From an uncultured Methanomicrobiaceae archaeon (lineage in GTDB: Archaea; Halobacteriota; Methanomicrobia; Methanomicrobiales; Methanoculleaceae), in contig CAWGXH010000004.1 of assembly GCA_963826525.1 (NCBI GenBank), positions 512,001 through 576,000 of the forward strand: a stretch of DNA of 64,000 nucleotides, written 5' to 3'. Below, piece by piece: positions 1 through 64,000 of the stretch. The stretch's first letter is position 1. Each line of letters starts with the position of its first letter. The notes under the pieces are model-generated. The model was not told the origin of the DNA, searched no databases, and saw only the letters and a list, made by a program, of their open reading frames with translations. The translations under genes were made by a program, and so were the position numbers.

Positions 1-762
1 GTTCAGAAACGCCAGATATTCGCTCGTCCGGCCGCGGTAGTAGTCCCAGACGAACTGCACGAGCGTAAAGAGCGCCACGATCAGGGCGAAGAGCACCATC
101 GTCGGCATCGTGTAGAGGCCGAGGAGGTAGGCGATGCCGGCGAGAACCGCAAGGAGCCCGGGGCCTTTGAGGGTCTCAAACTTCCGGATATCGAAGCCGG
201 GCCTGCGCACGGCGATCAGCGCGACGATGTATGCCAGCGCAAAGAGCGTCGAGAAGAGCACCTCCGCGATGTGGTGGTCCACAAAGCCGAAGAGCGACCG
301 GTAGACGTACTGTCCCGATACGACGGCGATCAGTCCTGCCGAGAGAAGGCCGGTCTTCCAGTCCGCCAGCTTCGCACCGAGGCCGTACATGATCGGCACC
401 ATAGCCGCAGCCATCAGCGGCGGCACCCACGACGCCACCACCATGATCTCGGGACGGGTGGCGGCACCGGTCAGGATGGAGAGCGTCGAGATGATGGAGA
501 TGAAGAGCGGACCCCAGTAGATCGTCTCCCCGTACGGGAAGTACGTCATCGCGTCGAACCAGGCATACCCGGGATAGTTCGCGACCATCTGCTCAACCTG
601 CCGGAGGTTGTACCAGGGATCGTTTCCGAGGAGATCGACCCCGGCGGGAGTAATCATCTGATCTGCAGCGATAACCCGTATCCAGAGTGCGAACACGGAA
701 AAGACGATGAGTAATGCGATAATAATGTACGTCCGATACTTATTCAGTTCTGCTCGAGCCAT
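1..762 (-). CDS. aglB: Oligosaccharyltransferase AglB/STT3, N-terminal part (runs off window start)
   Basis: Manual translation from ATG 762 gives MARAELNKYRTYIIIALLIVF...LLGNDPWYNLRQVEQMVANYPGYAWFDAMTYFPYGETIYWGPLF, the STT3 N-terminal DPWY motif followed by TM helices. Last gene of a sugar-nucleotide operon. Confidence 0.9.
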   Translation of the reverse strand, partial: MARAELNKYRTYIIIALLIVFSVFALWIRVIAADQMITPAGVDLLGNDPWYNLRQVEQMVANYPGYAWFDAMTYFPYGETIYWGPLFISIISTLSILTGAATRPEIMVVASWVPPLMAAAMVPIMYGLGAKLADWKTGLLSAGLIAVVSGQYVYRSLFGFVDHHIAEVLFSTLFALAYIVALIAVRRPGFDIRKFETLKGPGLLAVLAGIAYLLGLYTMPTMVLFALIVALFTLVQFVWDYYRGRTSEYLAFLN

Positions 763-854
763 CAGACCCTCCTTCTGTTACGTTTCTGTTTCTCTGTATA
801 CCATTAATAAAGTTGGCCTCTGCCCGGACTATCGAGACCAAAAGCGGGCTTAAT

Positions 855-2001
855 TCAGGAAGAACCCGTGATTCTCTCGAAGATCTCTTCGAATGCAGCT
901 GCTTTGCTCCGCCAGTCTGTGTTCGCTGGACCAGGGAATCGTAGCGGACAGGCCGCTCCGCAATCTCGAGGACTTTCGCGGCGAACTCGTCCGCCGTCCG
1001 GTAGGTGAAGAGGTGGTCGCCGCCCATCCGGATCATATCGGGGATCGGCGTCGAGAGGATCGGTTTCCCGCAGGCGGAGTACTCGAAGGTACTTGTTCGG
1101 GAGAGCGATGTCGATCCACTGCGGCGGCGAGAGCGGGATGGTGCAGAGATCCATCGGCGCGATATATCGGGGCATATCCCGGTACTCGACCGCCCCGGTG
1201 AAGATGACCCGGTCGCCGATCCCGAGTTCCGACGCGAGCTGCTTGAGTTCTTCCGAGTAGTTCGTGAAGAGCGAGCCGCCGACGATCAGGAGATATGCGT
1301 CCGGCCGGCCGGCGAGAACCCGCCGGAACACCCGGATCACCTCGTCGAGCGCATACCACCGCTCGACCGCACCCGCAAAGCCGAGGACGAAGGCATCGTC
1401 CGGGATCCCGAGGGAGGAGCGCATCGCCCGTCCGTCCAGAGGCCGGAAGAGGTCGGTGTTGACGCCGTTCGTTATCAGCTCCGCCGAGTATCCATAGTTT
1501 CTGAGTTTCTCGACGAGCCCGGGCGAGACCGTGGTGATGAGATCGCTCCGGTCGAGGTTGTAGCGGGTGATCGCGAGCACGCCGCTCTTGAGCGCCCACT
1601 GCAGGGCGGGGTTTTTGTAGTATGCCGCAGCGGAGTCCGGGAACCAGTCCTTGAGGTCGAAGATGACCGGGACGTCGTACTTCTTCGCGGCATGGATCAT
1701 GGCCGTCCCGGCGAGGACGTGGGCACCGACCACCACGTCGATATCGTTCTCCCGGATGATATCCCGGAGCACCCGGTAGTGGTGGGGCGCGTTGAGCGTA
1801 TAGTGGAGAAGCGGGCTTTCGACCGGGTACTTCGTCGCCTCGTGGACGACGAGCCGCGTCTCCCGCTCAGGCCCGCGGCTCACGTGGAAGTGCGGGACGT
1901 GCACCTCGTGGCGGAGGGCGAGCTCCTCGAAGATATTGTGGTGCCTGCGACGGGATCGGGTGGTGGATGTAGTCCTGGGTCGAGACGAGGAGGATCTTCA
2001 T
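855..2001 (-). CDS. Glycosyltransferase family 4 (frameshifted)
   Basis: Starts MKILLVSTQDY at 2001; contains ITNGVNTDLF, FAGAVERW and ALPNKY(F)EY GT-B motifs. Indels near 1950, 1088 and about 930. Confidence 0.85.
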
Positions 2002-2007
2002 GGGCTG

Positions 2008-3100
2008 TCACTGATCGATTTCAGGCTTGTAGCAGATGCGGGCGAGGTCGTCGTCCGTCACCTGCGGGTGGACGGGGAGACTCAGCACGGAGGCTGCGAG
2101 CCGTTCGGAGACGGGGCAGCGGCAGCCTTCCGCCGCCGACCGGTAGACCGGCTGCTCGTGGATCGGGATCGGGTAGTGGACGGCGCTGCCGATCCCCTCC
2201 TCGTGCAGGCGCTGCATGAGCTCGTCCCGCGAGAGCGGGAACGACGCCGGCACCGTGACTACGTACTGGTGGTAGACGTGCCGGACGCCGTCCATGCGGT
2301 GGGGCGGGATAAGGCCGCTCTCCCGGACGCACCGGTCGAGGTACTGCGGCGTTATGAATGCGCCGCTCGTTGAAGCCTTCGAGCCTGCCGAGCTGGACGA
2401 GGCCGACGGCGGCGCCCATATCGGTCAGGCGGAAGTTGTAGCCGATGGCGGTGTGCAGGTACTTTCTGCTCTGCCCGTGGTTGATGTACAGCCGGACCCG
2501 GTCGGCGAGGCCTGGATCGTCGGTGGTCACCATGCCGCCCTCGCCGGTGGTCATGTTCTTCGTCGGGTAGAACGAGAAGCAGCCGAAGTCGGCAAGGCCG
2601 CCGACCCGTTTGCCGTGGTACTCGGCGCCGTGCGCCTGGGCTGCATCCTCGACGAGGAGCAGGTCGTGATCGTCGCAGATCTCCCGGAGCGGCCGGACGT
2701 CGAAGGGCTGCCCGTAGAGGTGGACGCCGACGACCGCCTTCGTATCGGGTCGGAGCGCTTCGATTACGGCGTCGGGGTCGAGCGTGAACGTCCGCTCGTC
2801 GACGTCCGCAAAGACCGGGGTCGCCCCGGTCATCGAGACGCTCGTCGCGGTCGCGATGAACGAGAAGGACGGGACGACGACCGAATCGCCTGCCCCAATT
2901 CCGGCCGCGAGGAAGCCAGCGTGGAGAGCGGTCGTGCCGTTGCTGGTCGCGATCGCATGCGGAACGCCACAGTACTCGGCGAACCGGGACTCAAACTCCG
3001 CGACTTTCGGGCCGGAGGCTATCATCCCGGAACGCATCACCGCCGCGACCGCCTCGATCTCCTCCTCCCCGACAAAGGGCTTTGCAACAGGGATGTACAT
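2008..3100 (-). CDS. DegT/DnrJ/EryC1/StrS PLP sugar aminotransferase (frameshift near 2345)
   Basis: EDAAQAHG, FSFYPTKNMTTGEGG and C-terminal HVYHQY...VLSLPVHP split across two ORFs. Confidence 0.92.
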
Positions 3101-3691
3101 CAGCGCCGCTCCGCTCCGGGGGGAGCTCTCTGAACCGTGCCGGCGAGCCGACCGCGAGCGCCCGCGGCGGAACGTCCTTCGTCACCACGGCGCCGGCCGC
3201 GACGAACGCCCCTTCGCCGATCGTAACGCCGGGGACGATCGTTGCGTTTGCCCCGATGACGGCGTCGTCGCCGATCACCGGCCCTTCGAGCGGGATCTTA
3301 CCGCTCGGCGGGTAACGGTCGTTCGTGAGGACGGTGTTCGGGCCGATGAAGACCCGGCTCCCAATACGGGTGTCGGTCGGAATGTAGACCATGCTCTGGA
3401 GCCGGACATCGTCGCCGATGACCGCACTCCCCTCGATGATCGCGGCCGTGCCGATAGCGACGCGGTCGCCGATCGTCGTCTTCTCGCGGACGAGCACGTT
3501 GTGGCCGGTCTGGAAGTCGTCGCCGATCGTCACGTCGCAGTAGATGATGGTTCCCGAACGAAGGACGGCGTTCTTTCCGATCACCGCTCCCGGGAAGTCT
3601 CGCTGATCCATCCTCTCCCTCGACGGGAACCCTATCATCACGGGTTCGAATATCCGGACACCGGGGCCGATGGTATTTCTGCCGTAGTCTG

Positions 3692-3695
<4 letters not shown>
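3100..3695 (-). CDS. Hexapeptide-repeat sugar N-acetyltransferase (WbpD/WlbB-like)
   Basis: MTDYGRNTIG... with VFIGPNTVLTND and IGANATIVPGVTIGEGAFVAAGAVVTKDVP. Appears fused to glmS in the ORF track only because of the glmS frameshift; the stop is inferred at the TGA overlapping the next ATG. Confidence 0.85.
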
Positions 3696-5432
<1,737 letters not shown>

Positions 5433-5434
5433 CC

Positions 5435-6586
5435 CTAGATCACCCTGGTACCATCCTCTATGAGACCGACAACAGTTCTCCTTTCTGCAACCGTGACGTT
5501 GTTACCGACGACGCAGTTCTTAAATGTTGTGAACGGAGCGGCCTTGACGCCGTCTCCGAGCACCGCTCCGAACTCGGCCTTCATTATGCCGCCGCCGACC
5601 TCGAAGAAGGCCTCTTTCGGGTAGGTGGCGGTATGGTCGCCGAGCACGCAGCCCTGTCCGAAGACCGCGCTCACGACCCGGGAGTGCGAGCCGATCTGTA
5701 CGTCGTCCATGATGAGCGAGTCTTTCACGTAGGTGAACGGCTCGATCGCCACCCGCGAACCGATACTGGTGTCCGGCATAATGACGGTATGCGGCCCGAT
5801 CTCGCAGTCTTCTCCGATGATGACAGGGCCGTGGATAACCGTATTCGCTCCTATCGTCGTCCCCTTCCCGATCCTGACGAGACCCTGAAGGGATGCGGTG
5901 CTGCTGATCGCACCGCCGATCTCAGATGAGATCCCCCGTAGCATTCTGCCGTTGAGTTTCAGGAGGTCCCAGGAGTAGATGGCATCCTGCCAGTCTTCGG
6001 CAGGAATAGCCCGTATCCGCTCGCCGCTTGCGAGCATCGACCCTATTGCGTCGGGGAGCTCGTTGCTCGTGAGGTGGTTGAAGATCTCGCGGGTGAACGA
6101 GAAGACCCCGGTGCTGACGGTAAAGGTCGGGGCATCCTCGGGTTTCTCGATGAAGTCCTGCACAAACCCATCCCTGATCACGACGACCCCGAAGTTCGAG
6201 GGGCTCTGGTGTTCCGCGACCAGCATGGCGTTCCGCTCGCCCTTGATCCTCGCAATAGAAGCGGGGCTGATGTAGTTATCCCCGGGGAGAAGGAGGAAAT
6301 CACCGGAGATCTCCGCTTCGGCGCTCCGGAGCGCGTCGGCCGTTCCGAGCTGCCGCTCCTGCACCACGACCTGGATAGGAGCGTCGAGCTGGTTTAGGTA
6401 GCGGATCACGTGCTCTTTCCGGTACCCCACCACCACGACGATATCGCGGATACCGTTCTCGAGAAGGGCATTGATGACGTACTCGATGATCGGGCGGTCC
6501 GCGACGGGGATCATCGCTTTCGGCCTGCTCCGGGTCAGCGGGCGCAGCCGGTTTCCTTCCCCTGCTGCGAGAATTACTGCCTGCAT
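5435..6586 (-). CDS. Sugar-phosphate nucleotidyltransferase with left-handed beta-helix (GlmU-like paralog)
   Basis: LAAGEGNRLRPLT...PK motif and C-terminal hexapeptide repeats. Confidence 0.9.
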   Translation of the reverse strand: MQAVILAAGEGNRLRPLTRSRPKAMIPVADRPIIEYVINALLENGIRDIVVVVGYRKEHVIRYLNQLDAPIQVVVQERQLGTADALRSAEAEISGDFLLLPGDNYISPASIARIKGERNAMLVAEHQSPSNFGVVVIRDGFVQDFIEKPEDAPTFTVSTGVFSFTREIFNHLTSNELPDAIGSMLASGERIRAIPAEDWQDAIYSWDLLKLNGRMLRGISSEIGGAISSTASLQGLVRIGKGTTIGANTVIHGPVIIGEDCEIGPHTVIMPDTSIGSRVAIEPFTYVKDSLIMDDVQIGSHSRVVSAVFGQGCVLGDHTATYPKEAFFEVGGGIMKAEFGAVLGDGVKAAPFTTFKNCVVGNNVTVAERRTVVGLIEDGTRVI

Positions 6587-6590
6587 GGTC

Positions 6591-7790
6591 TCACCGTATC
6601 ACTGTTTCGTCCTCGATGCAGCCCTCGACCAGTGAGTGAGGGGCGATCAGCACGTTGCTTCCGATCCGGCTCCCGACGTTGACGGAGCAGTTGATACCGA
6701 ACTGCACGCCGTCACCGACGATGGCGCCGAACTTCTTCCGGCCGGTGCTCTTCCCACAGACCTTCACCGGCCCGTGGTCGTGGCGGAGGTTCGCGACCTT
6801 GGTGCCGGCACCGAAGTTGCACTGCCTCCCGATGACAGAGTCGCCGATGTAGTTGAAGTGGGGTATCTTCGTTCCGGTCATGACGATGGAGTTTTTGATC
6901 TCGGCCGAGTGGCCGATATGGCAGCCGTCGCCGATGGACGTCGAGCCCCGGATGTAGGCGTGCGGCCCGATCGTGCAGTTCTCTCCGATCACGCAAGCCC
7001 CCTCGATATATGTCCCCGCCTTGATAACGGTTCCCTTCCCGACGGTCACCGTATCGGGGATAGTGACGCCCGGCTCTATTGTTCCATGCCGTTCGTGCCG
7101 CATGGCGGCAAGCAGGAGTTCGTTGGCGTCGAGGAGGTCCCACGGCTGCCCGACGTCGAGCCAGTCGCCGAGATGGTATGCCCGGAGATTCCCGGCACGA
7201 ATATAGGCTTCGAGGGCATCGGTGAGCTCGAACTCACCGCGGCCCGAGACCTTCACGCTCGTCAGGAGATCGAAGATCTCCGTATCGAAGAGGTAGGCCC
7301 CGGCGTTGATGAGGTTGCTCTTCGGGGCTTCGGATTTCTCTTCAAGCCCCGTCACGAGGCTATCCTCGACCGTCACCACCCCGTAGTCCTGCGGGTGATC
7401 GGTATGGTAGATCCCGACGCACGGGGCGGGCATTTGGAGAAATTCCCGGATATCAGCCGCTTTTAAGATCATATCGCCGTTTAAGAGGAGGAAACGATCC
7501 TTGACCAGACCCGCTGCCGCCCGCAGGGCATCGGCGGTTCCGAGCTGGTAGCGCTGGGTGACGTAGGTGATCTTCACGCCGAGCGATTCGCCCTCGCCGA
7601 AGTGATTCCGGATCTCACGCTCGCAATAGCCGACGACGAAGACGAAATCGGTGATCCCCGCATCACGTGCCGCAATGACAAGATGCTCCATCATCGGACG
7701 GTTCGCGATCGGCAGCATTACCTTCGGCCGCTTTGCAGTCAGGGGACGCATCCGTTTGCCTTCACCTGCTGCGAGTACTACACACTGCAT
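6591..7790 (-). CDS. glmU: Bifunctional UDP-GlcNAc pyrophosphorylase / glucosamine-1-phosphate acetyltransferase (archaeal GlmU)
   Basis: LAAGEGKRMRPLT, RGEFELTD, PHFNYIGDSVIG and NFGAGT motifs; lies between glmM and glmS. Confidence 0.9.
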   Translation of the reverse strand: MQCVVLAAGEGKRMRPLTAKRPKVMLPIANRPMMEHLVIAARDAGITDFVFVVGYCEREIRNHFGEGESLGVKITYVTQRYQLGTADALRAAAGLVKDRFLLLNGDMILKAADIREFLQMPAPCVGIYHTDHPQDYGVVTVEDSLVTGLEEKSEAPKSNLINAGAYLFDTEIFDLLTSVKVSGRGEFELTDALEAYIRAGNLRAYHLGDWLDVGQPWDLLDANELLLAAMRHERHGTIEPGVTIPDTVTVGKGTVIKAGTYIEGACVIGENCTIGPHAYIRGSTSIGDGCHIGHSAEIKNSIVMTGTKIPHFNYIGDSVIGRQCNFGAGTKVANLRHDHGPVKVCGKSTGRKKFGAIVGDGVQFGINCSVNVGSRIGSNVLIAPHSLVEGCIEDETVIR

Positions 7791-7812
7791 CTTAACACCA
7801 CTCCCCCGTCCA

Positions 7813-9064
7813 TCAGGAACGTTTTCCTTTGTTTAGAAGCTCGCGCCCCATTTCAATCATCTCCTTTGCTTTTTCGGACGTTTTACCCTCCGCGGTAATC
7901 CTGACCTTCGGTTCGGTCCCGCTCGCCCGGATAAGGCACCAGCCCTCTTCGTCCGCGACCCGGATACCGTGGGTGGGTTCGTCCGCACCGAGTGCCGTGA
8001 GAATATCACGGGGGGCATCGACGTGGAACGATTCCCGGAGAATGGTGTACCGGGGCATCCGGTCGAGTTCCTCGGCGATATTCCACTCCGATGCGATCTC
8101 GCAGAAGAGTGCGCCCGCGTGGATCCCGTCAGGGCAGTAGGAGTATTCGGGGAAGATCCAACTCCCGGAGGGTTCGCCGCCGAAGTCGCCCCAGGCAAGG
8201 AGCTCTTCGGAGACGAAACTGTCTCCGACCGGCGTCCGGTGCACCTCGGCGACCTCTTCGATCGCCATCGAGGCGTCGACCGTCGTCACGACCCGCTCGC
8301 TCCCGAGGTAGCTCGCAAAGAGCATCAGAAGGTGATCACCGTCAATATACCTGCCCCGCCCATCGAATGCCATCATCCGGTCGGCATCGCCGTCATGCAC
8401 GACGGCGCAGTCCGCACCGGTCTTCCGGACCATCTCCCCGACGTAGGGGAGGTTCACCTCGAGCGGCTCTGACGGGCGCGCAAATTTTCCGGAGACATTG
8501 CAGTTCAGACCGACCACGGCGGCGCCGGCGGCGGCGAGGAGATCCGGGGAGATGACGCTCCCCGCACCGTTGCCGCAGTCGAGAACCGCCTTGATCTCCC
8601 GGGAGAAGTCCACCCGGTCGAGGATCGCTTCCCGGTGGGCGGCGACCATATCGACCTCGCAGACGCTGCCCTGCTCCTGCCAGCCCGTCCAGTGCTTCTC
8701 CGTTACCAGCTGCTCGATCTCTGCCTGCTGCTGCAGGGTGAACGACGACCCGTCGGGGTTGAAGAGCTTGACGCCGTTGTACAGGTTCCGGGTTGTGCGA
8801 GGCGGTGATCATGCACCCGGCCTCGATGTTCCGTGTACCGAATGCAACCGTCGGGGTGGGAGCGATACCGCAGGAGTAGACGCTTCCTCCCGCCGAGAGC
8901 ATGCCCGCTATGGCGCTGTGCGCCAGAAGCCCGCTTGTCGTGCGGGTATCCGTACCTACGATGATCTCCGATGCACCTGCGGCAACCGCAGAACCGACCC
9001 GGAGCACCAGATCGACGAGTCCGGGGTCAAACTGCCGCCGTATTCCCGAAGAGCCAAAAAGCAT
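7813..9064 (-). CDS. glmM: Phosphoglucosamine mutase / phosphohexomutase (frameshift near 8783)
   Basis: LFGSSGIR, TASHNP, DGDADR and RASGTEPKVR motifs. Confidence 0.9.
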
Positions 9065-9100
9065 AGAGCATAATCACCCTGTTTTCCTAGAAAAAGGTAT

Positions 9101-9706
9101 TCATCGCCCGTACGGGCACCAGTGTTCCTGATCGAGCAAACCGGAGACTCCGACCGTCGAGGGGCCGAGAAAGAGCATCCGCTTCTTCCCCGACCAGGCA
9201 TCGATCGCCGCAAGCCCGGCATCGGAAACCATCCCCTGGCCGGTGATGAGGAAGATATCGGCCTCTTCAGGGTTCTGCGTCACCTGATGCCGCATCGTCT
9301 CGCTCACCACGTAGTTCTCGCCGACGAGGTAGATCCGCCCACCGCCGATCTCCGCCGCGAGGTCGGCGCGGCAGTTCCGGTAGCAGTCCGGCGTGCAGGC
9401 GTGCACCTTTCGCGCAAGGCAGAGGAAGGCCGAAACGGCGTTGATGATGACGCATGCCGCCCCCCGCTGTTTCGGGTCGGCGAGCGGAGCGCCGAACATG
9501 AACGAGACCCGGGTATTCGCCCGGACCGGATCGTTCGTGAGAAACTCCCCGGTGCCTCCGGCGTATACCGCCTCCATGCAGACGCCCTTCGGGTACTGGC
9601 ATTTCTCGGCCTCGTAGTTCACCTGCAGGGTGACGATTCCGCTTTCGCATCCGCTGTCCTGCAATCGCTGTTCCAGTTCTTTGACCGCATCATTTACAAT
9701 ACTCAT
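9101..9706 (-). CDS. Hypothetical protein (possibly DUF364-like)
   Basis: MSIVNDAVKEL... in operon position; Cys-rich middle; C-terminal FLGPST motif. Confidence 0.6.
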   Translation of the reverse strand: MSIVNDAVKELEQRLQDSGCESGIVTLQVNYEAEKCQYPKGVCMEAVYAGGTGEFLTNDPVRANTRVSFMFGAPLADPKQRGAACVIINAVSAFLCLARKVHACTPDCYRNCRADLAAEIGGGRIYLVGENYVVSETMRHQVTQNPEEADIFLITGQGMVSDAGLAAIDAWSGKKRMLFLGPSTVGVSGLLDQEHWCPYGR

Positions 9707-9707
9707 A

Positions 9708-10328
9708 TCAGATTCCTCCGGGAACTTCCCGATCGCAGAGCACCACCCGTGCCGGAGAGCCGTCGCAGCCACGGAGCCGGAGCGGCAGTGCGACCATCGT
9801 GTAGTCGCCGCCCGGCACGCCGGAGAGATCGAGGAGTTCCAGAACGGCGACCCCGTGTCCGAGGAGGTGGCGGTGGACCGAACCGTCACCGTCATATGCC
9901 TCGACCGACGGTGTGTCGATCCCGACACAGACCAGTCCGCTCTCCGTCAGCAGGCGGGCAGCCTCAAGCGAGAGGGAGGGATACGCAGGATCGAAGCGGG
10001 TCTCTTCGGAGAACCACGTCCGCAGCAGAAGGCGCTCTGCTCCGGGAAGGTGGCTTTCCAGGTGCTCTGCCGTTATCGTACCCCGGACGGACCGGAGATC
10101 CACAACCCGTGCCCGGCCTATGAGCCGTTCGAGCGGGATCTGGTCGACCGTCGCCCCGTCTTCCAGGAAGTGGGACGGCGCATCGATATGCGTCCCGCTG
10201 TGCGAGCAGAGGGAGAGCGTGCTGATTCGGGGCGTGCCGGTATCCTCCTGCACCATCGGGAAAGCGGGGTCACCCGGATAGACCACCGCCTCTTCCGAGA
10301 GTACCCGGGTGATGTCGCGGACCTTCAC
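9708..10328 (-). CDS. Cyclase-family metal hydrolase (kynurenine formamidase-like)
   Basis: HSGTHIDAPSHF, GIDTPS and DGSPAR motifs. Confidence 0.9.
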   Translation of the reverse strand: MKVRDITRVLSEEAVVYPGDPAFPMVQEDTGTPRISTLSLCSHSGTHIDAPSHFLEDGATVDQIPLERLIGRARVVDLRSVRGTITAEHLESHLPGAERLLLRTWFSEETRFDPAYPSLSLEAARLLTESGLVCVGIDTPSVEAYDGDGSVHRHLLGHGVAVLELLDLSGVPGGDYTMVALPLRLRGCDGSPARVVLCDREVPGGI

Positions 10329-10330
10329 GC

Positions 10331-10990
10331 CTATTCAGCCCCGTCCCACCCGTACTCGCCGATGAGCGGGACGAAACAGACCCCGCCGAAGGTCGTGCGC
10401 TCGATGCGCCCGTCACGCTTGACGAGCCGCACGAGCTCCTGGCAGTCCCGGGCGCCTGCCGGGGCTACCAGACGCCCTCCTTCCGCAATCTGCTCGATGA
10501 GCGGCTCCGGGATGCTCGGTGTCGCCGCAGTGACGAGGATGGCGTCGTAAGGCGCCTCCGCCGGATATCCCTTCGTCCCGTCGCCCACGATGATCCGGAC
10601 GTTCCCGACTCCCGCACGCTCGAGGTTCTTTCGGGCCTGCGCGGCCACCGACGCTATGCGCTCGATGGAGAGGACACGGTCGACGAGTTCGCCGAGGATC
10701 GCCGCCTGGTAGCCGCTGCCCGAACCGATCTCAAGCACCCTATCGCCGGGGCGGAGTTCCAGAAGCTCGGTCATGACGGCGACAATATAGGGCTGCGAGA
10801 TCGTCTGCCCTTCGCCGATCGGGAGCGGGTTATCCTGGTAGGCGGCACGCTCGTAGGCAGGAGGAACAAAAAAGTGGCGCGGAACCTTCCGCATGGCAGC
10901 AAGGAGGCGCTGGTCGCTGACGCCCCGTGCCCGGATCTGGCCTTCGACCATCGCGTGGCGAAGCTCGGTGTAGGGGTCGGCGGCGTTCAT
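10331..10990 (-). CDS. pcm: Protein-L-isoaspartate O-methyltransferase
   Basis: GQTISQPY, VLEIGSGSGYQAA and FVPLIG motifs. Confidence 0.96.
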   Translation of the reverse strand: MNAADPYTELRHAMVEGQIRARGVSDQRLLAAMRKVPRHFFVPPAYERAAYQDNPLPIGEGQTISQPYIVAVMTELLELRPGDRVLEIGSGSGYQAAILGELVDRVLSIERIASVAAQARKNLERAGVGNVRIIVGDGTKGYPAEAPYDAILVTAATPSIPEPLIEQIAEGGRLVAPAGARDCQELVRLVKRDGRIERTTFGGVCFVPLIGEYGWDGAE

Positions 10991-11012
10991 GGGTGAATTA
11001 CCAGATCCCGAA

Positions 11013-12134
11013 TCAGAACCCTGACTCGGCTTTATCGATAGCAGCGTCTATCTGTTGCTGCAGGACTGCAGGCAGCCCACTGATCTTAACATCAAGGAAC
11101 CCACGTATAATGGTTGCGGTGGCCTCCTCCTCGTTCAGGCCACGGGACATGAGATACTCGATCTCATTACGGGCGATCTTGCCGACCGCGGCTTCGTGGG
11201 AGAGCTCGGTGCCGGTCAGCCGCCCCTCGATCTCCGGGATGGCATGAATGGTGCCGTCTTTCAGGATAAGACCCCGGCACTCGATATGCCCGCGGGTCCG
11301 GTCGGTGCCGCCGAGGATATGGCCGCGGGAGATGATGGTGCCGCCCGTCGTGATGGCGCGGGTGATCAGTTCGGCGCTCGTATCCTCGGCCTCCAGAAGT
11401 GCACGGGAACCGAGATCGAGGTGCGAACCGGGCGTTGAGACGACGATGCTGCTGAACCTGCCGACGGCACCCTTCCCGGTGAGCCGGGCTGTCGGGTACA
11501 TCTGGATCTTCTTCACCGGCTGCATGCAGACGTAGTTCGAGATGAAGACGCCGCCCTCCTCGACGACGGCCATGCTCCTTGGGAAGACGCTGATGCCGGG
11601 GCTCCAGTTGTGGATCATCGTCGAGGTCACTTTTGCGTTCTTCCCGACGTAGATCTCGGTGACGCCGAGGTGTGCCCCGTGCTCTTTCTGCGACGAACTG
11701 GCGCAGCCCGAGATTAGGTGGATCTCCGCACCCTCCCGGGCAATGATGATATTGTGGACGTGCTGAACCTTCTCTTCCCGAAGGAAGAGGCATGCCTGCA
11801 ACGGCGTCGCGGAGCGGGCTCCCTCGTGAGCGATGACGACGACACCCTGCGGCGCGGTCTGGCGGGCGACGTACTCCGTATACTTGTCCTTATCCTTCGG
11901 GACGGCCTTCCAGTAGTAGTCGCTGACCCACTCGTACTTCTCGAGGGCGACGGCGATCGGCAGAATCTCGATACCTTCAGCGACGCAGGAGGACTGCACG
12001 ACCTCCTGATCGATCTGGAAGAAACTGCCGCAGCGGTTCGTCATCCCGAGATCGAGGCCGGTCAGTGCCAGGCGGTCTTTATCCTCGGGGGAGAGATTTC
12101 CTATCTCGTTCATATCTGTTTGCACGCCAGACAC
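11013..12134 (-). CDS. sufB: SufB/SufD-family Fe-S scaffold (minimal archaeal Suf/SMS system)
   Basis: GHIECRGL, ELSHEAAVGKI and YLMSRGL motifs; directly downstream of sufC. Confidence 0.88.
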   Translation of the reverse strand: MSGVQTDMNEIGNLSPEDKDRLALTGLDLGMTNRCGSFFQIDQEVVQSSCVAEGIEILPIAVALEKYEWVSDYYWKAVPKDKDKYTEYVARQTAPQGVVVIAHEGARSATPLQACLFLREEKVQHVHNIIIAREGAEIHLISGCASSSQKEHGAHLGVTEIYVGKNAKVTSTMIHNWSPGISVFPRSMAVVEEGGVFISNYVCMQPVKKIQMYPTARLTGKGAVGRFSSIVVSTPGSHLDLGSRALLEAEDTSAELITRAITTGGTIISRGHILGGTDRTRGHIECRGLILKDGTIHAIPEIEGRLTGTELSHEAAVGKIARNEIEYLMSRGLNEEEATATIIRGFLDVKISGLPAVLQQQIDAAIDKAESGF

Positions 12135-12841
12135 TCCTTGTATCCCTTTTCCTTGACGACTTTCAGGATCTCACGGGGATTGCCGTGACACCGGATCTGG
12201 CCGTCGATCATCACATGCCCCTGATCGGCATCCACGTAGTCGAGAATATACCCGGTATGGGTGATTATGAGGCCGCTCCTGTGCCGGTTGACAATATGCA
12301 CATCCTTTTCGAGGAGGTGAGCGACCTCTTCGCCCATCAGCACCATATTCTCAAGGTCGACGCCGCTCTCCGGCTCGTCGAGCATGATGAAATCGGGCTG
12401 CTGCACCTTCAGCTGGAGCACCTCACTCCTTTTGATCTCGCCGCCGGAGAACCCGACGTTGGTGTCGCGGGTCAGGAAGTTCTCCATATTGACAGACTCC
12501 GCAAGCGCCTCGATGGCGTCTTCGCCGAGATCTGACGTGGCTGCCAGCAGTTTTCCGAGTTTCAGCCCCGCTATCGCCGGCGGGCGCTGGAAGAGCATGC
12601 CGATACCGAATGCAGCCCGCTCGTGAATGGGCATGGCAGTGATATCGGTCCCCTTAAAGAATATCGAGCCGTTGGTGACTTTATAGCCCCCGAACCCCAT
12701 GATCGTCATGAGGAGGGTGCTCTTCCCCGAGCCGTTCGGCCCCATCAGGACGTGGGTCTCCCCATCCCCGATCGTGAGGTTGATGTCGTGGAGCACCTCC
12801 CGATCTTCCACCATTACGTGCAAATCCCTGATCTCCAGCAT
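12110..12841 (-). CDS. sufC: SufC-like ABC ATPase
   Basis: GPNGSGKS, NVGFSGGEIKRSE, LDEPESGVD, ITH and C-terminal CxxC. Confidence 0.9.
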   Translation of the reverse strand: MLEIRDLHVMVEDREVLHDINLTIGDGETHVLMGPNGSGKSTLLMTIMGFGGYKVTNGSIFFKGTDITAMPIHERAAFGIGMLFQRPPAIAGLKLGKLLAATSDLGEDAIEALAESVNMENFLTRDTNVGFSGGEIKRSEVLQLKVQQPDFIMLDEPESGVDLENMVLMGEEVAHLLEKDVHIVNRHRSGLIITHTGYILDYVDADQGHVMIDGQIRCHGNPREILKVVKEKGYKECLACKQI

Positions 12842-13021
12842 AAGGCAACCTGAGTATTAATTACGACGACCCACACAATAAACGCTTGCGTGAGAGCAAT
12901 TCCGTCTCCGGTGTGCATCCACGGGATTTCCGAGCGGCAGAAAACAGCCGTAACGGCGGGCGGTTCACTTTCGCACCGCACCCCGCGTACCCTCTTATAT
13001 CGACCCGTCCCGGTCCATAGT

Positions 13022-13168
13022 ATGAATGGAAAGACATTCGCGTACCTCGCCGACCGGGCTAAAGAGCACTCCACCGTTACCCGCAAGAGCCAGATGCACA
13101 AGATAAGCTACATGACCAGCACCGGACAGAAGGTCTCTCTCATGACCATCCCGAGGGGCTACCCTTAA
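13022..13168 (+). CDS. Putative 48-aa small protein
   Basis: ATG 13022 to TAA 13168 (MNGKTFAYLADRAKEH...IPRGYP), about 25 nt after a CTTATAT box at 12994-13000. No recognised homology. Confidence 0.4.
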   Translation: MNGKTFAYLADRAKEHSTVTRKSQMHKISYMTSTGQKVSLMTIPRGYP

Positions 13169-13209
13169 ACACTCCCGGTGCATACTGCCCCGGGAAGGGG
13201 TCGTGGGGG

Positions 13210-14112
13210 ATGAGAAAAAAAGGCGTCCGGGAAAGGAATGCAAAAGAGCAGGTCAGAAAAGGGACGAAAGCGGCAAACCTGTCGCTGCATGCGTCCAACC
13301 CGGAGGCTATCGAAGCGTACGAGAACACGATCATCTGCGGAGACGCCGCACGGGTTCTCCCGGCGATACCCGACCGGAGCATCGACATCATCATCACCTC
13401 GCCGCCGTACAACTTCGGCCACCACTACGCAGGCGACCTTGCCACCGATACGCGGGAATGGAACGATTACTTCGCCGGGCTCAATGCAATCTGGACCGAG
13501 TCGTATCGCATTCTGAAACCCGGCGGGCGGATTGCGGTCAACATCCAGCCCCTCTTCTCGGATTACATCCCGACGCACCACATGATCTCCCGGCAGCTCG
13601 CAGAGCTCGGGTTCCTCTGGAAGGCGGAGGTGCTCTGGGAGAAGCACAACTACAACGCCCGGTACACGGCATGGGGCAGCTGGAAATCCCCCTCGATGCC
13701 GTACCTGAAGTATACCTGGGAGTACATCGAGATCTTCGATAAAGAGACCCACAAAAAGACCGGCCAGCGGGAGGATATCGATATCACGGGGCCTGAGTTC
13801 AAGGAGTGGGTCAACGCCCGCTGGTCGTTCCCGCCGGAGACCCGGATGCGGGACTACCGCCATCCGGCAATGTTCCCCGAAGAGCTGCCGCGGCGGCTGA
13901 TAAAACTCTTCTCCTACCGGGGAGATGTGGTCCTCGATCCCTTCAATGGAGCAGGAACGACGACATCCGTCGCATACGGTCTCGGAAGGCGGTTCATCGG
14001 CATCGATATCTCCGACGAGTACTGCTCGACCGCGATGAAGCGGCATTTGAAACTCCGGGACGGGAAGAAGCCCCGTTTCGTCCACTGGGACAAGGGAGTT
14101 ACCGGGGCGTGA
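13210..14112 (+). CDS. Site-specific DNA methyltransferase, beta class (N4-cytosine/N6-adenine), orphan
   Basis: Catalytic TSPPY precedes HPAMFP and the SAM-binding DPFNGAGTT; no endonuclease adjacent. Confidence 0.92.
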   Translation: MRKKGVRERNAKEQVRKGTKAANLSLHASNPEAIEAYENTIICGDAARVLPAIPDRSIDIIITSPPYNFGHHYAGDLATDTREWNDYFAGLNAIWTESYRILKPGGRIAVNIQPLFSDYIPTHHMISRQLAELGFLWKAEVLWEKHNYNARYTAWGSWKSPSMPYLKYTWEYIEIFDKETHKKTGQREDIDITGPEFKEWVNARWSFPPETRMRDYRHPAMFPEELPRRLIKLFSYRGDVVLDPFNGAGTTTSVAYGLGRRFIGIDISDEYCSTAMKRHLKLRDGKKPRFVHWDKGVTGA

Positions 14113-15250
14113 GGGCTTCGGAGAGATGCTCCTCGACGAACCGGTACGTGCCGGGCCGGTCGTAAGCATGCAGAACGATCCGGTTGTATATCCCGGCAGA
14201 CGCTTTCGATTCTTCGACCATGCGGCTGTATTCGTCGACGTTGCGGTTGTACTCGCCCACGAGAGCATTGTACCCGGGGACGAGGGCATCATAGCCCTGA
14301 TAATCCGCGAAAGCGTCCAGCCGGTCCATCTCTGCCCGAAGTTCCGAAAGCCTGGCATCGGTCTCCTGGAGTTCCGCCTGCCGGGCGTCGATGAGCGGTG
14401 CGAGAGCCAGAACGCGTGCATGCGAGAGATCGCGAGCACTCAGGATCGCCAGAATCTCGGTGCAGTTCCCGTACGCGGTCGTGCCGTTCCCCACCGGGAT
14501 CACGGTCGGAATCGAGGTGAGCGCTGTTCCTCCATCGAGTTCACCCGGCGAAATCCCGACGAAACTCGTATTCGTAGCCTCGATGTACGCATACGGCGAG
14601 GCATTGAAGAGGCAACCGGTGCTGTTCACCCCGACCGCCATGTGTTTTTCCGCCTCGAAGTAGAAGAGTGCCGTCCCGTAGCCTTCCCGTGCGAGCAGTG
14701 CCGCGAGGAGGAGACTTTTATCGTCGCAGTCGCCCTTCCCGTCGACGAACGTCTCTATCGGAAACTTCGGTTCGACCAGAAGGTCGTCGCTCTCGTAGGG
14801 GATCGACTGGACGAAGACCGCGAGCAGCTCGAGGTAGCGGTCGGAGTCGAGTCCCTCCCGTTCCCGGATCGCTCGTGTCTCGGTAAGAAGTGCGGTATAG
14901 AACGGCTCCTGGTCGGCATCGTCGATGAATGCCCGGTAGTAGAGGGGCAGCCACTCCTCCCGTGAAAAGTTCTCGTAGAGATAGATCGCCTTGTCGGCCT
15001 GCTTCGCTCCGCCGTAGACGGCGGGATCGACCGTAGCCCGGACGGTCTCGGTACCCTGCTCGAAGGGGAACGTATACAGAGTCTCGCCGTCGAGCGTATA
15101 CCCCTCCACCGGCACGATCTCCGGGGGCACCACCGCAGGGTGGGAGAGGGCACCGAGGCAGCCGGAGAGACCGAGCACTCCTGCGAGGACAAGGAGGGAG
15201 CAGAGCAGAACCAGAACCATCCCGAACCGGGCTGCCTGTCTCCCGGTCAT
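14099..15250 (-). CDS. Putative lipoprotein with transglutaminase-like domain and coiled-coil tail
   Basis: Signal with LGLSGC lipobox; FVQSIPY, GDCDDKSLLL, HMAVGV and YIEAT suggest a Cys-His-acid triad. Confidence 0.7.
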   Translation of the reverse strand: MTGRQAARFGMVLVLLCSLLVLAGVLGLSGCLGALSHPAVVPPEIVPVEGYTLDGETLYTFPFEQGTETVRATVDPAVYGGAKQADKAIYLYENFSREEWLPLYYRAFIDDADQEPFYTALLTETRAIREREGLDSDRYLELLAVFVQSIPYESDDLLVEPKFPIETFVDGKGDCDDKSLLLAALLAREGYGTALFYFEAEKHMAVGVNSTGCLFNASPYAYIEATNTSFVGISPGELDGGTALTSIPTVIPVGNGTTAYGNCTEILAILSARDLSHARVLALAPLIDARQAELQETDARLSELRAEMDRLDAFADYQGYDALVPGYNALVGEYNRNVDEYSRMVEESKASAGIYNRIVLHAYDRPGTYRFVEEHLSEALTPR

Positions 15251-16017
15251 CGGAGATACTCCGGAAGGGCGGCCAGCGACTCGATGACGAGATCGGGGAC
15301 GACGCCCGAACGCCTGACAGCGCCTTCGCGGTACTTGCCGGTCTTCACGAGGATCCCGAGAAGTCCTGCCGCCTGCGCGCCGCCGACATCGGTGCGGATA
15401 TCGTCGCCGATCATCGCCGCCTCACCGGGGGTGACCCCCATCTCGCGGAGGGCGAGCGCAAAGAACGCTTCCGACGGCTTTCCCATCACCTCGGCCCTGA
15501 CGCCGGCGGCATACTCGAGGCCTGCGACGAACGGGCCTGCAGAGAGCATCAGGCCGTCGCCGCCCATCCAGTAGCGGTCCTTCTCGAGCGCCAGCAGCTC
15601 GGCGCCGTCCGTCAGCAGGCGGAAGGCCGTGTTCATCCGGTCGTAGGTGAAGTTCTCACCGGCATCGCCGACGATGACGACGTCCACATCCTCCTCGGTG
15701 ATGCAGATCCCTTCCTGCTCGAAGTCTTCGCGAATATCCCCGGTGGTAAGCAGGAAGCACCGGCTCTGCCCCTTCTCACGCATCCGGGAGACGGCGGCCA
15801 CCGGCGAGGTGACGATCAGGTCGGCAGGGATAGTGTATCCAAGCCCGGCGAGCCGCCCGGCAATGGAGCGGCGCGACCGCCGGGTGGTATTCGAGACGAA
15901 CCGGAACGGCGTTCCCTGCTCCTCGAGGAACGCGAGGGTCTCCCGTGCCCCCGTGACCGGGGAGTCGCCGACGTAGAGCACCCCGTCGATATCGATGAGA
16001 AACGCTTCTGCCTCCAT
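15247..16017 (-). CDS. HAD-superfamily subfamily IIA hydrolase
   Basis: DIDGVL, GKPS, GDDIRTDV and TGKY motifs. Confidence 0.92.
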   Translation of the reverse strand: MEAEAFLIDIDGVLYVGDSPVTGARETLAFLEEQGTPFRFVSNTTRRSRRSIAGRLAGLGYTIPADLIVTSPVAAVSRMREKGQSRCFLLTTGDIREDFEQEGICITEEDVDVVIVGDAGENFTYDRMNTAFRLLTDGAELLALEKDRYWMGGDGLMLSAGPFVAGLEYAAGVRAEVMGKPSEAFFALALREMGVTPGEAAMIGDDIRTDVGGAQAAGLLGILVKTGKYREGAVRRSGVVPDLVIESLAALPEYLR

Positions 16018-16020
16018 AGA

Positions 16021-16710
16021 TCAGTCCCGTTCCTGCAGGAAGAGCGTGACGAGGTCCCTGCAGAGTTGCCCGCTCTCGTCCAGGTACCGGGGCGTGTCGG
16101 CACGGATCCGCCGGCGCTCCCTCTCATCGAGGGTCTCTGTCCAGGTCTCGATGATCTCCGCTGTCACCTCCATGTGGAACTGAACGCCGAGTGCGGTTTT
16201 CAGCGTGTAGAGCTGGTTTGGGACGTCGCTCCCCCAGGCGAGCACCTCAGCGCCGTCCGGGAGATCGAACGTCTCGGTATGCCAGTGAAAGACCTTCGGG
16301 CGGTCGGGGCGGTCGGGCAGCAGATCGCTCCTGACAATGTCGATGTCGCACCAGCCCCGCTCGGGTATCCCGGGGAAGACCCGCTGCCCGAACGCGCTCG
16401 CGATCAGCTGGGCGCCGAGGCAGATCCCGAGCACCGGAGCTCCTGCCCGGATACTGCGCCGGATCAGTTCCTTCTCGCCTTTCAGGAACGGGTACTCCCG
16501 CTCGTCGTTGACGCTCATCTGCCCGCCGAGAAATATCAGGGGAGATGCACCGACGGGCGGGATCGGCGCGCCTTCGTAGAGGCGGACGATCCGGTACTCG
16601 AGATCCCGTTCGGACAGTATCTGTTCAAGCAGGCCCGCGGGTTCTGTCTCCCCGTGCTGGAAGATTGTGATCACTGCTACTCCCTCGGAAATCAACACCT
16701 TACTACGCAC
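16021..16710 (-). CDS. Class I glutamine amidotransferase-like protein
   Basis: GICLGAQL nucleophile elbow and QFHME. Confidence 0.9.
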   Translation of the reverse strand: MRSKVLISEGVAVITIFQHGETEPAGLLEQILSERDLEYRIVRLYEGAPIPPVGASPLIFLGGQMSVNDEREYPFLKGEKELIRRSIRAGAPVLGICLGAQLIASAFGQRVFPGIPERGWCDIDIVRSDLLPDRPDRPKVFHWHTETFDLPDGAEVLAWGSDVPNQLYTLKTALGVQFHMEVTAEIIETWTETLDERERRRIRADTPRYLDESGQLCRDLVTLFLQERD

Positions 16711-16894
16711 CCCTGGTATTTATGCGCGATCCGGCAGGCGGAAGGACGGGTGCCGTAACCCGCAGTACGGCTTTCACTTTCGCTGCCCGGAGACCTGCTT
16801 CATATAGATTCTCCGGCCAACGTGATCTCCATATACATGACCGGCATCTTCGACCACCTCGGCAGGGAGTGGCGTCACCGCGTCGGGAGCCTCC

Positions 16895-17918
16895 GTGAGT
16901 ACCGAGGTTCGGGAGGACGGGGATCTCACCGGCACGAGCGTCTCCGATGCATACCTCTTCCACTCGGACTACGACCACGCACGGCGGTTGAAGCACCGGC
17001 TCCTTGAGACCTACCGGAATGTCCCGCTCGATACCATATTTTGCGGCAGAGAGGAGCGGAACGATGCCGGTGCCTGCTACGCCGTCGAGTCTTCAGCAGC
17101 GCTCGTGATGAAGGGAGCCGACCGGGAGCTGGCAACCGCAGCGATACTCTCGGATCTGACGCTGGTCCGCGGGATCGGGGAACGCACAGCGGTGCGGCTC
17201 CGGCAGAGGGGGTACCGGACGATCGCCGATCTTACCCGGCACCCGAGGTACGGAAGCGACGCCGACCACCTGCTCCGGCAGGTCTCCTCCGGGACGACCG
17301 CCGACCTCATGCAGTCTATCGGGAGGCGGCACCAGGTCTCGCACCCACTGGTGCTCGCGACGAGCCGGTTCCACGACCCCGAGGAGTTCGTCTTCCTCGA
17401 TATCGAGACCATGGGGCTCTTCTCCCGGCCGATCATTCTCTTCGGCCTCGCGGATATCAGCGGTTCAGCGATCACCGTCAGCCAGTACCTGCTCCGCGGG
17501 ATCGATGAAGAGGAGGCGGCACTCTGCGCGACACTCGAGCACCTCTCCAGAGAGGACGCGTGCCTGGTCACCTTCAACGGGAAGGCCTTCGATCTGCCGT
17601 ACGTCAGAGACCGGCTCGCCTACTACGGTATCGCCGCGGACTTCGGCATGCCGCACTTCGACGCCCTCCACTTCTCGCGGCGGTGCTGGAAGAAGAAGCT
17701 CGCGAGCTGCCGGCTGACGGCGCTCGAGAAGGCGAGTCTTCGGGGTTGAGCGGAGCGACGACGTTCCGAGCGCTATGGTGCCCGAGTTCTACGAGACCTA
17801 CCTTCGGACGGGGAATGCCGGCCCGCTCGTGCCGGTGGTGGAGCACAACCGGCAGGACCTGATCTCGCTCGCCCGCCTCTTCGTCCACCTCCGGGAGGAG
17901 TGGGATGGCAGTAACTGA
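16895..17918 (+). CDS. RNase H-like (DEDD) exonuclease with HhH motif, MrfB/YprB-like (frameshift near 17730)
   Basis: LVRGIGERTA HhH; FLDIETMG, TFNGKAFDLPY and, after the shift, DDVPSAMVPEFY...HNRQDL. Confidence 0.8.
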
Positions 17919-20192
17919 CCTTCTCCGCCTGCTCGCACAGGCTCCGAAGTATCGGAGCCGGATCGCCCATATCGAAGAGATCCCACCGCGTTCGCCGAAG
18001 TACGGCACCCTCTCCCGTCCCCTCCCCGGGGAGCTTCTGAGTTACCTTGCAGAGAAGCATATCCGGCTCTATACCCCCCAATGCGAGGCAATCGAGCGGA
18101 TCCGAAACGGCGAGCACCTCGTCATCACCACCCCCACCGCAAGCGGGAAGACCCTCGCCTTTACCCTGCCCATCCTCGAGCAGGCTCGCTAGGGACCCGG
18201 GAGCGACCGCCCTCTACCTCTACCCCACGAAGGCGCTTGCGAACGACCAGTACGGATCGCTCCGGGAGATAGAGCAGTATACAGGCATTTCCACGAACAC
18301 CGCCATCTACGACGGCGACACGCCGCAGGGACGACGGGCGGCGATCCGAGAGCGCTCCCGTATCGTCATCAGCAATCCCTACGAGCTGCACCAGATTCTC
18401 CCCTGGCACAGCAAGTGGAGCAGATTCTATAGAGGCCTCCGGTTCATCGTCATCGACGAGGCGCATCGCTACCGTGGTGTCTTCGGCGCACAGGTTGCCG
18501 GCGTCCTGCGAAGGCTTCTCCGGATCTGCAGGCATTACGGTTCGGAGCCGCAGTTCGTCCTCTCGACGGCGACGATTGCAAACCCCGTCGAGTTCGCCGG
18601 GGCGCTGACCGGCGTCTCGGCTTCCCCGATCAGCGAGGACGGATCGCCGGCGGGCAGGAAGACCTTCGTCCTCTACAATCCCTATGCAGAGGGGATCGGG
18701 GATCGCTCCACTCACCAGGAGACGAGCGATCTCTTCACCGAGGCGCTCAGGCAGGACTGCCGGACTATCTGCTTCACGGCCTCGCGGCGGACGGCGGAGC
18801 TCGTCGCCCGGTGGTCGCAGGAGGCGCTCGGCGAGGAACGGGCGCACACTATCGCCTCCTACCGTGCAGGCTACCTCCCGGAGGAGCGCCGGGAGATCGA
18901 AAGGGCGTTGAAGCGCGGGGATCTCACCGGGGTGGTCTCGACGAACGCCCTCGAACTCGGGATCGACATCGGTTCGCTCGACGGGGCGATCCTCTCCGGG
19001 TATCCCGGGACGATGATGTCGGTCTGGCAACAGGCAGGGCGGGCCGGCAGGCGTGGCGGCGATGCGTTTGCCGTCATGGTCGCCTTCGCCGATCCTCTCA
19101 ACCAGTACTTCATGCGCCACCCGGCGGCGTTCTTTGCAAAGCCGCACGAACACGCCGTGCTTGACCCTGATAACCCGTTCATTCTGGCCGGGCACCTGCT
19201 CTGTGCGGCGGCGGAGCTGCCGCTCGATATCGACCGGGACAGAACCTTCTTCGGGGAGGGGATCGCAGCGGTGACGGCGGCGCTCGAGCAGCAGCATCTC
19301 CTGACCGGGACGCGCCGTGGCCTGGTCTATGCGGGGCGGGGGAGAGCAACCGAGGCGGTCGGCCTCGACGGCAGCTCGTCCGATACCTTCAGGATTCTCC
19401 ACAATGGGCGGCTCCTCGAGACGATGAACCGGGCGCAGGCGTACCGGGAGGCGCATCCCGGTGCCGTCCTGCTCCACCGCGGCGAGACGTATACTGTCGT
19501 CGCCATGGACATCGACGAGCGGGTCGTCCGCGTCCGGGAGACGGAGGATGACTGCTACACCCAGCCGTCCGTCCGTACCGACGTCGCGATCACGGTGGAG
19601 CGGAAGCGGCAAGAGATCGGGGATCTCGTCCTCTCGTTCGGGGAGGTGGAGGTCTCGGAGGAGGTGGCGGGGTATACCGTCCGGCGACGGGGCAGCGTCG
19701 TCGAGAGCAGATCGCTCGATCTCCCGCCGATCCAATTTCCCACGAAGGCACTCTGGTTCACCGTTCCGGAGGCTCTCACGGGCGCCGTCGTCCGGGCAGG
19801 AGGGGATCTTGCCGGCGGTCTCCACGGCGCCGAACATGCGTTGATAGCGGCGATGCCCTACCACGTCGTCTGCGACCGGCGGGATATCGGCGGGATCTCG
19901 ACCCCGTTCCACCCGGCCACCGGCGAGGCCACGATCGTCGTCTACGACGGGTGCGCCGGCGGCATCGGGCTTGCGGAGAAGGCGTACCATCTCCTCGCCC
20001 CGTGGGTTTCGATGACCGCCGCTCTTGTCCGGGACTGCCCCTGTGAGACAGGGTGTCCTGCCTGCATCTACTCCCCGAAATGCGGAAACGGCAATCAGCC
20101 GCTCGACAAACAGGCGTGCCGCCTGCTGCTCGACGGGATGGTCAGGGTCCCTCGCTCCGGCGGAGGGCGAGGCGGCATCGCACGACCGATAG
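17905..20192 (+). CDS. DEAH-box helicase with DUF1998 Cys4 domain (MrfA/Hrq1/SftH family; frameshifts near 18184 and about 20150)
   Basis: TPTASGKT, YPTKALAND, DEAH, QQAGRAGR, HGAEHAL and CPCETGCPAC motifs. The 3' end is approximate. Confidence 0.9.
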
Positions 20193-20228
20193 CCTCAAAA
20201 ATCATCCACGCCTATCCGGCAGGCAACG

Positions 20229-20772
20229 GTGAATCCGATGAGCATTGTTCTGGTGCCGATGGAGAAGCTCGAGCCCGATATTCTCCCGGAATTCCGCGAG
20301 GGGCTTCGCCGGATCTTCCGGCAGGAGGTGGGGATCGGAAAGCGGGTGAACCTTCCCGGCAGTGCGAAGAACGATGCCCGGGGACAGTACGAGGCCGAGA
20401 CGGTGCTTGAGGCACTCTCGCTCTCGGGCGAAGGGACCGGCTACGACCGGCTGCTCGGAATCACCGGTGCGGATCTGTACGTCCCCGGATTAAACTTCGT
20501 CTTCGGCCTTGCCAAACGGAGGACTGCAGTAATATCACTCCACCGACTCCGCCAGCCCTTCTACCATCTCCCCGAAGACCGCGAGGTCTTCTCCCACAGG
20601 GTGCTCGTCGAGGCGGTGCACGAACTCGGGCATACCTACGGCCTCTCCCACTGCAGCGACCCTGCTTGCGTGATGTACTTCTCCCAGACCATCGCCGATA
20701 CCGACCGGAAAGGCCCTACGTTCTGTGCAGCCTGCCACCCGGAGATCCAGGACGGACACACCCCGGCGATGA
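20229..20772 (+). CDS. amzA: Archaemetzincin (M54 zinc metalloprotease)
   Basis: LNFVFGLA and HELGHTYGLSHC...CVM...FCAAC. In frame with the NTPase as given. Confidence 0.88.
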
Positions 20773-21311
20773 TGCAGAACCTCCTGATCACCGGAAAGCC
20801 CGGGGCGGGCAAGACGACGCTCGTCCGGAGGATCGTCGAAGACCTGAGCGAATATCGTCCGGTTGGGTTTTACACGCAGGAGGTCAGGGAAGCGGGAAGG
20901 AGAGTCGGGTTCGAGCTGGTGAGCCTCGACGGCAGGCTGCGGGTGCTCGCCCACACCGGGATAGAGAGCCCTCACCAGGTGGGGAAGTACGGCGTGGATG
21001 TCGAGGGGTTCGAGGAGTTCCTCGCCGCGATACCCTTCACCGGCCGGGAGGCGGATCTCATCGTCATCGACGAGATCGGGAAGATGGAGTGGTTCTCATA
21101 CAGGTTCCGGGAGATTGTCCGGGAGGCTCTCGACGCCGCGACGCCCTGCCTGGCAACGATCGCACTGCACGGGGGGAGAGAGATCGAGGCTCTCCGGCTC
21201 CGGCAGGACGTGCGGGTAGTCGAGATCACCCGGGAGAACCGGGGCGAACTCCTTCCCACGCTCGGGGAAGACCTGCGGCGGATGGTTGCGGCGGCACCTG
21301 AGAGGGCATGA
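20772..21311 (+). CDS. Nucleoside triphosphatase (THEP1/NTPase_1 family)
   Basis: ITGKPGAGKTT, GFYTQEVR, VGKY and VIDEIGKME motifs. Confidence 0.9.
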   Translation: MQNLLITGKPGAGKTTLVRRIVEDLSEYRPVGFYTQEVREAGRRVGFELVSLDGRLRVLAHTGIESPHQVGKYGVDVEGFEEFLAAIPFTGREADLIVIDEIGKMEWFSYRFREIVREALDAATPCLATIALHGGREIEALRLRQDVRVVEITRENRGELLPTLGEDLRRMVAAAPERA

Positions 21312-21723
21312 AGAAACGTGCCGAATAATCGGCGTTGTGCACACATATTTTCCAGAAGATGCGGGAATCGCGAAATAAACCGCAATACAGGAATATAATA
21401 TATAAAAACTCATAAAAAACGCAATTCCCATTTTAAGCAAAAAATACTGGCTTAAATAAAATTTAAAACAAAATATGGCAATTTGACACACCGGAAAGTT
21501 TATTTCGCCGACAATCCAACGTAGACTTTCGCCCCCATATATTATTTTTAGTCACTCCGGAGCAGAGGGAAAACACGCCCGGACTCTTCATCTCTATTCG
21601 CCGTCTGGTACTCGATCGTTCCCGCACATACAGAATCCATTCTGAAAGGCTCCGATACTCGGGTTTCCATCAACGGATGAGCAATAGGAGGTATCCGGCC
21701 GCCTGTAGGCAGATACCCCGCGA

Positions 21724-21930
21724 TCATTCGAGGTCGGCCTCCTCGAATATGAAGAGGTCATCGATCGTCGTCCCGAGTTCGCAGGCGACCTTGTAGGCGA
21801 GCTTGAGGGAGGGGTTGTACTTCCCCTTCTCGAGAAAGACGATCGTCTCCCGCCGGACACCGGCACGTTTCGCGAGGTCCTCCTGGGTGAGCCCGAGTTT
21901 CGCCCGGAACTCCTTGATTCTGGTCTGCAT
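21724..21930 (-). CDS. Xre/Cro-family HTH transcriptional regulator
   Basis: 68 aa; [32 protein letters not shown]. Confidence 0.93.
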
Positions 21931-21964
21931 CAGATCACCTCTGAACGCCGGCGACCGGAGTGAG

Positions 21965-22372
21965 TCATGCCACGTCCCCCTGCCGGTTCAGCCAGTACAG
22001 TGCAGCCGAAGCAGTAACACCGAGCGCAAAGAAGGTCAGGGTAAAAGCATCTCTCCCGCTCATCCCGAAAACTCCGGTGTAATCGAGAAAGAGCATGAGA
22101 GCAGCAAGGAGAAACGACGCCTGCCACGAGTACGCGTATGCCGCCCGGCGAATCCGGCGATCCCGCTCGTCCTCCTCTACCGGCGGTCGGTTCTTTCGGA
22201 ACGTGAAGGCCTGCACGCCCGCAACCACACCAAGAGCAACTCCCGCAACGATGAGGTAGAGCGGGCCTGGCGCCGTCATGCCGGAGAAGAGCAGGAGCAT
22301 ACCGGCTGCGAGCAGGACAAGACCGAAGGTCAGGAAGAGCCAGGCCTCCGCCTGACCCGGCCGGCCGCTCAT
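21965..22372 (-). CDS. DUF2178-like membrane protein
   Basis: Four hydrophobic segments, DERDRRI...AYSW motif, ends GDVA. Confidence 0.75.
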
Positions 22373-22758
22373 GCCACGTCACCCTTTCGGAAGAGGAACC
22401 ACTGGAAGACCCGTGCGGAGAGGATCATGCCGAAGAGCAGGACGGCGAGCACGCCCTGAAGGCTGAGGGCCGCGAGGTCGAGGAAATCCACCCAGAAGAA
22501 GACCATGATCAGCACCAGGGTGAGGAGCCAGGAGTAGGTGATGCCGTAGGCGCCGATCTTCTTCGTCCGCTCATCAGCCCGCACCTCACCGCGGTAGCGA
22601 ACGGTGGTGATCATCGTCACGATCAGTATGGCGATACCTGCCGAGATGAGAGCCGTCAAAGCCGGGCCTTCGGCAGCAATGCCGGTAACCGGAAGGACGA
22701 TGCCTGCAAGAACGAGCAAGAGCCCGAGGATTAGTACTAGGGTGTTTTTCCACTGCAT
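22369..22758 (-). CDS. DUF2178-like membrane protein (paralog)
   Basis: DERTKKI...YSW motif, four TM segments, ends GDVA like its neighbour. Confidence 0.75.
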   Translation of the reverse strand: MQWKNTLVLILGLLLVLAGIVLPVTGIAAEGPALTALISAGIAILIVTMITTVRYRGEVRADERTKKIGAYGITYSWLLTLVLIMVFFWVDFLDLAALSLQGVLAVLLFGMILSARVFQWFLFRKGDVA

Positions 22759-22773
22759 CTCTGATCACTCATT

Positions 22774-22831
22774 GTGAGTTATTTCTAACACTACGTTAGA
22801 AATGTATAACTCAATGTTATATAATTCTAAC
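22774..22831. promoter_or_regulatory. Three phased 16-bp palindromic boxes (putative Xre operator array over the promoter)
   Basis: GTGAGTTATTTCTAAC (22774-22789), GTTAGAAATGTATAAC (22795-22810) and GTTATATAATTCTAAC (22816-22831), each separated by 5 bp. Confidence 0.7.
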
Positions 22832-22883
22832 TCCTCGGTCGGGATAGGGTCAACCAAGCGGACAACGGGAAAATGGGGAGAAT

Positions 22884-23589
22884 TCAGGGTATCGTCCTGA
22901 CGATCTTCTCTTTAGAGAGGAAATTGGCAAGGTAATTCGTCACCGCGAGCAGCACGCCGCCGATGAGAATCGTCCCGCCGACCTGCACCCAGCCGACTGC
23001 AATCCCCGTCTCGAAGACCGCCTGCAGGAAGAAGAGCAGGAAGAAGAGTCCGCCGAAGACAACGAAGTTGATGATCTGGTTCTCACGCAGCCCGAAGAGG
23101 AACTGGACAAAGCCCAGCAGGCCTACCGCCGAGGCCATGAAGAGCGGCACGGCGACCAGGAGGTGGAGAAGCGCCGGGGCTGAGGGGAGGAGAAGCGCCC
23201 CCGCCGGGACGTTCGCCACGCCGATGAGCACGCCGACCCCGACGAGCGTGATCGCATAGGCCGGGACGGTCACGCCGATCACCTTCCCGAGCCAGATCTC
23301 ACGGAGCGAGAGCGGCGTAACGAGGAGGGTCGCGATGATCCCCTCCTGCTTCTCCCGGAGGAAGACCTGCCCGGAGAGGATGTAGGCGATGAAGATACCG
23401 ATGACGAGCCCCAGGTAAAAGACGCCGGTATCGAGAGCGCCTGCCGCCGACTCCCCGCCGAGCACGGCGACGGCAGGCCCGCTCATTCCCCCGAACCAGG
23501 CGGCGAAGAAGAGCGCGACGAGGAGCGAGACTCTTTGTCCCGAGGATCTGCCGCATCTCTTTCCTTGCCACGATAAGGGTTCCGTTCAT
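22884..23589 (-). CDS. ABC-2 type transporter permease (frameshift near 23530)
   Basis: IVARKEMRQIL start; EKQEGIIATLLVTPLS...LGKVIG motif. Confidence 0.85.
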
Positions 23590-24517
23590 ACTGCACCTCC
23601 TTTCTCCTGCACGGTATCGAGGTAGACATCCTCGAGCGACCGGGTCACCCGTCTCGCCTCCACGAGATCCACCCCGGCAAGCACGAGCTCCCGGAGAACC
23701 CGGTGTCCGACCGCTCCGTCGAGCACTACCGTCAGAACGGCGCCGTCGGTGGACGACGACCGGACGCCGTCAAGCGTCGATACCAGGGCAGACGCCCGCT
23801 CCGCCATTGCAGGATCCGCGACCGTGATCTCGTAGACCGGGGCTCTCTCCGGGGCACGCAGGTGATCGACGGAGTCGTATGCCCTGATCCTGCCCGCATC
23901 GAGGATTGCAACCTTCGTGCAGACCCGCTGCACCTCGTCGAGGTTATGCGAGTTTAAAAAGACCGTCCGGTTCTCCTCTCGTGATAACTCAAGGATGAGG
24001 TCGCGGACCAGCCGCTGCGCCTCGGGATCGAGGCCCGACGTCGGTTCGTCCAGGAAGAGCAGGGCAGGTTTGTGAATTATCGCCCTCGCTAAGGCGAGCT
24101 TCCGCATCATTCCGGTGGAGAAGGTTCCGACCGGAACGTCGGCGGAACCAGCAGAGATCGACGTACTCGAGGAGTTCTTCTATGCGTTTCTCAGGGCTCT
24201 GAACCCCGTACAGCTCCCGCATAGTACCGCAGGTTGTCGTGCGCCGAGAGGCGGGCATAAAGACCGTTGTTCTCGAGGAGAACACCGATGCGCCGCCGAA
24301 GAGTATCATCTTTCCCGAGGTCGAACCCGTAGACCCGTGCCGTCCCGGAGGTTGGTTGCAAGAGCCCGAGGAGGATCCTGATGGTCGTGGTCTTGCCGGC
24401 ACCATTCGGGCCGAGGAATCCGAAGACTTCCCCTTCCTCGACCTGGAACGATATCCCGCCGAGCACTGCCTTGCCGTCGAATGTCTTTGTCAGATCCGTA
24501 ACGTCGATAATCGCCAT
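23586..24517 (-). CDS. ABC transporter ATP-binding protein, exporter type (two frameshifts)
   Basis: GPNGAGKTT, FSTGMMRKLALARA, LDEPTSGLDP and NSH motifs across three frames. Confidence 0.88.
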
Positions 24518-24815
24518 GCCTTTCGCTCCCTGCACCGGACCACCGGGACCGCCATACATGATCGGCAGTTCGGCGTCGAGGCACACTACTCCCGGTGCGG
24601 GAGTAGCCGACCCCGGAGGGGGGACGGAACGCTCACCATCCCGCTACCCGTCACGGGGCGTTCACCCCGGATACATCTTTCCAAAGGGGCGATGCCATCC
24701 AATTATTATCGGAACAGAGGGGTCTTAAATTGTTCCCCAAATGCCCGCAAACTTAATTTCCTTTGAGTATATTCAGACACAGGTACTCCACCCGGAGGAC
24801 GGTGATCGGCATAGT

Positions 24816-27075
24816 ATGAACAGGTTACTGATAGTGTCAAACAGACTCCCGATAAAGATCACCAAAAAGAGAGGTGACCTTTCCTTCGAGCGTACCGCAG
24901 GAGGGCTCGCAACCGGTGTCGGATCGTTCTATAAATCATACGATAGCTTGTGGATCGGTTGGCCCGGGGTGAACGTGCGGAGGAATGACCTCGAGGAGAA
25001 GAATAGGATCACCGCAGAACTCGCGAAGGAACAGTGCCACCCGGTCTTCCTCTCGCCCTACGATGTCAGAAACTACTACGACGGTTTCTGTAACAACACC
25101 ATCTGGCCGCTCTTCCACTACTTCAACCACTTTGCCGAGTACGACAAACAGCAGTGGAAGGTCTACAAAAAGGTGAACGAGGCATTCTGCGAGACCGTCG
25201 TCGAGGTTGCGAACCCCGACGACATGATATGGGTACACGACTACCAGCTCATGCTCCTCCCGCAGATGCTCCGTGAACATCTGCCGAACGCAGAGATAGG
25301 GTTCTTCCTCCATATCCCGTTCCCGTCGTACGAGATCTTCCGGCTCCTCCCCTGGAGGAAGGAGATCCTGGAAGGTCTGCTCGGTGCGGACCTCGTCGGG
25401 TTCCATACCTACGACTACATCCGCCACTTCCTCTCCAGCGTGCGCCGAATCCTCGGGTACGAGCACTCACTCGGGGAGGTCGTTACCGGCAACCGGGTCG
25501 TCCGGGCTGATATGTTCCCGATGGGGATCGACTACCAGCAGTTCGCCGGTGCGGTGAGCGAACCTGCCGTGGAGGAGGAGATCGCACGAGCCCGCGGGCA
25601 GTACGGCGACCGGAAGATCATCCTCTCGTTCGACCGGCTGGACTACACGAAGGGCATCCCGCTTCGCCTGGAGGCGTTCGATACGTTCCTCGAGAAGAAA
25701 CCCGAGTACCAGGGGAAGGTCTCGTTCATTCTCGTTGCGGTTCCCTCGCGGACGGCCATCGAGCACTACCAGACGTTAAAGCAGCAGATCGACGAACTGG
25801 TCGGGCGGATCAACGGGAAGTACGGGACGACCGACTGGGTGCCGGTGCGCTACTTCTACAACTACCTCCCGTTCGAAGCCCTCGTCGCGAACTACAAACT
25901 CGCCGACGTCGCCCTCGTCACCCCGATACGCGACGGGATGAACCTCATGGCCAAAGAGTTCGTGGCGACGAAGACCGACGGCCGGGGGGTGCTCATCCTC
26001 TCGGAGATGGCAGGAGCCGCCCCGGAACTCGGCGAGGCGATCATCGTCAACCCAAACGACCGGGAGGCGGTAGTGGAGGCGATCGAGACCGCCCTGACGA
26101 TGCCCGAGGAGGAGCAGACCGAGCGGAACCGGATCATGCAGAAGCGGCTGCAGCGCTACGACGTCACCAACTGGGCCGGCGACTTTATCAACCGACTGGA
26201 CGACGCCCACCTCCTCCAGCAGACGCGTTCCGAGCAGCTCCTGACGGCAACGATGCGGAAGCGGCTGCTCGCCGACTACGGGGCGGGAGAGAGCCGCCTG
26301 ATCCTGCTTGACTACGACGGAACGCTGGTTCCTTTTGCGGCAAAACCCGAAAAAGCAGTTCCCGACAGGGCGGTTCGGGAAGAACTCGCCCGGCTTACTG
26401 CGGTGCCGAACAACGAGGTGGTCATCATCAGCGGCCGTGACCGGCATACCCTCGAATCGTGGTTCGGGGCGACGGACTTGAGCTTCATCGCCGAACACGG
26501 CGTCTGGATCAAGGAGCGAAGCCGCGACTGGACGATGCAGGAGTCGCTCTCGAACGAATGGAAAGAGGAAGTGCTCCCGATCCTCGAGACTCTACGCAGA
26601 CCGGACGCCCGGCGCTTTCGTCGAGGAGAAAGAGTACTCGCTCGTATGGCACTACCGGAAGGCCGACCCGGTTCTCGCATCACTGCGGGCGAAGGAGCTG
26701 AAAGATCATCTCCTCCACCTCACCTCAAACCTCAACATCGCCGTCATGGATGGGAATAAAGTCATCGAGGCCAAGAGCGCCCTGATCAACAAAGGCCGGG
26801 CGGCACTCCACTGGACGAACCGGAAACCCTGGGACTTCATTCTCGCGATCGGGGACGACCGGACGGACGAAGATCTCTTCGAGGCGCTTCCGGAGGACGC
26901 CTATTCCATCAAGGTCGGGCAGTCCGCATCGAGAGCCCGGTTCAACCTCGCGTCGCAACGCGACGTGCTCCCGCTGCTCCGGAGCTGCACCGCATGCGAC
27001 GAGGCACGGACGCGGGAAAAAAAGCGCCCTCAAAAAGAAAAAGAGAAGAAAATTCTGGGGTCTACTCCACTATAG
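24816..27075 (+). CDS. otsAB: Bifunctional trehalose-6-phosphate synthase/phosphatase (frameshift near 26588)
   Basis: [28 protein letters not shown] and RDGMNL, then HAD DYDGTL and [11 protein letters not shown]. Confidence 0.93.
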
Positions 27076-28647
27076 CCGAACGGACGGAGAGGAAGACCGG
27101 ACCTCGGACGTCCACCTTTTTATTATTATCCGTGATGTGGCGCATGGCGTACTCCTCGATCCGCAGGTTGATGTCGCTCGGGAGCTTCGCCATCTTCGCC
27201 TGCACTTTCGTGCCCTCCCCGCAGCGTGCAGCCTCTTCGATCCGGACGGCGGCGACGGCGGCGACGGCGGCGAGGTAGGTGATGCCGGTGGAGACCCCCT
27301 CGCTTCTCACCTGCGCCCACTTCTCGACGTCGGGAACGCCGAGCACCGCACCGTTATGCACGAAGACCTCGTTGAAACAGGCAGGCCCGCAGAGCTTCGT
27401 GCCCGACTCAGTCTCCTCGACGAAGACCTCGACCTGCCGGCCGGCAATCTCGCCCTGCCATGCCGAGAACTCACAGGGGCCTGGCTCGGCCGCGTTCGCC
27501 GCCGCAGTCTCCCGGATGGCGGCAGCAAGCCTCTTGCCGAACGCTGTTGCAGGCTCTTCGCGGAGCCTGACCGCTCCTGCGATCTGCCGGTCCGAGAGCG
27601 CCTGCGGGAAGAACTGCGGGTAGGTGAGCTGCCGGACGTCGTTCGACCGGTAGGCGATCATAGCAAGACGCTCGACGCCGAGGCCGAGGTTCATCACTGG
27701 CACGCCGATACCGTACTCAGCAAGGGCGGAGGGCGAGTACATCCCGAAGGTGGCGACCTCCACCCAGTCGAGCACCGGGTGGCGGGCGTAGACCTCGGTC
27801 TGGGAGTCAGGCATGTAGTACTTCGACCGCTTCTCATCCGGTGTGAACTTGAAGTCGGTGAACCCGAACGCGGAGAGGAGCGCTTCCGAGACGGCTTTCC
27901 CCTCCTCGAGCGTCACGTCCTCCCCGGCGACCACGCAGGAGGCGGAGTGGTAGGTCATCAGGCGGGTCGGCCCTTCCTCCTGCTCGCGGCGGAAACACCG
28001 GTCGATCGAGAAGAGGCGGATGGGGAGCTGACGCTTCTCCCAGAGCGAACCGAGCGAGAGGAACCACCCGCTCGTCATGTGGCTCCGGAGCGTGCTCCGC
28101 GAGGACTCCGGCGCAAGCTCGCGGAACTCCGGGAAGACCTCGTCCATGATATGCACGACCGTGGCGTCGTCGGCGGCGAGCACTACCGCGAGCTCGTGCG
28201 TCAGCTCGTCGCCGTCGAATCGTTCCCTTCTTGTAGCCGTGGAGGGTCTCGCGGAGAGAATCCTCGGTCTCCGTGGAGATCGCATGCCCGAGGAGTATCT
28301 CGATCTGGTCGAGCTGCTTTCTCGCTATCCCGACATTCGGGCGCGGCAGCCCGCCGAGGTAAAAGACGCGGTCGAGGACGGCCATCGCCTCAGGCCCAAA
28401 CTGCCGGTAGATATCCGACTCTTCGACGATGAGCGGGTTGATCGCCTCGTCAAATCCCATCGAGAGGTACGTCAACCGCAGCTTCTGTACGATCTCGTAG
28501 ATCGGGTGGGGTTTTGCACGGGTGTACGCAAGACGCGGGTAGCGCCCCGAGACCCCCGGGGGTGTCACGACCTGCGGCCCTTCGTGCCATGCTCGTTCAA
28601 AGTCTTCTTTCGCTCGTTTCCGGTATCTCTTCCACATCAAATCTCAT
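27062..28647 (-). CDS. sepS: O-phosphoseryl-tRNA(Cys) synthetase (frameshifts near 28626 and 28220)
   Basis: [39 protein letters not shown] and [13 protein letters not shown] motifs. Confidence 0.95.
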
Positions 28648-29537
28648 GCTATCCGCTCCAGGCAGACGACCCGGCTGATCGGGCTTTCGTCCTTGATCCG
28701 GTAATCACAGTGTTCAGCAACCCGCTCGGCAAACGCCCGCACCTGATCGTGCGCCGGCATCTGATCACGCTTCAGACGGTGTCTACTGTATCCCAAATGC
28801 ATATAACCCTTTACTTCCACGAACGTGGCGCCTGAGTCCTGGATCCGGGCGGCATACCGTTCAGGGGCGAAGTCGTTCATGCCCTGCACCACCGTGACCC
28901 GGATAGCCGACCGCCGGGTGCCGAGGAGCGCGAGGCTCTCGTGAATCTCGTCCCAGAAGTCTTCCTGCGGCCTGCAGAGGCGAAGGTAGGTCTCCCGGTC
29001 GGGCGCATCAAGGGAGACGTAGAGCTGGTAGGGCTGGCATCGCGCCAGTACGTCCGGGCGGGTGCCATTGCTGACGAGAAAGGTCGTATACCCGTCCTCG
29101 TTCAAGCCGTCGATCAGCTCCGGAAGGGGTGCATAGCAGGTCGGTTCGCCCGAGAGGGAGATCGCGACCATCGTCGGCGTCAGCGCTTCATTGAACCGCT
29201 CGCCGGTGACATACTGCGAGACTTTGTAGCCGGAGAGGGCTTTCTTCTGGAGCCTCCGGAGGTTTTCGCGGATCTCAGCGGGCGAACATTCTTCCTCCTC
29301 CGTCACCTCGTGCTCGAACGACCGCCAGCAGAAGAGGCACCGCTGGTTGCACCGGAGCGTCGGGGTCATCTGGACGCAGCGGTGGCTCTCGATGCCGTAG
29401 AACTGCGCTTTATAGCACATCTCCCCGCCCTTGAGGGTACGCTTGTTCCACAGGCACGGCTTTACGGCGGCGGACGAGCGGGGGTTGAAAAACTGGTATC
29501 CCTGCTTGCGCAGGGCATCACATGCTTCGGAGTGCAT
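28644..29537 (-). CDS. taw1: 4-demethylwyosine synthase Tyw1/Taw1 (radical SAM)
   Basis: CYKAQFYGIESHRCVQMTP, CNQRCLFCWR and FVEVKGYMHLGYSR motifs. Confidence 0.93.
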   Translation of the reverse strand: MHSEACDALRKQGYQFFNPRSSAAVKPCLWNKRTLKGGEMCYKAQFYGIESHRCVQMTPTLRCNQRCLFCWRSFEHEVTEEEECSPAEIRENLRRLQKKALSGYKVSQYVTGERFNEALTPTMVAISLSGEPTCYAPLPELIDGLNEDGYTTFLVSNGTRPDVLARCQPYQLYVSLDAPDRETYLRLCRPQEDFWDEIHESLALLGTRRSAIRVTVVQGMNDFAPERYAARIQDSGATFVEVKGYMHLGYSRHRLKRDQMPAHDQVRAFAERVAEHCDYRIKDESPISRVVCLERIA

Positions 29538-31182
29538 CGATTCCAAGAGTTTCAAGGGACTCTTTCAGGGTGTTTCTGACCGCATCGACGAGCGTTAAGC
29601 GGCTGCTTTGGGTGATGCCTTCACTCTTGAGCACCGGGTCGTAGTGGTAGAAGGCATTGAAGAGGTCGGCGAGTTCCCGTGCGTACGCGGCGAGGAGGTG
29701 GGGCCGGAGTTCCGTTACCACCTCTTCGACCACGGCCGGGAACCGGGCGAGGTGCTTGACGAGCGCGATCTCGTGCTCGGTCGAGTACTCGAATGTAGTC
29801 TCGAACTCGCCGGCTTTCTCGAGGATGCTGCAGGCGCGGGCATGGGCGTACTGGATGTAGGGGCCGCTCTGCCGTTCGAAGTCGAGCGCCTCCTTCCAGT
29901 CGAAGACCGTGCTCTTCTCGGGGATGATCTTCACGATATCATACCGGATCGCGGCGATGGCGACCGACCGGGCGATGGCGGCCCGCTCCTCCTCGGGGAG
30001 CTCCGGGCGGCGGGTCGTGACCTCCTCCATCGCCTTCGCCGTCACCTCGTCGAGCAGCTCGTCGGCGGAGATGAACTTGCCCGCCCGGGTGCTCATGGAG
30101 CCTTCCGGCAGCGAGACGAACTCGAAATAGACGATCTCCGGCGCCTTTTCGCCGAGAAGCTGCAGGGTGGCGGAGAGCTGGGCGCCGATCAGTTTGTGGT
30201 CGGCACCGAGGATATCGATGATCCGGTCGTAGTTCCGGCCTTTCCAGGTGTGGTAGGCGAGATCGCGGGTGCTGTAGACCGAGGTGCCGTCGCTCCTGCG
30301 AAGGATGTACTTCTTCTCAAAGCCGAACTCGGAGAGGTCGACCCAGAGCGTCTCATCCTCGTGCGTCTGCGGGAGGCGCTTGATCTTGCCCATGACACGG
30401 TCGACGTCGCCGATCCGGATGAAATCGCTCTCCCAGACGAACCGGTCGTGGCTGCCGTGGAGTTCGGCGAGAGTCTCCCGGATACCCTCCGCACAGAGGC
30501 TGACCGCGGTCCGAAACTTCCGGACCGTCTCCGCATCGCCGCGTTCCACCTTCTGCATGCGTGCGTCGATCTCCTTGACGATCTCCGGGTTCTTCTCTAT
30601 CGCCCGGTTGGCGGCGACGTAGACGCGGGCAACGTAGTGATCAGACTTCTCACCCGCATTCCGTTCGATGCCGAGGCTGTCGAACCCCCACGAGACGATG
30701 GCGATCTGCCGCCCCATATCGTTTAGGTAGTACTGCACTTCGAGTGGGTAGCCCGCCTTCCGGAAGGCACGGGCAAGCGTGTCGCCGATGACGGTGTTCC
30801 GGATATGCCCGACGTGGAGGGGGCCGTTCGGGTTGGCGCTCGTATGCTCGAGCACCACCCGCTCGCAGCGGTGGGGGAGCTTGCCGTAGCCGGACTCGAG
30901 AGCTCTCTGCACTCCTTCGCGCAGGTACGAGTCTCCGAAACGGAAGTTGATGTAGGGGCCTTTCGCCTCGACCACGGTATCCCCGATCTCGGGCAGCGCC
31001 GCGAGCTCGCTCGCGAGCTCCGATGCGATCTGCTGGGGCGCCTTCTTCTGCTTCTTCGCGAGTTTGAACGCCACCGTCGAGGCGAGATCGGCATGATCCC
31101 CGCCCTTCGTCAGCAGAACGTCCTCCTCACCCGTGCATGCCCGCAGCATGCGTGCAACCTGGTGATACTTCTCCTGAAACAT
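29518..31182 (-). CDS. argS: Arginine-tRNA ligase
   Basis: EHTSANPNGPLHVGHIRN, MSTRAG and PYIQYAHAR motifs. Confidence 0.97.
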   Translation of the reverse strand: MFQEKYHQVARMLRACTGEEDVLLTKGGDHADLASTVAFKLAKKQKKAPQQIASELASELAALPEIGDTVVEAKGPYINFRFGDSYLREGVQRALESGYGKLPHRCERVVLEHTSANPNGPLHVGHIRNTVIGDTLARAFRKAGYPLEVQYYLNDMGRQIAIVSWGFDSLGIERNAGEKSDHYVARVYVAANRAIEKNPEIVKEIDARMQKVERGDAETVRKFRTAVSLCAEGIRETLAELHGSHDRFVWESDFIRIGDVDRVMGKIKRLPQTHEDETLWVDLSEFGFEKKYILRRSDGTSVYSTRDLAYHTWKGRNYDRIIDILGADHKLIGAQLSATLQLLGEKAPEIVYFEFVSLPEGSMSTRAGKFISADELLDEVTAKAMEEVTTRRPELPEEERAAIARSVAIAAIRYDIVKIIPEKSTVFDWKEALDFERQSGPYIQYAHARACSILEKAGEFETTFEYSTEHEIALVKHLARFPAVVEEVVTELRPHLLAAYARELADLFNAFYHYDPVLKSEGITQSSRLTLVDAVRNTLKESLETLGIDALRSM

Positions 31183-32454
31183 TAGTATCCGGTCCTGTAG
31201 CGTAAAATTGCTGCAATGCCTCCGAATGCGTTGTAAAGCACTGCTCCTTCTTCAAAGTCGTCGGAGATAATCTCCACGTCGGTACTGCTCTGGTCGGCGA
31301 GCGCCGTCAGTTCGTCGACGATATCGCTCTCCTCCTCGATGATGAGCGGGCTCGTATCGTTCGGGCAGACGCCGAGGTCGATATCCTTGAGGGTCTTTCC
31401 CGGTTCGAGACGGATCGTCCGCTCCTCGTGGTGCCCGCAGACCTGGCAGACAATCTTTATCCTCGCCTTCCGGAGTTTGTCGGAGAGGAGGAGCGTAGCC
31501 ACCGCCCCGATCTCGAGGTTCTTTCGGATGCTCTCCTCACCGTAGGTGGCATTTCCATTATCCTTGACGAGCTCCTGGAGGAAGCGGTTCATGAAGGTCT
31601 TCTCCTTGACGACCTCCATCCCTTTCAGAGCGTCCTGGGCGTTGTCCACGAGTTCGTAGAGGCCGTTCTCGTTGGTGTAGGCGACGTCGAAGAGCCCGAT
31701 TATCCGCTTTTGCAACTCGTGGTGGAGATACTCGCCATCCGCGAACTCCTCCTTCGTCGGTGTCGGGCCGCCAATCAGCACACCCTTGAACCGCTCGAAG
31801 AAGTCCTTCTCGGCCATGAATACATCGCTCGCCCGCTCCCCGACCTTTTTGTAGAACTCGTTGATGGCGATCAGCCGGAGCCGCTGGAAACGGGCGGCGG
31901 ACTGACCACCTTTACGCTGTTTCCCGGGAACCGTGGAGGTGACGCCGTTGATAGGCTCTATCCGGTTGCCCCGCAGAAACCCATAGTAGGCTTCACGCCG
32001 GTCGATGACGATCAGGCCGTAGACCTCCTTTTCGCCGAGCATCTGCTTTAAGGGTTCGAGCTCGAAGTTCGAGCTGCACCGGTACATATAGAGGTTGAGC
32101 GGCTCGGGAGGTTCGACGATCTCGCACTGGAGATCAGTCCGGTCGCCGCCGGTACTGACCGTTCCGCAGAAGATGGCCATACCATTCTCCGGCGGGCGGT
32201 TGAAGTACTTCAGCCGGGAGAGGATCGAGGAGATGGCACTCTGGACGTTGGTCCGGGTCTGTTTGCTCTTGATATTGGCACACTGCCCGAACTCGTCGCG
32301 GAGCTGGGCGGTCACATCGTATATCTGTTTATCCGGGGGAATATAGAGAGTGATCGAGCTCGGTACCGCTCCCTTCCTTATCGCTGAGCCTCTCGAGCAT
32401 CTTTTTGAATTCATAGCGCTTTCGCGCCGTATCCATCTCTTGCGCTTCGACCAT
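31182..32454 (-). CDS. prf1: Peptide chain release factor aRF1 (frameshift near 32361)
   Basis: NIKS, YRC and GGQS motifs, C-terminal FGGIAAILRY; true start MVEAQEMD at 32454. Confidence 0.96.
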
Positions 32455-32489
32455 TGAACGTTCACCAAGTTTCCAAGCTACAACTAAGG

Positions 32490-33373
32490 TCAACCCGCAG
32501 GGGCATAAAACTGCGCACTTTCCGCTATCACAGAATTGTCCACCTCGCTAGAGATGCCGTGCGACCCGTTGAAGGCGGAAAACGCCTTCGGCTCCGCCGC
32601 CCGCTCGAAGAGCGCTCTTCCGTCTTCGAAGGGAACGATCGGGTCGTTCTCCGCGTGGAAGATCCAGACCGGCCGCGGGGCGATACTTCCTACGGAGCGG
32701 TCGGGGTCGATGCTCAGCAGGAACCGACGGGCGTCGCCCGTATACCGGTCTCCGGCAAGCCCGAACCCGGAGGTCGAGATCCCGATATACCCTGCAAAGG
32801 CGGGATCGACTGCTGCGGCGACGGCGGCGTAGCGTCCCCCGTTTGAAGAGCCCATCGCGATGACGGGAACTCCTGTCCGGTCGGCGACGAATCTGCCGTG
32901 CCGCTGATAGGTCGCTGACGATCCGATAGTACCTGCGGCCACTCGCCAGCGGCAAACCGCCGGTAATCCTGCTCGATATCGAGCGGCTCGCCCGGCGTAT
33001 CGCCACCGTTCCCGCGAATATCGACGACCAGGAATGCAATGCCCGACTCGGCATACCGGATAGCCCGCTCGCGGTGAGCTTCTGCGGGGACGCCTGCTCC
33101 CGGAGCGTAGACGATTCCCATGACCGGCCGGGCCGGCTCCGCAAGGAGGGCGTGGACATCCGTATCGCCATTCCGGAAGACGATGCTGCTGACGGTGACG
33201 TTGCCCCGCTCCTCGAGGACGCTCCCGGTCATGTCCGGCGGCGGCGTCGCAAGGGTGAGACGGCCGTCCCCGTCGACCGCGTAGGAGGGCTCCTCCGGCG
33301 CCGGGACGGCGAGGCAGCCCGCCGCGAGCAGCAGAAGGGCGACAAGGATGAAAAGAGGCCGCATGGCGATCAA
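32490..33373 (-). CDS. Alpha/beta-hydrolase lipoprotein (two frameshifts)
   Basis: AAGC lipobox, DIRGNG, GSSNGG nucleophile, NDPIVP and GSHG motifs. Confidence 0.75.
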
Positions 33374-33873
33374 TCCAGGCAGCGGTAGGCGAGGCAGATC
33401 GTCTTCGCGTCGACGATCTCCCCGTCCTCGATCATCCGGCGGACGTCGGCGATCGGCACCTTGACGACCTCGATCAGCTCGTCGTCGTCCATCCCGTACT
33501 CGTCGGAGGGAGTAAGGTCGCGGGCTTCATAGAGGTGGATCGTCTCGTCGGTGTACCCGGGCGACGGGTAGATGTACCCCTTCGGGATGAATGTCGCCGC
33601 CCTCATTCCTATCTCCTCGATGAGTTCCCGGTGGGCGGTCTCGCCCGGCGCTTCACCCTCGTCGATCGTCCCGGCCGGCACCTCGTAGATGTACCTGCCG
33701 ACGGCGAACCGGTACTGGCGGACGAGATAGCAGGAGTCACCCTCGACCGGGAGCATCGCGACCGCTCCGCCGGGATGGATCACCACGCGCTCTACCTCGC
33801 TGCCGTTCGGCAGGGCGACCTTCTTCTTCTCGACGGAAAGACGCTTGCCGCGGTAAATGTCCATCCGCATCAC
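33370..33873 (-). CDS. NUDIX hydrolase (ADP-ribose pyrophosphatase-like)
   Basis: Nudix box PAGTIDEGE...[10 protein letters not shown], plus SPG and DAKT. Confidence 0.9.
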
Positions 33874-34535
33874 TCCGCGTACTCGATAGGGTCGGTAAGG
33901 CCGAGCTCCTCGAACGCCGAACGGCGGAAGTGGCAGGAGTCGCAGACACCGCAGGCGATGTCGTTTTGCTGGTAGCAGGACCAGGTATGCTCGTAGGGAA
34001 CGCCGAGATTTCTACCCACCGTTATGATCTCGGCCTTCGTCATCTGCACGAACGGAGTTTCGAGCCGGATATGCGTCTCCGGCGATGTGCCGATATCCAC
34101 CGCCCGCTGGAACGCCTCGATGAACTCGGGGCGGCAGTCGGGGTAGCCGGAGTAGTCGCCGACCTGGACGCCGATGAAGATGGTGTCGGCACGGCGTGCC
34201 TCGGCAAGGCTGGTTGCTATCGCAAGGAGGTTGCCGTTCCGGAAGGGGACGTAGGTGCTCGGTATCCCGACGCGTCCCTCCTCGTACTCCTCGACCGCGA
34301 GGCTCCGGTCGGTCAGGCTCGAGGCGCCGATCTTCTTGAAGTGTTCGAGGCTGATCTCGACGAACTCCACGGCGCTTAAGAGACGGGCGATCTCCTTCGC
34401 ACATTCGCGCTCTTTCTCTTCGGTCCGCTGTCCGTAGGTGAAATGGAGGGCGACAATATCGTAGCCCATATCCTTTGCAAGGTAGGCAAGCGTCGTCGAG
34501 TCCATCCCGCCCGAGAGGAGACATACTGCTTTCAT
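33870..34535 (-). CDS. queC: 7-cyano-7-deazaguanine synthase
   Basis: SGGMDS, YVPFRN, YPDCR and SCY...CGVCDSC motifs. Confidence 0.97.
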
Positions 34536-35144
34536 TTATTTCACTCCGATAATCTTGTGCAGTTGGAGTTGGAACCTCACCGGGAGGTTCTGGTCGAGGA
34601 TGTACTGCGCGATGGCGAGATAGTCCGACCCCGTCACCGGGGATATAAAGATCTCACCCCGGATATCGTAGTGCGAGATGACCGCCTGCGCGTACCGGCA
34701 GTCGTCGATATCCGCCACCACGAACTTGACGGAGTCGCGGGGCGTTATATCCTTCAGCAGGTCGAGGTTGCTCTTCTCCCCCGAGGAGGGGCACTTGACG
34801 TCCATGCAGATAGCGGCGTACTTCTGCATATCCCGGAACTCGAGTGTTCCGTTCGTCTCGATCTCGACGCTGTAGCCGTGAACGTCGAACTTCTCGAGGA
34901 GTTCGAGGAGCGGTGCGCGCTGCAGCAGCGGTTCGCCCCCGGTGATACAGATATGGGTGCCGCAGAGCCGCCAGACGAGATCCAGAATCTCACCCGTGCT
35001 CAGCTCCTCACCCTCCGACCAGGCGTAGGCGGTGTCGCACCAGCTGCAGCGGAGGTTGCAGCCTGCGAGCCGGATGAAGATGCACGGCGAGCCCTGGCTC
35101 TTCCCCTCCCCCTGCAGACTCTTAAACAACTCAATGATTCTCAT
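34536..35144 (-). CDS. queE: 7-carboxy-7-deazaguanine synthase (radical SAM)
   Basis: SLQGEG, CNLRCSWCDT, TGGEP, ETNG and QLHK motifs. Confidence 0.95.
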   Translation of the reverse strand: MRIIELFKSLQGEGKSQGSPCIFIRLAGCNLRCSWCDTAYAWSEGEELSTGEILDLVWRLCGTHICITGGEPLLQRAPLLELLEKFDVHGYSVEIETNGTLEFRDMQKYAAICMDVKCPSSGEKSNLDLLKDITPRDSVKFVVADIDDCRYAQAVISHYDIRGEIFISPVTGSDYLAIAQYILDQNLPVRFQLQLHKIIGVK

Positions 35145-35544
35145 AGGTACACTCGGCATAGCAGCTCGTCGACTCCCAGATACGGATCTTCGCCACCCGT
35201 GCATCGAGGTTCTGCCGCATCGCTTCGGCATCGATCATCCCTGCCATCGTATCCGCGATCCGCTCGCTCGTCGGGTCGCCGGGCGTGGTGATGACCGGAT
35301 GGAACTGTTCGAGGCACGACACCATCGGGTCGTCCCTATTCAGGATGACCTGATGGTCAAATCCCGAGACGACCTGCTTGATACTGTTGTAGTCGATGAC
35401 GATCCCGGTGCGCTCATCTGCCGTCCCGTCCATCCATACCTGGACGCGCCACTGGTGCCCGTGAAGTCGGAAGCATTTCCCTGAATAGTGCATTAAGCGG
35501 TGGCTTGCTTCAAAAAAAACTTCCTTGTATATCCGGGTTTTCAT
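35131..35544 (-). CDS. queD: 6-carboxytetrahydropterin synthase
   Basis: ASHRL, CFRLHGH, FDH, PTSE and WES motifs. Confidence 0.93.
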   Translation of the reverse strand: MKTRIYKEVFFEASHRLMHYSGKCFRLHGHQWRVQVWMDGTADERTGIVIDYNSIKQVVSGFDHQVILNRDDPMVSCLEQFHPVITTPGDPTSERIADTMAGMIDAEAMRQNLDARVAKIRIWESTSCYAECTYENH

Positions 35545-35559
35545 CACTGATGGTTGCCC

Positions 35560-35645
35560 GCCAGGATATAATATTATATCAGCTTCCCTCCAACTATGTG
35601 AGGGAAAGATCGGTGCGCCTTGGGGGTTCCACAATATATAAATCC
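35560..35645. promoter_or_regulatory. Divergent TATA-box promoters for queD and rps12
   Basis: ATATAATTATAT near 35567 upstream of queD and AATATATAAA near 35633 upstream of rps12. Confidence 0.5.
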
Positions 35646-35717
35646 GCAACGCGCGTTGTTTAATACCACATTGAGAGTTGTTCCTATACAAAAATTCAAT
35701 GCATCAGAGGGTATCCG

Positions 35718-36146
35718 ATGGGAAAAGGTAAATTTGCAGCCAGAAAAATGAAGCGCGACGCCAAGAACGGGCGCTGGCACGACACAAACTACGCACGCCG
35801 CCTGATGGGGCTCGACATTAAGTCCGATCCGCTCGAGGGAGCACCGCAGGGACGCGGGATCGTTCTCGAGAAGGTCGGTGTCGAGGCGAAACAGCCGAAC
35901 TCCGCAATCAGGAAGTGCGTCCGCGTACAGCTGATCAAGAACGGCCGACAGGTCACCGCATTCGCCGTCGGCGACGGTGCCATCAACTTCATCGACGAGC
36001 ACGACGAGGTCGAGATCGAGGGGATCGGCGGCAGACTCGGCCGGTCCATGGGCGATCTCCCGGGTGTCCGATTCGTCGTCACCAAGGTCAACAACGTCTG
36101 TCTCCACGAAATGGTCATCGGACGCAGGGAGAAGCCGCGGAGGTAA
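35718..36146 (+). CDS. rps12: 30S ribosomal protein uS12
   Basis: [19 protein letters not shown] and GDLPGVRF motifs. Confidence 0.98.
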
Positions 36147-36151
36147 ATACT

Positions 36152-36736
36152 ATGGCAGAAGAAGGTATCGAGGCAAAACAGTTGCTCTTCAACCGCTGGG
36201 ATCTCTCCGAGGTTGAGATTCACGATCCGAGTCTGGTGCGGTATGTCAACCTGCACTCCATGATCGTGCCGCACTCCTTCGGGAAGCTTGCGGGTCATCA
36301 GTTCAACAAGAGCAACATGCTGATCGTCGAGCGCCTCATCAACAAGCTGATGCAGACCGAGAACAACACCGGCAAGAAGGAACTTGCGATCCGGATCGTC
36401 AAGGACTCTTTCGAGATCATCAACAAGAAGACGAAGAAGAACCCGGTGCAGATCCTGGTCGACGCTGTCGCGAACACCGGACCTCGTGAGGAGAGCGTCC
36501 GCCTGAAGTACGGCGGTATTAACGTCCCGAAGTCCGTCGACACCGCTCCCCAGCGGCGTGTCGATGCCTCGCTGCGGTTCATCACGACCGGTGTGCACCA
36601 GGCGAGCTACAAGAAGAAGAAGAGCGTGAGCGAGGCACTCGCCGACGAGCTGATCTCGGCCGCAAACGGCGACACCCGCTCCTTCGCCGTCATGAAGAAG
36701 GAAGAAAAAGAGCGTATTGCAAAGGCAGCACGCTAA
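36152..36736 (+). CDS. rps7: 30S ribosomal protein uS7
   Basis: [16 protein letters not shown]..., [17 protein letters not shown] and [12 protein letters not shown]. Confidence 0.97.
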
Positions 36737-36767
36737 TTCAATCTCTATACTTTTTTAGGTGTAACAC

Positions 36768-38960
36768 ATGACCCGACGGAAGAAGATGGTAGAGAGAGTG
36801 ACGGAACTGATGGACAAGCCGGACCGTATCCGGAACATCGGTATCGTCGCCCACATTGATCACGGAAAGACAACCCTCTCGGACAACCTGCTCGCAGGTG
36901 CAGGGATGATCAGCGAGGAACTCGCAGGCAAGCAGCTCTTCATGGACTCCGACGCGGAGGAGCAGGCACGCGGTATCACCATCGATGCAAGCAACGTCTC
37001 GATGGTGCATACCTACGCCGGTCAGGAGTATCTCATCAACATGATCGATACCCCCGGCCACGTAGACTTCGGCGGTGACGTTACCCGTGCAATGCGTGCA
37101 GTGGACGGTGCCGTCGTCGTGGTGGACGCCGTCGAGGGCACCATGCCCCAGACCGAGACGGTGCTTCGCCAGGCACTCAAGGAGGGTGTCCGGCCGGTGC
37201 TCTTCATCAACAAGGTCGACCGGCTCGTCAACGAGCTCAAAGTCGACCAGCAGGAGATGCAGATCCGCCTCGGCAAGGTGATCGACAAGGTCAACAAGCT
37301 GATCAAGGGCATGAACGAGCAGCGGTACAACGAGGGCTGGAAGCTCGATGCCGCCAAGGGCACCGTTGCCTTCGGCTCCGCACTCTACAACTGGGCGGTC
37401 TCCGTTCCCTTCATGCAGAAGAGCGGCGTCTCGTTCAAGGATGTCTTTGAGAAGTGCAACTCAGGCGACATGAAGTGGCTCGGGAAGAACAGCCCTCTCT
37501 CCGAGGTTCTGCTCGACATGGTCGTCAAGCACCTGCCAAACCCCACCGACGCTCAGAAGCGGCGTATTCCCATCATCTGGCACGGTGACAAGGGGACAAC
37601 CGAGGGCAAGAGCATGATGAACTGTGACCCGAACGGCCCCGCCGCCCTGATGGTCACCGACATCTCCTTCGACCCCCACGCAGGCGAGGTCGCCACCGGC
37701 CGTCTCTTCTCGGGCACGCTCCGGCGCGGAACCGAGCTCTACGTGATGGGCACGGCAATGCGCGCAAACCGCCTCTCCCAGGTCGGCATCTTCATGGGTG
37801 CCGAGCGTATCGAGGTCGAGGAACTGCCTGCGGGCAACATCGCGGCAGTGACCGGCCTTAAGGACGCTATCGTCGGGTCGACCGTCTCCACGATGATGGA
37901 GATCACCCCGTTCGAGGCGCTGAAGCACTACTCCGAGCCGGTCATGACCGTCGCGGTCGAGGCCAAGAACATGAAGGATCTCCCGAAGCTCGTCGAGGTG
38001 CTCCGGCAGGTCGGGAAGGAAGACCCGACAGTGCAGGTCTCGATCAACGAGGAGACGGGCGAACACCTGATCGCCGGCATGGGTGAGCTGCACCTTGAGA
38101 TCATCACCGGTCGTATCAAGCGTGACAAGGGTGTCGATATCATCACCTCACCGCCGATCGTCGTCTACCGCGAGACCCCCACCCAGAAGGCTGGCCCGGT
38201 CGAAGGGAAGTCGCCGAACCGCCACAACCGGTTCTACATCGAGCTCGAGCCGATGGACCCTGCTATCGTCGACCTTATCCTGAAGGGCGAAGTCTCGATG
38301 AACCAGCAGGTTATCGAGCGGCGTGACATCCTCGTTGCCGCCGGTATGGAAAAGGACGAGGCGAAGAGTATCAAGGCTATCGAGGGCACCAACATGTTCA
38401 TCGATATGACCAAGGGTATTCAGTACCTCAACGAGACGATGGAACTTGTCCTCGACGGATGGCGCGAAGCGCTCCGGGGTGGCCCGCTCGCCGACGAGCA
38501 GGTGCAGAACCTCAAGATCCGGCTGCTGGATGTCAAGCTGCACGAGGACGCCATCCACCGCGGCCCGGCACAGGTCATCCCCGCCGTCCGAAGCGCGGTC
38601 AAGGCAGGTATCCTGTACGCAGGCGACTCGCTCCTCGAACCCATCCAGAAGATCCAGATCACCGTCCCCACCGAGCAGATGGGACCTGCGACATCGCAGA
38701 TCCAGGGACGGCGCGGACAGGTCTTTGATATGCAGAGCGACGGCGACACGATGACCGTCATCGGCAAGGCGCCTGTCGCCGAGCTCTTCGGCTTCGCCGG
38801 AGACGTCCGTTCCGCGACCGAAGGCCGTGCGATGTGGAGCACCGAGTTCGCCGGTTTCGAGGTCGTTCCCGGCGGTATCGTCGACGAGGTCGTCAAGGCC
38901 ATCCGCAAGCGCAAGGGTCTCAAGGAACAGATCCCGCGCCCCGAAGACTATCTGGCATAA
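36768..38960 (+). CDS. fusA: Elongation factor aEF-2
   Basis: [26 protein letters not shown] and the diphthamide loop [11 protein letters not shown]. Confidence 0.98.
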
Positions 38961-38979
38961 TCCATACGAATACCCTCTG

Positions 38980-38992
38980 TTTTTCTTTTTTT
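38980..38992 (+). terminator. Oligo-T archaeal terminator after EF-2
   Basis: TTTTTCTTTTTTT 20 nt after the stop. Confidence 0.6.
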
Positions 38993-39164
38993 CGACCAGA
39001 GACAACTCTTCGTCGCCCGGGCCATTCACGGTTCCCCGATAACCCGACTTTAAAGCCCATTCCGTCTCCCGGAGCACCCCGCACGTCCATCCGACAGGAG
39101 ATGGCAATATGCTTATATCCGGAGAGATTGAGTCCGATAGAGAAGTATTCCGGAAGGTGACATA

Positions 39165-39516
39165 GTGGCCTGGAAATTCGGCGAGATCAAGTTACGGGGT
39201 GAAAAAGTACAGGCACGACGTCTACGTCCACGTCGACGGCAGCGTTACGAAGAGGAATAAGGGCGTTTCAAAGCACCTGAAAGCAGAGTACGGCCATACA
39301 CCGCTGACCGATCGGGAACTTACGTTTCTCCGGGACGAAGGACCGGAGGTCGTCTACATCGGCACCGGCTTTAGCGGGCAGCTCCCGATCACCTATGCAG
39401 CAAAGCGGATCCTCGACGGCTTCGACGTGATCATGATGCCGACGACGGACGAACTCAAAAAGGCGCTGAAGAAAGAAGAACGAAAGTACGCGGCCGTCAT
39501 CCACGTGACGCGCTGA
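39165..39516 (+). CDS. Mth938-like domain protein (frameshift near 39192)
   Basis: GTG start after GGAAGGTGA; FGEIK(Y)GVKKYRHDV, PEVVYIGTG and AAVIHVT. Confidence 0.75.
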
Positions 39517-39643
39517 GCGCGCATCCCGAGCGCGGGAGAGTCCCGACGGGGCACGAATCCGCCTGGAGCACGGAGGCGGTCCGAGGAGAGGTAAATCTGT
39601 TTTTTGCTCCCATGCTCCCGGTCACCGCGATGCATGCGGGCAT

Positions 39644-39665
39644 CCTCCTGACAGGAGGGTTTTTT
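39644..39665 (+). terminator. Hairpin plus T-tract between convergent genes
   Basis: CCTCCTG-A-CAGGAGG followed by GTTTTTT. Confidence 0.5.
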
Positions 39666-39727
39666 CTCCCCTATCCCTAACCTGCAGAGCGATGCTCCTC
39701 CTTCCGGAAAAAGGGCATCCGGGGCCT

Positions 39728-42387
39728 TTAGTGGAGCACTTCAAACCCGGGGATGCCGAGGATATGTTTTGCGAGGTACATCGCATCGGCCATCGTGGCC
39801 GAACCGTCGTCGCTCACGTCGCCGACATTCTCGTGCATCGTCTCAAACCCGGTCATCCCGAGGCTGTGGCGGGCGATGTAGATGGCGTCGTAGAGGGTGA
39901 CCCGGTTATCTTCGTTCGCATCGCCGTTTTTGATGACCGTCAGGGAGATGGTACCGGTGGCGTTGGAATGGTCGTTTCCGTCCTTTCCGTTCACCCCGAG
40001 TGCGAACGGCTGGTATGCGCCGTCCACAAACGGCGAGGCGACGGTACTCGTGACGTTCTTCATCCACGTTCCGTTCCCGGCAGAGAGCATCGGTGCGGCA
40101 TCGGCACCCCCGATGGCGGAGAGGTCGATCGTGACCGCTGCAACCCCGGCCGCATCGGATACGGCGGCGTGCAGGACCGAGGTTTCAGAGAGGCCGGGAA
40201 GACCGTCGGTGTCGGTGGGGATGTATGCGGGCGAAGCAGCCTCATCCCTGAATCCCCCGGCAGGCAATGCCGGCTTCCCGGTGACCGAGTACCCGCTCAT
40301 CGCCTTGTCGGAAGTGAGGGCGTTCGTCCAGGCAACCATGTCGTCGCCGTTGTTGGAGTTCTTGCAGTATCCGTAGACGCTAAAGGCCGCAAATGTCTCC
40401 AGGTTCTCGAAGGTGTAGTTGATCCGCACCGCTCCCCGGTTCTCGAGGTCTCCGTTCGGTCGGAGGACGCCGGCGTTGAGATCGATGAACATCAGATGGA
40501 AGGTGTTCCCGGCATCGGTCAGGTCCTGGCCTGCGATAGATGGGGTAATCCAAACTCGTTTCCGGTCGGTTTCCAGATCTGCGGGCCGTAGATGAAGTCT
40601 TTCTTCGTGAAGGTTTCGCTCGAGGGAGACGGGCTGATACGTCACGTTGTCAAGAGACGGGGGCTGGTTGCTCAGCGGGTTCGGCGTCCAGGTGTAGCCG
40701 TCGGAGTGACATGGAGTGCAAAATCATCAGGGATTGTCCCGTTCACGGCGACCATCAGGATGATCTCGTCCTCGTAGCCCTTGCCGCCCGAGTCGGTCGC
40801 ATAGAAGGTGCCGCTCTGGTTTTCAGAGACCGTCACCTGGCCGAAGTTCACGGCTGGGTCGGTGGAGATATGCAGAGCGTTGAGACCGCGGTCGTAGCCT
40901 TCGAACCTGACGTTGTAGGTGTTGTTCCCGAAGGCGTTGTACGTTCACGCTGGCGTCGTTGGCGACGTTGAAGAAGATGTTGTTGTAGTCGGGTAGGACG
41001 GAAGGCCCGGTCGGCTCAGTTACGGTGAGGTAGTCGGTCTTCACCACGGAGTCGCTCCCTCCTTCACCGGTAACGGTCAGGTTCACCGGGTAGGTAGCGG
41101 CTGTGGTGTAGGTGTAGGTCGGATTCTGCTCGGTGCTGTCGACGACGCCGTCGTTCTCGAAGTCCCAGGCCCAGGCCGTTGGTGTTCCGCTGGACAGGGT
41201 GCTGTCGACGACACCGTCATTCTCGAAGTCCCAGGCCCAAGAGGTCGGGCTGCCGGTCGAAGCGTCGGTGAAGGCAACGGAGCGGTGCTTCACCGGCGGT
41301 GACGTTCGCGGTAAAGTTCGCAATCGGTGCGTGGCGGTGTATAGGGCACCCCGGTGACCGAGTAGCCGCTGGAACCGATGCCCGAAACCCGGTTCGTCCA
41401 GGAGATCCCCTGTCCCTGGTTCGCCGCGAGGCACCAGCCGTAGCCGTTGAAAGCCGCGGCGGTGGTCAGGTTGGTGAACGTGAACTCGACCTTCGCCCCG
41501 CCGCTATCGGTCAGGGTCGCGCCCGAGAACTTGCTTGGATACATATTCCCGACGTTCAGGTCGACGAACATCAGGTAGGACTCTGCCGACTGGTCGGCGA
41601 CGTCCTGGCCGTAGGAGAGCGGCAGGGAAGGAACCACGAGATCGCCGGGACCCGGTTTCCAGGTCTGCGGCCCGTAGATGAAGTCTTCCTTGGTGAAGGT
41701 CTCGTCGACTGCCCCTTCGGTGTAGGTGTACTCCGTCGGTGCCGCGTTTACCGTCGACGACGGTGTCCAGGTATAGCCGCTCGAGGTGATATGGAGGGCG
41801 AAATCGTCCGGGATCGTTCCGTTCACCGAGACCAGGAGGATGATGTCGTCGTCGAATCCGCGTCCTCCGGTATTGGTGAACCAGAACGCACCCGACTGCT
41901 CGTCGTCGGCGGTGACCTGCCCGGCCGGAACGTTCACATCGTTTGTGATGTGGAGTTCGTTCAGGCCGCCGCCGTCTGCCTTGATGTAGTAGGTGTTGTT
42001 CGGGCCGCTGTAGGTTGCACCGTCGAGGTTGAACTTCACCCCGGCATCGTTGGCGACGTCAAAGAAGATATGTCTGGGTGCGGGGAGCGGCTCGGGGCTG
42101 GTGGAGGTGGCATAGGTGTATGCACCGAGGTCGTCGTACTCCGGCACCTGTTCGGTCGCTGCCGGTATCACATCCTCCTCGGTCGGAGTTGGTTCAGGTA
42201 GGACGGTACTCTCCAGACCAGGGTCCTGGAGGGGCTCCTGCGGAAGCCCGGCAGCCGTTTCGGTTGTGTTTAACGGCAGGTCGGTACCCAGCGCCACCGC
42301 CGGCACGGCGATGATCGCGAGGACCAGCAGCAGGACGGTCAGCCGTCTCTGCAGAACTTTGCTTTGAATACGCTCATCTTCTCTCAT
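39728..42387 (-). CDS. Exported protein: signal peptide, unassigned domain X, PKD, second domain X, Ig-like linker, type I dockerin (several frameshifts)
   Basis: MREDERIQSK...LAIIAVPAVALG signal; two GLN.LHI...YGPQ.WKP...WTN copies; WAWDFENDGVVDSTEQNP PKD; C-terminal GDANEDNRVTLYDA...GDVSDDGSATMADA paired Ca-binding loops. Confidence 0.75.
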
Positions 42388-42595
42388 ACAACAACTCCTT
42401 TCGCCGTACAGGATGCCCGAAGAACTCTTCTCCGGAACCGGCATTCCAAGTGCCTGCATTCGCAGAGACGCCATCAGAGGAATGCACTAACTCTGAATGG
42501 GAGAGTATAAGGTCGTTGTGAATTTGGGAGATTTTAAATACGTTAATTTAATGAAGGCATCATGTCTGAAAAGTTAATGATAAAATTAACTCCCC
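42388..42595 (-). promoter_or_regulatory. Promoter, 5' leader and palindrome, copy A (duplicated at 53581-53790)
   Basis: GGAG RBS, TGCATTC/GAATGCA stem (42455-42486), CTTATA box (about 42506-42511) and AGTTAAT-N6-ATTAACT (42572-42591). Confidence 0.65.
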
Positions 42596-42848
42596 TGGCT
42601 CTCACCGCCCTACGGCGCTCCGGTATCCGACCGATCCTCCGCCTAGAGGTGACAGGTTTTTCCCTCTCCGACCCTCGTCACCAGTGATGCATGCGGACAT
42701 CCTGAATATCGAGGTGACAATTGCCACGCAGGGAGGGGAGGAAAGCCTCCCAGGAGACGCTTCCCACAGCCCATTTCCGGAAATGCCGCAGAGAACATGG
42801 GCAAAATGCCGGAAGCATGATCACTGAAAAAACAGGAAGAGAAGAGGG

Positions 42849-45800
42849 TTATCTGTTCTTCCGCACGAAGTAGAGCGCCCCGATCACGGCACAGATGAGG
42901 ACGACGACTCCCGCCCAGAGGAACATCAGCGGAGCGGGTTCGCCGGAAGGCTGCGCCGATCCTGGTTCCTGCACGCCCGAGTCCGGCGACTCCGGAGCGG
43001 CGTCCGTCTGCTCCGGGGTGACCGTCGCCGTGGGAGCGCAGGTGAGCGCATAGGTGCTGAAGTGCGAGACCTGTGCAGTCACCGTCCGGCCGGCGGCATC
43101 GACGCTCGTTCTGCAGTCTTCCCATGCACCGGTCGCGGGGTCGTATCCCTGCACGACCAGTCGGGACGCATCGCCGCCTGCCGTGCCGAGGATTCCAGCC
43201 CACTCTTCTGCGGTGAAGGTGAAGACCAGGTCGATCGCCGGGGAGAAGGTGGCGCCGTCGGGAGAGCAGTTGACCGCATAGCCCGAGAAGGTATAGGACG
43301 GATCGGACGGGAGGGTCGATACGGCGGTGATCCCGACCTCGGGGAGCGGCTTACCGTCGGCATCGAGAGCGGTCACGCCGGTGTCGAGGTACAGGTGTGC
43401 GGGCGCTTCGGCGGCAGAGACGATGTACGGCCGGAGCACGCCGCCCCAGGAGGCGGTGAGGAGCTTCGCGCTGCCGACCGAGGTTGCTGGCGTCACCGAC
43501 GAACCACCGCCGCTGCTGCTGGACGAGGTAGACTGAGTGGGCGTGGACACGGCCTTCGTTGCGACGACCGCGAACGCGGAGAAGCCGCTCGGCGAGACCG
43601 CTTCGAAGACCATCATCCCGTTTCCGTCGAGCCCGATATAGGTCGTTGCAAGCACTTCGGTATCCCCGTCGTCGCTCTGCCGGAAGACCCGGATGGCTCC
43701 GATGCCGCCGTTTGCGTTCACCCAGTCGGGTGAGACGGTCATCCGCAGCACTGCGTTGCTGATGGTGTCGTTCGCTCCGAGGTTGGTCTTGGTGAAGTAG
43801 ACCGCGTAGGCCGTCGAGGTGATCTCGAGCCCGTCGTTCGCCGCGGCAAGCGTGAACGACGTTGCCGCCTCGTCGCTCGGCCGGTCGTAGATCGAGGTCG
43901 TGATCCCGAGGTCCGGGTTGTAGCCGTTCATCGAGGCGTTGAACCCGACCGAGACGTTGCCGAGGTCGCCGCCGAGGTCGGTGGTCACCGGAGCACTCTC
44001 GAGCAGGACGCCGGTGACGTTTCCGGTCGTGACGTTGCCCGCCGTGGTGAGCCCGTCAGTCAGGATGGTGACGTTCATGTTCCCTCTCTCGAGGATGATG
44101 TCGTTTCCGCTGACCGTTCCGTTGCCGGTCGTCGTGTTGAAGTTGACCTGCTGCCGGCCGCCGACGTCGTTGACGCTCGTCCCGTTGTCACGGAAGGTGA
44201 AGTTCTCCTGCCGCTCCGGCGGTGCGGACGGGGCATCGCGGACGGTGATGTAGTGGCGCCCGGGTCAGGGTGTCGCTGCCGGCGTCGTTCGTGACGGTCA
44301 GGGTGACGTCGAACCGCCCGATACTGGTGTAGGTGTGCGTCGGATTCTGCTCGATCGAGGTCGCACCGTCGCCGAACGACCATGACCAGGAAGTCGGGCT
44401 GACGCCGCTGGAGGTGTCCGAGAAGGCGACCGTGAGCGGGACAGCGCCCGACGTAACGTCGGCGGTGAAGTCTGCGACCGCATACGGATCCACCCTCATC
44501 TCGATCTGGTCGAGGTAGAACCCGACATTTGCACCATATCCAGCCGGGTTACTGTAAAGCGTCTCTACCGTGAAGGTATGGTCGCCGGCCTCATAGCCGG
44601 TGATGTCGATGGCATAGGCCTTCCATTTGTTGAGGGTTGAAACCTTTGCTACCTCTTCGCCGTCGATGAATGCTTTGATCCAGCAGGCTGCTCCTTTCCT
44701 GACCCCGTACAGCTGGAACCGCAGCTGTGCGGCACCCTCAGGGAAGGCAAGAGTTCTTTCGGCAGAGGCATTGGCGGTTATTGCCGGGGTGCCGAGACTA
44801 TAAGACCCCTCGTAGACGGTATCGCTCCGGAGCTCTGCATTCGAGAGCGTCCATCCATCGGTCGATTCGCAGGGGTCAGTCCAGACTGTCTCGAGCACGG
44901 TCCTGTTCACGAATACATTGGCCGTGCCCTGAACGGCATGGCACTGCGCCGTGACCGTTGTGGTTCCGGCGTATTCGGCAGTGAACAGTCCACCGCTCGT
45001 GATGGGCCCGACCTTCTCGTCACTGCTGCTCCACGCGAACCCGACGCCCGTCATGGCGCCGCCGTTCTGATCGTAGACCGTCCCGGAGAACTGCTGCTGG
45101 GTCTCGCCGATCATGACGACCGAAGAGGGGATGATCTCTACCGTCGCCGGGATCGGGATACCGTCGTAGGGCTCGCCGAAGTAGGCCTGTGCCGGGAGGA
45201 CAAGCGGGTAACCGTCTATGTTATTAGAGGTCAGTAATCTCTCGGAATCACCGATGCCGTTTCCGTCTGCATCGGTGAGTGCAAACGCCCCTCCCCAGTA
45301 GTTACCGATCTGACTCGTATAGGTGGCACCGTTGTAGGTGTAGGTGACCGATTCGGGGGAGTTCCAGGTGTTTGCATACGGGTCCGAGAAGGAGGCGAAC
45401 AATGCCGAATTATTGACGATCGAATTTGCATAGAGCGTGCTGCCACTGAGCGAGTCGATAGGCAGGCTCATTGCGTAATCGTTGTCCATGATGAGGTTGC
45501 GGTCAAAGCGGCAGTTTGCGGCAGCGAACACGTAGATCCCGTACTGGTTGCCGGTGATGACGTTACCGGTAATGACGAGGTTGTTGTTGCCGGGATAGTA
45601 CAACCGGATACCATAGGTGCCATCGCCACCCAGGAAGGTGTTGTTGCCGACGATGCTGTCGGTCGCTGAAGCCACATGGAGACAGATCCCATATTGCTGT
45701 AAACCAGTGACAGTGTTGCCCTCAACGAGGGTGCCGCTCACTCCAGTGATTGAGATGCCTGTATTTTTCTCCAATATGACGTTGTCGGCAAAGGTGCATC

Positions 45801-48800
45801 CCGAATAACCGTTGCAATAGATACCGTATGTACTGCTCCCGTTGATGCTGAAATTGGAGATGGTCGTGGCATCGGCAGAAACCGTTACGGTCCCGTTGAT
45901 AGTGGTCTCTTCGGGTCCGTTCTCCGACGTGATGGTCAGGGGCTTTGTAACGGTGACGGATTCACTGTATGTCCCGTCTCTGACGACGATCACATCGCCG
46001 TCGGATGCAGCGTCTATGGCTCCCTGGATTGAGGTGAAGTTCGCTCCACCCGAATCGTCGACGTACCATGTCCGGGATGTTCCGGGATTCACGACGATGT
46101 AGTCGGTCCTGACCTCGGAGTCGCTGCCGGCGTCGTTCGCGACGGTGAGGTTCACCGAATAGGTGCTGGCGGTTGTGTAGGTATGGATCGGGCTCTGCCC
46201 GGTGCTGTCGACGACGCCGTCGTTCTCAAAGTCCCAGGCCCAGGAGGTGGGGCTGCCGGTCGATGCGTCGGTGAACTGGACCGTAAGCGGGGCGTCACCG
46301 GAGGTGACGTCTGCGGTGAAGTCCGCGGTCGGTGCAACAGGCACTACGGGTCCCGGCTCCGAGCCCGGGAAGTAGGTCTGCCAGCGGTCGGCGAGCGGAG
46401 CGTTGTCGATCTGGTTGTTGCCGAGCGTATACGCCGCATCGATCACGCCGTTACCGTCGGCATCCTCGCCGGTGCAGCTGCTGTAGTAGTTTCCGAGCGG
46501 GCCTGTGTACTGCGTCTCCTGGTAGGTGTAGTCGGTGGACGAGGTGTTCCAGGCCATGGACAGGGGAACCGGCTTGTTGGTGAACTGGAACAGGTCGGCC
46601 TTGTTGTCGAGGAAGTTATTGAGGAAGATCCGGTTGTCGGCAAGCGTGCACCGCAGGCCGATCGGTGGCGCGGTGTTGTTGGCGAACGTGTTCCAGGCGA
46701 TGGTGACCCCCGAGCACCCGTCGAACCGGGTTGCCGCGTTCTGGCTGCCGCCGTTCGCCTCGAAGGTGTTGTTGGTGAAGATGTGCCCGCTGCCGGTGAT
46801 CAGCATGAACCGGGTCGGATTATTCTCAAAGACGTTGCGGTCCAGCGTGACGTCCTGGCCGGAGATGCCGAGAGAGTGCTGGTCGGAGAAACCGGTGAAG
46901 GTACAGTCCGTGACCGTGCTGCCTGCACCGGAGAAACTGATCGAACCGCCATTGAACATGATCCCGTCGATGACGGTGCCGGGGCCGGAGAATGCGGCAC
47001 CTGCCGGTGAAACCGTCACCACGTCCGCACCCTCGCCCGTGAGGGTGATCGCCTTACCGAGGGGTATGCTCAGGGCATACGACCCGGCGGAGACCAGGAT
47101 CGTGTCGCCGTCGTTCAGAGACGGGCTGGTGAAGGCTGTGTTAAGATCGGTAAAGTCGCAGCCCGAGGCACCGACGGTCACGGTCTTCGGCGGGGGAAGA
47201 TTCACGGTGATGAAGTCGGTCTTCACCTCTGAGTCGCTGCCGTATCCATTCGTGACGGTGAGGTTCACGGTGTAGGTTCCGGCAGAGGAGTAGGTGTGAA
47301 CCGGGCTCTGCTCGGTGCTGTCGACGACGCCGTCGTTCTCGAAGTCCCATGCCCAGGAGGTCGGGTTGTCGGCGGAGGCATCGGTGAATGCAACGGCCAG
47401 AGGCGCGATGCCGGTGGTGACGTTTGCAGTGAAGTCCGCGGTCGGTGCCAGTGTGACCGGGAAGTAAGTCTGCCAGCGGCCGACGAGCGGAGCGTTGTCG
47501 ACCTGGTTGTTGCCGAGCGTATACGCCGCATCAATCACGCCGTTACCGTCGGCATCCTCGCCGGTGCAGCTGCTGTAGTAGTTTCCGAGCGGGCCTGTAT
47601 ACTGCGTCTCCTGGTAGGTGTAGTCGGTGGACGAGGTGTTCCAGGCCATGGACAGGGGAACCGGCTTGTTGGTGAACTGGAACAGGTCGGCCTTGTTGTC
47701 GAGGAAGTTATTGAGGAAGATCCGGTTGTCGGCAAGCGTGCACCGCAGGCCGATCGGTGGCGCGGTGTTGTTGGCGAACGTGTTCCAGGCGATGGTGACC
47801 CCCGAGCACCCGTCGAACCGGGTTGCCGCGTTCTGGCTGCCGCCGTTCGCCTCGAAGGTGTTGTTGGTGAAGATGTGCCCGCTGCCGGTGATCAGCATGA
47901 ACCGGGTCGGATTATTCTCAAAGACGTTGCGGTCCAGCGTGACGTCCTGGCCGGAGATGCCGAGAGAGTGCTGGTCGGAGAAACCGGTGAAGGTACAGTC
48001 CGTGACCGTGCTGCCTGCACCGGAGAAACTGATCGAACCGCCATTGAACATGATCCCGTCGATGACGGTGCCGGCACCCGAGAATGCAGCACCTGCCGGT
48101 GAAACCGTCACCACGTCCGCACCCTCGCCCGTGAGGGTGATCGCCTTACCGAGGGGTATGCTCAGGGTGTACGACCCGGCGGAGACCAGGACCGTGTCGC
48201 CGTCGTTCAGGGACGGGCTGGCAAAGGCTGTGTTAAGATCGGTGAAGTCACACCCGGAGGGACCGACAGTCCATGTCACGGGATCGGAAGACCCTGTTGC
48301 GTCAATGTAGTCCGTCTTGACCGCGGAATCACTACCGAGCGCATTGGTGACCGTCAGGTTGACGGTGTAGGTCCCGACTGTAGCATAGGTATGAGTCGGG
48401 CTCTGCTCGGTGCTGTCGACGACGCCGTCGTTCTCAAAGTCCCATGCCCAGGTGGTCGGGCTGCCGGTCGAGGCGTCGGTGAACTGAACCGCGAGCGGCG
48501 CTTCACCCGATACGGGAGTCGCGGTGAAGTCGGCGACCGGTGCATCGCCGCCGGACGAACCGTCGTTGACCGTGATATAATCAGTCTTTACGAGATAGTT
48601 ACTGCCGGCACTGTGCGTGATGGTCAGGTTGACCGTGTAGGTACCGGCCGATGACATAGGTATGCGAGGGGTTCTGTTCCGTGGAGGTAGTGCCGTCGCC
48701 GAAGTCCCAGTTCCATGCGGTTACGGTGAGCGGCGAGGTGCCCTGGAAATTCACGGTAAGGGGGGCTTGCCCAACCCGGGTATCTGCGGCGGCATTTACC

Positions 48801-51800
48801 ACGCCGTCGAATGCGTATAATTTGCCGTCTCTGCTCGCGATGTAGACGGTCCCATCGGGTGCAATCGACGGAGATGCGCGTATCTCTTTCCCTGTTTCGT
48901 AAAACCATTTCAGGGTCCCGTCCGGGTTCAGGGCATAGAATTTCTTATCCGCGCTGCCGATATAGATAGTCCCGTCCGCACCGATGGCAGGGGAAGCGTA
49001 ACGGATACTTCCCCCGGTAAGATACGTCCATTTCAATGTGCCGTCGGGATTCAGGGCATAAATCTTCTTGTCGCCTTCATTTCCAAAGTAAAGTGTACCG
49101 TCCGTACCTATCACAGGCGAATTACGGATCGTGCCTCCCGTGGTGTATGCCCAGTTGAGGGTTCCATCGGGATTCAGTGCATAGAGATTCTTATCGTTCG
49201 ATCCAAAGTAAATCATACCGTCCGGACCAATTACCGGCGCACCATAGATAGTCGCTCCTGCCCCTCCTGTGACGTACGACCACTTCAGTGTCCCGTCGGG
49301 ATTTAACGCGCATAAGTTCACGTCGGCTCCAAAATAAATCGTGCCATCAGGTCCGATTGCCGGTGTGCCATAACGAATCCCTCCGCAGGGATATGACCAT
49401 TTTTTCGTTCCATCGGGGTTCAATGCATAGAAAGTATCCTCATTATTCCCGATATAAATCGTTCCATCGGGTCCGATAGTGGGACCCCCAGTAATGATCG
49501 CGGTTGCGTTATACGTCCATTTCAATGTACCGTCGGGATTCAGTGCATATACCAGATTATCCAGGTAATTCCCGATATAAATGGTTCCATCCGCGCCTAT
49601 TGCCGGGGGACCACAAAAAGAATTTCCTGCAGTATACGTCCATTTTAACGTTCCGTCAGGATTAATCGCGTATACGTTCTTATCGTAATTCCCGATATAG
49701 ACGGTGCCATCGGATCCGATAACCGGAACGGCTGACAGGAATGATGACGCTCCCGCGGTGTACACCCATTTCGTGGCATTTGTCTGTGCCCCGACATAGG
49801 GAGACCGACCGGTGTTGTTGAGGTCGGCGCCGCCGAGCTTCGGCCAGGCAGAATCGGCGAGGCCGGTCACGGCCGGAGTCTCGCCGCCGCTGACGGTGAT
49901 GTAGTCCGTCTTCACTTCCGCATCGGTGCCGGCGTCGTTCGTGACCGTCAGGTTCACCGAGTAGGTGCCGGCTGCAGCGTAGGTAGTAACCGGGTTCTGC
50001 TCGGTGCTGTCAACAACACCGTCGTTCTCGAAGTCCCACGCCCAGGCGGTAGGGAAACCGGTGGAGGCTCGGTGAACTGCACGGCGAGCGGAACAACCCC
50101 GGACAGGGGCGTTGCCGTAAAGTTTGCCTCGGTCGGGACGACAAAGCCACAGAGGGTATATCTCTCGAACGACGACATCAGCGGGTAATTGTCGGTACAT
50201 GCATCGATATAAGGCTCATCTCCGATCCCGTTGCCGTCCACATCGGTCCCGGTATAGTTCGATCCCCAGTAATTGCCCATCCATGATGCGTGTGCAGAAC
50301 CCATGTACGCGTAGGCGATCTGCTCGGGGCTCTCCCAGTCCTGGGCATGACCGTTGTCATTCACCAGCGGTACATCGTTGCCGGTGATGTCGTTGAGATA
50401 GATGTTGCTTGTTCCGCCACCCTTGGTAATCTTGAAACCGGCCGCATTTGCACTGACGGTATTTTCGTGGATTGTGGTATGGTAATTGCTGTACCACAGA
50501 TAGATACCTGCATCGCCGTTTGAAGAGACGGTGTTGTAAGCGACGTCTGCTTCATCGGCCATATAGAGGATCATACCATGCCCGCCGTTATTGGTGACGG
50601 TGTTGTTGGTGACGATTGTATCGTCTACAGCATATATCCTGAAAACTGCCAGATTTAAGCCGGCGTTGTTGCCGGTGGCGGTGTTCTCGGTGACGGTGTT
50701 GTTGTGTGCGAGGTGGGGAGACACAGAACTGGAACCGTATCCATTGAGATAGACGGCATAATCATTCCGGGTCAGGAAATTTTGCGAAATGGTGTTGTTG
50801 TCGCTCCGGTAGACGTAAACGCCCCTGCCAGCCTTTGATACAGTGTTCTCCTGAATGGTGCAGTTGTCGGCATAATCCAGATAAATACCGTAGATGGCCA
50901 ACCCCGTATCACCTTCCGGTGTCCCGTTGATTGATAAACCCGTGAGAGTGACGCCATCTGCAGTAACATGGATGACCGCAGCAGCCGGATCGGCCGCTGT
51001 GATGACGGTGCTCGCAGGGCCTTCTCGAGCGGATCGTAAGAGTCTTGCCGATCGCAATATTTTCTGCGTAGGTGCCGTTGCGGATGACGACCGTATCCCC
51101 GTCGAGAGTGGCATTAATGGCATCCTGGATCGAGGTGAAGTCAGTCGCCCGAATCGTCGACGTACCACGTCCTTACTCCTGGGCAGACGCGGCGATGTAG
51201 TCCGCCTTGATCTCGGAGTCGCTACCGTATGCGTTCGCGACGGTGAGGTTCACGGTGTAGGTTCCGACAGAGGAGTAGGTGTGAACCGGGCTCTGCTCGG
51301 TGCTGTCGACGACGCCGTCGTTCTCAAAGTCCCAGGCAAGCAGTCGGGCTACCGGTCGAAGCATCGGTGAATGCAACGGTCAGGGGCGCGATGCCGGTGG
51401 TAACGTTTGCAGTGAAACCTGCAGTCGGTGCACAGGTCAGGCCGTGCCGGGAAGTAGGTCGCCAGCGGTCGACGAGCGGAGCGTGCCACTGTGCGCCGAG
51501 CGTATACGCCGCGTCGACACGCCGTTACGCGCACCGCCGGTGTAACGCTGTAAAGCCGAGCGGGCGGTCGCGTCCCGGTAGGTGTAGCGGTGGACGAGGT
51601 GCCAGGCCAGGCCAGGGGAACCGGCGGGTGAACGGAACAGGTCGGCCGGCGAGAAAGGAGGAACCGGTGCGGCAGCGGCCCGCAGGCCGAGGTGGGGCGG
51701 TGGGGCAACGTGTCCGGCGAGGTGACCCCGAGCACCGTCGAACCGGGTCGCCGCGCGGGTCCCACCGCGCCGAAGGTGGGCGAAGGTGGGCCGCGCCGGA

Positions 51801-53580
51801 TACAGCAGAACCGGGTCGGAACCGAAACGTGGGTCCAGCGTAACACGGCCGGAGATGCCGAGAGAGGCGGTCGGAGAAACCGGTGAAGGTACAGCCGTGA
51901 CCGGCGCCGCACCGGAGAAGCGAGACCGCCAGAACCGACCGTCGAGACGGTGCCGGGGCCGGAGAAGCAGCGCCGGCCGGGGAGACCGCACCACGCCGCA
52001 CCTCGCCGTGAGGGTACGCCACCGAGGGGTAGCCAGGGGTACGAGCGGCGGAGACCAGGATCGTCGCCGTCGCAGGGACGAGCTGGAGAAGGCCGAAGAG
52101 ATCGGTGAAGCGCACCGGAGGCGCCGACGGTCCAGGCTGCCGGTGACGTCACGGTGAATAGTGGTCCCCACAGCAGACCGCCGGCACGTCGCCGTCAGGT
52201 TGACGGTGTAGGTGCCGCCGCGGTATAGGTATAGGACGGACCGCCGCAGATTGTCTGACGAACGTCCAGCCAGGAGGTCGGGCTGCCGGTCGAAGTGTCG
52301 GTAAACGGACGCAAACGGAGCAGCCGGAAGTCACGTCGGTGGTGAAGCAGCGACCGGCGCAGGGGGAAGTTCGTCGGTGACGGTTATGTAATCGGTGACG
52401 TTGCTCCACGACGTGCCGGCCGCGTTCGTTGCCGAGTGCCGCACCGGTACGACCGACGCCGGCGAAGGTGTGGACCGGGTTCTGCTCTGTGAAGACCTGC
52501 CCGGTATCGTCGCTGAAATACTGGAGGGTGCAGGGGTATCGGTGAACCCGACTGTGAACGGAGCAGTTCCGGAGGTTACGTTGACGGTGAAGTCCGCGAC
52601 CGGTGCCGTCAGCGGGGTATAGAGGAGCTGAGTACCCGCTCGACCCGGCGCCCGAAATCCGGTTCGTCCAGGAGAATCCCCTGACCCTGGACTGCCGCCA
52701 GCCGCCACGCGTAGGTATTGAAAGTGGCACGGCCGGGCAGGTTATGGAACGTATACTCGACCTTCGCGGCACCGCTGTCGGTCAGCCCGGAGAATACGGT
52801 CGGGTTCAGAGCGCCGACCCCAAGGTCGATGAACATCAGCTGGTAGGTCTGGCCGTCGTTCTGGTCCTGCCCGTAATAGAGCGGCAGGTACGGCGGGACG
52901 TCCAGCGTGCCGGGCCCTGGCTTCCAGGTCTGGGGCCGGTACAGGAAGTCGGCTTTCGTGAACGTCTCTTCGATCACACCATCGTAATGCGAATAGTCGT
53001 CCGGGGGACCGTCCACGGTGGAATTCGGCGTCCAGGCATACCCGCTCGACCTGAGCGTCACGGAAAAGTCATCGGGGATCGTCCCGTTCACGGCAAGCAG
53101 GAGCACGAGGTCGTCGCTCATGCCGGCCGACCCTGTGTTCGTGATGTAGAACGTCCCTGATGGGTCGGTAGCATGCGCGACCGATGCGGTCACCTGCCCG
53201 CTTACGGTTCCGGGATCGGTCGTGACGTGGATCTCGTTCAAGCCGCCGCTGTCGGCTTTGATATAGTACGTGTTGTTATTGCCGGCGCCATAGACAGCCC
53301 CGTCAAGGTTGTACTTCACGCCGGCATCGTTCGCCACGTTGAAGAAGATATGTCGGTTGCTCGACAGGGGCGCGGGAGCGGCGGAGGTGGCGTAGGTGTA
53401 TGCGCCGGTATCGTCGTACTCCAGCACCTGTCCGGTCACCGTCGGGGTCGGCTCGGTTGTGTTCAACGGCAGATCGGCACCCAGCGCCACCGCCGGCACG
53501 GCGATGATCGCGAGGATCAGCAGCAGGACGGCCAGCCGCCCCTGCAGTATTTTGCTTTGAATACGCTCATCTTCTCTCAT
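42849..53580 (-). CDS. Giant (about 3,600 aa) cell-surface protein: signal, domain X, multiple PKD, NosD/pectin-lyase-like beta-helices, PQQ-like beta-propeller, Ig-like, PGF-pre-PGF-like domain and C-terminal TM anchor (many frameshifts)
   Basis: ORF pieces 52609-53709, 52149-52772, 49954-51168, 48599-50200, 44188-48657 and 42849-44078 join in mid-domain with no internal signal peptides; ends ...VIGALYFVRKNR. The single-gene reading is inferred. Confidence 0.7.
46365..47168. repeat. Intragenic direct repeat, copy 1 (beta-helix module), period 1092 bp
   Basis: Near-identical to 47457-48260; matching shadow ORFs are offset by 1092 (46443/47535, 46535/47627, 46800/47892). Confidence 0.95.
47457..48260. 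repeat. Intragenic direct repeat, copy 2
   Basis: The central roughly 470 bp looks identical to copy 1; the few differences lie at the edges. Confidence 0.95.
51440..52140. repeat. Third, deletion-riddled copy of the same module
   Basis: Collinear anchors (gacgagcggagcgt, cgagcgtatacgccgc, gtcggagaaaccggtgaaggtacag, ggagaccaggatcgt) with many missing bases. Confidence 0.85.
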
Positions 53581-53790
53581 ACAACAACTCCTTTCGCCGT
53601 ACGGATGCCGGAAGAACTCTTCTCCGAAACCGGAGTACCGGGTGCCTGCATTCGCAGAGACGCCATTCGAGGAATGCATAAACTCTGATCGGAGAGGGTA
53701 TAAGGTCATTGTGAATTTAGGAAAAGTTAAACATGTTAGTTTAAAAAAGCGACCATGTCTGAAAAGTTAATAATAAATTTAACTCCTTCG
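53581..53790 (-). promoter_or_regulatory. Promoter, 5' leader and palindrome, copy B
   Basis: Same elements as 42388-42595: stem 53647-53678, TATA about 53699-53704, AGTTAAT-N6-TTTAACT 53765-53784. Confidence 0.65.
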
Positions 53791-54022
53791 GGCTCGTTCG
53801 AACCCCCCTTTGTCGACAGATGGCTGCTGGATATTTTCCAGAGTACCCTCTCCCCCGGCATTCTGCCCGGGTTCATTGGAGACATCCTCGAGAAGTGGGC
53901 CGATGCGGAGATCATCATGAAGATGGAGAAAGGCCAACGTCGCGCGGCTCTCCGGCCACAACGATCCTGAAGCGGCGGTCGGCAGCCCGGCAACCGGACG
54001 GCCGGAGAAGAAGGGCCTTCCC

Positions 54023-54840
54023 TTAGAGGGGAATCATCACTGTGCCGAGACAGACGATGCCGAGCACGATGAGCAGCAGAAGATCGCTCTTCCCGGGACG
54101 GGGAGGGCGATAACAGGTTGGCCTCGCGGTCGAAGCGAACCCTCTGCTCTGCATTGCTTCGGTCACGTACCGCGCCCGGTTCATGACCGCTACCGTCATG
54201 GGGACGCCGAGCGCCATGAATTTTCCCCTGTTTTTGATGAACGTCCCCCGGTCGAACTCAAGCCCCCTGGAACGCTGGGCGTCCATGACGTTTCCGAGAT
54301 CCTCGGCGAGCGCCGTCATCGACTTCAGTGCATACCCGAGAGAGAAGGCGATAATCGGGGGCAACCGGCTGGCACGGAGGCTTGCGACGAAATCGGTGTA
54401 GGACGTGGTCATCACGAAGAGGAACGAGACACCCCCGATAGCAAGAACCCGAATTCCCATCGCTGCAGCAAAGAGCAGCCCTCCATGAGTTATCTCCGGG
54501 GAGAACGGGCCAATCTCTGCTGAAAAGTACACCGGGCCCCAGGACACATCCGGAAGAAAAGCGTTGATGACGATGATGAAGATGAAGAGCGGCAGGAGGA
54601 GGGGAAGCAAACGGGAGAACGGCCTGCCGAGGCCGGCGGCAACCGCAAGGCCGACAACGAAGGCAAAGAGGAGTGCGGTGCGACCGGTGACGTCGTGGCA
54701 AATGCGGCGATGCTGATACTGATCAGGGTGAGGAGTTTTGTTCTCGGATCAAGTCGGTGGAGAAACGAATCCACGGGGATGTAACCCGCTGCCCGGCGAG
54801 CATGCCGGCGGCCGGACCGCCTGTATCCGACCGTCGTCAT
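54023..54840 (-). CDS. ecfT: ECF transporter transmembrane T component (frameshift near 54680)
   Basis: SFLHRLDPRTKL, AQRSRGL and AMQSRGF coupling motifs. Confidence 0.9.
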
Positions 54841-56295
54841 GCCTGCTCCTCCGGCACTCTGCGATCGTCCACGATGCGGCCGCGCTCGATCCCGACGATC
54901 CGATCCGCGACTGCGCCGGAGAACTCCGCATCATGCGTCGCGATGATGACCGCCTTTCCCCCGGCGGCGAGAGCGGTGATGCACCCGGCCAGCCTCTGTT
55001 TTGCCCCGGGGTCGAGCCCGAGCGTCGGCTCATCGAGTCACCAGGACCGGCGTATCCATCGTCATGACCGATGCTATGCTCACCCGCTGTTTCTCTCCGA
55101 CCGAAAGGGCAAGCGGCGAGACCTCCAGCCCCAGGTGCCCGATACCGAGCTCTTCGCGCACGGAATCGGTCCTCTGCGCTATCACGTCCGGCAGGGCGCC
55201 GATGTTCGCGGGGGCGAAGGCCAGTTCCTCGGCGATGGTCTCCCCGAAGAGCTGGTAGTCGGCATGCTGGCAGACCAGGCCGACGGTGCGGGCGATCTCC
55301 GCGACGGTACTGTCCCGGATATCTTTTCCGTCCACGGTGATCTGCCCTGACTCCGGGCGGAGAAGGCCGTTTACGTGTTTCAGCAGCGTGCTCTTCCCGG
55401 AGCCGTTCGGGCCTGCGAGCACCGTCACCTCGCCCGGATAGATGGTGAGGGAGACGCTGTCGAGTGCCGGAGTCTGTGCACCCGGATGCCGGAACGTGAC
55501 GTCCTGCAGGGTAATGATGCCTGCGGATGCAGCTCTCGCTCGTGCCGGCCGACGGGATGCTGTGTTCCACGGGAGGGCATGCACCGCACCAGGTTCGCCG
55601 TCGGCGGCTATCGTACCGTCGATGAGGGATATTCGGCGGGAGGCCCATTGGGCGACCAGCTCCGCCCGGTGCTCGGACAGGATGATCGTCATGCCGGCCT
55701 CACGGTTCAGCGCACCGAGGAGGTCGAGGAGTCCGGCCGCACTCGCGGCATCAAGCCCGGAGAACGGTTCGTCAAGGATGAGGATTGCAGGGCGTACAAC
55801 GACTATGGATGCTATCGCCAGTCGCTGGCGTTCCCCCCAGGAGAGGCTGGTCGTCTGCCGGTCCGCAAGGGGATCGAGCCGGAACAGGTGCAGGACCTCG
55901 GTGACCGCCCGGTCGATCCGCGATACGGGCCAGCCGAGCTGCTCGGGGCCGAAGGCAAGCTCACTCACCACGTCGGTCGAGAAGATCTGGTGATCCGGGT
56001 CCTGGAAGACCATGCCGACGGTGGCGGCAAGGTCGCTGATCGTGCAGTCGCGGGTATTCTGCCCGCGGACAAAAATGTCTCCCTCAAGGGTGCCCGGTCG
56101 GGCATGCGGGATCAGACCGTTGCAGCACCGGAGGAACGTCGTCTTCCCGGAGCCGCTCGGGCCGGTCAGCAGTACGCGTTCTCCTTCCCTGATGGTGCAA
56201 TCGATCCCGGTGAGCACCTCCCGTGGCCGCGCCGACCGGGAGGCGGGGTGCCGGAACGAGACCGAGCGGAACTCTATCGCCGTGTCAGCCGTCAT
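54837..56295 (-). CDS. ECF transporter fused double ATPase (frameshift near 55040)
   Basis: Two Walker A motifs (GPSGSGKT, GPNGSGKS), VFQDPDHQ, LSWGERQR and LSVGEKQR. Confidence 0.9.
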
Positions 56296-56842
56296 CCGGC
56301 ACATCGCCCTGCTGCTGCACGATACCCGCCCTGCAGAGGCGCCCGACGATCAGAGCGGCAAGGACACCGCCGATGCCACCGAAGATCAGGTGCGTGACCG
56401 ACGATGCCCCGATGCCGATGAGGATGAAGGTGCTTTCGACGCCCAGAAGCAGGTGCACGCCGTAATTCACCACCATCTTCACGATGTTCCCGGCGGCGCC
56501 GGCGATGAACCCGACCACCGGATGGTCGAGGCGGTAGCCGAACGCAATCGAGACGAGGTCGACGGTGACTCCCATTGCGGTGTACTTGAAGATATCGAAG
56601 ACATGGAGCGCCTCCACGCCGAAGAACGATGCAAGAATGCCGGATACGAGACCGACGTACGTTCCGGCCCCGGGTCTCCGCACGATGGCGGTGCCGATGA
56701 TGACCGGCACCACCCAGAGAATCCCCGAACTCCCGGGGGTGCGGAGCGGAACCTCGATCTCACGCACGACGAAGACGAGCGCTCCGAAGAGCGAGAGCAA
56801 GGCGATCTCGTACAGGCTGAAGTAGGAAGGGCGCTTCATCAT
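56285..56842 (-). CDS. ECF transporter substrate-specific S component (substrate unknown)
   Basis: 185-aa hydrophobic protein with EIALLSLFGAL first helix and IVRRPGAG; directly upstream of the AA and T genes. Confidence 0.8.
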   Translation of the reverse strand: MMKRPSYFSLYEIALLSLFGALVFVVREIEVPLRTPGSSGILWVVPVIIGTAIVRRPGAGTYVGLVSGILASFFGVEALHVFDIFKYTAMGVTVDLVSIAFGYRLDHPVVGFIAGAAGNIVKMVVNYGVHLLLGVESTFILIGIGASSVTHLIFGGIGGVLAALIVGRLCRAGIVQQQGDVPDDG

Positions 56843-57633
56843 CTCTGATCCTCCACAAACGTTGATTCGAGCTCAAGCCGGAAGCCTTCAGGCTGCGGCC
56901 GATCCACGGCGACCATCAGGAACATGTCGGCGACCATGTTTCCGCCGGTGTAGGTGATGTAAAACGATCCCCCGGAATCGGCAGTTTCGGTCACCTGTCC
57001 TTTCCGGGCATCGAGATCGGTAGTTATATGGACTCCGTCCAGACCGGAACCGACCCGCTCGAACCAGAACGTGCAGGTATCCCGTGCCACATCATCGTCA
57101 ACCGTATGCGGGGGATCTGCCACCTCGAGGGTATACCGGTCGCCCTCCCGGAGAGGGGACACCCACCGCGGCGGTTCGCCGGATGCAGCCGTTCCGGAGA
57201 CGTAGTATCCGGAAGTACCGTAGCCGGACTGCCGGTTCGTCCATGTCCTCCCGTCTCCGACATGGAGCCCGTAGACACTGAACGATGCCGTCCCGGCAAG
57301 ATCCGTGAACCGATAGTCGACCCTGACCGAGCCGGTCCTGGAGAGGGCAGGGTTCCCGCCGACTGGCGCCACCCCGAGTTCCACGAAGGCGAGATACCAG
57401 TCTCCGGAAGGCAGGCTGCCCGGGCCGATGGCGATCGCTGTTGCGTAGGGGCGCCAGGACTGGGGGCCGTACCGGAAATCCTGGCAATCGACGGCCGCTG
57501 TGTGCAGGGAAGGGGCAGCCGAACCGCTGTCCTGGGCATAGACCTGCCAGACGGCTGTATCGACCAGGAACGATGCGGCAACGACTACCGCCAGCACGCC
57601 GACCGCCAGCATGACCCTCCTGCGAAACTCCAT
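56839..57633 (-). CDS. Exported or membrane-anchored protein: circularly permuted domain X
   Basis: N-terminal RRR plus hydrophobic segment; the two halves match the PKD-protein domain in swapped order (see findings). Confidence 0.8.
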   Translation of the reverse strand: MEFRRRVMLAVGVLAVVVAASFLVDTAVWQVYAQDSGSAAPSLHTAAVDCQDFRYGPQSWRPYATAIAIGPGSLPSGDWYLAFVELGVAPVGGNPALSRTGSVRVDYRFTDLAGTASFSVYGLHVGDGRTWTNRQSGYGTSGYYVSGTAASGEPPRWVSPLREGDRYTLEVADPPHTVDDDVARDTCTFWFERVGSGLDGVHITTDLDARKGQVTETADSGGSFYITYTGGNMVADMFLMVAVDRPQPEGFRLELESTFVEDQR

Positions 57634-57635
57634 GG

Positions 57636-58340
57636 TCAGTTCCTTTTTACCGCAATCAGTTCCCCGTCCCGTTCATCCACGAAGAGAACCGCCCGGCCGT
57701 TGATGGGGCATGCTTTGGCGGCTTTGCCCTCTTCCAGCATGATGATCCCCCGGGTAACCCGTCGGCCGTCGAGCGTCATGATCTCGTCGACCCCTGCGCC
57801 GAGGAGGTCATCCACCGATGTCGGACCGGTATGGCTGCGGATGGTGCCCTTCTGAAGGAACCTGCCGTCGTTCCGTGTCGCTGCAAGTCCGAGGCCGGCC
57901 ATCGCACCGATCACACCGTCTTCCGTGCCGCCGAGGCCTTTGAGCGGTATGCCGAGGTTCGCTGCCAGTCTCCGGGCGCGTTCCTGGGTGAGCACCGTCT
58001 GCTGGGCGTCACGACCGAATGCGATCACGGCCGCGGCAACCTGATCGAGGGTCGCTCCGGCAAGACCGGGGTCGCTTCCCTCTATGAAGTCGGCGAGCAT
58101 CGTCTCCTCGGCTATGGCGAGGGCCATAGCAAGCGGCCCACTACCGTCGGCCTCGATATGGACGACGGCGCAGCTGTTGTGGGATGTGAACGGGATCGAG
58201 GGGTGGACAAAGAGCTGGTGCCGGGTGACACCCGACACGGGGTGGTGTTCGGCGATCGCGTCGGCGACCGCACGGGCGAGGCGGCCCGTTCCCCGCGATT
58301 CCAGGTTATCGGTATCGTCAAGAGCAAGAAGTATGGTCAT
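57636..58340 (-). CDS. Stand-alone TiaS N-terminal-like (DDTD) protein of unknown function
   Basis: LALDDTDNLESRGTG, RHQL, PFTSHNS, SDPGL and DGVIGAMAGLG resemble the TiaS/Mmp11 N-terminal fold; only 234 aa. Confidence 0.7.
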   Translation of the reverse strand: MTILLALDDTDNLESRGTGRLARAVADAIAEHHPVSGVTRHQLFVHPSIPFTSHNSCAVVHIEADGSGPLAMALAIAEETMLADFIEGSDPGLAGATLDQVAAAVIAFGRDAQQTVLTQERARRLAANLGIPLKGLGGTEDGVIGAMAGLGLAATRNDGRFLQKGTIRSHTGPTSVDDLLGAGVDEIMTLDGRRVTRGIIMLEEGKAAKACPINGRAVLFVDERDGELIAVKRN

Positions 58341-58400
58341 GGTACGTTTCTTCCCGAATAGACTGGGAAGATGGAGACGAAAAACGTGCTGAAACCCGGT

Positions 58401-59879
58401 TCAGGTTAACGAAACCTCATTAATTTCTCCGATAAAGGCTTCGATCGCCCGGATAACCGTCAAAAACCCATTTTCCTCGGGTGGGGACTGGGCATAGGAG
58501 ACGGCCGCACACTGCTCGAGGATCGAAGCGGCTGCCCGGGTCTCATGACCACGCTCCCGGAGCAGATGCAGCACATCGCCGTCGGCAAGTTCCGTGCCGC
58601 TCCCGTATGCGGACGAAAGGTACAACCGCAGTGCCCTGCCGGCCGTTCCGTACGCCTCCTTCCGGTCGCCACGGTCAAACTGGCTGCGTGCCTCATCGAG
58701 GAGCCGGAGGACATCATCGCGGGGGTCGCGAGGCGGCAGCGGGACGGATGGTTCCTCCGGCTCCGGCGCTCCCGGCGCCCTGTTCCGGATGAGGTACGCG
58801 ATCAGCAGGATGATGCAGAGTGTGCCCACACCGGCGAGCAAAAAGAGACCCGGCGGCTCGTCGAGATCCACCGACCGCACCTCTCCTCCGGCGAGAGTGG
58901 CGATGATCCTCGCCGTCCGGTTCTGACCGTCGGCAAACCCGACGCTGACGAAGATAGTACCGGGAGTAGCGTTCACCGCCGCCGATACCGGGAAGAAACC
59001 GGCATCCGCGAGTTCGCCCTCGAACCGACAGTAGGTCTCGTTTACCGTCAGGATGTCAGGCACCACGAGCGACCGGTCGGTGGCGTATGCTGCATACGCT
59101 GCGCTGCCGTTCACCACCAGGCCGCCTGCGTGTAGTATCTCCCCGGAGCCGCTCCGGTAGCCGAAAGAAAATGTTCCGGTGCCTTCGTCGGTGGGATCGA
59201 TGGTCGTCGTTGCCCGGACGTACCCGTGCGATGTGAGAATGGTATGGATCTCCAGAACCAGCGGGTCATCGTCAAGATTGGCAAACAGTGCGGATCGCAG
59301 AGCCTGCATGCGATCACGCTCTTGTGCCGCCTGCTCCTGGAGCGAACCCAGATCCTGCGCCATCTGCCCGGGTAGTTTTCCGGAAGACGGCGAAGACGAC
59401 CCGCCGGAACCTGAGGAGGTCGAGACCGACGAGACGGAGTTCACCTGCTGCTCCGGCTGCTCCGCTTGTTCCGTCGCCGAACTAACGACATGAACTCGAA
59501 TCTCCGGGAGGGCGACGCGGGTGCGCGGCACGTCCCCGTACTCGAACGCGACCTCGAAGAAAAACGTGCCGGGCTCCGCTGCTGTCCCGGCGCCGGCGGC
59601 TATCTCCCGTGTATCCTGGAAGAGCGTGATCGACCGGGACTGCGTCCTGGCCGCCGGACTGCTCCCTTCCCCGCCCTCCGGCACAAACCGCACCCCTTGG
59701 GTGAGCACCCCGGTGGTATCGGCTCCGAGTGTGTTCTCGACGGCGATCGGGATTTTAACATCCTCGCCGACCTGCACGGTGTAGTCGGACTGCCCGGTCG
59801 AGAGGGTGATGCCCCCGGCCACCGCGGGAGCCACGCACCCGAGAGCGACCAGGACGGCCAGAAAGAGAAGACGCCTCAC
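58401..59879 (-). CDS. Exported membrane protein, BatD-like
   Basis: Signal peptide, Ig-like N-terminus, Ser/Gln-rich linker, late TM helix and helical tail (ALRLYLS); follows the VWA gene. Confidence 0.6.
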   Translation of the reverse strand: MRRLLFLAVLVALGCVAPAVAGGITLSTGQSDYTVQVGEDVKIPIAVENTLGADTTGVLTQGVRFVPEGGEGSSPAARTQSRSITLFQDTREIAAGAGTAAEPGTFFFEVAFEYGDVPRTRVALPEIRVHVVSSATEQAEQPEQQVNSVSSVSTSSGSGGSSSPSSGKLPGQMAQDLGSLQEQAAQERDRMQALRSALFANLDDDPLVLEIHTILTSHGYVRATTTIDPTDEGTGTFSFGYRSGSGEILHAGGLVVNGSAAYAAYATDRSLVVPDILTVNETYCRFEGELADAGFFPVSAAVNATPGTIFVSVGFADGQNRTARIIATLAGGEVRSVDLDEPPGLFLLAGVGTLCIILLIAYLIRNRAPGAPEPEEPSVPLPPRDPRDDVLRLLDEARSQFDRGDRKEAYGTAGRALRLYLSSAYGSGTELADGDVLHLLRERGHETRAAASILEQCAAVSYAQSPPEENGFLTVIRAIEAFIGEINEVSLT

Positions 59880-60823
59880 GGCAGGATCCTCCCCCGGCCG
59901 TAGCGGAGGTAGATCTCCAGCAGGATGACCGCGAGCGCCCCGGCGAAGAAGAGATCGCGGATGCTCGTATCTTTCGGCTCACGCGGGATTTCATCGGTCA
60001 GCCCGGCATAGATCGTTGCAAGCGTCCCTTCGTCGGCCGCTGCGTAGTACTCCCCCCCGGTCGTGCGGGCGATCGCCCGCAGCGTCTCTTCGTCGAGCGC
60101 AGCATACCCGGACACGCCCGTCTCGTCGTATCCCGTCGTCACGGAGTCAGGGGAGCCGATGCCCACGGCGTAGACCGGCACGTTCCGTTCGCGGGCGTAG
60201 GCAGCGGCCTCTGCCGGAGAGAAGGTGCCTGCGTTGTTGGCGCCGTCGGAGAGGAGAACAACCACCCGGTGCCGGTTCGGGATGGAATCGGCCATGTCGA
60301 TGCCGAGGGCCAGTCCGTCGCCGAGGGCCGTCTGTCCCTCCCGGGCGCGGACACCGCGGAGCCTCTCGATCACCCGGTCCCGGTCGGGAGAGAGGTAGGC
60401 AGCGCTCGTTGCACCGGACTCGAAGACGACGACTCCTGCATAGTCATCCTGATTGAGGTGGGAGAGCAGGATCTCCGCGGCGGCTTTTGCAGCCTCCAGA
60501 CGGGTGGGCTGGTAATCGGTCGCCTGCATGCTCCCGGAGGTATCCAGCACCAGCACCACGTTGACACCCTCGTCCACCCCTTCGAGCGGGATCTGCGGGT
60601 CGGCAAGGCCCACCAGGATGAGAGCGAGGGCGAGGAGGGCGAGGGCGAAGAGGGTATGCGGGCGCCGCAGGCGATTCGAACCCCGGGCTTGCGCGGCAAC
60701 CACGACCCGGGAGAAGGTGAGCGCCGCATATGATCGTTCCCGAACCGCTCGCCGGTAGAGGAGGCAGAGAACCGGAATCGCGGCCAGGCCGACGAGCCAG
60801 GCAGGTTCTGCAAATCCGGTCAT
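59876..60823 (-). CDS. VWA-domain membrane protein (BatA-like)
   Basis: FAEPAWL N-terminus, MIDAS DTSGS, TALGDGL, LLSDG, C-terminal TM. Confidence 0.92.
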   Translation of the reverse strand: MTGFAEPAWLVGLAAIPVLCLLYRRAVRERSYAALTFSRVVVAAQARGSNRLRRPHTLFALALLALALILVGLADPQIPLEGVDEGVNVVLVLDTSGSMQATDYQPTRLEAAKAAAEILLSHLNQDDYAGVVVFESGATSAAYLSPDRDRVIERLRGVRAREGQTALGDGLALGIDMADSIPNRHRVVVLLSDGANNAGTFSPAEAAAYARERNVPVYAVGIGSPDSVTTGYDETGVSGYAALDEETLRAIARTTGGEYYAAADEGTLATIYAGLTDEIPREPKDTSIRDLFFAGALAVILLEIYLRYGRGRILP

Positions 60824-61719
60824 TTAACCACCCCGGTACCGCGGGTGCGCGTAGAGGCGGCGCAGGGGCAGGTCATAGGGCTCCTGTGTGGAGACCCGGA
60901 CTTCAGGCACCCGGCACGAACGCAGAGCGCCTCCGATACGGTCGTCCGCCACGGCTACGGCATCGGCATAGGCGCTGCGGAAGGAGGAATCCGAGGTATC
61001 TACGAGCACCTGCTCGCCGGTCTCCGGATCTTCGAGAATCACCTGCCCCACGTCCGGGAGGCAGTATTCCGCGGGATCGGTCACCCTGATGGCAGTGGTC
61101 TCATGCCGCCGCCGCAGGTGTGCCAGATCCCGGGCGAACCCGGGGTCGTCGAAGTCGGAGAGGACGATGACCGAACATCTGCGCCTGACCCTCGTGCAGA
61201 GAAACCTGAAGGCGGCGGAGAGGTCGGTGCCCGTCCCCGAAGGATCGGTGCGTAACGAGGGCCTGCACCAGCCTGATGACCTGGCTCCTGCCCGCACGGG
61301 CCGGGATAAACTCGCTCGACGCGGTCCGTGGCGATGCAGAGGCCCACCCGCCCGTTCTGCCGGTGGGCGGCAAAGATCAGGCTGGCGGCCACTTCGAGTA
61401 TCCGGCGATCTTTGCTGGTCGAGGACCCGAACGCCGCGGACCCCGACCGGTCGAGGACGAGGTAGTAGGTCTGGTTCCGCTCTTCCTCGTACTCCCTGAC
61501 GAAGAGCCGATCAAGGCGTGCCGAGGCCTTCCAGTCGATCGTCCGGGCGTCGTCGCCGGGGAGGTACTCGCGGAGGTTTGCAAGGGCCATCCCGCTCCCC
61601 CGGAGCGGCGATCGATAGGGTCCGGCACAGGAGCCATCGGCCAGCGCGGCGGTTCGGATCTCGATCCGCCGGATCTGCCGGAGCAGGTCTGCCCGTTCCT
61701 CGGCATCGCTCACCGTCAT
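60824..61719 (-). CDS. DUF58 protein (frameshift near 61310)
   Basis: LREYLPGDDARTIDWKASAR, VREYEEER, DRSGS and VIVLSDF motifs. Confidence 0.9.
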
Positions 61720-62711
61720 GGCACCTCCACGACCGCCAGAATGTCCCGGACAACCTCTTCCGGGAGGATATCGTCCGCCTCCGCTTCGAAGGTGAGGAGC
61801 ACCCGGTGCCTGAGGACCGCGAGGGCAAGGGCGCGGATATCGTCCGGGACGACGTAACCCCGCCCGTTCAGCACCGCGTGCGCCTTGCCGCAGAGAAGCA
61901 GGGCCAGCGATGCACGGGGGGAGGCTCCAAAAGCGATCACAGGCTCGAGATCGAGGCCGTAGGCTGCCGGGTGCCGGGTGGCATCGACGAGCCGAGCGGC
62001 ATAGCGTTTCACAGACGGATCGGCGTATACCGACCTGACGAACGACTGGAGGGCGACCACACCGGCGGCATCGATGACCGGCGCCGGAGGGGCGGGCTGC
62101 TCCGCCGTGAACCGGTCGAGGATAGCGACCTCGTCATCGAGGCTCGGGTAGTCCATCCGGATCTTGAGCATAAACCGGTCGAGCTGCGCCTCGGGGAGCG
62201 GGTAGGTGCCTTCCGATTCGAGCGGGTTCTGGGTGGCGAGGACGAAGAACGGATGCGGCAGCGGATACGTCTCGCCCTGAATGGTGACCTGCCGCTCCTG
62301 CATCGCCTCGAGGAGGGCGGACTGCACCTTCGGCGGGGCGCGGTTGACCTCGTCGGCAAGGATGATCTGGTGGAAGATCGGCCCCTGGATGGTCCGGAAG
62401 GCGGCTGTGTGCCGGTCGTAGATCCGGGTCCCGGTAATATCGGCAGGGAGGAGATCGGGGGTAAACTGAAGGCGGGCGAAGGTGCAGTCGAGGCAGTGCG
62501 CGAGGGTCCTGACCGTGAGCGTCTTCGCGATCCCGGGAACTCCTTCGAGGAGGGCATGACCGCCGGCAAGCACCGCCACGAGCACCTGGTCAACAACCGC
62601 CTCCTGCCCGACGATCACCGTCTCTATTCCGGAACGAACCTCATCGAGAGCGGCTGCGTGCTCCTGTGCCTGGCGATTGAGCGCCGAAATCTCTGTATCC
62701 ATGTTTCCCAT
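61716..62711 (-). CDS. moxR: MoxR-family AAA+ ATPase
   Basis: LEGVPGIAKT, QFTPDLLPADITG, DEVNRAPPKVQSALLEAMQE and ATQNPLESEGTYPLPEAQLDRF motifs. Confidence 0.96.
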   Translation of the reverse strand: MGNMDTEISALNRQAQEHAAALDEVRSGIETVIVGQEAVVDQVLVAVLAGGHALLEGVPGIAKTLTVRTLAHCLDCTFARLQFTPDLLPADITGTRIYDRHTAAFRTIQGPIFHQIILADEVNRAPPKVQSALLEAMQERQVTIQGETYPLPHPFFVLATQNPLESEGTYPLPEAQLDRFMLKIRMDYPSLDDEVAILDRFTAEQPAPPAPVIDAAGVVALQSFVRSVYADPSVKRYAARLVDATRHPAAYGLDLEPVIAFGASPRASLALLLCGKAHAVLNGRGYVVPDDIRALALAVLRHRVLLTFEAEADDILPEEVVRDILAVVEVP

Positions 62712-63279
62712 GCTGATTCCTGAAGAAACGTGAGTGGAGATGCTATATGACCCTTGTCAGTTTACTATGAGTCAACCTAATGCGGTTAACAGCACAGGTT
62801 CCGGGTGCGGGAAGGCTCCCGCGGCTGTACCCCCGACCACTGCACAGCCCCGACAAATCTGCCGATCCAGCGGAGATCGCGGTTTTCGGACGGTGAAAGG
62901 TGCCGCTTACCGTCCGATAATCACAGCCCGATACGAAACTAAAATGCTCACCTCCGTATCGGACTGTGCAAGAGGTCCGGCAATGTCGCAGCGAACCGGG
63001 GGAGATATCCGAGAAAAAGGTAGTCGGCACCTGCCGGTGAAGAAGGTTAGCGCAGAGGAACATGATCTCTCCGTATGAAATTTCAGCCTCGGGGGTAGGA
63101 CCGAGGAGAAGGGGTTCGCTCCCTCCCCCGGTTCCATTCCGACTAAGTTCCCGGGATTGGAGCGGTCGTGGAGACTGGTTACTCTCATCCAAAGACTCGG
63201 CCTGGTCTCCAGGATCCCTCTGGTCGCACCTTTTCAACTCTTCCCATCAGATGACCCCGATATAATGCATAACTCCTAC

Positions 63280-64000
63280 GTGCGACAAGAGGCTGTATTC
63301 CGGATTGTGCCATGCTATCCCCTTCGTTCGGGATATTCCTACCGCAGCATGCATTTCTGGCGACGGAATTGTGTGAAGCCTGCGGAACAACGTGGAGAAC
63401 ACCGGAAGTCTGATCCGGTCAATCCGCCAGGAAAAGGATGTCATGGAGAAGCATACGCTGAATCATCGAAAGGGTCGTAATACGCGACAAGCGAAACCAG
63501 ACCGATGCGCTTGAACCAAAATGGTATGGAATCAGGTTAAACCGGTTGTAGGAACGGTTTAACGAACGAACGGACGGTTCCCGGCCTAAAGATGGCTCCT
63601 AAAACATCCGCAGTATCCAGAGTACAGAACTGGTAACCCGTATGCGCGCCTCGGAAGAGGTAGAGAACTCCGCGAGGAGAACCGATACCGCAGACGGGAG
63701 AGGATGCAGCAAAAAGCCAACGCCTGCCTGTAATGGGTAGGATAGGAACACTTGTTCTGACCTGAAAGGGTGCTGACTTGCTGCAGGTGCTTCACGGCAA
63801 AGAAAGGAGGTATACCTGTGAAAGTATGTCGTTCAACGACGCCGACCGGCGAGAAGCATACTGACAAGGAACTCGCCCGGCAATGGAACTCCATTGACTG
63901 GGAAAAGTGAGAACCAACGTCAACAGGCTACAGACCCGGATTGCAAAGGCAACACGCGAAAGACAATGGAACCTCGTGAAACGGCTCCAGTATCTGCTGA
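63280..64000 (+). mobile_element. Group II intron, 5' part (continues beyond the window)
   Basis: Starts GTGCG at 63280; EBS1 GTAGGA (63548-63553) in a 9-bp hairpin loop is complementary to the 5' exon TCCTAC (63274-63279); RT ORF begins about 540 nt in. Confidence 0.88.
63818..64000 (+). CDS. ltrA: Group II intron reverse transcriptase/maturase, N-terminus (one A missing near 63905)
   Basis: AGGAGG RBS and GTG start: MKVCRSTTPTGEKHTDKELARQWNSIDWEK / VRTNVNRLQTRIAKATRERQWNLVKRLQYLL, an RVT_N-type sequence. Not in the supplied ORF track. Confidence 0.85.

Follow-up and report, generated by a model that had tools for sequence, protein, structure and literature searches.

YkoEDC of Bacillus subtilis, a dedicated (group I) ECF transporter for thiamine or hydroxymethylpyrimidine (HMP), comprises a PF09819 S component, a fused double ATPase, and a CbiQ-family T component encoded in one operon; the locus described here is alike in all of these respects, and we take its S, fused ATPase, and T genes to resemble ykoEDC. 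The structure of YkoE has been reported (PMC5037267). However, the present locus adds a gene directly before the S gene (permX), a gene for an enzyme resembling the kinase domain (TCKD) of TiaS (the DDTD protein), and a MoxR/VWA module, and its S component appears to belong to a narrow subfamily, with no phmmer match to solved S components. Rodionov et al. are said to have described, in 2006, CbiMNQO, NikMNQO, and NikKLMQO as ECF importers that need an additional outward-facing component. These metal transporters provide a precedent for an extra extracytoplasmic or membrane component, but the S component here is of the PF09819 rather than the CbiM or NikM type, and for permX no similarity to a known family was detected.

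The DDTD protein is predicted to share a fold with TiaS over residues 1 to 158, within which the DDTD motif and Thr18, which presumably have catalytic roles in TiaS, align without gaps. However, at 234 aa it lacks the ferredoxin-like, OB, and zinc-ribbon tRNA-binding domains of TiaS, it bears a C-terminal domain of its own of about 75 aa, and its gene is found in transporter operons rather than in a tRNA context. A sister subfamily is encoded in the MoSto-like/DDTD/TupABC operons of Methanoculleus and relatives, which lack permX, ECF genes, and domain X (the surface-protein domain of which permX is a permuted copy) and whose tungstate or molybdate transporter is of the classical ABC type that depends on a binding protein.

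The order moxR (AAA_3), DUF58, and BatA-N plus VWA is the same as in Bat-type operons (Bacteroides aerotolerance; Borrelia BB0170-0176). The present locus differs in having no BatB, BatC, or BatD family match, and its fourth gene is archaeal and of no known family. MoxR-VWA pairs have been described as remodelling or metal-insertion chaperones (NorQD; PMC9976466, PMC13036017), and excerpts of the literature on such pairs contain no link to an ECF operon.

Gene content and integrity of the locus

The first-pass annotation had listed nine co-oriented genes, mostly overlapping or abutting, and all of them were recovered on the minus strand of the window, which is the whole 64-kb stretch of DNA analysed (Table 1). 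The coordinates give 4-nt overlaps for moxR/DUF58, VWA/492-aa, and permX/ecfS and a 20-nt overlap for ecfS/ecfAA, with spacings of 0 nt for DUF58/VWA and 2 nt for DDTD/permX; a gap of 60 nt lies upstream of the DDTD gene. The two downstream surface-protein genes with three more copies of domain X were also found, although they are broken into many frames. The larger stretch encodes domain X copy 1, PKD, a NosD beta-helix, a beta-propeller, PKD/NosD repeats, Big_2, and a C-terminal membrane anchor, and the smaller encodes domain X copy 2, PKD, domain X copy 3, and a type I dockerin. The signal peptides, as well as a membrane helix at the hydrophobic N terminus of permX, were read from the sequences by eye. 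A group II intron adjoins the island.

Table 1. Features of the island, with coordinates in the window
Feature	Coordinates	Strand	Evidence
moxR, MoxR-type AAA+ ATPase	61716-62711	-	Pfam AAA_3 E 5.3e-65, AAA_lid_2 E 1.3e-20
DUF58 protein, split by one frameshift	60824-61719	-	ORFs match DUF58 profile positions 2-98, 110-212
Membrane VWA protein (BatA N-terminal domain + VWA)	59876-60823	-	Pfam BatA E 3e-11, VWA_2 E 8e-22
492-aa membrane protein, no known family	58401-59879	-	No Pfam match at E<=0.01
DDTD, predicted TiaS TCKD-like kinase domain + ~75-aa C-terminal beta domain	57636-58340	-	PDB profile and structure matches
permX, N-terminally membrane-anchored circular permutant of domain X	56839-57633	-	Profile, hhalign
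ecfS, ECF S component, YkoE-type	56285-56842	-	PF09819, 38.9 bits (cut-off 25.2)
ecfAA, fused double ABC ATPase (EcfA-A'), frameshifted near 55030	54840-56304	-	ABC_tran, two stretches
ecfT, T component (CbiQ family), frameshifted near 54700	54023-54930	-	Pfam CbiQ E 1.2e-19 over 54023-54610
Giant secreted/surface protein gene(s), many frames	42849-53709	-	Pfam, frame reading, domain X profile
Second secreted protein gene, frameshifted	39728-42474	-	Pfam, domain X profile
Domain X, unpermuted copies	52663-53394, 41320-42114, ~40259-40941		Domain E-values 1e-35 to 1e-132 (local jackhmmer)

One frameshift each interrupts DUF58, ecfAA, and ecfT in this assembly, the N terminus of ecfT lying in a different frame from 54023-54610. 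If these frameshifts are real, with three core genes affected, this copy of the island is decaying. However, the orthologues are unbroken in genome G015 (for example, ecfT of 269 aa and ecfAA of 477 aa, the latter matching TIGR04521 ECF_ATPase_2 at 351.5 bits against a cut-off of 330), and DUF58 forms one uninterrupted ORF at L017 and at other loci. Split genes are also found elsewhere in the window and genome, and indel errors of the assembly are therefore the likelier cause.

Domain X, its permutant, and the S component

Domain X is an undescribed, beta-rich domain of about 250 aa. The two halves of permX match its profile in swapped order in all six orthologues first examined. In profile-profile comparison with hhalign, permX residues 21 to 152 correspond to X residues 98 to 250 (probability, 99.5%; E, 8e-23) and residues 154 to 260 to X residues 3 to 108 (99.4%; 2e-21), while the two halves of X show no likeness to each other (0.3%). 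The permuted domain proposed in the first-pass annotation is thus a true circular permutant. That annotation had also allowed that domain X might map to a known domain unrelated to uptake, which is not the case, since it has no match in Pfam, NCBIfam, or PDB sequences; nor was similarity of permX to any known family detected.

Domain X is rare: at E<=1e-3, a set of 1.84 billion representative proteins contains 422 that match it, and its partners in 70 representatives are surface-type modules only. In Methanomicrobiales it is mostly N-terminal on large PKD, PEGA, beta-helix, or DUF3344 surface proteins encoded next to the operon. Structure comparison gave no clear fold match, only weak likeness to cohesin, CBM, pilin, and adhesin sandwiches (best Z, 6.8). 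Because conserved clusters of Cys or His are also absent, the domain could as well be structural or adhesive as ligand-binding.

The homologues of ecfS fall into at least 59 clusters, and all organism-named ones in a word-limited search are from Methanomicrobiales, so that ecfS looks like a member of a narrow S subfamily. Annotations of the homologues read ECF S component, cobalt permease, or, at JGI, thiamin/HMP permease, and phmmer found no match among PDB sequences even at E<=10. A predicted complex of permX and ecfS, from alignments built for this analysis, scored 0.49, compared with 0.02 for the best control; its runs share at least 75% of contacts, with partner pLDDT of at least 76. Among solved complexes, 116 of 157 attained the pass mark, against 2 of 215 mismatched pairs, but among complexes scoring 0.60 or less it was reached by only 18 of the 157 solved ones, as well as by both mismatches. 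The model weakly supports the association of permX with the S component.

Conservation of the island and its accessory genes

Among 20 permX loci from species genomes, ecfS directly follows permX in all 20, and the DDTD gene is upstream of permX in all 18 with upstream sequence. All 15 loci whose upstream sequence is long enough have the moxR-DUF58-VWA genes and the 492-aa gene no more than 10 kb away (in inverted orientation at 2 of them), and domain X was found in all 16 loci longer than 10 kb. The gene order is identical in 5 genomes from three families and in 10 further loci, and it is conserved over at least five families even though permX identity is 35 to 45%. Domain X occurs, among 41 relatives, in exactly the 6 cluster-bearing genomes, apart from one weak partial match. 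A search of 301 genomes of the phylum with the domain X profile found matches in 18, of which 15 have both X and permX, 1 has X only (G155, with one domain X protein and neither DDTD nor permX), and 2 have permX only. The co-occurrence predicted from a domain X profile was therefore strongly borne out, and the island genes are supported as a conserved, co-inherited unit, although related genomes are not independent and these counts overstate the statistical weight.

The claim that surface proteins and the MoxR module belong to one system with the transporter held to the extent of this conserved unit. The distribution is patchy across genera (g6, 1 of 18 genomes; g8, 2 of 3). In family f14 one genome (G083) has DDTD-permX-S-AA-T with neither unpermuted X nor a VWA orthologue, and another (G099) has permX without unpermuted X. 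The core can therefore do without the surface proteins and the MoxR module.

The moxR orthologues, which adjoin the cluster in other genomes, are 55 to 91% identical. Full-length VWA orthologues were found only in the 6 island-bearing genomes among the 41 relatives and in 4/4 further Methanomicrobiales island genomes, even when distant from the core. The 492-aa gene is directly upstream of the DDTD gene in most loci, in three of which the remaining MoxR module is not adjacent to it. The earlier description of the 492-aa protein as BatD-like found no support, as it has no BatD match; its C terminus weakly resembles DUF4381 (E, 0.26), and a search of the ESM Atlas yielded nothing but hypothetical archaeal clusters, plus a 0.75 lead to DUF4129.

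The label TiaS-like proved apt for the N-terminal 155 residues of the DDTD protein. Residues 1 to 151 match TiaS in PDB profile searches (E, 1e-6 to 3e-5), and the predicted structure matches 5xob (Foldseek E, 8e-10) and 3amt_A (Z, 20.4; rmsd, 2.0 A over 149 residues), indicating that the modelled N-terminal part has the TCKD fold. All 12 sequences compared share D8, D9, T10, D11, and T18.

Possible function of the island and its ligand

We favour, with a probability of about 0.5, a conserved accessory island of Methanomicrobiales in which surface "antenna" proteins and an extracytoplasmic receptor of a new kind serve a dedicated ECF importer. The core would be a group I importer (YkoE-family S, fused A-A' ATPase, and T) that has gained two fixed partners, the membrane-anchored extracytoplasmic permX and a cytoplasmic, ATP-using enzyme of the TCKD fold. 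Domain X and permX may bind one and the same scarce ligand outside the cell, with permX as the receptor that serves the S component next to the transporter; the ECF module would import the ligand, and the TCKD-like enzyme could use ATP to modify or trap it. The MoxR-DUF58-VWA and 492-aa proteins would form an accessory membrane-associated unit, on which assembly or loading may depend in the version found in Methanomicrobiales. An importer joined to a permuted copy of a surface-protein domain suggests a new route for scarce-nutrient capture in some methanogens. Overall, the first-pass interpretation is partly supported. The tungstate/molybdate operons that hold the DDTD sister subfamily go beyond it and offer a lead to the ligand, with a tungsten or molybdenum species as the candidate.

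A specific version of this reading, which we regard as possible but rather unlikely, holds that the island acquires tungsten or molybdenum in forms that Tup, Wtp, and Mod do not handle (thio-, complexed, or mineral-bound, in sulfidic habitats) and that the TCKD-like enzyme is an ATP-dependent factor handling these metals. Mo/W genes accompany DDTD in 6/6 non-island loci (L018-L023) and in 5 of 10 further ones. L020 and L022 have the order MoSto-like (PDB MosB E, 1e-60; MosA E, 5e-44), DDTD, TupA-like, TupB-like, and WtpC-like ATPase with a TOBE domain. The two DDTD subfamilies, about 53 to 56% identical and equal in length and motifs, look interchangeable: the island copy is the sole DDTD in five genomes (G015, G027, G031, G032, and G036), and in G015 a MoSto-like gene neighbours a TupA-like gene, the interval that holds DDTD in G007 measuring only about 430 bp here. 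The L018 protein belongs to the island-type clade and yet neighbours MOT1, MoSto-like, and TOBE-ATPase genes. Mo/W transporters lie beside some of the islands, with DDTD-permX-ECF and an X-PEGA protein followed by TupABC-like genes at L014 and L017, MOT1 at L039, and WtpA and MOT1 at L041. One study indicates that tetrathiomolybdate and molybdenite can feed a methanogen (PMC11484787). However, the link runs through a paralogue, as island-type and Mo/W-type DDTD form two clades (branch support, 96/96; midpoint root only), 5 of 20 further DDTD contexts lack Mo/W genes, and at about 18 of 22 flanked island loci no Mo/W transporter lies closer than 10 kb. PF09819, the family of the S component, is of the thiamine/HMP type, and we know of no ECF transporter for oxyanions.

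The surface-type company of domain X lends itself to a different and distinctly unlikely explanation, in which X is an anchoring module, the secreted proteins dock on permX, VWA, or 492-aa proteins, and the ATP-driven ECF and MoxR parts serve assembly, remodelling, or turnover of the surface layer rather than import. The mostly N-terminal position of X on very diverse surface proteins, its exclusively adhesin-type partners (PKD, Big_2, PEGA, NosD, DUF3344, and dockerin), and its weak fold likeness to cohesin and adhesin sandwiches agree with docking. A complementary, permuted membrane copy would suit heterotypic pairing, VWA domains are classic protein-binding modules, and clade A DDTD genes adjoin PKD-PEGA surface protein genes at three loci (three of the contexts lacking Mo/W genes, which also have a calpain-like protease). 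Against this, ECF S/T/A modules are, to our knowledge, importers only, permX is translationally coupled to the S gene at every locus, and a cytoplasmic kinase-fold enzyme fits poorly. The G083 core has no domain X surface protein at all, and permX must therefore have a role independent of them. Shared descent or co-transfer of surface proteins, MoxR, and ECF genes without functional coupling, with the shared domain as an evolutionary by-product, is very unlikely in our estimation. It would account for the patchy distribution, the inverted or distant MoxR module, and the adjoining intron, but not for a VWA orthologue kept far from the core in 4/4 genomes or for the gene order kept across families; the domain common to the transporter partner and the surface proteins is also specific and rare. 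Salvage of thiamine, HMP, or a similar precursor by a YkoEDC-like system, with the TCKD-like protein as salvage kinase and permX and X as passengers, is at least as improbable. The PF09819 match, the JGI names, and the likeness to ykoEDC speak for it, and kinases often accompany vitamin importers, but no riboswitch was found in the window and the S subfamily looks narrow and without a PDB match. Passengers would not be expected to show the fixed adjacency of permX and the S gene or the tracking of permX by X.

Layout of the gene island

The minus-strand gene cluster listed in the first-pass annotation, together with the adjoining genes for surface proteins that carry domain X, a domain of about 250 aa, is present in the window. 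It includes genes for a MoxR module (moxR, a DUF58 gene, a VWA gene, and a gene for a 492-aa membrane protein), for the 234-aa protein DDTD, for a membrane-anchored circular permutant of domain X (permX), and for the S, fused double-ATPase, and T parts of an ECF transporter. From moxR to ecfT, the junctions consist of 4-nt overlaps, gaps of 0 to 2 nt, and one 20-nt overlap, with 60 nt before the DDTD gene.

Coordinates of the island genes in the window
Gene or product	Coordinates	Strand	Remark
moxR	61716-62711	-	MoxR AAA+ (AAA_3)
DUF58 gene	60824-61719	-	two frames
BatA-N/VWA membrane protein	59876-60823	-	
492-aa membrane protein	58401-59879	-	
DDTD	57636-58340	-	
permX	56839-57633	-	
ecfS (ECF S component)	56285-56842	-	
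ecfAA, fused double ATPase	from 56304	-	frameshift near 55030
ecfT (T component)	to 54023	-	frameshift near 54700
Large secreted-protein gene 1	53709 to 42849	-	several frames
Large secreted-protein gene 2	42474 to 39728	-	several frames

The two large secreted-protein genes encode PKD, NosD beta-helix, beta-propeller, Big_2, and dockerin modules along with three copies of domain X. A type I dockerin (39728-40645, minus strand; 29.9 bits versus a cut-off of 22.9) closes the second of these proteins, and no cohesin was seen nearby.

The genome assembly comprises 3.06 Mb in 16 contigs, with a G+C content of about 61%, and is 87.6% complete with 5.3% contamination. Frameshift-split genes are found throughout the window (for example, at 60824-61719, 54023-56304, 24741-27072, and 39728-53709) and elsewhere in the genome (L019:3430-4543), and the orthologues of the frameshifted genes in a compared genome, G015, are intact. 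The frameshifts are thus probably assembly indels, in a pattern consistent with long-read indel errors, and gene predictions in this assembly should be treated with caution. Homologues with organism names, together with the related loci, put the genome within or close to Methanoculleus, in the order Methanomicrobiales. The only Rfam match in the window is a group II intron (D1-D4-7, 63316-63451, plus strand; 58.2 bits) with a reverse transcriptase/maturase open reading frame, which continues at L025:30-1301 and lies between moxR and a divergent gene for a domain X-DUF3344-PEGA surface protein just past the window end (L025:1522-4947). Rfam revealed no riboswitch in the window, and promoter and terminator sites were rarer than in shuffled sequences in a scan that is uninformative for an archaeon.

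The MoxR AAA+ protein, the DUF58 protein, and the BatA-N/VWA protein are encoded in series, so that the island shares this arrangement with Bat-like modules; no match to their BatD protein was found. The 492-aa protein, for which the name "BatD-like" had been proposed, does not match the BatD family even at an E value of ≤10 and in the ESM Atlas falls only among archaeal clusters without names, and the label is not supported. The literature on MoxR-VWA systems that we searched makes no mention of "energy-coupling factor."

ECF transporter and permuted domain X

The S component matches PF09819 (38.9 bits versus a cut-off of 25.2), and its homologues are annotated as ECF S components, while the T component matches PF02361 of the EcfT/CbiQ family (71.2 bits versus 25). 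The T orthologue in G015 scores 65.7 bits against TIGR02454, which is below the equivalog cut-off of 111.8. Two ABC_tran stretches are found in the ATPase encoded in the window, and its G015 orthologue matches TIGR04521 with 351.5 bits, compared to a cut-off of 330. The genes for the three parts are adjacent and overlapping in what forms one operon, an arrangement kept in 20/20 loci. Judged by these sequence features, which are those tested for a group I ECF system, the transporter has the profile of that group and of the YkoE family. The S component has no match among PDB sequences, and few close homologues of it were found, with every one that carries an organism name coming from Methanomicrobiales.

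ECF transporters capture their substrates through the membrane-embedded S component, without an outside binding protein. In the island, a gene encoding a membrane-anchored extracytoplasmic protein, permX, lies beside the S gene in every locus. This resembles the Ni/Co ECF systems, which also have outward-facing accessory parts. The first-pass annotation had the permutant hand a ligand to the S component, and a predicted ecfS-permX complex scored 0.49, compared to 0.02 for the best control, with contact agreement between runs of at least 75% and a partner pLDDT of at least 76. Of 157 solved complexes, 116 reached the pass mark for such predictions, as did 2 of 215 mismatches, but among scores of ≤0.60 it was reached by just 18 of the 157 solved complexes and by both mismatches, so that the model backs the pairing of permX with the S component weakly.

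A profile of domain X (A1) built from 19 copies matches no PDB sequence, and domain X has no Pfam or NCBIfam match. Searches of Pfam at an E value of ≤10 and of NCBIfam gave nothing usable for domain X, permX, DDTD, or the 492-aa protein, the only leads being a weak match of DDTD to methanogenesis marker protein 11 and weak ArlG and VirB8 matches for X1. The AlphaFold model of domain X is all-beta and confident (pLDDT, 86; pTM, 0.88). Foldseek found nothing similar to this fold at an E value of ≤1e-3, and the best VIA match, to AvmM, has a Z score of 6.8, which falls inside the range of chance arrangements. A divergent DUF3344 domain was also considered and is ruled out by an hhalign probability of 0.1%. 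Domain X is rare, with 422 matches among 1.84 billion representatives at an E value of ≤1e-3. In the 70 representatives scanned for architecture, it is accompanied by surface-type modules only, of which PKD is the commonest, and X-DUF3344-PEGA recurs.

In the six permX orthologues first examined, the two halves match the domain X profile in swapped order (6/6). With hhalign, the swapped halves match domain X with probabilities of 99.5% and 99.4%, whereas the N-terminal half matches the C-terminal half with a probability of 0.3%. Because the swapped halves match and the halves are unrelated to each other, permX is, on profile evidence, a genuine circular permutation of domain X, as had been proposed, and the alternative of an internal repeat read in shifted register is rejected. 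In the ESM Atlas, permX scores 0.78 and 0.76 to clusters without a name, and recognition remains under the mark.

Conservation of the core and its additions

The gene order DDTD-permX-S-AA-T is kept in five genomes from three families, with the MoxR module and domain X proteins alongside. A pattern scan for permX across 185,579 species genomes returned 20 loci, all of them from Methanomicrobiales and including two duplicates (L029 of L013 and L044 of L051). The ecfS gene directly follows permX in 20/20 of these loci, DDTD precedes permX in all 18 that have upstream sequence, and all four genes of the MoxR module are no more than 10 kb away in the 15 whose upstream sequence is long enough (15/15), with the module inverted in L043 and L045. 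Domain X was found in 16/16 permX loci over 10 kb and in 0/4 contigs under 6 kb. Half of 20 further DDTD loci are of the island type, and among these 10, the MoxR module is complete in five, the 492-aa protein gene alone is adjacent in three, and two have neither. Four island genomes without an adjacent VWA gene still carry a full-length VWA orthologue at another place.

In a set of 41 relatives, matches to the domain X profile come from the six cluster-bearing genomes and, as a weak partial match, from one other (G002); full-length VWA orthologues are found in those six. Of 301 sampled genomes from the phylum, 40 carry DDTD and 18 are matched by the domain X profile, and 15 of these 18 are Methanomicrobiales genomes with both domain X and permX. 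G155 has one domain X protein and neither DDTD nor permX. Two genomes of family f14, G083 and G099, have permX without an unpermuted domain X. Since G083 has DDTD-permX-S-AA-T without a VWA orthologue, DDTD-permX-ECF is the core of the island, while the MoxR module and the surface proteins are additions linked to it tightly but not absolutely. Since the genomes compared are related and not independent, these co-occurrence counts carry less statistical weight than they suggest. Cultured carriers of the island include Methanosphaerula subterraneus, Methanogenium marinum DSM 15558, Methanogenium cariaci JCM 10550, and Methanofollis, so that experiments are possible.

In two genomes from family f3, a NifH-like gene and two nitrogenase-component-1-like genes lie directly 3' of ecfT on the opposite strand (L015:14361-17296 and L016). 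These neighbors are probably unrelated to the island.

DDTD and the possible ligand

Residues 1 to 158 of DDTD have the fold of the TiaS kinase domain (TCKD). The DDTD profile matches TiaS chains with E values of 1e-6 to 3e-5, Foldseek matches the model to TiaS at an E value of 8e-10, and VIA places it on 3amt_A with a Z score of 20.4 and an rmsd of 2.0 Å over 149 residues, the next match having a Z score of 7.1. The match covers residues 1 to 155 of the 417-aa TiaS chain. Residues D8, D9, T10, D11, and T18 show no variation across 12 sequences and have gap-free counterparts in the TiaS N terminus, where Osawa and Terasaka in 2011 reportedly found that the motif residues bind Mg-ATP and that Thr18 is autophosphorylated. 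The description of DDTD as TiaS-like therefore applies to the kinase domain; the ferredoxin-like, OB, and zinc-ribbon tRNA domains of TiaS are absent, with no Pfam match to OB or any other family, and because of this DDTD is not a TiaS enzyme. In NCBI, the family goes under the name "ABC transporter substrate-binding protein." At an E value of ≤1e-5, the stand-alone TiaS-kinase-fold family numbers over 1,400 homologue clusters, and close DDTD homologues are also named from Methanobacteriales. The literature searched describes no TiaS-like protein in Mo/W or ECF operons. A further, weak match of DDTD is to methanogenesis marker protein 11, in its C-terminal half (TIGR03280; E value of 1.4e-7, far under the cut-off); this marker protein may contain a TCKD-like domain as well.

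Building on the established architecture, permutation, synteny, and co-occurrence of the island, we propose that permX would act as the outward-facing receptor for the S component, that the domain X proteins would extend capture to the cell surface, that DDTD would trap or modify the import with ATP, and that the unit of MoxR, VWA, and 492-aa proteins may serve in assembly or loading. The main rival explanation assigns domain X a docking or assembly role. Against this, the core in G083 occurs without a domain X surface protein, which speaks for a role of permX itself that is tied to the transporter. The group I ECF transporter is of a known kind, and the literature searched contains no report of the cluster, of the extracytoplasmic partner, of domain X or its permutation, of the TCKD-like enzyme, or of a link to a MoxR module. 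If a fixed extracytoplasmic partner with a surface-displayed fold holds true, it would extend the ECF model and supply a role for a family of large methanogen surface proteins that lack annotation.

A tungsten or molybdenum species is an unlikely ligand for the island, but it is the lead offered by DDTD genes outside it, which lie among tungstate/molybdate genes in 6/6 loci first examined and 5/10 later loci. Their neighbors include TupA-, TupB-, WtpA-, and WtpC-like genes, MFS_MOT1, and a gene for a MoSto-like protein of the amino-acid-kinase family that matches the Azotobacter molybdenum storage subunits in the PDB (MosB; E value of 1e-60). In Methanoculleus and its relatives, MoSto-like, DDTD, and TupABC-like genes form an apparent operon (L020:7091-12403 in genome G007, L021, L022, L019, and L023), a link for which we found no description in the literature searched. 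The lead is also favored by five island genomes in which the island copy is the only DDTD, by adjacent MoSto-like and TupA-like genes in G015 with about 430 bp where G007 has DDTD, and by four island loci (L014, L017, L039, and L041) that adjoin Tup, Wtp, or MOT1 genes. However, a tree of 46 DDTD sequences separates island-type and Mo/W-type clades (support, 96/96, with a midpoint root only), with L018 as the sole exception, and three clade A genes instead have a calpain-like protease gene and the gene for a PKD-PEGA surface protein as neighbors. No ModA, TupA, or WtpA binding protein, TOBE ATPase, or MoSto subunit, the marks of molybdate/tungstate uptake and storage systems, is encoded between moxR and ecfT in any locus.

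A wider proposal is more doubtful still. W/Mo forms beyond those taken by Tup, Wtp, and Mod would enter through an ECF-type importer that would be the first to have a dedicated extracytoplasmic receptor, permX, fed by a surface "antenna" relay of the other permutation, and the TCKD-fold proteins would be new ATP-dependent Mo/W enzymes common to the island and the MoSto-like/TupABC operons. The occurrence of DDTD in these two contexts makes the role of the family directly testable, and that role bears on the tungsten/molybdenum supply of methanogens in sulfidic habitats.

Three loci of family f5 (L052:10800-15147, L061:10761-14726, and L062:10629-14260) combine a Mo/W-type DDTD gene with genes for a calpain-like cysteine protease and a PKD-PEGA protein of about 1,000 aa, and no Mo/W genes were found near DDTD there. 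In L019:10720-19969 and L023:10790-19920, WtpA adjoins predicted secreted Oxidored_molyb proteins and a four-PEGA protein, which is an unusual extracellular setting for this sulfite-oxidase-type molybdopterin-binding domain.

Follow-up and report, generated by a model that had tools for sequence, protein, structure and literature searches.

A putative natural circular permutant of a methanogen surface-protein domain, encoded in an ECF-type transporter operon

The Locus and Its Genes

The window, i.e., the whole stretch of DNA that was analyzed, comprises 64,000 nucleotides from the genome of an uncultured Methanomicrobiaceae archaeon (G000:C4:512001-576000) and has a G+C content of about 60-66%. 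Six DNA sequencing runs contained just 0.05-0.10 of the sampled words. The minus strand carries a gene for a 264-aa protein, which is located between a conserved gene for a 234-aa protein and genes for the components of an ECF-type transporter (Table 1). The closest named relatives of the 264-aa protein are from Methanoculleus, Methanofollis and Methanoregula. A preliminary description of this DNA had proposed that the 264-aa protein is a natural circular permutation of a surface-protein domain (here called domain X) with unpermuted relatives encoded nearby. Domain X is beta-rich and has about 245 residues, and three copies of it (A, B and C) are found in the window.

Table 1. Features of the permuted-gene locus and of the unpermuted copies of domain X (window coordinates; residue numbers are those of the 264-aa protein)
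Feature	Coordinates	Strand	Basis or remark
Conserved gene for a 234-aa protein, upstream	57636..58340	-	2 nt between its stop and the start codon of the permuted gene
Gene for the putative circularly permuted X protein, 264 aa	56839..57633	-	ORF; full-length orthologues, 252-283 aa
Residues 1-35, N-terminal membrane anchor, RRR motif followed by a hydrophobic helix	57529..57633	-	AF2 helix 2-35
Residues 44-149, C-terminal part of X (X 126-247)	57187..57504	-	hhalign, tblastn, shuffles
Residues 150-164, join of the old X C-terminus to the old N-terminus	57142..57186	-	gap in the doubled-X alignment
Residues 165-258, N-terminal part of X (X 4-102)	56860..57141	-	hhalign, tblastn, shuffles
ECF-type S-component-like membrane protein	56285..56842	-	PF09819, 38.9 bits (cutoff 25.2)
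Double ABC ATPase (A component)	55030..56304	-	PF00005, two stretches, E 2.3e-56
T component (CbiQ family), two frames (54490-54840 and 54023-54610)	54023..54840	-	PF02361, E 1.2e-19, second piece
Unpermuted X copy C, in ORF 52609-53709	52672..53358	-	63% identical to copy A (X 3-228)
Unpermuted X copy A, in ORF 41290-42474	41341..42084	-	tblastn, translation, AF2 model
Unpermuted X copy B, split over reading frames, limits approximate	40270..40926	-	tblastn 40926-40681, 40635-40567

The S, T and two A components that make up an ECF transporter are encoded together at this locus. The S component is attributed to PF09819, which is an ECF S-component family in Pfam, and the start of its gene overlaps the stop of the permuted gene by 4 nt (ATGA). 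The frame of the ABC ATPase ends early, inside the second ABC domain. The first piece of the T component (54490-54840) was identified by eye from the translation. The gene order (234-aa gene, permuted gene, S gene, ATPase gene) is identical in 19/19 other loci, in all of which the 234-aa gene (57-85% identity), the S gene and the ATPase gene are found at the same position; the T gene is beyond the limits of these 19 loci and was seen in the window alone. For the 234-aa protein, the NCBIfam scan returned a sub-threshold match to methanogenesis marker 11 alone (E 1.4e-7, 31 bits with a cutoff of 255.8), and a partial PDB match, over 50 residues, was to 8vd6_A ("CAP REPEAT", E 1.3e-8).

When the S-component profile was searched against PDB sequences, YkoE chains included, nothing was found at E <= 1. 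Thus, the profile detects no solved relative from which a substrate could be named. The Rfam scan of the window revealed no riboswitch near the operon, so that no hint to the substrate is obtained from this side either; its sole match was a group II intron.

Domain X and Its Unpermuted Copies

Copy B of domain X is frameshifted, and its remainder is found in ORF 39728-40645 (minus strand). It has an intact paralogue on contig C1, a paralogous contig of 13.8 kb, which carries four further X copies. Copy C, 3.5 kb downstream of the permuted gene, runs on in another frame at its end. Beyond this genome, 214 X homologues were retrieved within a length window of 216-690 aa, with the source names Methanobacterium, Methanospirillum, Methanosphaerula and Candidatus Argoarchaeum. 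Outside the family of the 264-aa protein, domain X has its parts in normal order and is a component of large methanogen proteins that are secreted or at the surface, often with several copies in the same protein.

Scanned against Pfam and NCBIfam, the permuted protein and the three X copies gave only chance-level rows at E <= 0.1, and a search of PDB sequences with the X profile returned nothing at E <= 1. The names "nitroreductase" and "PKD repeat protein", which some sources attach to short X proteins, are not descriptions of domain X. In a literature search, from which supplements were excluded, no account of domain X or of its permutation was found.

Evidence for the Swapped Order of the Two Parts

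The preliminary description had matched the first half of the 264-aa protein to the second half of domain X, and the second half to the first, by means of short sequence strings. Every one of these strings is present; those used for comparison originate from ORF 41290-42474 and from the frameshifted copy in ORF 39728-40645 (both on the minus strand). In a tblastn search against the window, residues 38-156 matched positions 41748-41329 (E 3e-15, 37% identity), and residues 188-258 matched positions 41994-41779 (E 2e-9). On the minus strand, the match of residues 188-258 is upstream of that of residues 38-156, so the two halves are in swapped order. The same swapped pattern is seen at X copy C (52632-53286).

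The half-domain alignments are significant when compared to shuffled controls (Smith-Waterman, 1000 shuffles per pairing). For the first part and the C-terminal part of X, a score of 175 was obtained, compared to 31.3+/-5.4 upon shuffling (z 26.6). For the second part and the N-terminal part of X, the score was 122, compared to 27.6+/-5.0 (z 19.0). Neither score was reached by any of the 1000 shuffled sequences (0/1000 in both cases), and the wrong-way pairings, which served as controls, gave z values of 0.7 and 0.0.

Profiles were built from 22 sequences of the short permuted family (alignment A1) and from 33 X sequences (alignment A2). With hhalign, X 126-247 was matched by residues 44-149 (E 1.6e-24) and X 4-102 by residues 165-258 (E 1.4e-18), while the four control pairings remained at noise (E 0.1-0.55). 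Among these controls, half against half inside each family gave E 0.52 and 0.1. As this is also noise, there is no internal repeat that could mimic a permutation. When the X profile was doubled, the protein gave one single colinear alignment over 211 columns (score 256, E 1.7e-36), which leads residues 38-261 through X 120-248 and then through X 1-105. Against the single X profile, 113 columns were aligned with a score of 151. The motifs YGPQxW[KR]P, TN[R], GL[DN]xxH and TGG are found at equivalent positions in both families.

Two proteins are a circularly permuted pair, as defined in PMC3320104, if the N-terminal part of each is related to the C-terminal part of the other. This is the relation found here, with the swapped pairings far above chance and the controls at noise level, and the proposed natural circular permutation of domain X is upheld. 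Judged by its sequence, the 264-aa protein is a genuine and conserved natural circular permutant of X.

Some details of the earlier proposal had to be revised. It had been stated that the loop GYTWTP...ETFTK is lost at the new termini. The cut in the chain is within a variable loop of domain X (X 106-119), and about 14 residues, corresponding to this loop, are indeed missing, but the strand AVDETFTK is retained as HTAAVDCQ. A linker between the halves exists as described; it was, however, given as about 12 aa, with the homology of the second part resuming at GSGLDG. In the profile alignment, this homology starts already at residue 165, where RYTLEVADPP is aligned with HIFFDVANDAG of X, so that the true linker corresponds to approximately residues 150-164. 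The end-corrected spacer at the join has a median of 0 aa in the short family (range -12 to +4, n=56). The short join of about 15 residues would imply that the old N- and C-termini of X are close together, as had been supposed. At the new N-terminus, a start with M-E-F-x-R-R and the subsequent hydrophobic run are conserved in alignment A1, and the charges point to an anchor with its N-terminus inside.

Predicted Structures

AF2 models were obtained for the permuted protein (pLDDT 83, pTM 0.77) and for X copy A (pLDDT 86, pTM 0.88), the input alignments being shallow (22 and 33 rows, respectively). The low-confidence stretches in the model of the permuted protein are residues 32-40 and 175-179. 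This model has a helix (residues 2-35) and 14 strands, and the X model has 15 strands. Through the doubled-X alignment, all strands of the permuted protein (14/14) map to strands of X with the cyclic order kept. Residues 44-146 correspond to X strands 8-15 (X 120-244), and the subsequent residues 166-261 correspond to X strands 1-7 (X 5-105). Only a short X strand (179-181) and a helix (192-195) are devoid of a counterpart in the permuted protein.

Those structure neighbors of the permuted model that are small single domains (99-146 aa) are aligned across a model range of about 40-262. That such small single-domain chains span both parts argues for one compact domain formed from the two. With VIA-align, the permuted model resembles jelly-roll, CBM and GOLD domains with Z up to 6.9. 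For the X model, AvmM (Z 7.3) is followed by Ig-like sandwiches. No neighbor stands out for either model. For a match to a jelly-roll or concanavalin-like fold, the best Z scores (6.9 for the permuted protein, 7.3 for X) are within the range commonly seen with this aligner. Since they are only middling, no fold family was assigned. The best neighbors of the two models differ. Such a difference is to be expected when permutants are compared by means of a sequential aligner, and we thus consider it neutral rather than contrary to a permutation. Foldseek searches against the PDB gave nothing at E <= 0.001 for either model. In the ESM Atlas, unnamed archaeal clusters scored 0.78 and 0.76 with the permuted protein, and X had no usable match. 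Domain X is probably beta-sandwich-like.

Distribution and Conservation

In a word-indexed search, 31 clusters were retrieved (220-273 aa, 38-100% identity), all of which are colinear with the permuted protein. A full-length match to the permuted gene (E <= 5e-30) is found in 44/201 genomes of the order, G000 included, and in five of its six families. With G000 set aside, the counts are 7/43 (f1), 0/20 (f2), 11/12 (f3), 13/39 (f4), 9/43 (f5) and 3/43 (f6).

A profile search of 1.84 billion representatives resulted in 335 matches at E <= 0.001. The best 150 of these 335 comprise 28 single-stretch full-length proteins (237-283 aa), 6 single-stretch fragments and 116 proteins with 2-6 stretches, the latter being normal-order X proteins. 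For a census of domain architectures in 286 proteins, half-domain HMMs (N and C) were built from unpermuted X alone. The order NC was found in 186 proteins, NCNC in 28 and NCNCNC in 6, and the order CN in 56, all of which are 174-283 aa long. The other 10 architectures are partial or fragmentary (C 4, N 2, CNCNC 2, NCN 1, CNC 1). Homologues in other genomes had been expected to keep the swapped order, and they do so in the 44/201 genomes as well as in 56/56 short family members of the census.

Selection was analyzed with seven orthologues from the same family (21 pairs). The dN/dS values are 0.16-0.29, with a median of 0.23, and the permuted gene is under purifying selection. Could the gene be an assembly chimera, or else a decaying remnant of an X-X tandem that is devoid of function? 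Many genes in the window are frameshifted, and the genome, at 87.6% completeness, has 5.3% contamination, as would suit such an artifact or remnant. The reading frame of the permuted gene is intact, however. Its length and order of parts are shared by the gene of 43 further genomes (the frame is intact in 42 of them; in G185, the gene is in two pieces), the dN/dS value of 0.23 stands against decay, and the start, the anchor and the operon are conserved. A misassembly, which had been raised as a possible objection, is ruled out because orthologues have the swapped order and the operon context is identical in 19/19 other loci. We attach next to no probability to a chimera or remnant, which the orthologues already refute.

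In the 201 genomes, X and the permuted gene co-occur in 43, X is found alone in 4 (G118, G195, G155 and G021), the permuted gene alone in 1 (G133, 88% complete), and neither in 153. These are plain counts, related genomes not being independent. Of the 43 other genomes with the permuted gene, at least 37 encode an unpermuted X on the same contig at a distance of up to about 11 kb, among the matches listed.

Origin of the Permutation

A FastTree analysis was performed with 230 domain units of less than 80% identity (36 permuted and 194 standard units). One branch, with a support of 0.973, splits the 36 permuted from the 194 standard units. That the permuted units are on one branch fits a single permutation event. 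The permuted form is considered to be the derived one because normal-order X is more widespread and the permuted form is found only as a short family.

If the permutation proceeded by duplication, a directly joined tandem is the form to look for. Multi-X proteins have 46 C-to-N junctions, and at 45 of these the X copies are at least 71 aa apart, mostly with another domain in between. The remaining one (1/46) is in protein P0157, a direct X-X tandem with a C-to-N spacer of about 0 aa. Positions 35-257 of the short-family profile are colinear with residues 151-374 of this protein. A further candidate tandem at C1:4410-5006, suggested by a colinear tblastn match, was rejected because its upstream part is a PKD domain and the extension of the alignment is spurious. 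The 4 proteins with a CNC, CNCNC or NCN form either abut a contig edge or have long spacers. A half-truncated intermediate was not found among the 286 proteins.

Separate half-proteins were not found among the 286 proteins either, the 6 single-half cases being either short fragments or CN-family copies with frameshifts. An origin by fission and fusion is therefore left without support. This also bears on a different view of domain X, according to which it consists of two autonomous modules that the short protein merely has in another order, by shuffling or by fission and re-fusion. The size of the parts would fit, as each has about 100-130 aa and is thus domain-sized, and the parts have no similarity to each other, as would be the case for different modules. 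But except for fragments, which are due to contig ends and frameshifts, neither part ever stands alone in the 286 proteins, and within X the halves are always adjacent. The pTM values of 0.88 and 0.77 are as for one rigid unit, and the small single-domain chains align across both parts. Moreover, the cut is in a variable loop, and the join is between the old termini with a spacer of about 0. All this makes two modules improbable.

For a permutation of one domain, we propose a single event, which would have taken place in an ancestor belonging to this methanogen order. The likeliest route may have been the loss of the outer halves from a direct X-X tandem. An origin by tandem duplication followed by truncation, as suggested in the preliminary description, is thus plausible. 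The tandem data fit the model of permutation by duplication as it is given in PMC3320104.

Proposed Role in the Transporter Operon

The best overall explanation, to which we assign a probability of about 0.8, is that the 264-aa protein is an encoded permutant of domain X that arose in a single event and has been kept in an ECF operon. The protein would be composed of a membrane anchor, the strands of the C-terminal part, a join of the old termini with about 15 residues and the strands of the N-terminal part. Its gene would have been retained as the second one of a tight operon, in the order 234-aa protein, permuted X, S, A and T components.

A complex of the S component and the permuted protein was predicted with a weak score of 0.45 (0.45, 0.47, 0.45), while the best of 3 controls scored 0.00. 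The runs agree in at least 50% of the contacts, and the partner pLDDT is at least 77. In a calibration that is approximate, as other alignments were used here, the mark was reached by 58/80 solved complexes and by 2/110 mismatched pairs. Among those that reached it with a score of 0.60 or less are 7 of the 80 solved complexes and both passing mismatches. From the gene context and this weak complex score, we tentatively suggest that the permuted protein might be an extracytoplasmic, membrane-tethered accessory of the transporter, with the odds somewhat short of even. Such an accessory would present the same binding surface as the neighboring X domains, held near the membrane by the new N-terminus.

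Alternatively, the permuted protein might be anchored in the membrane for the docking or assembly of the nearby X surface proteins and share only a promoter with the ECF genes. That X surface-protein genes are within about 11 kb in so many of the genomes (at least 37/43, among the matches listed) is in line with such a role, as is the joint gain and loss of the set (43 both, 4, 1, 153), and the predicted complex with the S component has a weak score. The translational coupling to the S-component gene speaks against this alternative, and so does the location of the permuted gene between the genes for the 234-aa protein and the S component, which is invariant in 19/19 loci. We consider a pure docking role rather unlikely. 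Docking and transport roles are, however, not mutually exclusive.

A more far-reaching version of the transport role is that the permuted protein is the fourth, extracytoplasmic subunit of a new ECF-type transporter and part of a nutrient relay from the surface to the membrane. This is doubtful, and we put it forward as a speculation. The permutation would have moved the chain ends in such a way that the domain could be tethered to the membrane beside the S component. The permuted domain would then receive a ligand that has been captured by the normal-order X domains of the giant surface proteins, and methanogens would gain and lose the whole set together, as a single genomic island.

Relation to Known Systems

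Group I ECF transporters may have extra components such as CbiN or NikK/NikL. The operon described here likewise encodes an added small protein with a membrane anchor and a predicted outside domain. As in Group I ECF transporters of the YkoE type (PF09819), the S, A-A and T components have dedicated genes. In contrast to YkoE-type systems (for YkoE, see PMC5037267), the S component matches PF09819 just modestly, and the accessory is a member of domain family X.

Circular permutation in nature is a familiar phenomenon, with 2,238 structure pairs in one database (see PMC3320104), and as such it is not new. Three cases that are covered in PMC3320104 lend themselves to comparison. Saposin and swaposin resemble X and its permutant in that the halves are swapped at the gene level, with unpermuted tandem repeats as a possible precursor. 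Saposin is, however, an 80-aa helical lipid binder and not a beta-rich archaeal surface domain of about 245 aa, and swaposin is an insert in a protease, whereas permuted X is a stand-alone membrane-anchored protein. Concanavalin A and favin are likewise a permuted pair, the classic one of a beta-sandwich protein; concanavalin A is permuted after translation, but here the gene itself is permuted. Legume lectins, together with GH11 and GH12 sandwiches, are found among the weak Foldseek rows of the permuted model, but no match to lectins is significant (E >= 1.8e-3, TM <= 0.28). For DNA methyltransferases, finally, a permutation by duplication with observable tandem forms is described, as is proposed here for X. 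Their intermediates are documented, while for X a single direct tandem (P0157) was found and none that is partly truncated.

Significance

The case is unusually clean. Both forms are found in one genome only a few kb apart, the permutation would be a single ancient event, the permutant is conserved and intact, and a direct tandem survives elsewhere. Furthermore, the analysis defines an undescribed domain family that is abundant on methanogen surfaces and has neither a Pfam or NCBIfam match nor a solved relative. That the permuted gene is embedded in an ECF-transporter operon near normal-order X genes is a new observation. This conserved operon context makes the function testable, and the link of the X family to a dedicated ECF-type operon may provide a handle on what the giant archaeal surface proteins bind.

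Distribution and gene neighborhood

Domain X (a beta-rich surface domain of about 245 aa) and the ECF-type ABC transporter operon that carries its circularly permuted counterpart tend to be jointly present or jointly absent. Among 201 genomes of the order, 43 have both, 153 have neither, four have X-domain genes only and a single one has the permuted gene only. Occurrence is patchy inside genera (in one genus, 9 of 37 genomes), as for a mobile or often-lost genomic island.

The first gene of the operon, which codes for a protein of 234 aa, is better conserved than the permuted gene when the same loci are compared (57-85% versus 40-78% identity). Its product has only a sub-threshold match to methanogenesis marker protein 11, in the C-terminal part, together with a partial PDB match. 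The N-terminus (LALDDTDN), judged by eye, is what we take to be reminiscent of a TiaS-type kinase domain. Three genes located upstream of the gene for a 492-aa membrane protein were also assessed by eye, and presumably code for a MoxR-type ATPase, a DUF58-like protein and a VWA-domain protein. The Rfam scan of the whole window returned domains D1-D4 of a group II intron (58.2 bits, E 2.1e-9) and no other match.

Broken reading frames and duplicated copies

Numerous genes on the reverse strand of the window between 39700 and 56300 are broken across reading frames (see the table). Orthologous frames that stay open in other genomes attain 2000-3400 aa. The split frames could be due to assembly indel errors or could reflect real decay.

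Features of the window (positions are those of the window)
Feature	Position	Strand	Remark
X copies B and C (unpermuted)	within 39700-56300	-	frame-broken
Apparent single giant X-PKD-NosD-propeller surface protein	53709 down to 44188	-	frame-broken
T component	54490-54840 / 54023-54610	-	divided between two frames
ABC ATPase	frame stops at 55030	-	among the frame-broken genes
234-aa protein gene	57636-58340	-	first gene of the operon
Gene trio upstream of the gene for the 492-aa membrane protein	59876-62711	-	
Group II intron D1-D4	63316-63451	+	RF02012

Contig C1 of the same assembly (13.8 kb; e.g., C1:10772-11515) contains a near-duplicate of window positions 39700-44100. The two share an X-PKD-X-dockerin-like protein and a C-terminally anchored protein, the X domain being 96% identical at the protein level, and the frames of the C1 copies are intact. 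This contig may come from another strain, or may be a repeat that was left uncollapsed (the contamination of the assembly is 5.3%). A further X match, restricted to the N-terminal part, lies in a 254-aa open frame 1.8 kb past the window end (contig C4, 577783-577977, forward strand), and may be a degraded or frameshifted copy.

Architecture of X proteins

P0157 (1068 aa) is the sole protein among those gathered here that has directly joined X domains: two are adjacent, and then come a spacer (about 79 aa) and a third X. Several X proteins (P0166, P0171, P0182 and the window ORF 39728-40645) terminate with paired DxNxDGxxD-like repeats, which by eye resemble dockerin modules. In the homologue listing, PF00404 is given for P0033, and P0117 bears the source name "Dockerin dom...". 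Taken together, these sequence features suggest that X proteins are components of cohesin-dockerin-type surface assemblies.
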